Positions 1 to 64,000 of a stretch of 64,000 nucleotides of DNA are shown here, piece after piece. A model generated the notes under the pieces. The model did no database searches. It was not told the DNA's origin and worked only from the letters and a program-made list of their open reading frames with translations. Numbering within the stretch: the stretch's first letter is position 1; each line of letters starts with the position of its first letter. The DNA lies in NCBI RefSeq assembly GCF_036365525.1, contig NC_090399.1:31032430-31096429 (forward strand). The letters run 5' to 3'. Origin of the DNA: Heterodontus francisci. Lineage: Eukaryota. Both the position numbers and the translations under genes were made by a program.

Positions 1-2280
1 AACTAGAGGTCCAGCATATAAAGGGGAGGAAATTTTGCTAAAGCTTTGCAAAGCCCTGCTTAGACCAGATCTGGAGTATTGTATATAGTTCTGGCGTCCA
101 TACCAGAGAAATAATATATTGGCCTTGGAAAAAAAGTGTATCATAGAGTTAACAGACTGTTACCAGAATTTCAGGGCTACGTTATGAGGAGAGTTTACAG
201 AATTTAGGTGTGTACTTCCTGGAGTAGGGAAGGTTTTAGGGTAAGTTAATAGAGTTGTTTTTAGGATTTTCAAAGCAATTGTTTTGATGGAGAGAGAGAC
301 GTATTCCACTGGTGGGGTAGTGGAGGACAAAGGGGTATAGTCTTAAAATCAAAGCCAGGCTATTCAGGAGAGAAGCCAGGAAACAGTTCTTCACACAATG
401 ATTGGTGAGGTGTAGAACGTTCTTCCACAAAATTAGTAGATGCTTGCTCAATTAAGAATTTAAAATCTGACATTGAAGCTTCTCCCCTAGTCGAGCATAT
501 TAACGAATATAGACCCAAAGCGGGTTAATGAAGATGATGGTGGAGTGGGGCCTTTTAAGGACAAAGAGGGTAATGTATACTTAGAGGCATAGGGCAAGGC
601 TAGAATACGTAATGAGTAAATTGTATATGTTTTGACTAAGGAAGAGGAGTCTGACAAATATCATTCGAAGCAGAGAGAGGGGAGGCAATGGAGAGGGTAA
701 AAATTGAGAGTGCAGAGTTACTGGAAAGGCTGGCTATGCTTAAGGTAGATAAGTCACTCCTGGTCCGTATGACTTGCATCCCAGGTTGCTAAACGAAATA
801 GGATGGAGCTAGTGGAAGGGCTTGCTACAATCTTCCAATCTTACCTAGATATGGGGGAGGTTCCAGAGGATTGGAGAGTGGCAAATGTGACTCCTATTCA
901 AGAAAGTGCGTGAGGGCAGTCCTAGCAGCTACAGTCCAGTTAGTTTAATATTCGTGGTGGGTAAGGTTTTAGAAACAATAATCGGGGGCAAACAGCCACT
1001 TGGAGAGGTTTGAGCTAACTAAGGATAGACAGTATGGATTTCTAAATGCAGATCAAGCTTGACTAAACGAATTGAATTTTTCGACAAAGTAACAGGGAAG
1101 GTTGATGAAGAGAATGTGGTGGATGTTGTCTACATGGATTTTAAGAAAGCATTTAATAAATAACCACATAAAAGACTGGTTAACAAACTTGAACCTCATG
1201 GAAAGGGAGGGTCAGTGTCCAACTGGATAAAGCAAATTGGCTTAAGGATGGAAAACAGCCATCACAGTTATTTTTCAGACTGCAGACTGGTAAGAAGTCG
1301 TGTTCCCCAATGGTCCATGCTAGGACCACTGCATTTTTGCTATATATAAATGACTTGAATCTTGGAATAGAGAAAAAAAAATCAAAACTTCCTGATGATA
1401 ACAAACATGGAGGAGTGGCAAACAGTGAAAATAATATCAACCCCCTGCAACAGGACATAGGTAGGCTAGCAGAGTGTGCAGAAAAGTGGCAGATGGAATC
1501 TAATATAGACAAATGTGAGGTGATGCATTTCGGCAGAAGGGACAGGTTGAGGCAATATAGATTTAATCGCACAGTTCTAAAGAGTGTGCAGGAGCAGATG
1601 GAACTGTGGGGTGTCTGTGCATCGATCTTTAAAGGTGGCAGGACAATTTGAGAGAGTAGTTGGCAAAGCAGATGGGATATTGGGCTTCATAAATAGTGGC
1701 ATAAAGTATAAAAGCAAGGAAGTTTTGTTAAATCTCTATAAAGCTCTAGTTAGGCCCAAAAAGTAATGCAGCCAGGTCTGGTGACCACACTTTAGGAAGG
1801 ATGTGAGCGTCATTGAGAGGATACTGAGAAGATTTACCAGAATGGTTCCTGGAATGAGGGATTTTAGTTACAAGGTTAAGTTGGAAAGCTGGGTTTGCTC
1901 TCTCTAGAGTAAAGGAGATTGAGGGGAGATTTGATAGAGGTGCAGAAGTTTATGACAGGCTTAGATAATTTAGACAAGGAAAAACTGTACCGATTAACTG
2001 ATGATTCAGGACTAAGGGACAATGTTTGAAGATTTTGGGCAAGAGATGAAGGGAGGTGTGAAGAAAATCTTGAACGCAGTGAGTGGCAATGATCTGGAAC
2101 TCGCTGTCCATGGAGGTGGGGCAAGTGGAAACAATGATTTCAAAAGCAAATTGGATGGGCACTTGAAGCAAATAAACTTGCAGGAATAAGGGGATGGAGT
2201 GGGGTAGTGGGACTGACTGGATTACTCCACGGACAGGCTCGATGGACAAAATAGCCTCTTTCTGTGCTGTAAATGACGCT
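1..2280 (+). mobile_element. Two adjacent decayed CR1 LINE fragments (1-~530 3' part; ~530-2280 RT to 3' end)
   Basis: Broken CR1 ORF2 motifs (LYINDL, KCEVMHFGR, LYKALVRP) with many frameshifts. Confidence 0.85.
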
Positions 2281-2329
2281 ATAACATGTTACAGAAGCTG
2301 GCTTCTTCTCTTCCTATGTAACAAATTCA

Positions 2330-2720
2330 GCTTGCGCTACAGCACAAAACGTGCTGTATTGCATCGGCAGCGCATTTTACTGCCTGTGGGACGTTCAGTT
2401 CCATTGAAGTTCGGCGGCCTTTGCTGACAACACAACCACTAGGTGGCCACTAGCACATGCGCAAATGCAGCCTCGTCCACTGGAACATCACTGTCTGGGA
2501 CGGCTCAAGCAGCTGTCAGGAATAAAGATGGCACTGCTCAATTTATCATAAAAAACTAATTAAACCCAAATCCCCTCAATGGCTGCGATCGCAGCCTCCA
2601 TCCCACCCCCAACACCACTCCCTACTGCCATCGTGGTTCTCTTTGCTGCTCCTCATCACGCCAGTCAGCTTGCCGCTCGTTCTCCGCCTCGTCGCTACTG
2701 CACCAGAACAGCATACCAAT
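2330..2720. repeat. Unclassified dispersed repeat with CTCF-like core (related copy 25920-26013, more weakly 44918-45130)
   Basis: 2413-2502 aligns by eye to the reverse complement of 25920-26013; contains CCACTAGGTGGC. Confidence 0.55.
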
Positions 2721-2939
2721 TTTTGTTTGTAAGTTGCAAAATTAGAATTCAAGTTTGCAACAGATCAGAGAATGCCGTTTCAATAACAATCAATGATTTT
2801 TGAGTTTAACCCTGAGCTCCCACGGTTATTCGCTTGATGTAATAATTTATTGCTGAAATTTCGAATGGCATAATTTCGAATTTTTTTGGACTGCTTTAAG
2901 TATATTTCCCGTTCGAAGGAGCTTCTCTCTCCCAAAAAT

Positions 2940-3115
2940 GGGGTAGATTTTCAGCTTCACTCCCAGGCATAGAACTGGTTGTTGGACTGGCTGCCCATTA
3001 CAGAAACCGCCTGATTTGAATTTTCATTTCTTTCAATGAAACGTGGCTGCTGTTATGACGGGCGGACAATTCGCAACTCCAGCTTTACACCCTGGCAGCA
3101 AGAGCCAAAACTATC
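2940..3115. mobile_element. Decayed MITE-like palindromic element
   Basis: Begins GGGGTAGATTTTC like the TIR at 48334; imperfect internal symmetry. Confidence 0.4.
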
Positions 3116-3609
3116 GTATGTCTCTTACATTCTGGAGTTAGATTCAACACTTCGAAAGTACTTCATTGGTGTGAAGTTCCTCATGCAGGTTTGTAAATTG
3201 AACAAGTTGGAACAGTTATGCATGGTCTTCGAGATCACGTTGTGAAACATAGATGTGGTAAGCCCAATTGCCTTTCTCCTGGGCTGGGAAAAGTTCGATA
3301 TTAAAGCTGAGTGCTAAAAGTAGGAAAATGTTTCATGTTCAAGTATTTATATGATCAGCTCTAAATCAGTATCGCAGACATTATGATAACTCCATGGTGC
3401 AATTTTTGCAGTTGGCAGGGGTAAGGTCACACTTTTCTAACTGCACAACATTTGTCTTCTGTATTTATACTGTCTGTGATAATGCAAAGGGAAAATCAAC
3501 GCATTATAACACAAAAGATTTCCAGGGCATTGAGAGAATCTGCACAGGAAGCCAATCTCAATACTTGGAGTTCTGAAAGTGTGCATTATGAATTCAACTT
3601 TACGAAAGA

Positions 3610-3850
3610 TGTTGCATTTGTATAGTGACGTTCGGAATTCTCAAAGTGCCTGTTTTTATAAAAATCGAGCCAAGGCACATGTCACCTCCAGCTGAAAGGG
3701 CAGTAGAACCTTATATTCACGTCTCAGTTGAAAGAAGGCACTTCCAACAGTGCTGCATTCCCAATGCAGTGGCTGATATGTCAGTATGAATTATGGGCTC
3801 AAGTCACTGGAGTGAGGTTTGAACCCGCAACCTTTGCTGGCTCGGAGACA
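3610..3850 (-). mobile_element. Deu-domain (SacSINE1/AmnSINE1-like) SINE fragment
   Basis: gaaagaaggcacttccaacagtgctgca...ctcaagtcactggagtgaggtttgaaccc resembles the Deu core plus tRNA-derived B box as I recall the consensus. Confidence 0.5.
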
Positions 3851-4374
3851 TATAAGCAACCCTTGAACTAAGCGAAGAATTAGCAATGCTACAGCTACCA
3901 GTGGCAGCTTTAAAACTTATATCATTATTATCAGAAATATGTCAGTTCTGAAGCAAATAATGTTGAAAATTAATATCGCAAACTGGATGATGGAGTCCTC
4001 AAATTTGATTCCGAACATTTCAAAAAATTAAAGCACAGCTCCTGTGATGAACAGCATGACTTCCATCTGGTGATATGACCTATCTACGCAAACAGAAAAA
4101 AATACCGATGCATATCTCAGCAATTCGCTGTCAAATTCGGGCTATAAGTTCACTAGTACCTGAGAAGTGCAGAATTTCTGCCTGGTCCCAATCGCTGCAA
4201 AGTGAACCAACGCAGCTTCCAGGTCTGTAAACAGATTTGTGCTGATTCAAGACAAATTATAGATTCTTAATCGATGTCATTTTCCAGATAGTGGCAGATT
4301 GATCATAAACTGTTTGAGTATCAACTTGGGCGGCGTTTGGCTGTTTTGGGTTCCATAGTCTTTGAAGTGAGGGC

Positions 4375-4607
4375 CAGGTCCCATCTTTAGCGCACAGCAA
4401 GATCCTCAAGCAGCAATATGACTGACCAGATAATCTGTTTTAGTGCTGTTGATTGAGTGATAAATATTGGCCGGAAAACCAGCGAGAACTCCACCCTGCT
4501 TTCTTCAAAATAGTGCCATAAGATCTTTTCCATGCACCTGAGAGAGCAAACGACACCTCCCGGATTAAGGTCTCAATAAAACGACAGCACTTCCGACAGT
4601 GCAGCAG
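4375..4607 (-). mobile_element. Deu-domain SINE fragment
   Basis: cttcaaaatagtgccat...cacctgagag...gcacttccgacagtgcagca, sharing motifs with the 3610-3850 copy. Confidence 0.55.
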
Positions 4608-5650
4608 GGCAATTTGAAAATGCAGGACGAGGATGTAATTCTTTTGAAGTCCTATTGCTGCAAGATAGTAATTCTTTACAAGTCAAAAGCAACATTTTGC
4701 AGAGTCTGGACTCTAAAAACAGAAAAAAGCTGGAAGGACTAGCAGGTCTGGTAGCATCTGTGGAGAGAGCAACAGTTGACGTTTCAGGTCTGTGAACTTT
4801 CTGTCACTTCCAGGAAAGGGATATCCGAGAACAAAGTCAGGCAACGCATACCGAAAGGTGCAATTTGAATAAAATTCTTCGTTAAGACATCTTAACACAA
4901 TCAAAACTATCTCAATGGAGTTCATCAGACAACATCATCCTGACTATATACAGTAACACGTCACGTGACAAGGCTCCAACACCAAGTATGTTCATGCAGT
5001 TGTGACTTGAAAAGACAATGTCAACTGGATAATTTCAGGAACGCCGCATGTCCTGATACAGTAGCCCTCATTTTGGTACTCTCCACCTTATCACAGACCT
5101 TTTGTCCTTTCCATGCCCACAAACGCCACTTCCCCTGTACTTGCTACAAACTGTTCCACTCTCACATCTTCCGGTTCAGATGACATGTCATCGACTTGAA
5201 ACGCTCTCTCTACAGGTCCTGCCTGACCTGCTGATTGCTTGTCATCATTTTCTCTTTCTAATCTCAGATTTTCAGCATTCGTAATGTTTTGTTTTGTTTT
5301 TGTTGCAACACAGTAGCTGTTTGATATTCTAAGATGTATTTATGGCTTACTACATTCCTATTATTGATGAATTAATGTTTAGTGAATCTGTTCTTTAATT
5401 TCACAAGTTTGCAGATCAGGACCAGCGAAGATTTCCAGTCCTTTAAGGCGAATTACTAACTTTCCAGTACCAGATTTCCTCCTGTTAATTATGTTGGTTC
5501 TTACATTGATAAAGAATCCTTTACAATATTGTAAGCTCAATCCCATCAATTGTGTCCTACATTTTTTACTTTTAGTCTGAAGTCGGATGATTTCGCAAAT
5601 ATTTCAATACCACTTCTTTTCTTGAGGAAACAGTTTGGTTAATGCTAGCC

Positions 5651-5667
5651 TGTGTGTGTGTGTGTGT
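5651..5667. repeat. (TG)n microsatellite
   Basis: tgtgtgtgtgtgtgtgt. Confidence 0.9.
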
Positions 5668-5829
5668 ACACCTGAAAAGTTCAAGATATCTCAACATATC
5701 TTGATTAATGGATAACTTTATTAAGGCCAAAAATAGTTCGTAAACATCGATATCTTGAAGCTATCCAACCCGTTGGTAACAGATCCTAAAGACCCCTGCT
5801 GTATCAGGGGATCAGTGTGACGTTGGATT

Positions 5830-6172
5830 TTTTTTTTATTCCTTTGTGGGATGTGGAGGCCGCGGCTAGGCCAGCATTTATTGCACATCCCAAATTTCCC
5901 TTGAACTGATTGGCTTATTTGGCGATTTCAGAGGACATATAAGAGTCTGTGGGTCTGCAGTCGCATGTAGGCCAAACCAGGTAAGGACGGTAGGGTAGGT
6001 TTTCCCGACAATCGGCAATGGTTTCACCATTCGAATTACACTACCTTTTAGCTACATATTTTTATTAATTGAATTCAAATGTCACCATCTGATATGGTGA
6101 CACGTCCCCAGAGCATTATCCTAGCCTCTGGATTACTGGTCCAGTGACATTACTACTACGCCACCGCCTCCC
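5830..6172 (-). mobile_element. tRNA-derived SINE (same family at 36320-36687 + and ~53230-53620 -)
   Basis: Shared head (ctagtaatccagag...gttcgaatccc B box in the 36.3 kb copy) and tail (gcaataaatgctggcctagcc...cacatccc). Confidence 0.65.
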
Positions 6173-6864
6173 TCCGGGATAAGCCGTGTTCCCCAGTGAC
6201 TGGGTTCAATGGAATTCGCTATGTTACCCATAAATAGACAGCTCTGGACAGACTTCCATTCACGCCTGTGAGCTAATCGGTCTTTCTATCGCCAAGTTTG
6301 TTCCGCTATTCCTTAGTAGTTCATCAGCTTATTTCTCCCATCCCTGTACTTTTCAATTATCTCCGAACTAGCTTTCCTCCTATTAATTATGTTGGTTCTT
6401 ACATTATTAAAGAAGCTTTTACAATATTATAAACTCAATCCAATCAATTGTGTCGTTCATTTTTTTACTTTTAGTCTAAAGTAGGATTAACCATAAACTA
6501 CGTTAGCTTCACTTCTTCTGCTTCTGGTGTGCCCTGATCTGGTTCCTCGTGTTCTGAGTAGGGATGTACGTGCCGTGCCGCTTATCTCAGTATGTGGTAT
6601 CCATCCCACCATCCTCCGCGAGCTCCTCAAGTCACCACAAGATTTGGCCGCAGATTTTAAAAAATGCACTTTGCAATATATTGTAAACATTAACACATCG
6701 TATTGAGGGCATAAAACATTATGCGTGGAAAATCCTGAACACAACAGAATAGTTCCAATTGAAATTCTAGAGTCTGTGACCCCAAACTGCGCACTTACAA
6801 ATATGATAGGTGCAGTCCTGTGAAAAGAAAACTTAATTGCTCCAGTACATGTATTAAAGTCATG

Positions 6865-9800
6865 GGGTCATAGAGTTCTACTGCATAGAAACAGGCCCTT
6901 CGCCCCATCGTGTCCATGCCAGCCATCAAGCACCGATATTTTCTAATCCAATTTTCCAGCACTTGGCCCGTAGCCTTGTATGCTATGGCGTTTCAAATGC
7001 TCATCTAAATACTTCTTAAATGTTGTGAGGGGTCCTGCCTCTACCATCATTTCAGGCAGTGTGTTCCAGATTCCAACCACCCTCTGGGTGAATGTTTTCC
7101 CCTCAAATCCCCTCTAAACCTCCTGCCTCGTACCTTAAATCTATGCCCCCTGGTTATTGACATCTCCATTAAGGGAAAATGCTTCTTCCTATATACCCTA
7201 TCTATGCCCCTCATAATTTTGTATACCTCAATCAGGTCCTCCCCCCTCAGCCTTCTCTGCTCCAAGGAAAACAACCCGAGCTTATGGAGTCTCTCCCAAT
7301 AGTTGAAATGCAACAGCCCAGGCAACATCCTGGTGAATCGCCTCTGCACCCTCTCCAGTGCAATCACATCCTTCCTGCAGTGTGGTGACCAGAGCGGTAT
7401 ACAGTACTCCAGCTGTGGCCGAACTAGCATTTTGTACAGCTCCATCATAACCTCCCTGCTCTTACATTCTATGCCTCGGCTAATAAAGGCGAGTATCCCA
7501 TATGCCTTTCAAACCACCTTATCTACCTATGCTGCTGCCTTCAGTGACCTATGGACAAGTACACCAATGTCTCTCTGACCCTCTGTACTTCCTAGGGTCC
7601 TATCATCCATTGTATATTCCCTTGCCTTGTTAGTCCTCCCAAATGCATGACCCCACACGTCTCAGGATTAAATTCCATTTGTCACTGCTCTGCCCGTCTT
7701 ACCAGCCCATCTATATCGTCCTGTAACCTAAGGTTTTCCTCCTCACTATTTACAACACCACCATTTTTATGTCATCTGTGAACTTACTGATCATAACTCT
7801 TATATTCACATCTAAATCATTAATGTACACTACAAATAGCAAGGGTCTGAGCACTGTTCCCTGCGGTACACCACTGGTCAAAGGCTTCCAATCGCAAAAA
7901 CAACCCTCGACCATCACCCTCTGCCTCCTGCCACTAAGCCAATTTTGGATCCAATTTACCAAGTTGCCCTGGATCCCATGGGCTCTTACTTCCTTAACCA
8001 ATCTCTCATGCGGGACCTTATCGAAATACTTACTGAAGTCCATGTAGACTGCATCAACTGCTTACCCTCATCTACACACCTAGTCATCTCCTCGAAAAAT
8101 TAAATCAAGTTTGTTAGACATGATCTCCCCCTGACAAAGCCATGCTGACTATCCTTGATTATTCCCTGCCTCTTCAAATGGAGATTAATTCTGTCCCTCA
8201 GATTTTTTCCCCAATAGTTTCACCAGCACTGATGTTAGGCTCACTGGCTTGTAAGTATCTAGTTCATCCCTGATGCCCTTCTTGAATAATGGTACCACAT
8301 GCTCTGTCCTCCAGTCCTCTGGCACCTCTCCTGTGGCCAGAGAGGATTTGAAAATTTATGTCAGAGCCCCTGCTATCTCCTCCATTGCCTCAGATAACAG
8401 CTTGGGATACATCTCATCTGGGCCTGGGAGTTTATCCACTTTTAACCCCGTTAAAACCGCTAATACCTCCTCCCTTTCAATGCTAATCTTTTCAAGCATA
8501 TCACAATCCCCTCCCTGATCTCGACATCTACATCTTCCTTCTCCATAGTGAACACAGATGAAAAGTAACCATTTTAAAACCCACCTACATCCTCCGGCTG
8601 CACACACAGATTGCCACTTTGGCCCCCAATGGGCCCTACTCTTTCCCTGGTTATAGAAACATAGAAACATAGAAAATAGGAGCAGAAGTAGGCCATTCGC
8701 CCGTTAGAGCCTGTTCCACCATTCATTATGAACATGGCTGATCATCCAACTCAGTAACCTGTTCCTGCTTTCGCCCCATATCCTTTGATCCCTTTAAACC
8801 CAAAAGTTATATCTAACTCCTTCTTGAAAACATACAATGTTTTGGCCTCAAGTGCTTTCTGTGGTAGCAAATTCCACAGGTTCACCACTCTCTGGGTGAA
8901 GAAATGTCTCCTCAGCTCAGTTCTGAATGGTTTAACCCGTATCCTTATACTATGACCGCTGGTTCTGGCCTCCCCCACCATCGGGACCATCCGTCTTGCA
9001 TCTACCCTGTCAAGTCCTGTTAGAATTTTATAGGTTTCTATGGGATCCCCCCTCACTCTTCTGAACTCCAGCGAATATAATCCTAACCGACTCAATCTCT
9101 CCTTATGCGTTAGTTCCGCCATCCCAGGAATCAGTCTGGTAAACCTTTGCTGCACTCCCTCCATAGCAAAAACATCCTTCCTCGGATAAGGAGACCAAAA
9201 CTGCACACAATGCAGTAATCCTCTTGCCCTTAATATACTTATAAAATGCCTTTGGGTTCTCCTTTATCTTGCTTGCCAGTATTTTTTTATGTCCCCTATT
9301 CGCTCTCCTAATTACTTTTTAAAGTATCCACTACACTTTTTGTACTCCTCTAATGCATCCGCTGTTTTCAGTGCTCTGAATCTGCCATAAGCCTCCTTTT
9401 TTTCCTGATCCAATCCTCTATATCCCCTGACATCCAGAGTTCCCTGGACCTGTTGGTCCTACCCTTCAGCTTAAAGGGTACATGTTGGCCCTGAACTCGC
9501 ACTATTTTCTTTCTGAATGACTCCCACTAGTCTGATGTAGATTTTCCTACAGGTATCTGCACCAAGTCCACTTTGGAAAGATCCTGTTTTATCATATTGA
9601 AATTGGCTTCCCCCAATTCAGTACCTTTATTTACAGTCAATCTTTTCCCTTTTCCATAACTACCTTAAATCTGACAGAGCTATGGCCACTATCCCCGAAA
9701 TGCACCCCCCCTGCCCCCACCCCCACTGACAATTCTGCCACTTGTCTGGCTTCATTCCCTAAGATTAGATCCAGTACCACCCCTACTCTTGTTGGACTTT

Positions 9801-10930
9801 CTACATGCTGGCTCAAAAAGCTCTCCTGGATGCACTTTAATAATTCCACTCCCTTTAAGCCTTTTGCACTAATAAGACTATTGCAGTTAATATTGGGGGA
9901 AGTTAAAATCTCCTACTAATATTGCCCTATTATTTTTTTACCTCTCTGAGATTTGGCCTCATATCTGCTCCTGTATCTCTCCCCGACAGTTTGGAGGCCT
10001 GTAGTACACTCCCAGCAAAGTGATTGCCTCCTTTCTGTTTTTAAGTTCAACCCACATGGCCTCACTTGAGGAACATTCGAAGATAACTTCCCTCCTTTGT
10101 GCAGTAATTGACTCTTTGATCAATAATGCAATGCTAGCTCTCCTTTTACACTCGTCCCTGTCACGCCTGAAAATTCTATCCCCTGGAATATTGAGCCGTC
10201 AGTCCTGCCCTTCCCTCAAACATGTTTCTGTGATAGCAATAATATCATATTCCCATGTGTTAATCAACACCCTCAATTCATCTGCCTACTTGTAAAACTC
10301 CTCGCATTAAAATGGATGCAATCCAACCTTGCATTATTCGTTTGTGCCTTATCAGGTCTATATTTGCTCTGCCTTCCTGAGTGACTCAGTTTCTCTTCTG
10401 TATTTGGCTGTGCATCACACCCCACTGTACCAGCATTCTGTAACCCATCGCCCTGCCAAATTAGTTTCACCACCCCCCCCCCACCCCCCCCCCCCCTCCA
10501 CCGCCCACGACGACAAGAACACTGGCAAGCCTCTCTGCAAGTATGGTGTTCCCGCTCCAGCTCTGCTGCAACCCCTCTGACTTGTATAGGTACCACCTTC
10601 GCCCGAACCAGACCCAGTGACCCAGGAAACTAAAGCCCTCCATCCTGCACTATCTCTTCAGCTACGCAATCATCTGCTCTATCCTTCTATTCTTTTACTC
10701 AGCAGCATGTGACACTGGGAGTAATCCAGAGATAACAACCTTTGAGTACCTGCTTTTTAATCTGATACCTAGCTCCCTAAATTCTTTTTGCAGGATCTCA
10801 TCCCTCTTTCTACCTATGTCGTTCATACCACTGTGAACCACGACCTCTGACTGTTCACCTTCCCCCTTCAGAATGTCCTGCAGTCACTCCGTGACATCCT
10901 TAGCCCGAGCACCAAGGAGGCAACATATCA
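6865..10930 (-). mobile_element. Long decayed CR1 LINE (endonuclease + RT) with a nested CR1 3' fragment at ~8653-9212
   Basis: ORF fragments VLDLILGN, KLPGPD, DFSKYFDKVPH, GVPQGTVL, YINDLD, FTDD. Host sequence is split by a (catagaaa)n-tailed insert. Confidence 0.9.
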
Positions 10931-10931
10931 T

Positions 10932-11745
10932 TCCATCTCTGGGGATAGGTTGTCTACTAATATCCATTATAAGCCCACCGACTCCCACATCTACCTCGAC
11001 TACACTTCTTCACACCCTACCTCCTGTAAGGGCTCCATTCTTCCAGTTTCTCCATCTCTGACGCATCTATTCTGATGATGCTACCTTCCATGACGGTGCT
11101 TCTGATATGGCTTCCTTTTTCCTCAACCGAGGATTCCCCCGCACTGTTGTTGACAGGGCCCTCAACCGTGTCTGGCCCATTTCCTGCACCTCTACCCTCA
11201 GCCGCCCCCTCCCTCCCAGAACTATGATAGGGTTTCCCTTGTCCTCATTTTCCACCCCATCAGTCTCCATATCCAAAGGATCATCCTCTGCCAATTCCAC
11301 CATGTCCAGCGTGATGCCACTAACAAAGGCATCTTCCCCTCCCTTCCCCGTCAGCATTCTGAAGGGATTGTTCTCTCTGCAACACCCTGGTCCACTCCTC
11401 CATTACCCCCACCACCTCGTCCCCTTCCCATGGCACCTTCCCCTACAATCGCAGGAGGTTTAATACCTGCCCATTTACCTCCTCTCTCCTCACTATCCCA
11501 GGCCCCAAACACTCCTTTCTGGCGAAGCAGCGATTTACTTGCACTTCTTTCAATGTAGTATACTGTATTCGGTGCTCACAATGTGGTTTCCTCTACATTG
11601 GGGAGACCAAACGCAGACTGGGTGACTGTTTTGCGGAACACCTCAGCTCAGTCTGCAAGCATGACCTCAAGCTTCCGGTTGCTTGCCATTTCAACACTCC
11701 CCCCTGCTCTCATGCTCACATCTCTGTCCTGGGATTGCTGCAGAG
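10932..11745 (+). mobile_element. Penelope-like element fragment with GIY-YIG endonuclease
   Basis: VVYCIRCSQCGFLYIGETKRRLGDCFAEH at ~11553-11642; FFLNRGFP thumb motif. Confidence 0.88.
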
Positions 11746-12224
11746 CCCCGATCTGTCTTTATACAGGTGCTGCTCTGGATCCACTTCCTCCCTGTTGCAT
11801 AAAAGAGCTATTTGTAGTTTCTATCGATATCAGCCAGAGTTATGGTGAAATTTCTGCTCCATGTCTAATTGAAATAGTATGGCCATATTTGCTAAGTGTT
11901 TGCGATTGATTTGTCGATAATATGGCACGTAATCACCTCTTACTTCCTCCTACAAACAGTTTTTGAGTTCATTACCACTGGTCCACAGTAGAAAATAAAT
12001 TGGTCTGTGTTGATCTTTTCAGACGGTGCAGCGGCGAAATCATTGAAGAATGAGCAACAATACCTTTAAGAATATTTTATCCCTGTTGTTCAGTTTCCTA
12101 ATCTTCTGTCTCTGTGCTCTACATACACATGTACAAATGTGTGTGTGTATGTGTGTTCGCAAATCATCGATTTCTATATCAGAGTAACTCATGCTCACAT
12201 GCATTCACCTGATCCCTTTTTTAA

Positions 12225-12512
12225 GATTAGATATACAGCACTGAAACAGGCCCTTCATCCCTCCGAGTCTGTGCCGACCATCAACCACACATTTATACTA
12301 ATCCTACACTAATTCCATATTCCTACCACATCCCCACCTGTCTATATTTCCCTACCACCTACCTATACAAGTCTTTGGCTTGTGGGAGGAAACCAGAGCA
12401 CCCGGAGGAAGCCCACGCAGACACTGGGAGAACTTGCAAACTCCATACAGGCAGTACCCAGAATTGAACCCGGGTCGCTGGAGCTGTGAGGCTGCGGTGC
12501 TAATCACTGCCA
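12225..12512 (-). mobile_element. V-SINE (HE1-like) with CR1-type tail
   Basis: V-domain ggagtttgcaagttctcc...gtctgcgtgggcttcctccgggtgctctggtttcctccca, tRNA head gggttcaattc; sister copy at 22790-23113. Confidence 0.8.
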
Positions 12513-13079
12513 GGATCACTGATGGAGGCAGTTGAAAATCCATCCTTCATTGCCACAACTGAAATACATTAAGGGGTCGGCCCGAAATGGCGCGACAACA
12601 GTAAACGCCTGAGATAGAATATTGAGCGGACAGATGCTTCCTAAAGTAGAGAGGATTTGATTAGAAAGGTTAATGTTTCGTTTCAATGAACAGACAGATT
12701 CCAGGACAGATTCCAGCAACGTGGAACTTTGAATGACACTGTAGATACCAAGTTGTCTGGCAGTTGTTCGTTATTTTAATTAGGGAGTGAACTATCACAT
12801 CGGATTCCAATAATATTGGCCTCATTTTCACATAATAAATGTAGTACTGTTATTCCTATAGGCAATGCCAAATATAATTGAGTATGTAATTTAATGAAAT
12901 AGAGTTTCTACTCTGAATGGTAAAATTAAGCCAATTGTTTGTATTTTTCTACTTTACGCTTAACTGAGCTTGCTTGATGCTTCTACCGCGCACGCGTACA
13001 AAGAGAAGAGACAGCCACTAGAAAACATGAGCAAAGTACAACCGAGTCCAAAGCTTTAATAATGAGCAGGAAAGGCGAG

Positions 13080-14075
13080 CTCCTGGGCCACAACTTTTCA
13101 TAATATCTATCAATGATTTGGATGTGGGGACCAAATGTAATATTTCCAAGTTTGCAGATGATACAAAACTAGGTGGGAATGTGTGTTGTGAGGAAGATGC
13201 AAAGCGACTTCAAGGATATTTGGACAGACTTAGGAAGTGGGAAAGAACGTGGCAGATGGAATATAATGTGGAAAAATGTGAGGTTGTTCATTTTGGTAGG
13301 AGGAATGGATGTGAAGAATATTTCTCAAATGGCAAGATATTAGAAAGTGTAAATGTACAAAGGGACCTGGGTGTCCTCGTCAATAAGTCACTGAACGCTA
13401 AAATGGAGGTGCAGCAAGCAATTAAGAAAGCTAATGGTATGTTAGCCTTTAATGCAAGTGGATTTGGGTACAGGAATAGTGAAGTCCTGCTTCAAATGTA
13501 TAGAACCTTGGTTAGACTGCACCTGGAGTACTGTGTGCAGTTTTGGTCCCCTTACCTTAGGAAGGATATTATTAGCCAAGAAGGATTGCAGCGAAGGTTA
13601 ACCCGACTTGTTCCCGGGATGGTGGGGCTGTCCTATGAAGAGGGATTGGAAAAACGCAGTCTGTATTCTCTAGAGTTTCGAAGAATGAGAGGTGATCTAA
13701 TTGAAACCTACAAAATACTTGAAGGGATAGATAGGGTAGATGCAGGTTACATGTTTTCCCTGGTTGGGAAGTCTAGAACCAGAGGTCACAATTTCAAAAT
13801 AAGGGGTAAGCCACTTAGGACAGAGATGAGGAGATTTTTTTTTTAGCTCAGAGGATTGTGAAGCTTTGGAATTCTCTACCCCAGAGGGCTGTGGAATCTC
13901 AGTCATTCAGTATGTTTAAAGTGGAGATTGTCGGATTTCTAAATGCCAATGACATGAAGGGCTATGGGGATAGTGTGGGAAAAAGGCATTGAAGTGAATG
14001 ATCAGCCATGATCGTATTGAATGGCAGAGCAGGATCGATGGGCTGAATGATCTACTCCTGTTCCCATGTTCCTAA
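13080..14075 (+). mobile_element. 5'-truncated CR1 LINE (RT C-terminal part, 242-aa ORF)
   Basis: SKFADDTKLG, LEYCVQFWSPY, RGDLIETYKI; CR1 3'UTR. Confidence 0.92.
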
Positions 14076-14804
14076 ATATCAATGCCATTGAAGTGGCCGC
14101 TAGACACTGGATATCACATTTATTTGTATTTGAATGAGAAAATACTTTGATCAGAGAAAATGTCAGTTACACACTAATGATGCTAACTTCTGCTATCCTG
14201 GAAAATATTCAATGCATTTGGTTCAATTAAAATGTTGTAAACTGATTATCTTACAGTCCCATAGTCCCAACCCATCGCCACATTACAGAAACATAAATAT
14301 TATCGTGTTCAAACCTCACTGATCTATTTGAAAAAAGCATAATCTCCATATTGTCAATGTGGATTATAGGAAAACACTGGTTTCAGGATTGGAGCAGACC
14401 TTATGGATGTACTGTTGCTTCTTTCTCACTGTTCAACATTTGTAATTATCATTTTCCACTGAGTTTCTATTTCGTGGTCGACAATTTGTATCGTAAAGTC
14501 GACTGAGTAGGTTCAGTTTGCTTTAGGTACTTAAAATAACTTTAAAAGCATTTGTTGGGTAGAAAAAGAGTAGCGTGATACACAAACACCATGATTCGAT
14601 AACTAAATTGATTGAAATAGACGTCAGTTGCCAAAAGGTCCCATGGTTTCGTCAAAATAATCATTGCCCGCAATACAGTTCAAAAAATCAACAGTGTGAG
14701 CAACAGACCTGTGAGCGCTTATATTTATTAACTGTCGTAATCTTGCTCCACTCGGATGTAAATTCTTGTTATTGGAATAAACAGATTGCCATCAACTTTT
14801 AATA

Positions 14805-15695
14805 ATTTATTTAAATGATTTGGTTGAAGGGATGGTTGCTAAATTTACTGATGGCACAAAGATAGGTAAGAAAGTAAGTTGTGAAGAGGACAAAAGGAGG
14901 CTACAAAGTGATATAGATAGGTTAAGTGAGCGGGCAAATGGAGTATAATGTGGGTAAATATGAATTTGTTTATTATGGTAGGGATAGTAATAAAGAAACA
15001 TATTATCTAAATGATGAGAGATTGCAGAGCGCTGAGATGCAGAGGGATGTGAGTGTTCTAGTGCATGAATGGCAAAAGTATAGTATGCAGGTACAACAAG
15101 TAATTAGGAAACCTAACAGAATGTTATCGTTTATTGAGAGGGGAACTGAATTCAAAAGTAGGGAGGTTATGCTACAGTGTTACAGAGCATTGGTATTACC
15201 ACATCTGGAGTATTGTGTACAGTATTGGTCTCCTTAATTAATGAAGGATGCAAATGAGTTGGAAGCAGTTGTGGGAAGGTTTACTCGACTAATACCTGGA
15301 ATGAGCGGGTTGCCTTATGAGGAAAGGTTGGACAGGCTTGTCTTGTATCTGCTAGTGTTTAGAAGAGTAAGAGGCGACTTGATTGAAATATATAAAATTC
15401 TGAGGGGTCTTGAAAGGGTGGATGTAGAAATTATTTTTCTCTTGTGGGAGAATCTAGAACTAGCGTCGTGAGTTTTTGGAATCTCTACCTCAAAAGGCGT
15501 TAGAAGCAGAATCTTTGAATAATTTTAGGGCACAGGTTGATAGATTCTTGATAAGCAAGGGGGTGAAAGGTTATTGGGGGTAGGCGGGAATGTGGAGTTG
15601 AGGTGACAGTCAGATCAGCCATGATCTTATTGAATGGCTTTGCAGGCCAGAGGGACCGAATGGACTAATCCTGCTCCTAATTCGTATGTTTGTAA
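14805..15695 (+). mobile_element. 5'-truncated decayed CR1 LINE
   Basis: HLEYCVQYWSP, RGDLIEIYKIL fragments. Confidence 0.88.
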
Positions 15696-16322
15696 CATCC
15701 CGTCAGCGATATGTGGTCAATGATTCGGTTTGCTGGCTGAATTCGAGTCAATATGAATTGTGCATTTTTTCAATCATGTGCCAAGTGAAAGGATTACTTT
15801 GTAGTTCCGCGTGAAAGCAAGGTCGTGTAATAAAAAGTGAAATTCTTTGTCATTTCTTCAGCACTTTAATATAATAAAACTTAGTCAACGATTAGTAGTT
15901 CCCTATAAATCCCATTCTTTCCAAACGTCGACGCTGTCTCCATATCTTTTATATCTGGCCTGTTATATTTATCTCCGAATGCACAGTCTGTTCAGTGACG
16001 AGTCAGTCATATATTTCGTTTAGCACATTTAAGACAGACGTGACTGCGGTGCATTTTTTTTCTCCGGTCGAGTTTGAAATAATTTGATTTTGCAAATTCT
16101 CCACGCATTCAATTTCAGCTACCCGGTAAAACTAAAGGAAAGTGAATTACAACTGAAATCATTTCGAAACCATAACTTATAGATTCAGGCACTTGCAAAG
16201 GGAGGAATAAATTAAAATAGATATTGCTAATTGTCGGGATGGTGCGCAATTGTTTTCATTACGTATCATGCACATCTCCACGCTTACCATTCGATTGATA
16301 ATTTTCTCTTCTGATTCTGCAG

Positions 16323-16418
16323 TTCTGGTCCTCAACTGACTTAATGCCCACAACCGCGCTGACACGATGAATTTCAGCCATGTTATTGCTCCTATTTGGA
16401 TAACGACCATGATCATTA
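16323..16418 (+). pseudogene. NKp30-like paralogue B, leader exon (ATG at 16367)
   Basis: Acceptor ttttctcttctgattctgcAG, short 5'UTR, then MNFSHVIAPIWITTMII+A and donor GTAAGG (phase 1), ~1 kb upstream of a V-like exon. Confidence 0.6.
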
Positions 16419-17431
16419 GTAAGGAACCACTTTATGTGATGCCGGTTTCCAATTGGAAGATGTGAAGTACAACGAAAAATATAGCAACCTACACTTGTAG
16501 TGCTTTGCTGTATTGCTTCATTATCAAATTCAATGACTCTTAGATCTTAATGATGGATAGCTGGATACATAAATAGGCGCTAGTTAAAAAAAATCAATGG
16601 TACCCAATAGACAGCTTTCCAAACTTGAAATAATTCATCTAATGAAGAAATGTGCTGAGTTCAAATGCATGCACACATAATATAACTGATCCATTATTTG
16701 TAATAACCCCACCCGGAAGTCTATCCTAAATCAATGGCCCAAACTTACAAGAAACCAAATCAACATTTTGAAATGATAGACACGAGCAATTTCTTCACGC
16801 CGTATTCGCATTCCTCTTAATTCTTATTTCTGTCGTGATATGCAAATGGTGTAACGGAGCAATTATAAAACGCTAGCACAGTGTTAAAATATAAAGCCAT
16901 GATCATGTCGTTTAACTGTGCTAAGCTTCTAAGTACACGGATTAGCTATAGATAGGAACCTAGGTTCAGCTTTGTTTTCGCTCTGGGACTGGACTGGAAA
17001 GGGTGCACAGCCGAATAACGATACCCTTTCATAGGGTAAAGAGATGAGACGGGAGATAAGACAAGCAAAGCCTAAGCGTTTCAGTCTTGAAATAAGGTAG
17101 TTTAGAGGGACAGGGTAGAAACTTAAATGAAATAATCTAGATAAAGTGCAAGACAATTATTATTTCAAAGCCCTGAAAGTAGAATCAGATCGATCAATGG
17201 AAAATAGTGGAAAGGAAATTTTACATTTTAAATTAACAGTATGTGTTCAAAATAATAGAAACTTGCAGTAATTCATACAGCGAACAGAGGTTAATATTGG
17301 GTCGACTCAAAATGCAATTAAATGCGATGGTGGGAGTTAATGCAACAAAGGTGTGACCATTGATGGGCTGAAGGGCATTTTTCATCATAGACTTTTTAAC
17401 TCCATTATTAAGTTAGGTCTTTTAACCTTAG

Positions 17432-17773
17432 TGCTACGCTAGATTTCACCCGGGCAATATGCAATCAATGTCACTGCATTGAAATCCGTGTTTTCATAAA
17501 CATCTTTGAATAATGTATCCTGAAAATTGCCATTTTTCAGATTAGGGGAACGTGTTCATCACTCAATTTTTAATTTTAAAGTCTCAAGGAATCCTTTAAA
17601 CACCGCGAGCTTTCCTGCCTGATAAAGAAAAAATAATCCCGAGTGCAAAGTATCTTACCCTACTTTGTATCTTGTTTATCCAACGCCAGCAGTTACCGGG
17701 TTCTATTTATGCAAAGTGGAGTTTATGGGAATCGGTGTAACATATGGAACCGGGACCACAGTAATCATGAAAC
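17432..17773 (+). pseudogene. NKp30-like paralogue B, disrupted VJ-type exon
   Basis: 3' part reads YPTLYLVYPTPAVTGFYLCKVEFMGIGVTYGTGTTVIMK then phase-1 donor GTTTGT, homologous to gene A SGTYYCKVEYVTYGEKYGPGTNLTV. The same frame has stops at 17440, 17497, 17521 and 17620-17625 and no recognisable B-strand Cys or C-strand Trp. The 5' boundary is uncertain (17417 or 17432). Confidence 0.7.
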
Positions 17774-18214
17774 GTTTGTTATTTATCATTTCTCCCCTAA
17801 AAGCTGCTCTTGGCGGCATTAACTAGCGAAACCGCACCATGTTTTTGGTGACATTCCTGCCTGTGCTCTTTCAACACAATCCTGAGCCTGGTTCAGGCAA
17901 ATGACCCAAGGCTGTTCGTGGGCGCAGGAAAATAACTACAGCTTGCTAAATTTTGGTCCGCTAGTACTGTTACGGTTATTTGCGCTTAAAATGGCAGCTG
18001 ATCCTCCCCTTTGGATTATGGATCGGTGGATTTGAATGCAGAAATATGCTATGGGCGGAAACACAAAGTAAGTATCGTCGCCTGTTGCATGTCACGCCCG
18101 AAATTCAATCAGGATAACAATAACGGGTGGGGATTATAACGAGCGGTCGATTCGATCCCGCCGGTTTTGGAACCAACTTCCACGATGAATTACGACCTCG
18201 ACATCATGGAATTA

Positions 18215-19300
18215 TACAACACAGAATGAGGCAATATAATCCAAAAGGGGGGCAGGAACAGAGGAACCTGGGTGTGTATGTGGACAAATTGTTGGAGGTG
18301 GTAGGGCAGTTTGAGAAAGTGGTTAAAACCCATACACGATTCTTGCTTTATACATGGAGGGATAGCGTGCAAAAGCAAGGAAATTATAATGAACCTTCTC
18401 AAAACTCTAGTTCAGCTTCAACTGAAGTATTGTATCTAATTCTGGGCAATGGACTTTAGAAAGGATGGGACGGTATTAGAGAAGGTGCAGAAAGGATGTG
18501 CGAGAATGATTCCATGGATGGGGAATTTCAGTTACGTAGATAGATTGGAGAACCTAGCATTGTTCTTCTCAGAGAAAAGAAGGTTGAGAGATTTGATAGG
18601 TTCAAAAGTCATGAGGAGTCTGGACAGAGTAGATAGAGAGAAACTGTTCCCATTAACGGAAGGGTCGAGAACGAAAGGACACCAATTTAGGTGATTGGCA
18701 AAGGAATTAAAGGCGACATAAGGAACAGATTTTTTACAGAGCGGAGTGGTTAGGATCTGGAATGGACTGCCCGAAAGGGTGCTGGAGGCATATTCAATCC
18801 AGGTATTCAAAACTGAATTGGATAAGCAGCTGAAGGAAAAATAATGCACGTTTACGGGGAAACGGTGAGGACTGAGACTAGCTAAGTTGTACTTGCAGAG
18901 AGTTAGCACAGGATTGAGGTCCGAATGGCCTCCTTTTGTGCTGCGACCGTTACATGATTCTTTGATTCAACTCATCATGCTTGTGACGGCTCTGTGAATA
19001 AGCAACCAATTAATCTCACTCCGCCACTCTTGCCCTATAGCCCTGCAAGATATTTCCTTTTCAAGTTGAGATCCAATTCCCTTTGAAAGTTACTATTTAA
19101 TCTATTTCCACCACCCTTTCAGGCAGTGCATTCCGCATCAGACAAAAACAAATCTGGATTTATTTCTGATTCCTGCCAGTGAAAGCAGTTGCTTCTTTAC
19201 CAAAAGCTTTCAAAAACTTTGAACACCTCTATTGAATCTAACCATAACCTTCTCTGCTCTGAGGAACAATCCCAGCTTCTCAAGTCTCTTCCGATAACCG
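18215..19300. mobile_element. Tail-to-tail CR1 3' fragments (+ ~18215-18970; - ~18975-19300)
   Basis: Decayed CR1 ORF2 C-terminal motifs on opposite strands. Confidence 0.7.
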
Positions 19301-19859
19301 AAATACCTTGTGCTATTGCAGTGACTGCCTTTTGAATGGGGTTTATTCAAAGTTTTGACGTGAGTTCTAACATGAAGTGCCCAGAAATGGACACAAAAAT
19401 CGATATCTATGGGTAGCTCACATCATCTGCAAAGATAAGGATAGCTTTCATACAGCATAGATGACTGACATGAAGTTGCGCAATTTGCCTTTATTATGTC
19501 TGCTGGTAATATAAACAGGTATCAACCGCACGTGTTTATTGCTATCTCTGATGCGTGGGTATCTCTAGAGAGAGACATGGATGGGGGGTGAGAAGATGAA
19601 ACTGCAAGGAGTGGGGCAATAAGCAGGATGCGAAGAAACAAGTCTTCATATTTGATTATTGCTGCGGAGACACATCCGGTGGTGATGATAAAATGGCGTA
19701 GATGTGAGGGTTTGCTGCTTGGGTGGTAATTAATTGAATGAAAAACGAAGGAGTTATTTAGGGGTGAGCTATTTTGCTCTGGCAGGTGACTTTCCCGGCA
19801 GGGAAAATGAACATCGAGCCCTAAGAGTGTATTCGCCTCCTTCCCTTGCTGTTTACAAT

Positions 19860-22210
19860 AGAACCTTAGAAAAATTATGACACAGAAGGAGGCGATTCAG
19901 CCCGTCGTGTCCGCGCCAGCTGCAGAAACTAGCCGCCCAATCTAATCTGACCTTCCAGCACCGGGTCCATAGCCTTGCTGGTTACAACACTTCAGGTGCA
20001 TGTCCAGCTACCTTTAAATGAGTTGAGGTCTTCTGCCTCCAGCACCGTTCCTGGCAGTGAATTCCAGAAACCGATCAACCTCTGGGTGAAAAAGTTTTTC
20101 TTCATGTCCCGTCTAATCCTGCTACCAGTCACCTTAAATCTGTGCCCCCGGTAATTGACTTCTTCCCTAGGGGAAACAGGTCCTTCCTTTCTACTCTATT
20201 TAGGCCCCTCATAATTTTGTACACCTCAATTAAGTCACCCCTTCGCCTCCTCTGTTCTAAGGAAAACGACCCTAGCCTATCCATTTTTTCCAAATAGCTG
20301 CAACTTTCGAGCCCTGGCAACATTCTTGTAAATCTCCACTGTACTCTCTCCAGAGCAATTATGTCCTTTCTGTAATGTGGTGACGAAGAACTGTACACAA
20401 TACTCCAACTGTGGCCTAACCAGCGTTTTATACAGCTCCAGCATTATATCCCTGCTTTTGAATTCTATACATTGGCCAATAAAGGAAAGCATTCCATATG
20501 CTTTCTTCACCACTCTATCTACCTGTCCTGCCACCTTCAGGAACCTGTGGACATACAGTCCAAGATCTCTCACTTCTTCTACCCCTCTCAATATCCTCCC
20601 GTTTATTGTGTATTCCCTGGCTTTATTTGCCCTCCCCAAATGCATTATGTTACACTTATCTGGATTGAATTCCATTTGCCACTTCCCCGCCACCTCAGCC
20701 AAACTATTGATATATTTCTGGAATCTATTGCTAGCCTCTTCACTATCAAATACACGTCCAACTTTGGTGTCATCAGCAAATTTCTCAATCATGCTTCTCA
20801 CATTTAAGTCCAAATGATTAATATATATATACCACAAACAGCAAGGCACCCAACAATGAGCCCTGTGGAACACCACTGGAAACAGTTTTCCATTCGCAAA
20901 AACATCAGTCGACTAGTACCCTTTGTTTCTTCTCCCTGAGCCAGTACTGGATCCAATCTTCGATATTCCCCTGTATCCCATGGGTTTTCATTTTACTGAC
21001 CGGTCTTCCATGTGGTACCTTGTCAAATTCCTTCGTAAAGTCCATGTAGACCACATCCGCTACATTACCCTCATCAATCCTCCATGTTAATTCCTCAAAA
21101 AACTCTAATCAAGTTAGTAAGACATGACCTTCCCTTAACCAATTCATGCTGACTATATCCCTGATTAATCCGTGCCTTTCTAAGTGGCAGTGTATCCTTT
21201 CGCTCAGAATTGATTCTAATAATTTACCCACCACCAAGGTTAGACTGACGGGCCAATAATTACCTGGCTTATCCCTCACACCCTTTTTAAACAATGGTAC
21301 AACGTTCGCAGACCTCCAACCACCTGGTACCTCCCCTGTATCTAGTGAAGATTTGAAGATGATCCTTAGCACATCCTCTATTTCCTCCCTGGCTTCCTTT
21401 AGTAACCTGGTATGTAATCCATTCGGCCCTGGTGATTTATCCACTTTCAAGGATGTCAGACCCTCTTGTACTTATTCTCTCATTATGCTTATCGTATCGA
21501 ATATTTCACACTCCTTTTTAACTGCAATGTCAGCATCAACACTCTCCTTTGTGAAGACAGAGACAAAAAAAACTCATTAAGAACCCTGCCCACATCTTCA
21601 GCATCTACAGATAAGTTCCCTTGTACATCCCTGATAGGCCCTACCCTTTCCTTAGTTATCCTCTTTCTCTTAATGTACTGATAAAACAGCTTCGGAATTT
21701 TCTTGATTTTACCTGCCAATAATTTTTCATGTCCTCTCTTTGCTTTTCTAATTTCATTTTTAACTTCACCCCTGGTCTTTCTATACTCCTCTAAGCTTTC
21801 TATAGTATTAAGACTTTTGTGATCGGAACAAGCTTTCTTTTTTCTGCATTAACTCACCCTGTAAGCTTCTAGATAACCAGGGGGCTCTAGATTTGGCAGT
21901 ACCATCCTTTATCTTAGTGGGCACATGCCTACACTGTGCCTGTAGTACCTCGCTTTTGAAAGTCTCCCACTGGTTTGCCACTGATTTTCCTTCAAGTAAC
22001 TGTACCCAGTCCACTTTTGCCAGGCCACCTCTCAGTTTCGTAAACTTTGCCTTTCTCCAATTTAAAACTTTTGCTCCTGCTTTATCATTGGCCTTTTCCA
22101 TGATTATGCTAACACTTACTGCATTATGGCCACTATCTCCAAACTGGTCACCCACTGTTACTTCATCCACTTGACCAGCTTCATTACCAGAGACAAAATC
22201 TAGAATTGCC
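19860..22210 (-). mobile_element. CR1 LINE in the V-TM intron of paralogue B
   Basis: KSPGPNG, ANVVPLFKKG, KFADDTKVG, LVRPQLEYCVQF. Confidence 0.92.
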
Positions 22211-22259
22211 TGGGACTAGGAAGAGATATGGAGAGTTTAAGAGTTGTTCTAACATTCAA

Positions 22260-22417
22260 AAAATGACAGAACAGAACATAAGACAACGAACAAGAAAGAA
22301 GCAAGCTTCTTCAGCGACGTCCAGACATTGTGGTCTGTTCGTGCAGTAGTGATAGCTTTACTGGGCATTATTGGAGTTATCATCGCTGCTTGTTTCCATC
22401 AGAAGAGGCAACGGTAG
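22260..22417 (+). pseudogene. NKp30-like paralogue B, stalk/TM exon with Arg and almost no tail
   Basis: Reads NDRTEHKTTNKKEASFFSDVQTLWSVRAVVIALLGIIGVIIAACFHQKRQR*. TLWSVRAVVIALL aligns with gene A ILWYIRAGIIVAL. The expected acceptor looks mutated (ttcAA instead of ttcAG). Confidence 0.7.
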
Positions 22418-22789
22418 TGAATGCCTATATTTGTTTTTTGTTTGGAATGCGTGTAACCCAGATTTTACAATTAATTGGCACCAATTACAATCTGATTCCA
22501 TGAAGAGAGGATTTTTGAGGGAGGTTAGAGGGTCAAGTTTATGTTGTAATGAATGTTGGGTGAGTCACACTGAAGTGTGAGACGGATTGAGTTCACTTGT
22601 GTTCCAGCCAAGCAGAGTCGCACTGACAATGCCTTGCTCCTTTCCTTCTGGATGTGCAAGAGTCTTCGTCCAGGTCTGAGCTGTCAGTACGTTTGATAAA
22701 TGCGAGCTCCCCTCCCCCCACCCCAATATTAACTGCACCTAAAACGGGAAAGGAGAATACTTGCTCTCAAGACATATCAATTGAGATTG

Positions 22790-23113
22790 GGCGGCATAGT
22801 GACACAGTGGCTCGCACCACAGCCTCAGCGCTCCAGCGACCTGGGTTCAATTCTAGGTACTGCCTGTGTGGAGTTTGTAAGTTCTCCTTGTGTCTGCGTG
22901 GGTTTCCTCCTGGAGCTCCGGTTTCCTCCCAAATGCCAAAGATCTTGCAGGTTGATAGGTAAATTAACCACTATAAATTGCCCCTAGTGTAGGTAGGGAA
23001 ATGTGGGAGGAATATGGAATTAGTGTAGGATTAGTATAAATGGGTGGTTGATGGTCGGCACAGACTCGGTGGGCCGAAGGGCTTGTTTCAGTTCTGTATC
23101 TACAAATAAATAA
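22790..23113 (+). mobile_element. V-SINE (HE1-like)
   Basis: tRNA-like head, V-domain, CR1-like tail ending (taaa)n. Confidence 0.8.
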
Positions 23114-23319
23114 ACATCGATTTACAAAGAGCTCAGGATGTCGCAAGAAACACAGAGGTGATATTTCTTCCAAAGTATCGAAGTTTGTTTTACTGAAAAC
23201 TGCTACCTGTTAACAAGTTTCAGTTCGAGCATCTCCAGCCACCCTTACTGCTTTCCTATGGTTTCTATGGCTCGTCCTGTGAGCAGCGAATATGGTATAC
23301 TAAGTTGAAAGTAATACAA

Positions 23320-25917
23320 GTAAATTGCTGCTTCATCTGAAAGGAGTGTCTGGGACCTTGGACAGTGAGGAGAGAGGAGGTAAATGGGCAGGTTTTACAC
23401 CTCCTGCGCTTGCAGGGGAAGGTGCCATGGGAAGGGGACAAGGTGGTGGGTGTGATGGAGGAGTGGACCAGGGTGTCAAATAGGGAACGATCCCTTCAGA
23501 ATGTTGACAGGGGAGGGGAAGATGCATTCTTTAGTGGCATCACGCTGTAGGCGGTGGAAATGGTGGAGGATGATCTTTTGGATGTGGAGGTTCGTGGAGT
23601 GGAAAGTGAGGACAATGGGAACTGTGTCGTGGTTCTAGGAGGGAGGGAAAAGCATGAGGGTGGAGGTGTGGGAAATGGACCCAACACAGTTTAGGGCCCT
23701 GTCAACCACAGCTGGGGTGGGGGGGGGGGGCGGGTGCGGGGGGAGGTGGGAACCCTCGGTCGAGGATGGGTGAAGGAAGACATATCAGAAGCGCTGTCAT
23801 GAAAGATAGTATCATCAGAGCTGATGCATCAGAGCTGAAGAAACAGGGAGAATGGAATGGAGTCCTGACAGGAGGTAGGGTGTGACGAAGTGTAGTCGAG
23901 GTAGCTGTGGGAGTCAGTGACCTGATAATGAATATTAGTAGAAAGTCTATCCCCAGAGATGAAGACAGAGAAGTCGAGGAAGGGAAAGGAAAGGGAGGGA
24001 AGTGTCGGAGATGGACCATGTAAATGTGAGAGAAGGGTGCAAATTAGAAGGAAAGTTGATAAAGTTTCCCAGTTTTGGATGGAAGCAGGAAATGGCATCA
24101 ATACAGTCATCAATGTACCAGAAAAAGAGTTGGGAGAGGGAGCCTGAGTAGGACTGGAACAAGCAATCCTTGACATATCCCACAAAAGGATAGGCATAGC
24201 TGGGACACATGCAGGTACTCATAGCAACACCTTTTCTTTGCAGGAAGTGAATGGAGTTGAAGGAGAAGTTGTTGTATGTGAGAACACGTTCAGCCAGGTG
24301 GAGGAGGGTGTTGGTGGATGGGTACTGGTGGGGCCTCTGTTCAAGGAAGAAGCAGAGAGTCCTCAAACCGTCCTGGTGGGGATGGAGGTGTTGAGAGACT
24401 GGACGTCCATCGTGAAGAGGAGGCGGTTGGGGCCAGGAAACTGGAAATTGTAAAAGTGATGTAGGGCGTCAGAAGAGTCACTTTTGTAGGTGGGAAGGGA
24501 CTGAACCGGGGAGAAAAGTTAAGTCAAGATAGGAAGAATTAAGTTCAGTGGGGCAGGAACAGGCTGAAACAATGGATTTGCTGAGACAGCCCTGTTTGTG
24601 GATATTGGGAAGGAAGTAGAAGCGGGCTGTCTGGGGTTGTGGGACTGAGAGGTTGGAAGCTGCATAGGGAAGACCTCAAGAGGAGATGAGGTCAGTGACA
24701 GTCCTGTGGACAGTCACTTGATGTTCAGTTGTGGGGTCATGGTCCAGGGGGACGTCGGAAGAAGTGTTTGAAAGTTGGAGCTGAGGCTCTACACGGTGAA
24801 GGTCGGTACACCATGCAACAAGAGCACCACCCTTGTGTGCAGGTTTGAAGACAATGTCGGGGTTAGACCTGAGAGAACGGAGTGCAGAACGTTTAGAGGG
24901 GGAGAGGTTAGAGTGAGTGAGGGGGGGGGCAGATAAAATTGAGATGGCTGATGTCTCGCCGACAGTTTTCGATGAAAAGATCAAGAGCGGTAAGAGGCCA
25001 GAGGGAGTGCAGGTACTGGGAAAAGGTTGGAGGCAGCTGAATGGGTTCGCTGGTCGGGGAAGGACTCCTTGTCAAAGTGAGCACGAGATGAAGGTGACAG
25101 AAGAAGAGCTCAATCTCATGCCAAAATTCATTGAAGTGGGGGCTTAGGGATAAAACTGAGTCCTTTGCTGAGTACAGAACATTTAGCGTCAGAGAGGGGA
25201 AGGTAAGTGGGTATAATGAATAGACAGCAAGGGGTCAGATCAGAAGGGGTGGGGTCAGAAGCAAGTGAAGGGGAAGAAGGATCTGGAGGGGCATTAGTCC
25301 CCATCAGCTGGTAGAGCTTGCATTCGTTAACACCTGAAAGAAAGAAAAAATGATTTTGTTCATGTGTCGGATAAAGCAAAGGATAAAATGAAACTGCAGA
25401 GTAGAACAGCCTTGAGATAAGTTGCAGCAGTGCTTCTGGAGAGAGAGGTGTGTACATGTGGTGGTGCATAGCACTGAGTGTGGTTCTCAGGATGCAGTGA
25501 GAGTAGCAGTCTGAGGAACGTTGCATTTCTTGGAGATACCTGTAATCTTGGGTGGATTCAAAACATGATGGTTGAAACTGCAGTTCGAATCCACATGGAA
25601 TAAGTCGGAGCAGGAGACAGTCACTGAGGAAGGAGATGTGGCTGTGAAAACAAGTTTTGGTAGACGCTTTATCAAACACCAGGAGGAAATTGAAAGTAAT
25701 GAAGGTGAACAAGGTAAAAGAGACAAATGAAAATCCCGTCGGAGAGAAGAGCAGAACTTCTTCATGGTAGGCATTCCTGGAAGAGAAGTGGCAGTGAATT
25801 AAATACTAAAATAAAAGCAAAATACTGCAGGTGCTGGAAATCTGAAATAAAATCAAGAATTGCCGGAAATACTCAGCAGGTCTGGCAGCATTTGTGGAGA
25901 GAGAAGCAGAGTTAACG
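23320..25917 (-). mobile_element. Long decayed Penelope-like element (N-terminus + RT)
   Basis: VLSKGLSFIP, DIVFKPAHKGGA, NNFSFNS..QRKGVAM, FFWYIDD motifs; terminal repeat at 25810-25917. Confidence 0.88.
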
Positions 25918-26153
25918 AACGTCGCAGACAATGACGTTTCAGTTGAAGAGCCTGCTCTTGCGCATGTGTAAGTACTGCGCCACCTAATGGTTGTGTTGTC
26001 AGAAAATGCAGCCTTAAGGCAATACATGATCAAAGGTTTCGAGCAAATTTTTAAAACTGGCACATGTAACGTAGCATAAACTTTATGCGCAGTCCTTAAT
26101 TTATGCAATATTTAACACATTTTTGTCGGACACTCTACCAATTCACTGTTGTA

Positions 26154-26159
26154 TTTATT
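26154..26159 (-). promoter_or_regulatory. Candidate polyadenylation signal of gene A
   Basis: AATAAA on the minus strand near the end of the unique island downstream of the predicted stop codon. Confidence 0.3.
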
Positions 26160-26787
26160 ACGGTACATTTAAGGTACTTTTCCCCACTTAAGAGCTTGAT
26201 ACTTTTTCTTGGACTGGTCTTTTCCCAATTGACCCATTGAGGCGAATTTCCCGATTTCACTTCCCTGCCCCGGTTTCTATATTCATTGTGATTAAAATCA
26301 TCAGTATTCTTCATTATTTCATTTTCTGATACTTGTTTATCACTGAGTTTGTACCGTGGGCGGCTGTGAATATTGCTGTGCAGAGTTATACTGAAAACCA
26401 GCGCTGGTTAGTTTTTCCTCTGCAAGATATCAGTTTGCGATATTTGGTCACGTGTGATACGTCTACGGTGCCCCTCCCCATTATCACCAAGACCCACTCC
26501 ATTACTTGACAAATAATATACAACTGGTAATAACTTCGTCTGAAATTCATTTCTCCCTTATTTTGATGGAGGTACGAACTCCCTTTTTTGTGAAATATAA
26601 TTTTAAATAGTTTAACATGTAAACAAACAGAATATGTGAAGAGTTGGTGTATTAGTCCTGAAGGCATAATCTCGGCATCATTACATTTATCAGTACATTC
26701 AGTGCCTACGCATAAAACCTTCAAACATGCCATGTATAGCAGTGGAGCTGATGTATTAATTTTCAATAATTCTTAGCTGCCATAGAT

Positions 26788-26882
26788 TCAAAAATTTGCA
26801 TGATATAAATAATTGATTCTGTCATTTACATAAATGTTGGGGTCATAACTGTAGCAGTAAGGGTGTACATCAGGTCTTGTAG
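26788..26882 (-). CDS. Gene A predicted terminal coding exon (YVN motif)
   Basis: Acceptor tttagcttttcAG, phase 1: (A)TRPDVHPYCYSYDPNIYVNDRINYLYHANF*. Followed by ~630 nt of unique AT-rich sequence and an AATAAA. Confidence 0.5.
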
Positions 26883-28244
26883 CTGAAAAGCTAAACAGTG
26901 GTAAAACTCGAACTGGCAATGGCAATAATGTGGCTAAAAACGCAGCACATTTTACATTTGATTCTGATTTACCATAAATGAGATTCCAAGACACCTCCCT
27001 CACGATTGTAATTCGTTTTTACAAATTTTATTTCGGTGAATTTGTTTTATCATCAAGGAGAAAATGAAAGCATTGAGCATTCAAGTCATGCGAAAAGTTT
27101 TTTCTTCCCCAAATATTCATCTAATGCCTACCTCGTAAAATCCAGTATAATTATTGTGGTTTTACATTTCCTTACGGTCTTTTCGCAGGGCCATCTTTCG
27201 ACTCCGTTCACTGAGGAGCAAATAAGGCTCTCTCCACCCCGCTGTCCCCCCGCACCCCCATGAGATGCATAAGAACTTTTATTCTATTCGTTCTTCGGAA
27301 GTGTGCGTCGCTTGTTTATCCATAAATTTCCCTTCAGAAATTGGTGGGCTTTCTTCTTGAGTCATTGCAGTCAGTATGGTGAAAGTACTCCTAAAGGCTG
27401 TTTAGTAGTAATTTCCAGGAGTATGACCCAGCGACCACGGACGGTGTAGCTCCAATTCGGGTTACTGTATGACTTGGAGAGGGACATGGAAGAATTATGC
27501 TCCCACGCACCTCTTCTGTTTTCACTGACTACATTTTCATCGGAGTTTAATTATTTTCTGCTGAAAATGTTCAAATTGACCTGAGCCTGTGTTTACTTCA
27601 CAGCAATCATACACTGTGGTTTAAACAGATACATTTCTAACAGGATCAGAATGCTACACCGAGCCTTACACAGTATAACGCTTGTGCCCTTATAAAATCA
27701 ATACCATCCACCTCAACACGATGAACCACCTGCCTCTCTCTGTCGCGATTCGTAGGAAAAAATAATGTGAAACTACATTATGATCTAGCACATTCTGCTT
27801 AGAAATGCACTTGAGCAACATTAAATTGGACTTCAGTATTTACTTCTAAAATCAATTAGGAGTCAAACAGTTAGTCAAGTAAAATAACGCGAATCGCATA
27901 TTTTGCTCTTTAACTGGTGATCAAAAACATTATATCACCCATTTCAAGATAAACAATTCTATCAGTTAGCATAGAACTTTCAAGAGTGCTTTTAAGCCTT
28001 AACGTCTGGAGTGAAATTAAAATAAACATGACAAGAAAATTTGGTCACAAGAATTTAATATCGCATTTGGAATATTACCTTTCCTTCTGCTCACTTACTT
28101 CAAAATTCTCGCAATTTAGAACAGATTTTAAAATCTTTTTTATTTCTATCATAAAGTCATGAGCCTGATTTACCAACATGTATGCTGCTGATCTTCAAAT
28201 AAATCCCATTCTGAACCAATTTGGGACCATTGCTTACTGAATTT

Positions 28245-30760
28245 CTTTGGCCTCCTCATCTCGAGAGACAATGGGTAGGCGCCTGGAGGTGGTCAGTGGT
28301 GTGTGGAGCAGCGCCTGGAGTGGCTATCAAGGCCAATTCTCGAGTGACAGGCTGTTCCACAGGTGCTGCAGAAAAATTTGTTTGTCGGGGCTGTTACACA
28401 GTTGGTTCTCCCCTTGCGCTTTTGACTTTTTTCCTGCCAACTGCTAAGTCTCTTCGACTCGCCACATTTTAGTCCCGCCTTTATGGCTGCCCGCCAGCTC
28501 TGGCGAACGCTGGCAACTGACTCCCACGACTTGTGATCAATGTCACAGGACTACATGTCATATTTGCAGATGTCTTTAAAGCGGAGACATGGACGGCCAG
28601 TGGGTCTGATACCAGTGGCGAGCTCGCTGTACAAGTGACTTTGGGGATCCTGCCATCTTCCGTGTGGCTCACATGGCCAAGCCATCTCAAGCGCCGCTGA
28701 CTCAGTAGTGTGTATAAGCTGGGGATGTTGGCCGCATCGAGGACTTCTGTGTTGGAGGTCCTGCCACCTGATGCCAAGTATTCTCTGGAGGCAGCAAAGA
28801 CGGAATGAATTGAGACGTCGCTCTTGGCTGACATACGTTGTCCAGGCCTCGCTGCCATTGAGCAAGGTACTGAAGACACAGGCTTGATACACACGGACTT
28901 TTGTGTTCCGTGTCAGTGTGCCATTTTCCCACACTCTCTTGGCCAGTCTGGACATAGCAGTGGAAGCCTTTCCCATGCGCTTGTTGATTTCTGCATCTAG
29001 AGACAGGTTACTGGTGATAGTTGAGCCTAGTTAGGTGAACTCCTGAAGCACTTCCAGAGCGTGCTCACCAATATTGATGGATGGAGCATTTCTGACGTCC
29101 TGCCCCATGATGTTCGTTTTCTTGAGGCTGATGGTTAGGCCAACTTCATTGCAGGCAGCCGCAAACCTGTCGATGAGACTCTGCAGACACTCTTCAGTGT
29201 GAGATGTTAAAGCAGCATCGTCAGCAAAGAGGAGTTCCCTGATGAGGTCTTTCCGTACTTTGGACTTCGCTCCTAGACGTGCAAGGTTGAACAACCTGCC
29301 CCCAGATCTTGTGTGGAGGAAAATTCCTTCTTCTGAAGACTTGAACTCATGTGAGAGCAGCAGGGAGAAGAAAATCCCAAAAAGTGTGGGTGCGAGAACA
29401 CAACTCTGTTTCACGCCAGTCACGATAGGAAAGAGGTCTCATGAGGAGCCGCCATGTTGAATTGTGCCTTTCATCTTGTCATGGAATGAGGTGATGATAC
29501 TTAGTAGCTTTGGTGGACATCCAATCTTTTCTAGTATCCTGAAGAGACCACGTCTGCTGACGAGTTCAAAGGCTTTGGTGAGATCAATGAAAGCATTGTG
29601 GAGGGGCATCTGTTGTTCATGGCATTTCTCCTGTATCCGATGAAGGGAGAACAGCATGTCAATGGTCGATCGCTCTGCACGAAAGCCACACTGTGCCTCA
29701 GGGTAGATGTGCTCGGCCAGCTTCTGGAGCCTGTTTAGAGCGACTCGAGCAAAGACTTTCCGCACTATGCTGAGCAGAGATATTCCACGGTAGTTGGTGC
29801 AGTCACAACGGTCACGTTTGTTTTTATAGAGGGCGATGTTATTGGCATTGCGCATGTCCTGAGGTACTGCTCCCTCGTCCCAGCCCAGGCATAGCAGCTC
29901 ATGTAGTGCTGAGAGTATAGCAGGCTTGGCACTCTTGATTTTTTCAGGGGGAATGCTGTCCTTCCCAGGGGCTTTTCCGCTGGCTAGAGAATCAATGGCA
30001 TCACTGAGTTCCGATTTTGTTGGCTATATGTCCAGCTCATCCATGACTGGTAGAGGCTGGGCTGCATTGAGGGCAGTCTCAGTGACAACATTCTCCCTGG
30101 AGTACAGTTCTAGGTAGTGCTCAACCCAGCGGTCCATTTGTTTGCATTGGTCAGTGATTATGTCCCCTGATTTAGATTTGAGGGAGGCGATCTTCTTGAT
30201 GGCTGGCCCAAGAGCTCTCTTAATGCCATCATACATTCCTCTGCTGTTTCCGGTGTCTGAGGCCAGCTGATTATGACTGCATAGGTGTTGCCAGTAGTCA
30301 TTTGCAGAGCGCCTGACTGTTCTTTGTGCAATGCTTCTGGCTGCTTTAAGTGCTATGGATGTTAACTCGCTGGGGGCTTTCTTGTAGTTCAACAGTGCAA
30401 TGCACTTAGCGGCTATGACAGGTTCCAGCTCTTCAATATGAGATTGAAACAAGTCTGCATTTCTCTTCACACGTTTGCCATAGGTGGTCAAGGCTGACTC
30501 ATAGATGGCTTCTGTGATGTGGGCCCACTTGGTCTCAGCATCCCCTGTGGGAGTGTTCTGAAGGGCGGTTACAAGTGAATTTAGAAATTTTTGTAGCAGC
30601 TGTGGATGAGAAATTCTGCTCGTGTTGATGCACGGGTGGCCCTTCTGCTTGGAATGATGCAACATCTTTGGTCTGAGTCCAGCCATGCTGCACACCAGGG
30701 AGTGGTCGGTGTCACAGTGCGCACTGTGGAAGCTGCGTGTGATTTGAACACTGTTCAAAG
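28245..30760 (-). mobile_element. RTE-clade LINE, 3' two-thirds (end of endonuclease, RT, 3' end)
   Basis: DTDHSLV, NYRGISLLS, AFIDLTKAF, ELLFADDAAL, RRLRWLGHV; frameshifted. Confidence 0.92.
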
Positions 30761-30764
30761 GTCT

Positions 30765-32628
30765 TAAGATGGCTCCTGGGCTGTAATCTCCCTAGGAAGC
30801 TCCCTTGCTGTTCAACTCTATCCATGGCCATCTGCTCCCAGTCTTCGTGTTTTCTCCCCCAATCTACCCTCTCAAACTGTTTAAACTCCCCTGGCTCTTT
30901 AATCAGTTCATTTTAGCCCTAACTACAAGCTAACAGCTAGTTTATGTTACCTGGACCCACTACCCTCCCCCAGCCATACCTGCTCTTTGTTTTCTCAATT
31001 GAGAAAATTGATCGCAGTCCGGACGAAACTACAAAGTACAGCTGGTGATACTTTGATCTCCAATCCTGCTGTCTTCACCGTCCAGAGTGTATGCGGCCAC
31101 GGCGTGCAGTAAGTCCATTGAAGAGAGTAAGGAGCAGAGGGACCCGAGGGAAGTCTAGCGAAACGGTGCCCCGAACACCCAAAAAGCCACGAATGGCTCC
31201 TCGGCTGCAACTTCAAAGTGCCCACGGGAGATTGCTCGGAGAGCATCTGTAGCGCGCTGTCGACAATGCTGTTACCGGTGCCCGAGGATGTCGCTCACCT
31301 CCTGAAGGATGCGGACGACACTTCCAGGAGTCGATTGTGGGAACTGAGGAAATGGCTTATTACCTGAACCCCCTTTCCCCCCTTCCCCTTCCCCCTTCCA
31401 CGCCCCCTTCCCCTACCCAGCTCCACTCTCTCAGCTCACCCCGCCGCACCTCCACCCCCCTCAAAACCCCTTCCCAGCCTCCCCTCGCACCATCTTCCCC
31501 CTGCACCCCCTTCCCCTGCACCCCCCCTACCCGCTTACAGCCCCCTTCCCTGCTCCCCCTAACACCCCTTTCCCTGCACCCCTCTCCCTCGTACCCCCTC
31601 CTCCCACCGGCATCATCCTACACCTGTGTAGGGGCCCGAACAACTCCACTGCCTTGTGGGCGTCTCGGGAGAGACGAAGGCAAAGGGAGTAAAACCGAAT
31701 AGAAAATCCGGAGCGGGACCCCGTAGGCGGTCATGTGTCACCTTTGGCATGTTTCCGGCAGTTCCTGCAGCCATACCAGTGCCAAACGTCGTGCTCTGCA
31801 CTCCTTTGGACCCCACCAGAAAGGCCAAGAGGGGGGTTTTGATGATTTGGCAACTCTCAACCTCCATACATTCGCCCAGGCATGCGCCATGGAGAGGTCA
31901 CTCCATAGTTGCCTCACAGCGACTGAAACAATATGGAAGGCAGCAGTTACAGGTTATAAGTCCAGCTCAATTAGCATAGAGATTGGGCGCCACGGGTTGC
32001 CTTTGTTGGTGGGAGAGGTCATCGCACCTCACTGGACAGCTACCGCCCTCCTCAAACCGGGCAGCCCCCGGTCAATAAGGTTGTGTCCCACCACAGTCCA
32101 CCTGCTTCAATGGGTGCTTGGAGCTCATGGTCATTTCCCGAAAAGCAGACTGCAACACCGCACCAAACAACATGAAAAAAGGAAAGAAGGTACAAGCCCT
32201 TCGCTTTTCAAGCCCGAACGTCAGAACTATGTGTCCTGGCCTGTCGGAACACTTTACACAAATCAACGATTCACGGAAGACCGCCATCATGAACAACAAG
32301 CTCAGTAGACTCAATGTAGACATTGCAGCACTTCAGGAAACACGCCTCCCCACGAGTGGATCTCTAGCAGAGCAATACTACACCTTCTTCTGGCAGGGCA
32401 GGGATCCTGAAGAACCAAGACAGCATGGAGTGGGCTTTGCCATCAGAAACTCTTTGCTCAGCATGATAGAGCCACCTTCAAATGGCTCGGAAAGCATAAT
32501 GTCCATCCAACTGCTCACCGTCTCTGGTGCAGTACACCTACTCAGCATCCATGCTCCAACACTCTGCTCTCTACCTGAAGCTAAAGACCAGTTCTACGAG
32601 GAACTCCATAATATCATTAGTAGCATCC
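30765..32628 (+). mobile_element. RTE-clade LINE 5' part (putative 5'UTR, C-rich linker, APE endonuclease N-terminus)
   Basis: NVRTM..DIAALQETR..GVGFAI..HAPT..KDQFYEEL at 32118-32628. Assigning 30765-31630 (starts AAGATGGC) to the same element is inference. Confidence 0.75.
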
Positions 32629-32924
32629 TCGTTTATTCTTAGATTTGAAAACGTGGTCTTTAAATAGTTGTGTTTCAGTCTCTGAAGTAAATATGTTTTC
32701 CTCTGATGGCTCCCTAAACTTTCCTTGCATTTCCAATTATATAATTGAGACTGTACAGTAAATTCCGATAGTTGGAGAAATTCACTTCACTGTCAAAGAT
32801 CGTGTATAATATGAATTAAATCATTGCAAACAGAGAGCACCGTTTCCGTGCCTGCCTGGATTTCATTGTGCATTTGGGATCCTCAGGACACAAAGGAGTA
32901 TGCCATGGAATAGACAGTCCTCAC

Positions 32925-33000
32925 CAAATACTATATTTTCCGGAAGCATCTCTGAATATTCGTAAACTACAATATAATTGTAGCTGAAGTGGCCAGTTGC
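32925..33000 (-). CDS. Gene A predicted cytoplasmic exon 2 (YSEM motif)
   Basis: Strong acceptor ttttgtctttatttttcaccgtgcAG and donor G|GTGAGG; 76 nt. Phase 0->1 reading ATGHFSYNYIVVYEYSEMLPENIVF bridges the flanking predicted exons. Confidence 0.5.
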
Positions 33001-33719
33001 CTGCACGGTGAAAAATAAAGACAAAAGAGGTTCTGCAACAGCTCACGGCCATTACAGCGGGAACCTCTTTACTTAGCTGTCCAGCGTTTGATAGGGAGTA
33101 ATTTTAGTTTAATTATTAATCTAGTTTAATTAAACAATGCTATTTTAACACATTGTTGCTTACCTCTAAACCATTCAGTATGCAGTTAGCCGTTGAATTT
33201 CTACGAGTGTTTTCCTGATCATCCACCATAACTTTAGAGGAAGCTCCTTGGAACCATCGGTGAAATGGCATGAATATACTAAAGTTACCGAAAGTCTGTT
33301 CAAGGTGACCGTCCAGGAAGCCTGGAAATCGCGATGCCAAAATGACGCTGTAGACATGTCAGATGTCATTGGGGCACAGAGCCTAAAAAAGAGGATTTTT
33401 GAGACCAGTTAGAGGGTCAAATGTATCTTTTACTGAATGGTGAGTGCAGTCACACCGAGGATGCCGGTTTGAGATGGGTTGCGTACACTTGGGTTCCAGT
33501 CAAGCAGAGCCGCATTGACAGTGTTTGGCTCCTTTCTGCTTGGGCCTGTAACTGTCTTGAGAAACAGGTCATTTTTTGCCTGTATTGTCCTCGTAGGTAA
33601 TGGGCACAACAATGAACGGATTTCCATCCCTTTCTCCATTTGCAGGCTCTGAAATACTGACCGCCAAACACCCGGTGCCAAGAAGTAAAAGTGGGACAAA
33701 AATTGCATAGTGTCAAACG

Positions 33720-35290
33720 GCCCACGCAAGCCTCAGCGAGACCAAGTGGGCCCACATCAGAGACGCCATCTATGAGTCAGCTTTGACCACCTACGGAAAA
33801 AGTGCGAAGAGAAATGCAGACTGGTTTCAATCTCATATTGAAGAGCTGGAACCTGTCATAGTCGCTAAGCGCATTGTGCTGTTGAACTACAAGAAAGCCC
33901 CCAGCGAGTTAACATCCGTAGCACTTAATACATTGCTTTCATTGATCTCACCAAAGCCTTTGACCTCGTCAGCAGACGTGGTCTCTTCAGACTACTAGAA
34001 AAGATTGGATGTCCACCAAAGCTACTAAGTATCATCACCTCATTCCATGACAAGATGAAAGGCACAATTCAACATGGCAGCTCCTCATCAGACCCCTTTC
34101 CTATCCTGAGTGGTGTGAAACAGGGCTGTGTTCTCGCACCCACACTTTTTGGGATTTTCTTCTCCCTGCTGCTCTCATATGAGTTCAAGTCTTCTGAAGA
34201 AGGAATTTTCCTCCACACAAGATCAGGCGGCAGGTTGTTCAACCTTGCCCATCTAGCAGCGAAGTCCAAAGTACGGAAAGTCCACATCAGGGAACTCCTC
34301 TTTGCTGACGATGCTGCTTTAATATCTCACACTGAAGAGTGCCTGCAGAGTCTCATCGACAGGTTTGCAGCTGCCTGCGATGAATTTGGCCTAACCATCT
34401 GCCTCAAGAAAACGAACATCATGGGGCAGGACGTCAGAAATGCTCCATCCATCAATATTGGCGACCACGCTCTGGAAGTGATTCAAGAGTTCACCTACCT
34501 AGGCTCAACTATCACCATTAACCTGTCTCTAGATGCAGAAATCAACAAGCGCATGGGAAAGGCTTCCATTGCTATGTCCAGACTGGCAAAGAGAGTGTGC
34601 GAAAATGGCACACTGACACGGAACACAAAAGTCCGAGTCGATCAAGCCTGTGTCCTCAGTACCTTGCTCTGTGGCAACGAGGCCTGGACAACATATGTCA
34701 GCCAAGAGCGACGTCTCAATGCATTCCATCTTTTCTGCCTCCAGAGAATACTTGGCATCAGGTGGCAGGACTGTATCTCCAACACAGAAGTACTCGATGC
34801 GGCCAACATCCCCAGCTTATACACACTACTGAGTCAGTGGCGCTTGAGATGGCTTGGCCATGAGAGCCGCATGGAAGATGGCAGGATCCCCAAAGACACA
34901 TTGTACAGCGAGCTCGCCACTGGTATCAGACCCACCGGCCGTCCATGTCTCCGCTTTAAAGACGTCTGCAAACGCGACATGAAGTCCTGTGACATTGATC
35001 ACAAGTCGTGGGAGTCAGTTGCCAGCGTTTGCCAGAGCTGGCAGGCAGCCATAAAGGCGGGGCTAAAGTGTGGTGAGTCGAAGAGACTTAGCAGTTGGCA
35101 GGAAAAAAGACAGAGGCGCAAGGGGAGAGCCAACTGTGTAACAGCCCCAACATACAAATTGTTCTGCAGTGCCTGTGGAAGAGCCTGTCACTCTAGAATT
35201 AGCCTTTATAGCAACTCCAGGCGCTGCTCCACACACCGCTGACCACCTCCAGGCGCTTTCCCATTGGCTCTCGAGATAAGGAGGCCAAAG
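33720..35290 (+). mobile_element. RTE-clade LINE, internally deleted, with 395-aa RT C-terminal ORF (34055-35242)
   Basis: GVKQGCVLAP, LFADD, FTYLGS, C-terminal CxxC zinc motif. Jump from pre-RT sequence to FIDLTKAFD at ~33925. Confidence 0.93.
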
Positions 35291-37809
35291 TTGATTACAT
35301 AAATGATGTGTGACGTTTCCAGTGCGTTTAATTATATTTAAGTGCTATTACGTTTATTTGGAGTAAAATGAAATAACTGCAAAATGTCGCAAGGTAAGTA
35401 TTTGGAGTAAGACTCCAACATATTCTTTGTGGAATTTAATGCTGGCAAAGAGCCATTTTGGAGCCTAGTTCACTTCCGAATCTCCAGTCCAATCCCTTCA
35501 AATCAGTGGCGGAGAAAACCAGCCTGCTACAGAATGCCAACATCGGGCATTTGAATTGATGCTTGAGTGACAATTGCTTCTTCAAAATAACCCCCCACAA
35601 AAGTAAATTAAAGTAATGGTTTAACCACCACATTGTCAGTACTGTTCCAGTGTCGCCTCGTTTTTTACAATGTGCCGGAAAGTATTGCAAGTAAAGGAAA
35701 CTTCCCCCAGTTATCATAAAGAAATATTAAGCGATACACAGAATTAGATAGATTATACAGACAAGAAACAGGCCCATCTGCCTAATTGTCTGTACTGGTG
35801 TTTATACTCCACAAGAATCCGACCACTGAGACAAGCTGACAAGATACTCCTGATGAGGAGAAATTCTTGAGTTATCATTAACCACATTGGATTATTTGAA
35901 TTTTGAGTGTCATTAAATGCTCAGTTTTAATCCATACAGGATATAAATGGTCACCGCATTCACCGAAATGTCTTACAAAACACAATTTTCAAAACTAGAG
36001 ACTATATAATCCTTATTTGGTGCCCCATCATGTGCCGGGAGAACAAGCATCACTATAATTGGTAAAATAAAAGCAAAATACTGCAGATGGTGGCAATCTG
36101 AAATAAAAACTGAAGACTCGAAACGGTACTCTGCTTCTCTCTCTGCAGATGCTGCCAGACCTGCTGAGTATTTCCAGCACTTCCTGTTATTATTTCACTG
36201 TAATTGGTGTTAGAAATCCTGAAGTAGGAAAGAGTAATATGCTCGATCTGACAGTCTTAGTAACTGTCTGATGATCTCTGCTGAAAAGTGTATGAATACA
36301 AATGTCGTCATTCGGAGCAGGGCAGGGACTAGTAATCTAGAGCCCAGACTAATGCACTGGTGTCATATGTTCGAATCCCACCACGGCAGATGGTGAAATT
36401 TGTATGCAATTCATAAATCTGGAATTTAAAACTAGTCTAATGGTGACCATGAAATTATTGTCGATTGCTGCAAAAACCCATCTGCTTCACCAATGTCGTT
36501 TAGGGAGGGAACTCTGCCATGCTTACCTGGTCTGCCGTATATGTGACTCCAGCCCCACAGCAATGTGGTTGATTCTCAAATGTCCTCTGAAATGGCCTAG
36601 CAAGACATTTAATTCAAGGGTAGTTAGGGATGGGCAATAAATGCTGTCCTAGCCAGCGATGCCCACATCCAACAAACGAATAAAAAATGGGATTATTTGT
36701 GGAAAGATGAGACTATAACATGGCGGTCTCTATATCAATGATACATCACCTTCATGAAGACATAGCAAATAAAATCGAACAGTTTGCATTTATAAGATGT
36801 TATGAATTAACTACGAAAGCTATGCTCAGCTTATTGATGCTAAAGTAGGCACCTAGTAAAGCTCATTGCAATCACTTTTTCTTCTTTTCACACATTACGA
36901 ACATGTAATTAATTACATTGCTGGCTGATGAAAGTCGTTTTTCTTTTTCTCCTCAAATAGATGGCAACAAAACTTTCTGCTAATACATATTTTAATCTAT
37001 CTGTTCCATCCGTGTCAATTCTTCTCTACATTGCTACTAAAATATCGTGTGCTGAACTTGGGCATACTTCTGTTATGGGCCTATGCCACTGGTACATAAC
37101 TGTTACACAGAATTCTTACAGCCAGGTCATAGATTAGATGATCCTTCCACTAGGTGGGCTATATTTGAATGCAAATTAGAGCAGTGAAAGTTTACACTGA
37201 ATTACTTTATTGTTAACAGAGTAAAAATTTGCATCAACATATTAAGTCAATATTTAATGAAATATAAATGCTTTGAAACTTTCTGGCTGTTGCACCAATA
37301 CGAATTAATTGTCAGAATATTAACCGGGTGATATATTATTCATCCTATTTTATAGCATATTAGCAGCAGAATTTTGTTACTGAATCGGTATTTGACCCAA
37401 TCTTATTTGTGATGGGAGTAACAGCGTTCCAGAGCCTGCAATAGATTTGTTTGGAATTATTACCGAAATCAATTTATTGAGTGAGACTCTACAAATTGGC
37501 AGTGAACAGCCACAAGTATTCCATTATTTATAAACGGGTTTCACATATATTAAAAGCTTTTCTAAAGGCACAGGTCTTTCCGGGTAACCATCTGTCTGTC
37601 ACGGAGACCATGCTACAGTAATGGGCTTCCAGCGGGAATTTTCCATTCAGCCACATAGCTCGTTTTCTTTGTGTAGCACGTGATAAAAGTAATCATATTG
37701 AAAGCCATTGTGAAAAATATGCAAATTCAGATCAAGTGTCCCTAATTTCTTTACTTGTCACATCTCATAAGAACAGGGTGGTGCAATGGATCGAACAAGT
37801 TTCTGCTTC

Positions 37810-40590
37810 CCCTCTGGGACTGGGGCAGTGGGCCAGACACTGTCATTTCCCCCTCTAGGACTGGGTAGGGCAATGGGGCAGACACTGTCCTTTTCCACTC
37901 TGGGACTAGATGGGCAGTGGATCAGACACTGTCCTTACCTGCTCTGCATCTGGGTGGGGTAGTGAGCCAGAAACAGTCAAAGAACAAAGAACAAAGATAA
38001 TTACAGCACAGGAACAGGCCCTTCGGCCCTCCAAGCCTGCGCCGATCCAGATCCTCTATCTAAACATGTCGCCTATTTTCTAAGGGTCTGTATCTCTTTA
38101 CTTCCTGCCCATTCTTGCATCTGTCTAGATACATCTTAAAAGACGCTATCGTGCCCGCGTCTACCACCTCCGCTGGCAATGCATTCCAGGCACCCACCAT
38201 CCTCTGCATAAAGAACTTTCCACGCATAGCCCCACTAAACCTTTCCCCTTTCACTTTGAATTCGTGATCCCTTGTAATTGAATCCCCCAACCTGGGAAAA
38301 AGCGTCTTGCTATCCACCCTGTCTGTACCTCTCATGATTTTGTACACCTCAATCAGGTCCCCCCTCAAACTCCGTCTTTCTAATGAAAATAATCCTAATC
38401 TACTCAACCTCTCTTCATAGCTAGCGCCTTCCATACCAGGCAACATCCTGGTGAACCTCCTCTGCACCCTCTCCAAAGCATCCACATCCTTTTGGTAATG
38501 TGGCGACCAGAACTGCACGCAGTATTCCAAATGTGGCCGAACCAAAGTCCTATAGAACTGTAACATGACCTGCCAACCCTTGTACTCAATACCCCGTCTG
38601 ATGAAGGAAAGCATGCCGTATGCCTTCCTGATCACTCTATTGACCTGCGTTGCCACCTTCAGGGAACAATGGACCTGAACACCCAAATCTCTCTGTACAT
38701 CAATTTTCCTCAGGACTTTTCCATTTACTGTATAGTTCACTCTTGAATTGGATCTTCCAAAATGCATCACCTCGCATTTGCCCTGATTGAACTCCATCTG
38801 CCATTTCTCTGCCCAACTCTCCAATCTATCTATATTCTGCTGTATTCTCTGACAGTCCCCTTCACTATCTGCTACTCCACCAATCTTAGTGTCGTCTGCA
38901 AATTTGCTAATCAGACCACCTATACTTTCCTCCAAATCATTTATGTATATCACAAACAACAGTGGTCCCAGCACGGATCCCTGTGGAACACCACTGGTCA
39001 CACGTCTCCATTTTGAGAAACTCCCTTCCACTGCTACTCTCTGTCTCCTGTTGCCCAGCCAGTTCTTTATCCATATAGCTAGTACACCCTGGACCCCATG
39101 CGCCTTCACTTTCTCCATCAGCCTACCATGGGGAACCTTATCAAACGCCTTACTGAAGTCCATGTATATGACATCTACAGCCCTTCCCTCATCAATCAAC
39201 TTTGTCACTTCCTGAAAGAATTCTATTAAGTTGGTAAGACATGACCTTCCCTGCACAAAACCATGTTGCCTATCACTGATAAGCCCATTTTCTTCCAAAT
39301 GGGAATAGATCCTATCCCTCAGTATCTTCTCCAGCAGCTTCCCTACCACTGACATCAGGCTCACCGGTCTATAATTACCTGGATTATCCCTGCTACCCTT
39401 CTTAAACAAGGGGACAACATTAGCAATTCTCCAGTCCTCCGGGACCTCACCCGTGTTTAAGGATGCTGCAAAGATATCTGTTAAGGCCCCAGCTCTTTCC
39501 TCTCTCACTTCCCTCAGTAACCTGGGATAGATCCCATCCGGACCTGGGGACTTGTCCACCTTAATGCCTTTTAGAATACCCAACACTTCCTCCCTCCTTA
39601 TGCCGACTTGACCTAGAGTAATCAAACATCTGGCCCTAACCTGAACATGTGCCATGTCCCTCTCCTCGGTGAATACCGATGCAAAGTACTCGTTTAGAAT
39701 CTCACCCATTTTCTCTGACTCCACGCATAACTTTCCTCCTTTGTCCTTGAGTGGGCCAATCCTTTCTCTAGTTACCCTCTTGCTCCTTAAATATGAATAA
39801 AAGGCTTTGGGATTTTCCTTAACCCTGTTTGCTAAAGATATTTCATGACCCCTTTTAGCCGTCTTAATTCCTCATTACAGATTGGTCCTACATTCCCGAT
39901 ATTCTTTCAAAGCTTCGTCTTTCTTCAGCCTCCTAGACCTTATGTATGCTTCCTTTTTCCTCTTAGCTAGTCTCACAATTTCACCTGTCATCCATGGTTC
40001 CCTAATCTTGCCATTTCTATCCCTCATTTTCACAGGAACATGTCTCTCCTGCACGCTAATCAACCTCTCTTGAAAAGCCTCCCAGATATCAAATGTGGAT
40101 TTACCTTCAAACTGCTGTTCCCAATCTACATTCCCCAGCTCCTGCCGAATTTTGGTATAGTTGGCCTTCCCCCAATTTAGCACTCTTCCTTTGGGACCAC
40201 TCTCGTCTTTGTACATGAGTATTCTAAAACTTATGGAATTGTGATCACTATTCCCAAAGTAGTCCTACTTTGCCGCTATTCCTTTGCCGCTCTAGAACTG
40301 GGCGAGGTAGTGGGTCAGACAATGTCATCTCGCTTCTGGGACTTGGTGGGACAGAAGGTCAGGCACTTTACCCTCCCCCTCTGGGACAGGATGTAGCAGT
40401 GTCTCAGACACTGTCATCCCTCCTTCTTGTACTGGGTGTTGCAGTGTGTTAAACACTGTTCTTTACCTCTGGGACTGGGTGGGGCAGTGGGTAATCTACT
40501 GTCCTTCCCTCCTCTGGCACTGGATGGTGTCATGGGATTGGCAGAGAGTTGGACACTTTCCTTGTACGTCCAGCAATGGGTGGCACTGTT
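37810..40590. repeat. Degenerate ~45-48 bp minisatellite (37810-37977 and ~40268-40590) split by a CR1 insertion
   Basis: Unit approximately ctctgggactggg..ggcagtgggtcagacactgtccttccc on both sides of the CR1. Confidence 0.75.
37978..40267 (-). mobile_element. Young 5'-truncated CR1 LINE with uninterrupted 554-aa RT ORF (38060-39724)
   Basis: All RT motifs (KSPGPDG, NYRPVSL, DFSKAFD, GVPQGSVLGP, FADD) in one frame; (ttctttg)n-type tail. Confidence 0.96.
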
Positions 40591-40674
40591 TGCTAACACA
40601 TTGTAATTGCAACTTTGTCCTTTGTGGTTGAATCCAACCTCATATGGCGAAACGTCATTAATCATAAAATTTAC

Positions 40675-40772
40675 AGGTTTAGAAAGCATGTTGCAATATC
40701 GACTCTCTGTCCAGTAATTTGAGAGACATCGGCGAACAGGCCACCTTTTCGTCATGAAACTATCAATTGCAC
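40675..40772 (-). CDS. Gene A predicted cytoplasmic exon 1 (YCNM motif)
   Basis: Strong acceptor tgtgtttctcttcAG; only the phase-1 frame is open: GAIDSFMTKRWPVRRCLSNYWTESRYCNMLSKP (basic patch plus YxNM). Donor GTAAAT (phase 0) is weak, so the exon could instead be terminal and read to the stop at 40414. Confidence 0.6.
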
Positions 40773-40944
40773 CTGAAGAGAAACACATGGCTTGTAGTGT
40801 TGTTGAAATCAAAGCCTTGGAACTTGCAGTTAGGGTTGTCCAAAATTAGTATAAGGGTACTGGAGATATTGACATAAAATTTGCGTATTTGCAAATTTAA
40901 TGGGCGCTTTTAAGTAAGAGTTTACCTGTAAGCTTCCTTCCCCT

Positions 40945-41540
40945 AATATTGGCACGTAAATGTAGGGGGTATGATCAAGAGGTTTGCAGCAGACACGAAG
41001 TTTAGCCCTGCGGCAAATAGCGAGGAGGATAGCTGTAGGCTGTATAGAGGGAAAAGCGGAGATTTACAAGGACGTTGCCAGGAATGGAAAAATGCAGCTA
41101 TGAGGAAGGACTGGATAGGCTGGAGTTGTTCTTCTTGGAGCAAAGAAGGCTGAGGGGAGATCTGATTGAAATGTGCAAAATTTTAAGGGGCCTGGATAGA
41201 GTGGAGGTGAAGGTCCTATTCACCTTGGCAAAGAGATCAGCGAGAAGGGGGCATAGATTTAAAGTGATTGATAGAAACATTAGAGGGGAGATGAGGAAAA
41301 ACGTTTTCACCCAGAGGGTGGTGGAAGTCTGGAACTCACTGCCTGAAAGGGTAGTTGAGGCAGAAAGCCTCACTCATTCAAATGAAGTCTGGATCTGCAT
41401 CTCAAGTGCCATAATCTGCAGGACTACGGACCAAATGCTGGAAAGTGGGATTAGAACAGGTGGACCGTTTTTCGGCCGATACAGACACGATGGGCCAAGT
41501 GGCTTCTTTCTGTGCCTTAAACTTTCTATGATTCTATGAT
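40945..41540 (+). mobile_element. Internally deleted CR1 3' fragment
   Basis: FAADTK joined directly to PGMEKCSYEE..RGDLIEM; attctatg tail. Confidence 0.85.
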
Positions 41541-42191
41541 TTTTTGTATGTTTTTTCTTTGCGCGGATGTGTGTGTCAGAAATAGGGGCAGGATTTATCA
41601 TGACCCCCACCACCTGATGGCTGGCCTACCGGAAAATCGGAGTATAAACGGACAGAAAAGCTTTGGCATTGTAACAGTGATTATCCAATGAGCGCTGGCT
41701 CCGTTAGTGTTCGGATAACTGCATCCAGAAACCTTTTGTTAAGATGTGTGTTCAGAATTGCTTCGAGATGCCTTCATTTACGTCTGGAGCGAATGTTTGT
41801 CTGGATTTGTTCTCGATGTTTATTACTGCGACTTCAGCAGTTCCTGTTCTAAGCATTTGCGATCTTCCTCATGTTTAAAATGCAATAAAAATGTGTGCAT
41901 TAGAACAAATATTATTAATATATTTCAGTTATATTAGGTTTGATTGGTCGAATGGCAAAGTCTCAGTTTGCAGATTCGAGCAAATTTAAAAGCAAAATAC
42001 TGCAGATGCTCGAAACCTGAAATAAAACAGAAAATGCTGATGAAAGGTAATCAGCCTGAAACGTCTACCCTGTTTCTCGCTCCACAGATGCAGCCAGAAC
42101 TGCTGAGTATTTCCACCACTTTTTGTTTTACTTTCATGAAAATTTAAGATTGATGCATAACAAATAGTGATGTCGGCCAATTGCTCTGTTT

Positions 42192-44080
42192 AAACATACG
42201 AACATGCGAATTATGAGCAGGAGTAGGCCAGTCGACCATTCGAGCCTGCTCCAACATTCAAAAGGTTCATGACTGAACTGATTACTCCTCATTTCCACCT
42301 ACTCCCTATAACCTTCCACCCCCTTGCTTATCAAGAATCTATCTACCTCTGCCTTAAAAAAGACTCTTCTTCCATCTCCTTTTGAGGAAGAGAATTCCAA
42401 AGACTCATCACCCTCTGAGAGAAAGAAATTCTCCTCATCTCTGTCTTAAATGGGCGACCCATTACACTTGAACCATGACCCTTAGTTCAAGATACTCCCA
42501 CAAGGGGAAACATTCTTTCCACATCCACCCTGTTAAGACCCCTCAGGATCTTATATGTTTCAATCAAGTCGCCTCTTACTCTTTGAAATTCCAGCGGATG
42601 CAAGCCTCGCCTGTCCACTCTTTCCTCATAAGACAGCCTGCCCATTCCAGGTATTCGTCAAGTAAACATTCTCTGTGTTGCCTCCAACACATTTACATCC
42701 TTCCTTAAATAAGGAGATGTATACTGTACACAGTACTCCAGATGTGCTCGTACCAATGCCCTGTATAGCTGAAGCATAACGTCCCTACTTTTGTATTCAA
42801 TTCCTCTCGTGATAAATGATAACATTCTATTTGCTTTCCTAATTACCTGCTGTACCTGCATACCAACGTTTTGCAATCCATTTACTAGGACAGCCAGATT
42901 CCTCTGCATCTCAGAGCTCTCACCATTTAGATAATATCCCTATTTTATTCTTCCTGCCAAATTGGACAATTTCCCACTTTCCCACATTATAATCCATTTG
43001 CCCGGATTTTGCCCACTCACTTAACCTATCTATATCTCTTTGTAGCCTCCTTATGTCCTCTTCACAACTTATTTTCCTACCTATCGTTGTGTCATCAGCA
43101 AATTTAGCAACCATACCTTCGGTCCCTTCATCTAAGTCATTTATATAAATTGTAAAGAGTCCCCAGCACAGATCGCTGGGGCACACCACTCATTACATCT
43201 TGCCAACCCGAAAATGACCCGTTTATGTCTACACTCTGTTTCATGTTAGCTAGCCAATCTTCTATCCATGCCAATATGTTACCCTCTACACCATGAGCTT
43301 TTATTTTCTGCAATGACCTTTGATGTGGCAAATGCGTTCTGGAAATCTAAACACAATACATCCACCGGTTCCCCTTTATCCACAGCCCATGTAACTCTCT
43401 CAAAGAACTCCAATAATATGGTTAAACATGATTTCCCTTTCACAAAACCATGTTGACTCTGGCTGATTATCTTGATTTCTTCTAAATGCCCTGTTAGAAC
43501 GTCTTTAATAATCGCTTCTAACTTATTCCCTAAGGCAGATGTTAAGCTAACTGACCTGCAGTTTCCTGCTTTCTGTCTCCCTCCCTTTTTGAATAAATTC
43601 GCAATTTTCCAATCTAACAGAGCCTTCCCCGAATCTAGGGAATTTTGGAAAATGAAAACTAATGCATCGACTATCTCACTAGCCACTTTTTTTAACACTC
43701 TAGGATTAAGTCCATCAAGACCCAGGGACTTGTTAGCCTGCAGCTCCAACAATTTGTTCAGTACCACCTCCCTGGTGATTATAATTTTTTTGAGTTCCTC
43801 CTTCCCTTCCATTTCCTGACTTGCAGCTAATACCAGCATGTTACTTGTATCCTCAGTAGTGAAGGCTGATGCAAAATATCTGTTCAATTCACCTGCCATC
43901 TCCTTATTATCCATTATTACTTCCCCAGACTCACTTTTTATAGGACAATGCTCAGTTTGTTAACTCTTCTTTTATAATATCTATAGAAACCCTTAATATC
44001 TGTCTTTATATTTCGAGCTAGCTTTCTCTCGTACTCTAATTTTACCTTCCTCGTCAATCTTTTCGGTCATCCTTTGCTGT
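42192..44080 (-). mobile_element. Decayed CR1 LINE
   Basis: QHGFVKGKSC, YINDLD..KFADD, HLEYCVQY fragments. Confidence 0.9.
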
Positions 44081-44622
44081 AACAAAGCAATACTTGTATT
44101 TATTTAGCTTTTGGTAATAGATAAAACACAGCAACAGGAACAATAAATCAAGGAAGCATGCCTAGCATAACAAAATCAAAATCTAATAACTTTAATAAAT
44201 AGAAACGAAATGAAGTAATTTTAATAATTTTAAAACAATAAATCTTAAGGCCTGGTTACCCACCAATGAACTCAATTTCTTCGTAGATTTCTTCGTAGGT
44301 TTGCTCGATCTTTCTAAAAAAAAAGGAAATTAAATAAAACATTTGCAAGTGTTTGAGGGATGAAATAGATGTATCTTAAAATCGGTTAGGGTTCTATTTA
44401 CCAACCTTGACTTTAGCAATGGGACAAATCTGTAATGAACTGATGGCAGAAAGGGAGAAAAAGGTGATTAAATTAAATTTCAGGATTGGTTTTGTACTCT
44501 GAAAGCAATTAATTCTGCAGTCACTACATTTATGTATATTGAAATTTATGTACATATGATAACATGTGCCTTACAAGTGCGATTCTATGATTTTTTCTTT
44601 AATTTTAATTCAATGACCATAC

Positions 44623-44736
44623 CGCTGATGGGGCAGTTGTGCTGAGAGAGGACTATCCCAATAAGGATCAATGCAACTATTATCCCTGCTCTGATGTACC
44701 AAAGAATCTTCGTGCCATATGCTTGATCTAAGGAGG
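44623..44736 (-). CDS. NCR3: NKp30/NCR3-like receptor gene A, stalk/transmembrane exon with charged Arg
   Basis: Acceptor ttctggtttttttcAAG, donor GTATGG, 114 nt, phase 1/1. Encodes SLDQAYGTKILWYIRAGIIVALILIGIVLSQHNCPIS; the RAG motif at the TM start matches NKp30 LLLRAG. Confidence 0.85.
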
Positions 44737-45149
44737 CTTGAAAAAAACCAGAATTAATATCTTTGTATTTCTGAAAGCTATCATATTCCGTTATTTCTTT
44801 GATTAGTGAATATCAACTTATCTCTTTATGAAAAAGATTAAAGAAGTAGCTTGCATAACTAATTTGACTTAAACACTTGAAAAATCTATTTCCTTTGTTA
44901 ATTCACAAAATTCTTTGGGCGGCGAGGGCGGAAGAGAGTGGCTGAAGAAAGCCAGCGGCGAGGACGGGTGCAAGAGGCTGAGGGAAGGCAACGGCGAGTC
45001 GGGGAACGAGCTGCCCCGTTCCACTACGTGATGACGTTTCAGATCGCATGCGCGAATTAATCCTCACAAGCCGAGAGTTGACGTCGGCCACATTGGCAGG
45101 AAGAAACCGTTATGCGCATGTGCGCTGCTAGGAACGCCTGAGATCCACA

Positions 45150-47935
45150 GTCAGTGCTCTGCGCAGCCACATGTACACACTGGACCTCTCTCTCCAGAAA
45201 CACCGCCTCACCTTATCTCAAAGCTGTTCTACTCCACAGTTTAATTTCAGCCTTCGTCTTATCCGACACATTAACAAAAAAACTTTTTTTCTTCCTTTCA
45301 GGTGTCAAAGAATGCAAGCTCCAGTGGCTGATGGGGACTAATGTCTCTCCAGATCCTTCTTTCCCTTCACTTCCCTCTGACCCCACCCCTTCTTATCTGA
45401 CCACTTGCTCTGTATTTACCATACCCTGTGACCTCCCCTAGCTGACGCTGAACGTTCTGTACTCAACAAAGGACTCCGTTACATCCTCTTACAACCCCAC
45501 CTCAATTTATTTCATGCTCAACATGATGTTGAGCTCTTCTTCTGTTGCCTCTGCCTCCGGGCTCACTTCTGTGACCAGGAGTCCTTCCCCTGATCAGCAG
45601 ACCCAGTCACCCGCCTCCAGCATTCTCCCTCTACCTGGTCCTCTCCCTCTGCCTCTTACCCACTCTTGATCTTTTCATTCAAAACTATCAGCGAGACATT
45701 GGTCATCTCAATTTCTCTGCCCTCCCTTATCACTCTAACCTGTTCCCCTCTGAACTTGCCGCACTCTGTACTCTCAGGTCTAATGTCATCAAACCTGCAG
45801 ACAAGGGTGGTGTTGTTATATGGCGTACCAACCTCTACCTTGTAGAAGCTCAGTGCCAACTATCAGACACTTCTTCCAACTTCCACCGGACCATGGCCCC
45901 ACCATCAAACATCAAGCAACTGCCCAGAGGACTGTCACTGACCTTATCTCCTCTGGAGTTCTTCCCTCTACAGCTTCCAACTTCATAGTCCCGCAACCCC
46001 GGACACCCCACTTCTACCTAATCCCCAAAATCCACAAACAGGACCCACTGAACTTATTTCTTCCTATCTTGACTCTATCTTTTCTCAGCTGGTCCAGTCT
46101 CTTCCCACCTACATTCATGAATTTTCTGATGCCTTACATCATTTTGACAATTTCCAGTTCCCTTGCCCCAACCGCCTCCTCTTCACTATGGACGTCCAAT
46201 CTCCCTACACCTTCTTCCCCCACCAGGATGGTTTGAGGGCTCTCTGCTTCTTCCTTGAGCAGAGGCCCAACCAGTCCCCATCCACCACCACCCTCCTCTG
46301 CTTCGCTGTACTTGTTCTCACATTGAACAACTTCTCCTTCAACTCCACTCACTTCCTTCAAATAAAATGTTTTGCTATGGATACCCACATGGACCCGAGT
46401 TATGCCTGTCTTTTTGTGGGATATGTCAAACATTCCTTGTTCCAGTCCTGCTCAGGCCCCCTCTCCCAACTCTTTTTCTGGTACATTGATGACGTATTGG
46501 TGGCGTTTGCTGCTCCTGCCACGAACTGGAAAACATTGTCAACTTTGCTTTTAATTTCCACCCACTCTCATCTTTACATGGTCCATCTCCGACACTTCCC
46601 TCCCCTTCCTCGACTTCTCTGTCTCCATTTCTGCGGATAGGCGTCTAGTAATATTCATTAGAAGTCCACCGACTCCCACAGCTACCTCGACTATGCTTCA
46701 TCCTACCCTGCCTCCTGTAAGGACTCCATTGCAGTCTGCCATTTCCTCCTCTGACACATCTGCTCTGATTATGCTACCTTCCATGACAGCGCTTCTGATA
46801 TGTCGTCCTTTTTCTCAACCGAGGATTCCCCCCCCCCCCCCCTCCACTGTGGTTGACAGGGCCCTCAACGTGTCCATCCCATTTCCCGCACCTCAACCCT
46901 CACCCCTGCCTCCCAGAACGACGACAAGGTTCCCCTTATCCTCTCTTTCCACCCCATCAGCCTCCATATTCAAAGGATCAATGTCTGCCATTTCTGCCAC
47001 CTCCAGCATGATGCCACGAGCAAAGGCATCTTCCTCTCCCTTCCCCTGTCAGCATTCCGAAGGGATCGTTCCCTCCATGACACCCTGGTCCACTCCTCAA
47101 TTACCCTCACCACCTCAACACCTTCCCATGGCACCTTCCTCTGCAATCGCAGGAGGTGGAATACCTATCCATTTACCTCCTTTCTCCTCACTATGCAAGG
47201 CCCCAAACACTCCTATCAGGTGAAGCAGCGATTTACTTGTACTTCTTTCAGTGGGAGACCATATGCAGACTGGGTGACTGCTTTGCAGAACACCTCCACT
47301 CAGGCCAAAAGCATGACCTCGAGCTTCCCATTGCTGGCCATTTCAACACACACCCCTGCTCTCATGCTGACATCTCTGTCCTGGGATTGCTGCAGTGTTC
47401 CAGTGAACATCAATACAAGCTCGAGGAACTGCATCTCATTTACTGATTAGGCACTCTACAGCCTGCTAGACTGAACATTGAGTTCAATAATTTCAGAGCA
47501 TGATGGGCCCCCCATTTTACTTTTAGTTATACCTATTTTTTCTTTTTTGTGTTTATTTTATTTTAGTTTGTGTGGTTTATTTCTACTGTGCCTATCCACT
47601 GTGTTTTTCGTTCATGTTTGTGCTTGTGGCTGTTCAATTTTCCGTCCATTAATCCCCTGTCTGTACGAATGCTTTCTCTGTCAGCACACCATGAACATAT
47701 TGTTTGCCTTTGCTCCACGACCTTCTGGTCAGCTATTCTGTGACCTTCTCCTATCAACACCTACTCTTTTGTTATCACTTGACCCACCCCCACTTTACAT
47801 GCTTAAAATCTTTTACATTTCTGATATCTGCCAGTTTTGAAGAAGGGTCAGTGACCTGAAACGTTAACTATGTTTCCCTCACCACAGATGTTGCCAGACC
47901 TGCTGAGTATTTCCAGCGTTTCTTGTTTGTTTTTT
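45150..47935 (+). mobile_element. Long decayed Penelope-like element with 3' terminal repeat
   Basis: FYLIPKIHK, MDVQSPYT, FFWYIDD motifs; homologous to 23320-25917; hammerhead-like motif at 47833-47869. Confidence 0.9.
47833..47869 (+). ncRNA. Minimal type I hammerhead ribozyme motif (C3->U variant)
   Basis: AGTT-TTGAAGA-a-GGGTC agt GACCT-GAAAC-GTT-AACT: stem I AGTT/AACT, stem II, loopless palindromic stem III. Confidence 0.6.
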
Positions 47936-48333
47936 CTGATAACGTCAACACTTGGCTGCGTTGACAGGAAATAAACGTGATGAGGTTGGAGAAACGCTAT
48001 TTTTAGTTCATTTCTTTGGCCATTTCAATAACGAACTCTTTTTCATTTACAGCTGCTTTTTGAAAGTCTCAGGCCTTTTCTGACTCGCATTTGCTTCCTG
48101 ACATTGCTCTAATGCACCATGTTCCCATGATGTACTATTAACGCAACGTAATTATACTACTCCCTTTTCTTTACAATCACTTGTCAATCATCAAAATAAT
48201 CTGGACCCTGTGTCTTCCACTGCCAACATTATTAACTATCTCTCTTCATTACTTTAAGCCCCAAGTAGTTCAACCTATTAGATATGGCGCTTTCCGCCAT
48301 TGTAACAGCGTTCAAATTAAATCTCGACCCAGC

Positions 48334-48521
48334 GGGGTAGAAATTCGTCTGGGGAATTGGCGCAAAATGGGTGGTATTGGCTTGGGTCCCCCGTTCTCGG
48401 CAGCACCTGATATTTATTTGTATTGACTGCAGTGGAACTGAATATCAGGTGTAGCGTCTCACAGGTCCCCAATTCGGGGTCCCGCTCGTTTTGCGCCACT
48501 GCGGAGACGAATTTCTACCCC
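48334..48521. mobile_element. MITE-like non-autonomous DNA transposon with perfect 17-bp TIRs
   Basis: GGGGTAGAAATTCGTCT...AGACGAATTTCTACCCC plus inner arms tggcgcaaaa/ttttgcgcca and cacctgatatt/aatatcaggtg. Confidence 0.8.
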
Positions 48522-48604
48522 ATGGTGCCATCATCCAGTTCGTTCTTCGACAAGACCTTGCCAACCTAGAACTGCTCGCTCCCTTTAGTCCTCACGTAGT
48601 ACAG

Positions 48605-50270
48605 TAAGGGAGTGTAGATAGTCTCAGTCATCTCATTATCAAAAAGGAGGAGGTGTTGGGTGTCTTGCAAAGCATTAAGGTAGATAAGTCCCCTGGGCCT
48701 GATGGGATCTGCCCTAGAATACTGAGGGAGGGAAGGGAAGAAATTGCTGGGGCCTTGACAGAAATCTTTGCATCCTCATTGGCTACAGGTGAGGTCCCAG
48801 AGGACTGGAGAATAGCCAATTTTGTTACTTTGTTTGAGAAGGGTAGCAAGGATAATCCAGGAAATTATAGGCCGGTGAGCCTGACGTCAGTGGTAGGGAA
48901 ATTATTAGAGAGGATTCTTCGGGACAGGATTTACTCCCATTTGGAAACAAACAAACTTATTAGCGAGAGGCAGAATGGTTTTGTAAAGTGGAGGTCGTGT
49001 CTCACTAATTTGATTGCGTTTTTTGAGGAAGTGACAGAGATGATTGATGAAGGAAGGGCAGTGGATGTTATCTATATGGACTTCAGTAAAGCCTTTGACA
49101 ATGTCCCTCATGGCAGACTGGTACAAAAGGTGAAGTCACACGGGATCAGAGGTGAGTTGGCAAGATGGATACAGAACTGGCTCAGTCATAGAAGACAGAG
49201 GGTAGCAGTGGAAGGGTGCTTTACTGAATGGAGGGATGTGACTAGTGGTGTTGCACAGGGATCTGTGCTGTGACCTTTGCTGTTTGTAGTATATATAAAT
49301 GATTTGGAGGAAAATGTAGCTGATCTGATTAGTAAGTTTGCAGACGACACAAAGGTTGGTAGAGTTGCGGATAGTGATGAGGAATGTCAGAGGATACAGC
49401 AGGATATAGATCGGTTGGAGACTTGGGCGGAGAAATGGCAGATGGAGTTTAATCCGGACAAATGTGAGGTAATGCTTTTTGGAAGGTCTAATGCAGGTGG
49501 GAAGTATACAGTAAATGGCAGAACCCTTAGGAGTATTGACAGGCAGAGAGATCTGGGCGTAAAGGTCCACCGGTTACTGAAAGTGGCAACGCAGGTGGAT
49601 AAGGTAGTCAAGAAGGCATATGGCATGTTTGCCTTCATTGGTCGGGGCATAGAGTATAAAAATTGGCATGTCATGCTGCAGCTGTACGGAACTTTAGTTA
49701 GGCCACACTTAGAATATTGTGTCAATTTCTGGTCGCCACACTACTGGAAGGACGTGGAGGCTTTGGAGAGGGTACAGAAGAGGTTTACCAGGATGTTGCC
49801 TGGCCTGGAGGGCATTAGCTATGAGGAGAGGTTGGATAAATTCGGATTGTTTTCACTGGAATGACGTAGGTGGAGGGGCGACATGATAGAGGTTTACAAA
49901 GTTTGAGTGGCATGGACATATTGGGGAGTCAGAAGTTTTTTTCCCCCAGAGTGGAAGAGTCAGTTACTAGGGGACATAGGTTTAAGGTGAGAGGGGCAAA
50001 GTTTAGAGGGGATGTGCGAGGTAAGTTCTTTACGCAGAGGGTAGTGAGTGCCTGGAACTTGCTACCGAGGGAAGTGGTGGAAGCAGGTACGATAACGACG
50101 TTTAAGAGGCATCTTGACAAATACATGAATAGGATGGGAATAGAGGGATACGGTCCCCGGAAGTGCAGAAGGTTTTAGTTTTGGCAGGCATCAAGATCGG
50201 CACAGGCTTGGAGGGCCGAATGGCCTGTTATTGTGCTGTACTGTTCTTTGTTCTTGTTGTTCTTTGTTCT
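48605..50270 (+). mobile_element. CR1 LINE (RT, few stops) in the V-TM intron of gene A
   Basis: ORFs 48653-49273, 49277-49864 and 49870-50178 with CR1 RT motifs; (ttctttg)n-like tail. Confidence 0.94.
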
Positions 50271-50484
50271 CTTTCCCCTTCCAAGCTTTAAATTAGCCCA
50301 TTGCTATTGCTTGCGTTATCCTGTCCTGCATCCTCATTTGTTCGATACTGGGACCTCCCTGCACTGTACGTTTTGGTATAACAAACAGTTTTAGCATTTA
50401 TAAAAATCATAAAGATGCCTCCAGGCTGGAAAACCTTGGTGCAATTATACATTTCATTCTGATCGTGGTCACTTTTCTACTTAC

Positions 50485-50859
50485 AGATTGGTTTGTCAGA
50501 ATTAGAAAAAAAGTTCTTGCTTGCTACTGTAAGGTTGGTCCCTGGTCCATATTTTTCCCCATATGTCACGTACTCCACTTTGCAATAATACGTTCCGGAA
50601 TCATTCAACTTGGTGTCTGTTATTTTTAATGAGGCATCTTTCCTTGCTTTGAAGGCCTCCGCTCCTGCTGAAAACACACGTCCTCTGTACTGTGACGTTT
50701 TATTGGATACTTCAGTTCCACCCTGGATGTTTCGGTACCATTTGTATGCGCTTATCCCGGTTGGACCATGATATGTGCAGTGTAGGTCCACAGTTTCGCC
50801 TTCAGATGTAATAATCAAGGGTGGGCTCTGAATCACGGTGATATTTCCAAACGTTAGTG
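50485..50859 (-). CDS. NCR3: NKp30/NCR3-like receptor gene A, VJ-type Ig V-set exon
   Basis: Acceptor ttttctatttcataacAG, donor GTAAGT, 375 nt, phase 1/1. Canonical V-set residues (LHC, YKWYR, DSGTYYC) plus J-like YGPGTNLTV in the same exon. GTEVSNKTSQYRGRV and YYCKVE resemble NKp30 GKEVRNGTPEFRGRL and YVCRVE. N-glycosylation sequons NIT, NKT, NDS, NLT. A weaker upstream GC donor (also phase 1) cannot be excluded. Confidence 0.92.
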
Positions 50860-50941
50860 CTGTTATGAAATAGAAAACTATCTGACATGAAGAATCCGCC
50901 AATGATAAAAAAAACACACATAAAGACAGAAATATGGGAAA

Positions 50942-51127
50942 ACAGGTTAGAAATTTAACTTGGCTGACAGCGCCAAGCACCGCTATCTATTTGGCCATCG
51001 GTTACATTCCCCGTCTGTTATTCAGTTCATTGACTGCAATCGCGTTCAATATTGAGCGCAGTGCATAAATCGCGGCCAACTGAATACTGCTCACTTTGCA
51101 CCATGGCCCAACGCGATTTTCTACCTC
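50942..51127. mobile_element. Decayed MITE-like element related to 48334-48521
   Basis: Ends ggttagaaattt...gattttctacc and central cattgactgcaat motif similar to the 48.3 kb copy. Confidence 0.45.
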
Positions 51128-51689
51128 GAGGTCAGTCAAAATCTAAAAGAAAAAACAGAAATTAACATTTTGAGAGGAATTCCTCATCAGAACAGGCGAG
51201 GGCTCACCCTTTCGCTAACGTTGCCTTTTCTCTACTATATATTAACTAACCCATGGTGCAGTTCCAGCATTCCGATTTTTTTTGCTTAAATATTGCCAAA
51301 TTGTGAGCTGCTCTCTGTGCCGTTCTCCATGAAAATATGATAGAGGAATTAACATAAGGAAAGTCGATTCACTGTAGATAAATGCTTCAGCAGAATCTTC
51401 CAAAACCCTCAATTCTGGCTGGAGCCTGGGTCGCATGAAACAAATTATATAATTGTATTGTCCAGTGTTTTGTGTTGATTGACATTAATGGGCGGGACAT
51501 ATGACTGACAGGGAAATAACTACTGCCCCACATTAAGCTATGGTCCCTCAGACATCATAATACATACACATCTTACCTTGAAGCTATATAGTCTCTTGGA
51601 AGAGGCGAAAACAAAGCAATAAAAATCTAACAGATTATGGGTAAAAATCTGGAACATTACAAAACTAGTCGAGGAGACTACCTTGGCCC

Positions 51690-53120
51690 TGATTAATCTT
51701 ACCACAATATCTTCCTCTTGTACGAGGTGATCTCCGCACAAGCCAGAAAAAGGTTCATCTCTCCTTGTAGGATTTCACTGTTCACCACATGGAGCTGCAA
51801 TCTGTTCCACAGTTTCACTATTCTCGGGGAAAGGTAGAAGCTTCTAAAATTGAACTTTCTTCTGTTTTCACATAACTTGAAAGCATAGCCCATCATCCTT
51901 CCTAAACCCTTAGTTGAAACAATGCATACAAACAAAATCCAATCCCTCCGTCATTTTCTGAACGCCGATCAAATCTCTCCTCAGTCTATGCTTATCTCAA
52001 ATGTAGATGGACCCAACACTTTGATCCTATCTGGGAATCTGGTATGTTGTTTTAGATTGGGAATTAAACTTGTTACCCCCCCCACCCCCAAACCTCCCCC
52101 ACCACCCAACACCTTTTCCAAAACCTTAATATCATCAATCATGTGAAGAGATCAAAACCTGAGGCAGAATTCTAATTGATGTCTGAGGAAGGTCTTGAAC
52201 AAATGCAACATAGTCTGCTGTGTTTGATAGTGAATTGTCCTTGAAATACACCATGGCATACAATTCACAGCATTCGTGATTCAACTTGAGAAGTTTATGC
52301 GCAAGATTCCTCAGATCTCTTGCATTTACCGCGATGTTTAGTTACTTTCTTTGTAGGGTGTATGTAAATTCAGCATTTGACACGCCCACATGAATAATAA
52401 CGCTGCACTTTTCTAAATTAATTATCATTTGCCAGTCACAGGCGTCTAAATCGTCTAGTATCTAAGTCGTCGAGTATCCACTGTTGTACTTAGATTCTTG
52501 ATAAGTAAGGGGGTGAAAGGTTATCGACGGTAGGCGCGAATTTGGAATGATCTTGTTGAATGGCGGGGAAGGCTTGAGCAGCTGAGTGGCCTACTCCTGC
52601 CCCTAATTCATATGTTCGTATCTCGTGACTTTCGCACATATCTTGGGTATAGTCCACTGTAATCTTGCAGGTCATTACCCCACGCCTACAGCTAGATTAT
52701 TAGTGAAAATATTAAATAGCAACAGTCCTAATGCCAATTACTGCAAGGCATTACTGCAAGGTCCCACTGCTCTCCAATTGGATGCAAATTGATCACGAAC
52801 CATTTTCTGCCTACAGGCTTTCAGCCAGTTTTCAATCCTTCAAGGTAGATGACTACTAATTGCAGGAAATTCAATCGTGTATGTGGCACTTTATCAATAA
52901 CTTGATGAAACGAGACAACATCTAGTGGGTTCCCCTCATCAAATATCCTGCTTGGCTTCTTCTAAAAATATATATATTTTTGGTAAGACAAGACTTTTTC
53001 CCGAGGCTATACTGAGTGTCGTTGATATGGCCTCATCCACCTAAACAATCAAGCAGTGCATCTTTCTTTATCCCCTCAAGAATCGTCACTATGATCAATG
53101 TCAGGCTAGCGGTTCTAGCG
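51690..53120. mobile_element. Old CR1-type LINE debris
   Basis: RIVKLWNRL on the minus strand; short + strand CR1 3'UTR at ~52490-52620; decayed minus RT fragment ~52700-53120. Confidence 0.55.
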
Positions 53121-53624
53121 TTGCACAAATCTTTTTTCATAGTTCAATGACATTATGTGGGCGCCATTGCCAAGACTATCTGTAATTGCTTTCTTGAATA
53201 CAACTGGGTTTATGATGGAAGTTAAGAGACAACGTCCATTGCTGTGGGACTGGAGTCACAGATAGTCCAGACCAGATCAGGCCAGCAGATGTCTTTTCCC
53301 AATGGACGTTATTGAACCAGGCGTGTTTCCATGCCAATCCAATTACAATTATAGATACAAAAACAAATTACTGCACATGCTAAAATTTTGAAACAAAAAC
53401 AGAAAATGCTGGAAATACCCAGCAGATCAGGCACACCTGTGGGGAGAAAAACAAAGTCAACTTTACAGGTCGATGACCTTACAGCAGAACAATTACAGTT
53501 ACTAGTTTCTTAATTCCAGATTTATTTAATTGAATTTAAATTGCCTAGCTGCCATAATGGGATTATGAACTCATGACTTTGGATTACTAGTCCAATAAAT
53601 TAACCACTCTGCCAACATATCCCA

Positions 53625-54750
53625 TAACAAAATTAGAGCACATAGGATTGGGGAGAATATACTGGCATGGATTGAGAATTGGTTAATGGTCAGAAAACAG
53701 ACAGTAATAAACGGGTCATTCTTCAGTTGGCAGGCTGTGACTCGTGGAGTACCACAAGGATCAGAGCTTGGGCCACAGCTATTCACAATCTAGATCAATG
53801 ATTTGGATGTGGGGACCAAATATAACATTTGCAAGTTTGCTGATGACACAAAACTAAGTGGAAATGTGAGTTGTGCAGAGGATACAAAGGGGCTTCAAAG
53901 GGATTTAGACAGGCTAAGTAAGTGGGCAAGAACATGGCAGCTGGATTATAATGTAGAAAATGCGAAGTTATCCACTTTGTAGGAAAAACAGAAATGCAGA
54001 GTTTTTCTTAAATGCCGAGAGATTGGGAAGTGTTGATGTTCAAAGGGACCTGGGTGTTTATGTTCATAAATCACTCAAAGCTAACATGCAGGTGCAGCAA
54101 GCAATTAGGAAGGCAAATAGTATGTTGGACTTTATTGCAAGAGGATTTGAGTACTGGAGTAATGAAGTCTTCCTGAAATTGCATAAAGCCTTGGTGAGAC
54201 CGCACATGGAGTATTGTGTGCAGTTTTGGTCTCCATTACCGAAGGAAGGATATAGTTGCAGTCGAGGAAGTGTAACGAAGGTTCACCAGACTGATTCCGG
54301 GGATGTCGGGGCCAATATTCTTTAGAGTTGAGAAAAATGAGAGGTGATCTCATTGAAGCATAAAAAATTCTTACAGTGTTCGACAGGGTAGATGCAGGAA
54401 GGATGTTTCCCCTGGCTGGGGAGGGCGGGGGGGGGGGGGGGGGGGGTGCGGGGCGGGGGGTGTCTACAATCAAGGGACAATTCTCAGATTAAACAGTAAA
54501 AAATTTAGGACTGCGTTGAGGAGGAATGTCTTCACTCAAAGGGTGGTGAATCTTTGGAATGTTGAGGTTCAGTCATTTCGTCTGATCGAGAGAGATCGAT
54601 AGATTGCTAGATATTAAAGATAGCAAGGGATATAGGGATAGTGTGGGAAAATACGGTTGAGGTAGAAGATTAACCATAATTTAGTTGAATGGCAGAGCAG
54701 TCTCGAGGGACCGAATGGGTTACTCTTGTTTCTATTTCCTATTTTCCTGT
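53625..54750 (+). mobile_element. Decayed CR1 LINE with poly-G expansion
   Basis: gtaccacaagga (VPQG), FADDTKL, LVRPHMEYCVQFWSP. Confidence 0.88.
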
Positions 54751-56056
54751 GTACCTTAATTCTCCTCTGTTTTAGAAATGGGACTATGTTTGCCTATTTC
54801 CAGTCGAAGGAAACAGGGCCAGATTCCAGCTATGCATTAAACAGAGGTTCACGCAGGACCTTGAGGACCCTCCTGTGGCTATGATCCTGGCCCGGAGTCC
54901 TGTCTATTTTAAGGCTGCTAAATGTTTCAAAACAGTGTGTTCAACTATATTAGTATTAAAAACTTTAATATTAACAGTACCATTCAATTCTGTCAGAGTG
55001 AAGACTGGTAAAAAAATAATCATTCCCTGACAGCTGAGTCGTGCTGAAACTTCCTCAGGTCTTTGTGACTCGTCGCACAGATGAAACACTTTTCCTATTG
55101 TTACAATAGTTGTCCACGATCATCTTTTCCATTAACTTTTCAGTTCAACTAATAGCAGTTTTTTTTTTTACCAGTTCCCGGCAGCTGTCTTGTCTTTACT
55201 TATAATAAACAAAAATAATTTTACTTGTGTCTTATTTGACTTTGTACATGACCGTTAGCCATTTTCTTTCTTACCACATTGCATTCTTCTGACTTTGGGC
55301 AGGTACCATGTTTAATTGTGTAATTTTGTTCTTAAAAACAACCCAATTATATTCCACATCAGTTTTCTCCACAGCTGGTGGGCTTGGCAATTTGACTGCA
55401 CCAAATTCTCTGCTATTTTCGTACCTCTGGTTCAACCTGCCTTTGTCTCAGCTGCATGCAAGGTCTGGAGCGTGCAGCAGGGCCTGGGACATACACACTG
55501 TTGTGTATTATAGACATAAGTAAACCTTTACATAAATTCATAAATTACCAAGACAAGTGAACTGCTTGTACATAACACAGCCACGGGCTATCTAACACGC
55601 TGTACGTACCAGAATTGTAAAGAATTCATAGGGTAAGTATAAGTTAACTGTTCATACCATAATCCTGTTTCGTACATTAAATGCAGTGATTTTATGAAGA
55701 CAACTTGTTCGACAAGACAGACTTACTCTGCATCCGATCTCAACTGTACTTGGCCTGAGAGTGAAGTTGATAACGACTAACCAGAGCGGGCATCTGTCCG
55801 TTTGATGAACATTTAGGTTAAAATGGACACGCTTAAAGACGTATATAAATAGAAATGGCTCAAACGAAGAGTGACTGATATTTAATACTGAAGGATTAAA
55901 GACACCAGGGGATAGTTTCCACGGATTGTCATGATGCCGGAGTGGGTCAGAGACGTTTTATAACATTGGAGTATGTAAATTTGAAAATAACGCATCTTAC
56001 AGTCGACATAATCGTGTTCAGCAAGTCATGAAACATACTTTTGCAAAACGGTTGTA

Positions 56057-57779
56057 CAAAGAACAAAGAACAAAGAACAAATAAAATTACAGCACAGGAA
56101 CAGGCCCTTCGGCCCTCCAAGCCTGCGCCGATCCAGATCCTCTATCTAAACATGTCGCCTATTTTCTAAGGGTCTGTATCTCTTTGCTTCCTGCCCATTC
56201 ATGTATCGGTCTAGATACATCTTAAAAGACGCTATCGTGCCCACGTCTACCGCCTCCGCTGGCAATGCATTCCAGGCACCCACCACCCTCTGTGTAAAGA
56301 ACTTTCCACGCATATCCCACCTAAACTTTTCCCCACTCACTTTGAACTCGTGACCCCTAGTAATTGAATCCCCCACTCTGGGAAAACGCTTCTTGCTATC
56401 CACCCTGTCTATACCTCTCATGATTTTGTACACCTCAGTCAGGTCCCCCCTCAACCTCCGTCTTTCTAATGAAAATAATCCTAATCTACTCAACCTCTCT
56501 TCATAGCTAGCGCCCTACAAACCAGGCAACATTCTGCTGAACCTCCTCTGCACCCTCTCCAAAGCATCTACATCCTTTTGGTAACGTGGCGACCAGAACT
56601 GCACGCAGTATTCCAAATGTGGCCGAACCAAAGTCCTATACAACTGTAACATGACCTGCCAACTCTTGTACTCATTACCCCGTCCGATGAAGGAAAGCAT
56701 GCCGTATGCCTCTTGACCACTCTATTGACCTGCGTTGCCACCTTCAGGGAACAATGGACCTGAACACCCAAATCTCTCTGTACATCAATTTTCCCCAGGA
56801 CTTTTCTATTTACTGTATAGTTCACTCTTGAATTGGATCTTCCAAAATGCATCACCTCGCATTTGCCCTGATTGAACTCCATCTGCCATTTCTCTGCCCA
56901 ACTCTCCAATCTATCTATATTCTGCTGTATTCTCTGACAGTCCCCTTCACTATCTGCTACTCCACCAATCTTAGTGTCGTCTGCAAATTTGCTAATCAGA
57001 CCACCTATACTTTCCTCCAAACCATTTATGTATATCACAAACAACAGTGGTCCCAGCACGGATCCCTGTGGAATACCACTGGTCACACGTCCCCATTTTG
57101 AGAAACTCCCTTCCACTGCTACTCTCTGTCTCCTGTTGCCCAGCCAGTTCTTTATCCATATAGCTAGTACACCCTGGACCCCATGCGACTTCACTTTCTC
57201 CATCAGCCTACCATGGGGAACCTTATCAAACGCCTTACTGAGGTCCATGTTTATGACATCTACAGCCCTTCCCTCATCAATCAACTTTGTCACTTCCTGA
57301 AAGAATTCTATTAAGTTGTTAAGACATGACCTTCCCTGCACAAAACCATGTTGCCTATCACTGATAAGCCCATTTTCTTCCAAATGGGAATAGATTCTAT
57401 CCCTCAGTATCTTCTCCAGCAGCTTCCCTACCACTGACGTCAGTCTCACCAGTCTATAGTTACCTGGATTTTCCTTGCTACCCTTCTTAAACAAGGAGAC
57501 AACATTAGCAATTCTCCAGTCCTCCGGCACCTCACCCGTGTTTAAGGATGCTGCAAAGATATCTGTTAAGGCCCCAGCTCTTTCCTCTCTCACTTCCCTC
57601 AGTAACCTGGGATAGATCCCATCCGGACCTGGGGACTTGTCCACCTTAATGCCTTTTAGAATACCCATCACTTCCTCCTTCCTTATGCCGACTTGACCTA
57701 GAGTAATCAAACATCTGGCCCTAACCTCAACATCCGTCATGTCCCTCTCCTCGGTGAATACCGATGCAAAGTACTCGTT
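56057..57779 (-). mobile_element. Young CR1 LINE, near-identical to 37978-39695
   Basis: 390-aa RT ORF almost the same as the 554-aa ORF; frameshift near 56710 and small deletion near 56515; same tail. Confidence 0.96.
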
Positions 57780-58117
57780 GTAGAATGTGATTCTATGTTA
57801 AACAGACGCAAAGTTGGTTCTGACTACTTCAGGGATCAGCCTTCGCCGTATTTCTACCCTCTGTCCTCGACTTCAAGGGTGACATTAACCCATTTGCTGC
57901 AAATGTATTAAAATCGAATTTAAATATAGCAGAAAGCATTGTCATACCACTTCGTTAGCATTCCTGTACTGATCGCTCCAGCTGTAATGCTTAACACTAC
58001 TTTTCAACATGATTGAAATTTCTCGTGTTTATATTGCATGGAGTCCTCCTGGCATTTAATCGTGAACAATCCACTTGAACATAATCAAATAGATTAAAAC
58101 GAGTTAAAACATCTCAC

Positions 58118-58160
58118 CAGAAAGAAGAATTGGCGTCCAGATCATTATGTTTGGATTCAT
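58118..58160 (-). CDS. NCR3: NKp30/NCR3-like receptor gene A, exon 1 (signal peptide)
   Basis: ATG at 58160 reads MNPNIMIWTPILLS+G then donor GTGAGA. Phase 1 matches the V exon acceptor, giving signal peptide MNPNIMIWTPILLSALTFG. The symbol denotes the family; strict orthology is not established. Confidence 0.8.
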
Positions 58161-59399
58161 TTCTGTCTGCGAGCCGCATAAACTCGATCTTATGGTGAAA
58201 GGATGCAGAAAAAATGGCCACTGCCTTTCTTTGTGAAGTTGACACTTGCCCAGGATGTGATGCAATGGAAGAAGTTGTTTAACACTAGGTCGCCATCTAT
58301 TTTGGTAGCCCTGGCTTTGCTGCTCTCTCTCGCTCGGCTATTTTCACTCTGTTTCCATGTCTTTCTCTCTGATCTGCAAATGTTCCTTTATTCCCTGAAG
58401 AACGAAAAACGCAGCTGCCAAAATACCGGAACAGGAACAGGACATTTTGGGAGTGCTCAACAGATCATTCAGTACATGCGGGGGGCCAGACAAGTTAACG
58501 TTTCAGATGTATCCCCTTCATCAGATGCATTTGCTTCCAGAATTTTCTGTTTTTATGTGTTTTTTTAAAGTCTAGCAGTAATAGTAATGTTCATATTCTT
58601 GCTGACTTCTTGCGATTCCATTTGATGTACTTTGGCGATTTTTATTTTATTAATATAAAAATGAAGCAGAAACAACCAATAGCATTATGTTTAAAATAAA
58701 GTAATGCATGAAATATCATCTGACCTCTAAGCATAATAATAGCTTTCCAAAAAGCTTAGCACAGAGACCCTATCAGAAAACCTACTTTTATTTTTAGAAT
58801 TAAATCTATTTTTTAACTCCTATTTCCTCAATCAGATAATTCCGCGAATAACCTTCCCAGTAAGCTTCATTGCTGCATGCAATTGGTCCGTTAGGGAAAC
58901 TTAAGTTTATGTTCTGTGATTTGATTGGTCCCTTAGGTGACACCAACGCTGAACCTCTTTTCAGTGAATTGGTCTGAAGCCTTGCGTTATGCTGCATAGC
59001 TGGAGATGAAATATTTTGTGAGATGAGATATTTAAAAGGAGCTGAGAGACCGAAAACCTGGGACTAGCTAAATATCATGGATAACCTCCCAACATGAGGA
59101 CCATTCAAAACAGCGAATCCCATTTCAACCTCCAATCGTCTCAAAAATTACACAGCCTTCTCACCTATTCCTCAGGACCGTGATGGTACGACTGATACAA
59201 ACTGCAACGCCAGTTCTCTTGGTTTCTGTTTTTAGGTTGTACCTTTTATTTGCTATCTTTGTTGAAATTTCCAATATCTTTCATTTTTTTTGATTATTGT
59301 CCGTCTCTAGCCAGCTTCTCTCCTTACTGACTACAATATTAACACGTTTCCCTTTTTCTCCAGTCTGTAATCTGCTTTCACCTATCCGCTTATCCTAAT

Positions 59400-61940
59400 G
59401 ACATAAGAAAAAGGAGCAGGAGTAGACCAGATGAACCCTCAAGCTTGAAGCGCCCTTCAGTAAGATAATGGCTGATCTTGGCCTTCAAAACAACTTTCCC
59501 GCCTGCTCCCCATATCGACTGATTCTCTGAGATACCAATAATCTGTCCATCTCAGTCATAGATTTCCTCAATGATAGAGCATCCACTACCCTCTGGGGAA
59601 GAGAATTCCAAATTCACAAAACTTTGAGGGAAGAAATTTCTTCTCATCTCATTCCTAAATGATCGTCCCTTATCCTGAAACTGTGCCCCCAATAAAGGCT
59701 AACTTGCCATTTGCCTTCTCCGTGTCTACCCTGTCAAGCCCCTTCAGAATCTTGTATATTTTAATGAGATCACCTCTCATTCTTCTAAACGCCAGGAATA
59801 TCGACCCAATTTACTCAACCTATCACCATAGGACAACCCTCTCATCTCAGGGATCAATCTAGCTAACCTTGGCTGTACGGCCTCCAATACAGGTATATCC
59901 TTCCTTAAATATGTGCACAGTACTCCAGATGTGGTCTCATCAAAGCCTTGTATAATTGCAGCAAGCCCTCTTTATTCTTGTACTACAATCAGCTTGAAGT
60001 AAAGACCAACTTGCCATTTGCCTTCCCAACTGATTGCTGTACCTGGATGTTAACGTTCTGTGCTCCTTGTATGAGGACATCCAAGTCGCTATGAGTATCA
60101 ACATTTACAAGTTTCAACCATTAAAAAAATCTGCTTTTCTATTCTTCTTACCAAAGTGAACAACTCACAATTCCCCACATTATAGTCCACCTTGCTTCCC
60201 ACTCAATTAACCTGTCTTACTGCCTTTTCAACCTCTTTGTGCCTTCGCAGCTTGCATTCTCACCTCGATTTCTATTTTCTGCAAACTTAGATATATTGCT
60301 CTCTGTCTCTTTATCCAAGTCATTAATGTAGATTGTAAATTGCTGAGGCGCCAGCACCGATCCTTGTGGCACTCCACTATTTACAGCTGGTCAATTTGAA
60401 AATACCATGTTTATGCTCAGCCTTTGCTTCCTGTCAGTTAACCATTTCTCTGCCCATTCTAATATACTGCCTCCAATTCCATGATCCCTTATCTTAGAAA
60501 CATAGAAACATAGAAAATAGGAGCAGGAGTAGGCCATTCGGCACTTTGAGCCTGCACTGCCATTCAATACGATCATGGCTGATCGTCCAAACTTAGTACC
60601 CTGTTCCCGCTTTCTTCCGAATCCCTTGATTGCTTTAGTCCTAAGAACTATATCTAACTCTTTCTTGAATATATTTAATGATTTGGCCTCAACTACTTTC
60701 TGTGGTAGAGAATTCCACAGATTCACCACTCTCTGGGTGCAGAAATCCCTCCTCAGCTCAGTCCTAAATGGCTTACCCCTTATCCTTAGATTGTCCTGGT
60801 CCCGGACGCCCCTGTCATCGGGAACATTCTTCCTGCATCTAGTCTGTCGAATCCTGTTAGAATTTTGTAGGTTTCTGAGAACCCCTCTCATTTTTCTAAA
60901 CTCTAGCGAATACAAGCCTAATCGATCCAATCTCTCTTCATACGTCAGTCCTGCCATACCAGGAATCAGTCTGGTGAACCTTTGCTGCACTCCCTCCATA
61001 GAAAGAACATCCTTCCTCAGATAAGGAGACCAAAATTTCACACAATACTCCAGCTGTGGTCTGACCAAGGCCTTGTATAATTGCAGCAAGACATCCTTGC
61101 TCCTGTACTCGAACCCTCTCGATATGAAGGCCAACATATCATATGGCTTCTTAACTGCCTCCTGCACCTGCACGCTTACTTTCAGTGACTGGTTCACAAG
61201 AACACCCAGGTCTCTCTGCACCTCCCCCTTTCCCAATCTATCGCCGTTCAGATAATAATCTCCCTTTCTGTTTTTGCTACCAAAGTGGATAACCTCACAG
61301 TTATCCTCATTATACTGCATCTGCCATGTATTTGCCCACTCACTCAACCTGTCCAAATCACACTGGAGCTTCTCTGCATCCTCCTCATAGCTCACACTCC
61401 AACCCAGCTTTGTGTCATCTGCAAACTTGGATATATTACATTTATTTCCTTCATCTATATCATTAATATATATTGTGAATAGCTGGGTCCTAGCACCGAT
61501 CCCTGTGGTACCCCACTAGTCACTGCCTGCTACTTGGAAAAAGACCCGTTTATTCCTTCTTTTTGTTTCCTGTCTGCCAACCAGTTCTCTATCCATTTCA
61601 GTACCTTACCTCCAATCCCATGAGCTTTAATTTTGAACGTTAATCTCTTATGCGAGACCTTATCGAAAGCCTTCTGAAAGTCCAAATGCACCACATCCAC
61701 TGGTTCTCCCTTAACTATTCTACTAGTTACATCCTCAAAAAATTCCAGTAGATTTGTCAAGCGTGATTTCCCTTTCGTAAATCCATGTTGATTTTGTCAG
61801 ATCATGTTACTGTTTTCCAAGTTGTCTGCTATTACATCGTTTATAATGGACACGAGAATTTTCCCCACTACTGATGTCAGGCTAACTGGTCTATAATTCC
61901 CTGTTTTCTATCTGCCTCCTTTTTTAAATAGTGGGCTTAC
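59400..61940 (-). mobile_element. Two stacked CR1 LINE fragments (older 59400-60490; younger 60495-61940)
   Basis: (catagaaa)n tail at 60495-60516 marks the junction; the 334-aa ORF reads through it. Confidence 0.88.
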
Positions 61941-61942
61941 AT

Positions 61943-64000
61943 TCTTCTTCTTTGGCTTCCTTGTCTCGGGAGACAATGGGTAAGAGCCTGGAGGTGGTCA
62001 GTGGTTTGTGGAGCAGCGCCTGGAGTGGCTATAAAGGCCAATACTAGAGTGACAGACTCTTCCACAGGTGCTGCAGAAAAAATTGGTTGTCGGGGCTGTT
62101 GGCTGTCCCCTTGCGCTTCTGTCTATTTTCCTGCCATCCGCTAAGTTTCTTTGACTCGCCACACTTTAGCCCCACCTTTATGGCTGCCCGCCAGCACTGG
62201 CGATCGATGGCAAATGACTCCCACGACTTGTGATCAATGTCACAGGACTTCATGTCGTGTATGCAGACGTCTTTAAAGTGGAGACATGGATGGCCGGTGG
62301 GTCTGATACCAGTGGCGAGCTCGCTGTACAATGTGTCCTTGGGGATCCTGCCATCTTCCATGCGGCTCACATGGCCAAGCAATCTCAAGCGCTGCTGACT
62401 CAGTAGTGTGTATAAGCTGGGGATGTTGGCTGCCTCGAGGACTTCTGTGTTGGAGCATAAGTTGTCCAGGCCTCGCTGCCGTAGTGCAAGGTATTGAGGG
62501 CACAGGCTTGATACACTCGGACTTTTGTGTTCAGTGTCAGTGCGCCATTGTCCCACACTCTCTTGGCCAGTCTGGACATAGCAGTGGAAGGCTTTCCCAT
62601 GCGCTTGTTGATTTCTGCATCGAGAGACAGGTTACTGGTGATAGTTGAGCCTAGGTAGGCGAACTCTTGAATCACTTCCAGAGTGTGGTCGCCAATATTG
62701 ATGGATGGAGCATTTCTGAGGTCCTGTCCCATGATGTTCGTTTTCTTGAGGCAGATGGTTAGTCCAAATTTGTCGCAGGCAACCTGTCGATGAGACTCTG
62801 CAGACACTCTTCAGTGTGAAATGTTAATGCAGCATCATCAGTGTTAGCAGGAATGAATCTAGAAGAATCACTCGACACTCAGGTCTGCTCCAATGTCAAA
62901 CAGTTTATTACGCCAGCGGGAAGCAGGTCACAGATCTGTCCAGATGCCTGTCCACCAAACAAAGAAAAATCATCCATACTTATACATTTTTCAAACAGTT
63001 ACTCAGGCCATCCCAGCTGGACATGATCCAATCATAACGGTTATTGATTACATACATCACACATATTACCAATTAGATTGCTCATTAGGCATCATGTGGC
63101 TACGTGATCAGCTCATGCAAGCCCCATGATCATCTTGTGATGTTTCCCAGACCCCCTTATCAACTATCATTGAGTCTTCACAATGAATCCTTCTACCTTA
63201 TCAAGCTTGCATTCCTGATTGCTTCGTGCAGTCCGCAGTTACACAAAGCAGCTGTCTTATACACTGAAATGAGGGGCCTTCCTTGGTCAGGCTAATTGTC
63301 TGTGCTAAGCAGTACCATGCTCAAGGCTGCAAGCTAACTAACTTGTCCCACAATGCTTTGGGTAAATACTCCATTTTGTAACGATATGTGGCTATACTTT
63401 CATCTTATATATATATATATATATGTGTGTGTATATTTATTTAGCTGCATCGGCAACCATTTTTCCTTCTACAAACAGAAAAGAGGAGTTCCCTGATGAG
63501 GACTTTCCGTACTTTGGTCTTTGCTCTTAGGTGTGCAAGGTTGAGCAACCTGCCACCTGATCTTGCGTGAAGGAAAATTCCTTCTTCTGAAGACTTGAAC
63601 GCGTGTGAGAGCAGCAGGGAGAAGAAAATCCCGAACAGTGTGGGTGCAAGAATGCAGCCCTGTTTCACGCCACTCAGGATAGAAACGAGGTCTGATGAGG
63701 TGCCGCTATGCTGAATTGTGCCTTTCATATTGTCATGGAATGAGGTGATGATATTTAGTAGCTTTGGTTGACAGCTTTTCTTTTCTAGTAGTCTGAAGAG
63801 ACCACGTCTGCTGACGAGGTCAAGGGCTTTGGTGAGATCAATGAAAGCAACGTAGAGGGGCATCTGTTGTTTGCGGCATTTCTCCTGGAGCTGATGAAGT
63901 GAGAACAGCATGTCAATGGTCGATCTCTCTGCTCGAAAGCCACACTGTGCTTCAGGGTAGAGACGCTCAGCCAGCTTCTGGAGCCTGTTTAAAGCGACTC
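61943..64000 (-). mobile_element. RTE-clade LINE interrupted by a solo LTR, running off the window end
   Basis: AFIDLTKALD, GVKQGCILAP, RELLF|ADD split by the insertion; (ttc)n tail at 61943. Confidence 0.92.
62842..63473 (-). mobile_element. Solo LTR (632 bp) of an LTR retrotransposon or ERV
   Basis: TG...CA termini, 5-bp target duplication ATCAG/AACAG (1 mismatch), AATAAA on the minus strand at 62904-62909; removing it restores RTE continuity. Confidence 0.75.

What the first reader, a model, noticed from the sequence alone, without database searches (positions are those of the whole stretch)
16323..22417. Hidden convergent paralogue: short-tailed NKp30-like pseudogene absent from the ORF track
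Seen: leader, V 3' half (GFYLCKVEFMGIGVTYGTGTTVI) and Arg-containing TM exon occur in correct order and phase on the + strand, facing gene A. The V exon has several stops and the TM acceptor looks mutated. The TM reading frame ends HQKRQR*, the classical adaptor-dependent form. Inference: the locus is a birth-and-death cluster whose members share V+Arg-TM but differ in tail architecture, like paired receptor families.
Basis: partly seen in the sequence, partly recalled or inferred. Interest (0 to 1): 0.7.

Follow-up and report, generated by a model that had tools for sequence, protein, structure and literature searches.

The report
Shark NKp30 paralogue gutted by deletion
This is a broken copy of a known shark immune-receptor gene (NKp30 family): one clean deletion removed three quarters of its ligand-binding domain and its last exon has no good splice site, so it is likely a dead, once-activating receptor and an ordinary casualty in a cluster that keeps gaining and losing genes.

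Summary
Leader (16323-16418), V remnant (17690-17773) and Arg-containing TM/short-tail exon (about 22260-22417) lie in order and phase on +, facing gene A. The V exon has no stops. It is only 84 nt long because a 255-nt in-frame deletion (85 codons, strands A-E, 3-nt microhomology) joined the intact acceptor straight to the F strand. The stops lie in intron 1. The TM exon lacks a good acceptor (5/17 pyrimidines; 11 or more in 14 of 16 other TM exons). The gene groups with a bamboo-shark NCR3 whose V is intact (92/94 on 45 columns), in a subfamily whose members with a known TM have a neutral TM and mostly tyrosine-motif tails. It is therefore likely a lost activating partner. The birth-and-death cluster holds (26 V exons, 11 broken), but only 5 of 17 TM exons carry Arg. 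The family is published, and this scan noted similar shark clusters and broken members on other DNA several times. Ordinary; interest low.

The parts
16323..16418 (+). Leader exon (ATG 16367), strong acceptor and phase-1 GTAAGG donor
   Evidence: 11/16 identical to leader of bamboo-shark NCR3 P0015; acceptor 14/17 pyrimidines
16419..17689 (+).
   Evidence: Stops at 17440, 17497, 17521, 17620, 17623; no V A-E homology above shuffles
17673..17696 (+). Conserved V acceptor (tandem CAG-CAG) plus first 7 exon bases, ending in the 3-nt microhomology at 17694-17696 = deletion junction
   Evidence: 20/24 nt identical to L002's V acceptor; score 32 against 19.5 for the next of 24 V acceptors; 13 of 2000 shuffles reach it anywhere in 1276 nt
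17690..17773 (+). Residual V exon, 84 nt (81 from the second CAG), stop-free, phase 1-1: exon start fused to F and G strands after a 255-nt in-frame deletion
   Evidence: Long-gap alignment to L002; six subfamily proteins all have the same spacing across the missing part; nhmmer E 3.3e-11
17774..17779 (+). V donor GTTTGT, weak
   Evidence: The only GTT at this position among 26 V exons; intact paralogues also use non-consensus donors such as GTCCAT
18234..19156 (.). Interspersed repeat in intron 2
   Evidence: Up to 11 overlapping matches in 664 kb
19858..22208 (-). Old LINE fragment ending about 50 nt before the TM exon (CR1-like: label from recall)
   Evidence: Up to 44 overlapping matches; longest matches 65-71% identical; RT-like ORFs
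22260..22417 (+). Stalk/TM/short-tail exon with Arg at 22340-22342 and stop in the same exon; no good acceptor (CAA at 22257-22259, weak in-frame AGs ending 22274, 22298, 22301)
   Evidence: no second copy in the genome search
50521..50859 (-). Gene A V exon (intact; GC donor), the convergent neighbour
   Evidence: Pfam V-set E 2.5e-17; best PDB hits NKp30, E 6e-12; ends
44623..44736 (-). Gene A TM exon with Arg
44264..44439 (-). Gene A predicted tail exons 44439-44406 and 44313-44264, in frame, two YEEI motifs
   Evidence: prediction from splice sites and frame; no transcript seen

Best explanation
This is a shark NCR3 (NKp30-family) gene whose V exon has lost 255 nt in frame and whose TM exon has no good acceptor, so it is likely a dead pseudogene of a formerly activating receptor. 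Shown: leader, acceptor, F-G strands, Arg-TM and a stop in the TM exon survive in order and phase; 85 codons, with the B-strand Cys and C-strand Trp, are gone. Inferred: the intact ancestor was a single-VJ-domain, short-tailed receptor that signalled through an ITAM adaptor bound by the TM Arg, as human NKp30 does (PMC6514059), and was the activating counterpart of the neutral-TM, tyrosine-motif member L002, whose V belongs to the same subfamily. Inferred: a deletion between two copies of a 3-nt word (end-joining repair or slippage) removed strands A-E, so no Ig fold or ligand binding is possible, and the downstream splice sites then decayed. Because the reading frame has no stop or frameshift yet and the F-G piece is as close to bamboo-shark genes as intact L002 is, the loss is probably not very old.
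For: Junction: acceptor context 20/24 nt identical to L002, the same paralogue that best matches the 3' piece, and the match ends exactly at the F-strand start. A-E strands absent: frameshift-aware profile score reached by 35 of 60 shuffles; L002 V 5' DNA against three stretches reached by 300, 214 and 284 of 300 shuffles. TM acceptor 5/17 pyrimidines, against 11 or more for 14 of 16 other TM exons. Tree: sister to P0015 (bamboo shark GCC38509, V intact) at 92/94, subfamily 100/100. No closer intact copy in this genome: best match to P0015 is L002 at 59%, among 150 of 279 candidates scored. 11 of 26 cluster V exons are also broken. TM belongs here by position: no other V exon between 31.014 and 31.083 Mb, the upstream gene L004 has its own TM, and intron 2 without repeats is about 1.2 kb, like L002's 1.1 kb.
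Against: The three exons still give an open frame when joined through any of three TM starts, so nothing stops translation if splicing occurs. Leader sites and V acceptor are good (14/17 and 12/17 pyrimidines). The TM type of the intact bamboo-shark relative is unknown (P0015 ends at the V donor), so 'formerly activating partner' rests on this locus alone. The tree uses only 45 residues, placed by hand on P0015's columns. The microhomology is read from a paralogue, not from the true ancestor. Only one individual covers the junction.
Confidence: 0.85

Rival explanations
1. The gene is still spliced and makes a V-less membrane peptide of about 85-100 residues (leader, F-G hairpin, stalk, Arg-TM). 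It could not bind ligand but could occupy ITAM adaptors and dampen activating relatives.
For: Deletion is in frame and spares both exon ends; open frame through the TM; no stop or frameshift in about 90 codons; Arg retained.
Against: TM acceptor far below the other TM exons; weak V donor; one in three deletions is in frame by chance; an unpaired Cys and no fold would likely send the product to ER degradation (general knowledge); no relative with this architecture among 160 proteins fetched, and the TM and V-tail searches of the protein collection found nothing (weak searches).
Confidence: 0.06
2. The locus is a chimera or a chance neighbourhood: leader and V come from the L002 subfamily, and the Arg-TM exon was taken from, or left by, a gene-A-type gene, so a V-plus-Arg-TM receptor of this subfamily arose by exon shuffling or never worked.
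For: V and TM point to different relatives: V to L002/P0015, TM to gene A. All five subfamily relatives with a TM behind this V type (P0016, P0022, P0156, P0003, P0021) have a neutral TM. The TM acceptor is poor and a LINE ends 50 nt before it. Earlier scan notes report such hybrids in other sharks (unchecked).
Against: TM DNA similarity to gene A is not above shuffles (289 of 1000), so any transfer would be old; the subfamily's own TM (P0022) ranks third of 63; spacing matches a normal V-TM intron. This rival changes the history, not the verdict that the copy is dead.
Confidence: 0.07
3. The deletion is an assembly error or a private allele, and horn sharks normally carry the intact gene.
For: Only one individual covers the junction; the one other sample had 4 reads and none past 17454.
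Against: Contigs of two runs span 16200-17900 in one piece with no difference, joint or loose end; the poor TM acceptor is also in the run contigs. These runs may be the assembly's source.
Confidence: 0.02

Closest known systems
Shark NCR3 (NKp30) multigene family: nurse-shark NCR3 QTT61898 (P0016), bamboo-shark GCC38509 (P0015) and GCC38504 (P0022); Kinlein et al. 2021, PMC8273117 (title seen in reference lists only; content recalled)
   Same: Split leader, single germline-joined VJ exon end with Cys and G-x-G-T motif, single TM exon; falls inside the P0016/P0015/P0022/L002 clade at 100/100.
   Different: V reduced to 28 codons; Arg-TM and short tail where the subfamily's relatives with a known TM have a neutral TM, mostly with tyrosine-motif tails.
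Human NKp30 (NCR3)
   Same: One IgV plus TM arginine that binds CD3zeta/FcRgamma; MHC-linked; NCR3 is a pseudogene in most mouse strains (PMC6514059, passages). Gene A's V has NKp30 as best PDB hit.
   Different: Single-copy in humans with tail variety from splicing; here a cluster of 26 or more V exons with tail variety spread over genes. Ligand and adaptor binding untested in sharks here.
Paired activating/inhibitory receptor clusters (KIR, Ly49, SIRP, CD300; recalled)
   Same: Related ectodomains on either charged-TM short-tail or neutral-TM tyrosine-motif back ends; frequent pseudogenes; activating members often lost.
   Different: Different IgSF family; the pair here (finding and L002) is 0.9 Mb apart and only about 76% alike in the surviving V DNA (62 of 82 nt), so it is not a recent matched pair.

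Membership tests
Shark NCR3/NKp30 family | V sequence groups with named NCR3 genes | tested here: met
   Clade with nurse-shark NCR3 P0016 and bamboo-shark P0015/P0022 at 100/100, on 45 residues
Shark NCR3/NKp30 family | V and J-like G strand in one germline exon | tested here: met
   Acceptor, F-strand Cys and G-x-G-T motif in one exon 17690-17773
Shark NCR3/NKp30 family | Complete IgV domain (B-strand Cys, C-strand Trp, F-strand Cys) | tested here: not met
   85 codons deleted; Pfam V-set no hit. Filed as a pseudogene of the family, not as a working member
Shark NCR3/NKp30 family | Leader, V and TM exons in order with phase-1 introns | tested here: met
   TM acceptor is degraded
Shark NCR3/NKp30 family | MHC linkage | not tested
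   Stated for NKp30/NCR3 in PMC10751288 and PMC12227049 (passages); an earlier scan note places L002 beside C4 (not checked here)
Activating NKp30-type receptor | Basic TM residue and short tail without tyrosine motifs | tested here: met
   Arg 22340-22342, stop at 22415 in the same exon
Activating NKp30-type receptor | Binds an ITAM adaptor and a B7H6-like ligand at the cell surface | not testable with these tools
   Needs expression and co-precipitation; ligand binding is excluded for the deleted form by loss of the fold (inference)
Paired receptor family | Members with related ectodomains but opposite back ends | tested here: met
   Finding (Arg, short) and L002 (neutral TM, two Tyr motifs) share a V subfamily; 5 of 17 TM exons Arg, 11 without a basic residue
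Paired receptor family | Opposite signalling shown in cells; shared ligand | not testable with these tools
   No functional data
Pseudogene | Disabling lesion with an intact relative elsewhere | tested here: met
   Deletion, poor TM acceptor, intact V in P0015
Pseudogene | No functional transcript | tested here: inconclusive
   No usable RNA data for this locus

The most novel reading that the evidence does not exclude
The deletion cut the V exon down to a clean, in-frame, J-like mini-exon (only the CDR3-equivalent loop and G strand) and the gene still makes a V-less Arg-TM peptide that soaks up ITAM adaptors: a decoy born from an activating NKp30 in one step, tuning a shark paired-receptor system.
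Probability: 0.06. Interest if true: 0.6.

Novelty: new member of a known kind. Interest (0 to 1): 0.2.

Why it matters
As it stands it matters little: one more dead gene in a published family. Its use is as a data point. It marks the horn-shark orthologue of a bamboo-shark gene with an intact V, suggests that this species lost the activating partner of an inhibitory-type NCR3, and adds to the evidence that shark NKp30 genes are organised like paired receptors. It also shows an annotation trap: intron sequence in frame with a shortened exon can look like a stop-ridden exon. If the mini-exon form were expressed it would be an unusual adaptor decoy.

Tried and rejected
A full-length, in-frame V exon at 17432-17773 with five stops: looked plausible by eye and length (342 nt) but its 5' part scored z at most 1.24 against 23 paralogues. 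A DNA match of the 5' part to gene A's V (21 of 1000 shuffles) was the best of 46 comparisons and is dropped; the frameshift-aware version was reached by 33 of 40 shuffles. A V 5' end at 16680-16760 split off by an insertion: not above shuffles. An inverted V 5' part: no match on the minus strand. The apparent E-strand match at 17662-17693 is intron sequence that happens to align. Similarity of the sequence upstream of the ATG to P0015's annotated N-terminal extension: 167 of 2000 shuffles, not used. First tree misaligned the leader and was redone by hand (rows P0131, P0135, P0037 left out). First TM-acceptor scan used the wrong phase and was redone. Protein-collection searches with the TM piece and the V piece found nothing (short queries, weak). 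Expression: no RNA holder listed; three guessed-RNA contig sets did not cover the exons; no evidence either way. ESM Atlas was unavailable. No structure prediction was run: 28 residues cannot form an Ig domain. Kinlein 2021, Ohta and Flajnik 2015 and Flajnik 2012 are not held.
Full report
Setting. The window is G000:C29:31032430-31096429 of a 6.0-Gb genome. Proteins identical to neighbouring genes, on a contig of the same length, are named Heterodontus francisci (horn shark) by NCBI. Gene A (V exon 50859-50521, minus strand) has Pfam V-set E 2.5e-17 and human NKp30 as its four best PDB hits. A search with its V found 72 matches in the genome, the best ones clustered at C29:31.0-31.5, 31.9-32.0 and 14.8-15.4 Mb. 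I fetched 600 kb around the first two groups and did not analyse gene structures in the 14.8-15.4 Mb group.

What is in the sequence. A leader exon at 16323-16418 ends in a phase-1 GTAAGG donor, and 11 of 16 residues match the leader of P0015, a bamboo-shark protein that UniRef names NCR3. A profile of 23 V exons matches only 17695-17775 (E 3.3e-11). A TM frame with Arg at 22340-22342 ends HQKRQR and stops at 22415. Its best match is gene A's TM (first of 63 candidates, z 5.8), and a genome search found no second copy.

The V lesion is a deletion, not stops. Read upstream in frame, the V piece meets five stops, but that upstream sequence shows no V homology in any frame or strand: z at most 1.24 against 23 paralogues, 35 of 60 shuffles reach the frameshift-aware score, and 214 to 300 of 300 shuffles reach the DNA scores. 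The closest paralogue in this genome is L002 (C29:31.959 Mb; 62 of 82 nt, next best 51 of 25 others). The 24 nt that end exactly where F-strand homology begins (17673-17696) are 20/24 identical to L002's V acceptor and first exon bases. No other of 24 acceptors scores above 19.5 against 32, and 13 of 2000 shuffles reach that score anywhere in 1276 nt, without asking that it end at the junction. A long-gap alignment gives one gap of 255 nt with the same 3-nt word at both ends in L002. Six subfamily proteins have the same spacing across the missing part. So the exon is 17690-17773, stop-free and in frame, and has lost 85 codons with strands A-E. The stops are intronic.

Other lesions. The best in-frame acceptor of the TM exon has 5 of 17 pyrimidines upstream; 14 of the other 16 TM exons have 11 or more, one has 10 and one doubtful candidate has no in-frame AG. 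An old LINE ends about 50 nt upstream. The V donor is GTTTGT, weak, though intact paralogues also use odd donors. Joined through any of three TM starts the frame stays open. Contigs of DNA runs match both regions with no difference inside the exons; they may be the assembly's source, and the single other sample did not cover the junction.

Relatives. In a 27-row tree with the finding's 45 residues placed by hand on P0015's columns, it is sister to P0015 (SH-aLRT 92, UFBoot 94) inside a clade of P0022, P0156, nurse-shark NCR3 P0016, catshark P0003 and L002 (100/100); gene A lies outside. The placement leans on a shared three-residue longer leader, and hand placement favours P0015; in the F-G piece alone P0022 and P0156 are closer (18 of 26 against 15). 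P0015 has a complete V with both cysteines but its record ends at the V donor, so its TM is unknown. No closer intact copy exists among the scored candidates in the horn-shark genome (best L002, 59%; 150 of 279 scored). The five relatives with a TM behind this V type have no basic TM residue, and four of them show tyrosine-motif tails (P0016's record ends earlier). A search of the 90% collection with P0015 added only P0156.

The cluster. 26 V exons in 664 kb; 15 pass a simple intact-frame pattern and 11 do not (some are tandem V exons of one gene). Of 17 TM exons, 5 carry Arg, 1 doubtful one Lys and 11 no basic residue. Gene A combines an Arg-TM with predicted tail exons holding two YEEI motifs. 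So birth-and-death and mixed tails are supported, and 'members share V plus Arg-TM' is not.

How it worked and died. Shown: exon anatomy, deletion, poor TM acceptor, family placement. From the literature: human NKp30 is one IgV plus a TM arginine that binds CD3zeta/FcRgamma, and NCR3 is a pseudogene in most mouse strains (PMC6514059, passages). Inferred: the ancestor was an adaptor-dependent activating receptor, the counterpart of inhibitory-type L002; a microhomology-flanked deletion removed its binding domain; splice sites downstream decayed. The frame has no stop yet and the F-G piece is no further from bamboo-shark genes (15-18 of 26) than L002 is (14 of 26), which points to a fairly recent loss. 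I give this 0.85; a V/TM chimera 0.07; an expressed V-less peptide 0.06; an error or private allele 0.02.

What is known. NKp30 as a non-rearranging VJ gene in the MHC is discussed in PMC10751288 and PMC12227049 (passages); the latter lists eight nurse-shark NCR3 accessions. Kinlein et al. 2021 describes the shark NCR3 family; I saw only its title in reference lists and recall that it reports eight divergent subtypes linked to the MHC. PMC12272517 was seen as passages; PMC10450919 and PMC3964593 gave reference-list hits only. No supplements were read. Seven full-text searches showed no paper on this locus in their listings, but the key papers are outside the library, so this does not show it is unpublished. 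This scan's own notes report paired-type shark NKp30 clusters and broken members on other DNA at least eight times (unchecked) and nothing near this window.

Verdict. A real, correctly spotted NCR3-family pseudogene with a misread lesion; a new member of a known kind; interest 0.2.

Noticed in passing
window 50520-50519 (-): Gene A's V exon ends in a GC donor (GCAAGA) where most cluster V exons have GT; either a GC-AG intron or a damaged donor.
   Followed up: partly
window 44439-44264 (-): Gene A appears to combine an Arg-TM with a tyrosine-motif tail (two YEEI in a short exon), a mixed activating/signalling design; later tail exons and its leader were not found. A candidate terminal exon with tyrosines starts near 26882 (-).
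   Followed up: partly
G000:C29:30.98-31.02 Mb against 31.92-31.96 Mb: An inverted duplicate block: L002-type tail exon, an opposite-strand broken V and the L004/L003 gene occur in mirror order; the copy near the window keeps the L002-type tail exon (30981967) but no V was found for it from 30.93 Mb on.
   Followed up: partly
G000:C29:31.35-31.48 Mb; P0001, P0002, P0004, P0005, P0007: Some NCR3-family genes carry two to five tandem VJ domains (P0002 maps to three V exons at 31.476-31.479 Mb), unlike single-domain NKp30.
   Followed up: no
G000:C29:31014412 (L004 gene): The annotated proteins P0011/P0153/P0154 skip a neutral TM exon present in the genome at 31014412, so the records show a TM-less form with a tyrosine-rich tail.
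   Followed up: no
G000:C29:31920786-31920905 (+): A TM-like frame with Lys resembling the finding's TM (second of 63) but with no in-frame acceptor and no V exon in the 40 kb upstream; an orphan or chance.
   Followed up: partly
G000:C29:14.8-15.4 Mb and C34:4-14 Mb: A second NCR3-like cluster 16 Mb away on the same contig, and a large group of more distant V exons on C34.
   Followed up: no

Follow-up and report, generated by a model that had tools for sequence, protein, structure and literature searches.

The window analysed here, a 64,000-nucleotide stretch of Heterodontus francisci DNA, carries on its minus strand a leader exon, a VJ-type V-set immunoglobulin exon and a stalk and transmembrane (TM) exon, followed by three segments, E4 to E6, that the first-pass annotation had joined to them as the exons of a long cytoplasmic tail. 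The features are as follows, in the order of transcription.

58118..58160, minus strand: leader exon, ATG start, MNPNIMIWTPILLS plus 1 nt, phase 1, donor GTGAGA
50485..50859, minus strand: V-set Ig exon of VJ type, 375 nt, entered and left in phase 1, AG/GT flanks
44623..44736, minus strand: stalk and transmembrane exon, 114 nt, mid-membrane Arg, SLDQAYGTKILWYIRAGIIVALILIGIVLSQHNCPIS
44585..44622, minus strand: read-through segment past the donor GCG/GTATGG, adding G-MVIELKLKKKS, stop TAG at 44587-44585
40675..40772, minus strand: proposed tail exon E4, AIDSFMTKRWPVRRCLSNYWTESRYCNMLSKP, unsupported
32925..33000, minus strand: proposed tail exon E5, ATGHFSYNYIVVYEYSEMLPENIVF, unsupported, with the best splice sites of E4-E6
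26788..26882, minus strand: proposed terminal exon E6, TRPDVHPYCYSYDPNIYVNDRINYLYHANF, stop TGA, unsupported

The exon anatomy can be read directly. All six segments lie where they had been placed, with AG/GT flanks, junction phases of 1, 1, 1, 0 and 1 and a summed length of 801 nt; none of the codons split across the six-exon junctions is a stop, and the tail string given by the first-pass annotation equals the translations exon by exon. Each of the six exons was analysed singly, by reference to its coordinates, and splice sites were scored with our own approximate matrix of the vertebrate consensus rather than a trained model, which applies to every rank given below. By this analysis support falls on the leader, V and TM exons, and E4-E6 are unsupported. 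The leader donor is among the best-scoring 0.5% of GT sites. LINE insertions enlarge the introns, and the window also holds a degraded paralogue, a pseudogene whose V exon contains stops and whose TM exon has a stop 7 aa past the membrane span. No MHC or B7 genes were found within the window.

The 375-nt exon encodes a single extracellular V-set Ig domain (Pfam V-set, 4.1e-17) with a germline-joined J-like end of the form G-x-G-T-x-L-x-V. Its landmarks are the Cys residues in DLHC and YYC, a Trp within KWYR and, as the J-like motif, YGPGTNLTV. Among solved structures, the four that match the V domain best are all human NKp30 chains (E 2.6e-12 to 4.6e-12, with 106 residues aligned to the best of them), and the next match is a TCR V-alpha at 2e-10; chains of CD28, CTLA-4, ICOS and PD-1 are absent from the best 60 structure matches. 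The protein database yielded 772 homologues of the V exon, of which the nearest are shark NCR3 and NCR3-like proteins at 45-52% identity, including the published nurse-shark NCR3 cDNA products QTT61898.1 and QTT61904.1. The leader also resembles shark NCR3 N-termini (P0054, MNTIGLLWTSILL; P0058, MNPSPILW). No relative more than 52% identical to the V domain was found in the database, which suggests either a divergent member or a lineage missing from the database. A word-index protein search with the 167-aa frame around the V exon (residues 42-166 scored) gave no scoring match, as such an index is too coarse to pick up relatives whose identity is 50% or less. The family membership of the V domain is directly apparent, and the proposal that this is an NKp30/NCR3-type receptor is borne out by the Pfam V-set assignment, the NKp30 structures at the head of the matches and the shark NCR3 proteins as nearest relatives. 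Judged by its sequence, the gene is a member of the NCR3 (NKp30) family, a family previously described in sharks.

The TM exon places a basic residue inside the membrane span, the Arg of IRAG (ILWYIRAGIIVALILIGIVL), a motif that we take to resemble the LRAG of human NKp30. Evidence of transcription comes from three public runs, X1 being a weak match and the two others one sample of uncertain kind, whose contigs were placed on 40500-45000 only, an interval that takes in the TM exon, the read-through segment and E4. Only one gene-specific contig was recovered, at depth 5, and expression is low. In this 185-nt X1 contig, letters 95-185 (the last 91 nt) lie on 44736-44646 with no mismatch, and the alignment breaks, as observed directly, exactly at the TM-exon acceptor, 44736. 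The remaining 94 nt fall outside 40500-45000; a 94-nt piece of the V exon would account for 64 of its 345 possible words (0.19), and X1 contains 0.20 of the words sampled from that exon. We infer that this other half of the contig is V exon. The break at the acceptor argues for both transcription and splicing of V to TM; it backs the junction drawn by the first-pass annotation, and the gene appears to be transcribed. The leader, the VJ-type V domain and the TM segment with IRAG exceed chance, as indicated by the V-set assignment, the NKp30 match, the homologues and the contig.

Where the message ends is a separate matter. The TM exon stays open past the proposed donor, with a stop 12 codons on, which would leave a 20-aa basic tail. 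The donor at 44623 is in phase 1 and scores among the best 5% of GT sites, equal to the donor after the V exon. The X1 contig ends 23 nt before it, and contig coverage at 44645-44124 is none. On the minus strand an AATAAA lies at 44104-44099, downstream of the read-through stop, and another at 26159-26154, after E6; both candidate 3' ends therefore have one, and the signal does not discriminate between them. When the TM exon and its read-through were used as a protein query, to catch transcript-derived fragments that continue beyond SQHNCPIS, the search was blank. We infer the position of the 3' end, and our tentative choice, held with a little less than even confidence, is that the transcript continues unspliced past the proposed donor to the stop TAG at 44587-44585, which would leave the tail SQHNCPISGMVIELKLKKKS. 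A second route to a short tail would be a short terminal exon, comparable by analogy to exon 4 of human NCR3. In human NCR3 the tail has an exon of its own, exon 4, which follows the TM exon and comes in three splice forms (PMC12272517); a splice at 44623 would therefore be orthodox.

The TM donor may instead join one or more other downstream exons, either E4 alone or an unrecognised terminal exon, and so acquire a different tail. We consider this unlikely, although it deserves some weight; the estimate covers all splices to another exon, and overlaps the short-tail reading where that exon is short. The phase 1 donor of fair strength is what such a splice would use, and its position about 8 aa past the membrane span, at the end of a 114-nt exon, parallels the passage from exon 3 to exon 4 in human NCR3; the 500 nt of putative read-through 3'UTR have a contig depth of zero, which favours this splice weakly. 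However, a window-wide search (tblastn of 158 relatives against the whole window) found no exon like the relatives' tails, with no ITIM or other tail exon anywhere, and the degraded paralogue terminates within its TM exon. One weak match, between 40549-40441 and the tail of a frog NCR3-like protein (P0139; E 0.55), falls within a local repeat and was taken as chance.

The relatives themselves relate the charge of the membrane anchor to the length of the tail. In each of the 14 relatives whose anchor contains a mid-membrane Arg or Lys the tail is 0-37 aa long, whereas the median tail is 76 aa in the 47 with an uncharged anchor, and among the relatives examined it is uncharged anchors that long tyrosine tails accompany. 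Nurse-shark QTT61904.1 has a Lys in its anchor and a 3-aa tail. The tail of QTT61898.1, the other nurse-shark NCR3 product, contains NPLYADM, a YxxM motif, so tyrosine tails do exist in the NCR3 family. The shark NCR3 family is known to include both forms, charged anchor with short tail and uncharged anchor with tyrosine tail. An adaptor-pairing Arg together with a long tyrosine tail is a design absent from all charged-anchor members examined, and a 98-aa tail would make the present gene the sole long-tailed one among 15.

That combination is what the first-pass annotation had proposed, with the donor at 44623 joining E4, E5 and E6 to give a 266-aa receptor in which a mid-membrane Arg is followed by a tail of about 98 aa with YCNM (E4), YVND (E6) and further tyrosine motifs in frame. 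Every boundary in this model is canonical and in phase. The acceptors of E4, E5 and E6 rank in the top 1.5%, 0.25% and 3.9%, scores that match those of supported sites, and the sites of E5 are excellent (donor in the top 1.7%); E4-E6 are also unique, non-repeat sequence in the window, not LINE-derived, and the YxxM tail of QTT61898.1 offers a precedent within the family. Against this, the E4 donor is weak (top 19%), and contig depth over E4 is 0 in three runs. Compared with the 158 relatives, E4, E5 and E6 show similarity no better than shuffled sequence, and a protein search with the 71-aa open frame containing E6 was blank, so the conservation of tail motifs anticipated for these exons is not borne out. 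With the approximate matrix, the region downstream of the TM donor yields 6,294 chains, each made up of two internal exons and a terminal one, that pass the same thresholds and phases as E4-E6. Tyrosine-rich reading frames are similarly easy to come by: the window has 10 sites with an open 25-aa stretch containing at least 5 Tyr, E6 being one of them, and about 1-2 are expected in the downstream region. In composition E4-E6 are closer to random open frames than to genuine tails, of which just 1 in 36 scores as low, and an abundance of Trp, Cys, Phe and Ile sets them apart from such tails; E4 sits within a 132-aa open frame that extends into a local repeat.

With no homology to relatives, no contigs over E4 and a chain not above chance, the claim of a long CD28/DAP10-type tail lacks support, and we regard the 266-aa receptor as very unlikely. 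The broader form of the claim, in which the TM donor is used and E4-E6 are wholly or partly real, so that an adaptor-pairing Arg would be combined with a YxNM/YVN tail for Grb2 and PI3K, is scarcely probable either. Most probably E4-E6 are open frames that arose by chance in intergenic DNA full of LINEs, although the evidence fails to support the long tail without disproving it. Least probable of all is that the locus is transcribed yet non-functional, one copy in a fast-turnover receptor cluster, as the adjacent pseudogene with its V-exon stops, the LINE-swollen introns and the low expression (one contig, depth 5) might suggest, since no frame is broken in the leader, V or TM exon, the V domain keeps its canonical Cys and Trp together with the J-like motif, and the splice sites are good.

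Taken together, we interpret the locus as probably encoding a short-tailed activating receptor of the NCR3 family, whichever 3' end is used. The gene has a leader exon, one non-rearranging VJ-type V exon and a 114-nt stalk/TM exon with a mid-membrane Arg, and the cytoplasmic tail would be short, formed either by the read-through end or by a short terminal exon as in human NCR3. We envision that the V domain binds a B7-family or other cell-surface ligand, a ligand class suggested by mammalian NKp30. By the same analogy, signalling would fall to an ITAM-bearing adaptor (of CD3zeta, FcRgamma or DAP12 type), an acidic residue of which would be the partner of the Arg.

If the long tail were true, the receptor would be an unusual one, signalling both via an adaptor and by itself, and would be informative about how NK-receptor signalling became separate from costimulatory signalling early in jawed vertebrates. 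The present evidence points to another divergent, apparently expressed, activating-type copy within the large shark NCR3 family. The locus also illustrates that in-phase GT-AG exon chains over tens of kilobases of repeat-filled DNA are common by chance, and that such chains call for junction reads or conservation prior to interpretation.

Among known systems, CD28, CD28H and DAP10 share with this gene a sole likeness, the YCNM in E4 and the YVND in E6, and this only if those exons are used. CD28 differs in lacking a charged membrane anchor, whereas the shark gene has its anchor Arg, and the CD28 family differs further in that no tail homology was found and no V-domain match stands among the best 60 structures. 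The motifs YxNx and YxxM are sites for Grb2/GADS and PI3K, and cartilaginous fish already have CD28, CD28H and YxNx motifs as separate genes (PMC11599192). The signalling intermediate between NKp30 and the CD28 family envisaged by the first-pass annotation is therefore not needed.

The shark NCR3 family is far closer. RefSeq models named 'natural cytotoxicity triggering receptor 3-like' exist for Heterodontus, Stegostoma, Chiloscyllium, Scyliorhinus, Carcharodon and Hemitrygon. Kinlein et al. in 2021 reportedly described NCR3 subtypes of the nurse shark. With these proteins the gene shares one VJ-type V domain, at 39-52% identity, the G-x-G-T-x-L-x-V end and a similar leader; there are many copies per genome, and certain members have a charged anchor with a very short tail. 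The difference is that no member has a counterpart of the proposed E4-E6 tail. Human NKp30 (NCR3) has a short tail without a tyrosine motif, whereas the tail of the shark gene is a candidate only. The membrane anchor of human NKp30 contains Arg-Ala-Gly, and exon 3 of human NCR3 is comparable in size to the 114-nt TM exon here. As in the shark gene, a phase-compatible donor follows its stalk/TM exon, and human NKp30 (PDB 3NOI, 3PV6, 6YJP) is the closest solved structure to the V domain.

The NKp30/NCR3-like gene on the minus strand was proposed in the first-pass annotation to consist of six segments, and all six were seen at the following positions, with AG and GT flanks, compatible phases, no stop in the split codons and a total of 801 nt.

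Segments of the NCR3-like gene
58160-58118, minus strand: leader exon, beginning ATG, then GTGAGA
50859-50485, minus strand: V exon, 375 nt
44736-44623, minus strand: transmembrane (TM) exon, 114 nt
40772-40675, minus strand: E4, candidate tail exon
33000-32925, minus strand: E5, candidate tail exon
26882-26788, minus strand: E6, candidate tail exon, ending TGA

The exons were translated and searched one by one, never as a joined chain. The leader (14 residues) is similar to the N-termini of shark NCR3-like relatives, and the TM exon encodes ILWYIRAGIIVALILIGIVL, in which the proposed charged Arg indeed lies mid-membrane. The V exon encodes a V-set Ig domain (Pfam, 4.1e-17) with the canonical Cys pair and Trp; its germline J-like end reads YGPGTNLTV. 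Human NKp30 provides its top four matches among all solved structures (E about 3e-12); TCR and antibody V domains rank lower, and the best 60 include no CD28-family chain. A full HMMER scan (1.84 billion representatives) found 772 relatives, the closest single-domain ones being shark proteins named NCR3-like or SIRP-beta-like (45-52% identity; Heterodontus, Scyliorhinus, Chiloscyllium, Carcharodon, Stegostoma); the nurse-shark NCR3 cDNA products QTT61898.1 and QTT61904.1 are also among the nearest. The NKp30-like assignment of the V domain is thereby borne out: the leader, V and TM exons are real, and the gene belongs to the known shark NCR3 family, as a divergent member with the charged anchor of the activating type.

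The gene is also apparently expressed. A search of sequencing runs with the V exon gave one weak holder, X1 (0.20 of V-exon words), plus two runs from the same sample, X2 and X3, the kind of run being unrecorded; contigs of all three were aligned to 40500-45000, covering the TM exon and the E4 stretch. The sole gene-specific contig there, 185 nt from X1, matches 44736-44646 with its letters 95-185 and zero mismatches, while its first 94 letters fall off the aligned stretch, the break lying exactly at the TM-exon acceptor. Since a 94-nt piece of the V exon would account for 64 of 345 possible 31-mers (0.19), in agreement with the X1 share, we infer the V identity of these letters; the contig reads as spliced V-to-TM, and the gene would thus be transcribed at a low level. 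The contig stops 23 nt short of the proposed donor at 44623, and none of the three runs has contigs over 44645-44124 or over E4, so the contigs are silent on the tail. LINE fragments at 41000-44000 draw thousands of X1-X3 contigs (90-99% identity), so these elements are apparently highly represented in the runs.

Tail length follows the membrane span among the relatives. In all 14 whose span carries Arg or Lys in its core, the tail measures 0-37 aa, a count that leaves out two script-flagged relatives with Lys at the cytoplasmic edge rather than mid-membrane. Where the span is uncharged (47 relatives), the median tail length is 76 aa, and ITIM-like or other tyrosine motifs are usual. The same difference separates nurse-shark QTT61904.1 (Lys in span, 3-aa tail) from QTT61898.1 (uncharged span, NPLYADM in the tail). 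The first-pass chain, which pairs an Arg with a tail of about 98 aa, would alone break this family pattern, and the pattern argues for a short tail. A further form is seen in XP_067865365-8 (P0013/P0153/P0154), RefSeq isoforms of a Heterodontus francisci NCR3-like gene, in which the V domain runs straight onto a long acidic tail without a membrane span; its repeated Y-D/H-D/E-I motifs (WIYDDI, NYDEI, IYHDI) are unlike ITIM tails.

We consider it fairly probable that the gene encodes a receptor whose short cytoplasmic tail would arise either by read-through or from another short 3' exon. The TM frame passes the proposed donor (GCG|GTATGG) and continues for 12 codons to a TAG at 44587-44585, yielding SQHNCPISGMVIELKLKKKS, a basic 20-aa tail; we lean, tentatively, towards this form. 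A protein database search with TM exon plus read-through gave no match. An AATAAA lies 480 nt downstream of the stop. AATAAA occurs 90 times in the window, where dinucleotide-preserving shuffles predict 57.5 ± 7.6, so such hexamers are not discriminating here. Splicing to some other, probably short, 3' exon is a possible but rather unlikely alternative: the donor is a phase-1 site of fair strength (top 5%, approximate matrix), in human NCR3 the tail comes from an exon of its own, exon 4, behind the TM exon (PMC12272517), and the putative 500-nt 3'UTR has no contig coverage, a slight point in favour of splicing away. In tblastn of the window with all relatives, the V exon and a degraded paralogue were the only matches, without a tail exon of any sort.

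E4-E6 do not rise beyond chance. Scored with our own approximate vertebrate matrix, the proposed tail splice sites equal the supported ones, those of E5 being best (acceptor top 0.25%, donor top 1.7%) and the E4 donor weak (top 19% only). At thresholds set by the weakest proposed sites, the 24.6 kb beyond the TM donor contain 33 phase-compatible first exons, 579 two-exon chains and 6,294 complete chains whose terminal open frame has 20 codons or more. The window (six frames) has 10 places with an open 25-residue stretch of five or more Tyr, so about 1-2 are expected downstream of the donor. Against the 158 retrieved relatives, none of E4, E5 and E6 scores better than its shuffled versions, and a protein database search with the E6 open frame found no match. 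The amino-acid composition score of E4-E6 (log-likelihood, real tails vs six-frame background) is -0.04, as against 0.14 ± 0.09 for real tails of relatives (n=36, just one as low) and -0.16 ± 0.09 for random open stretches. That E4-E6 are single-copy in the window and not LINE-derived removes one objection and adds no support. With chance chains this abundant, homology absent among the relatives and a charged-span pattern to the contrary, the exact chain TM-E4-E5-E6 is very unlikely, and the long CD28/DAP10-type tail proposed for it is unsupported and improbable.

The surroundings are rich in repeats. Copies of a short repeat (~70-73% identical, partly tandem) at 40291-40530 and 37806-37960, directly downstream of E4, supply the C-terminal portion of the 132-aa open frame containing E4. 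A 113-nt element, probably a small interspersed repeat, occurs in the same orientation (75% identity) at 33387-33499, upstream of E5, and at 22503-22607, just past the paralogue TM exon. The introns are packed with LINE reverse-transcriptase fragments (56568-57740, 34055-35242, 43279-43914, 48653-49864, 38060-39724 and others), that at 38060-39724 being an intact 554-aa open frame. The degraded NCR3-like paralogue (16367-22417) is convergent with the gene.

Segments of the degraded paralogue
16367-16420, plus strand: leader-like piece, similar to the N-terminal end of an NCR3 protein from Chiloscyllium
17509-17775, plus strand: V remnant with in-frame stops
22322-22417, plus strand: TM exon, QTLWSVRAVVIALLGIIGVIIAACFHQKRQR and then a stop within the exon, 7 residues past the span; Arg present

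The receptor had also been cast as a possible intermediate between NKp30 and CD28-family signalling. Such an intermediate is neither needed nor indicated, since in cartilaginous fish CD28, CD28H and their relatives are already separate genes with YxNx and YxxM motifs (PMC11599192), and the V domain here, judged by its solved-structure matches, is of NKp30 rather than CD28 type.
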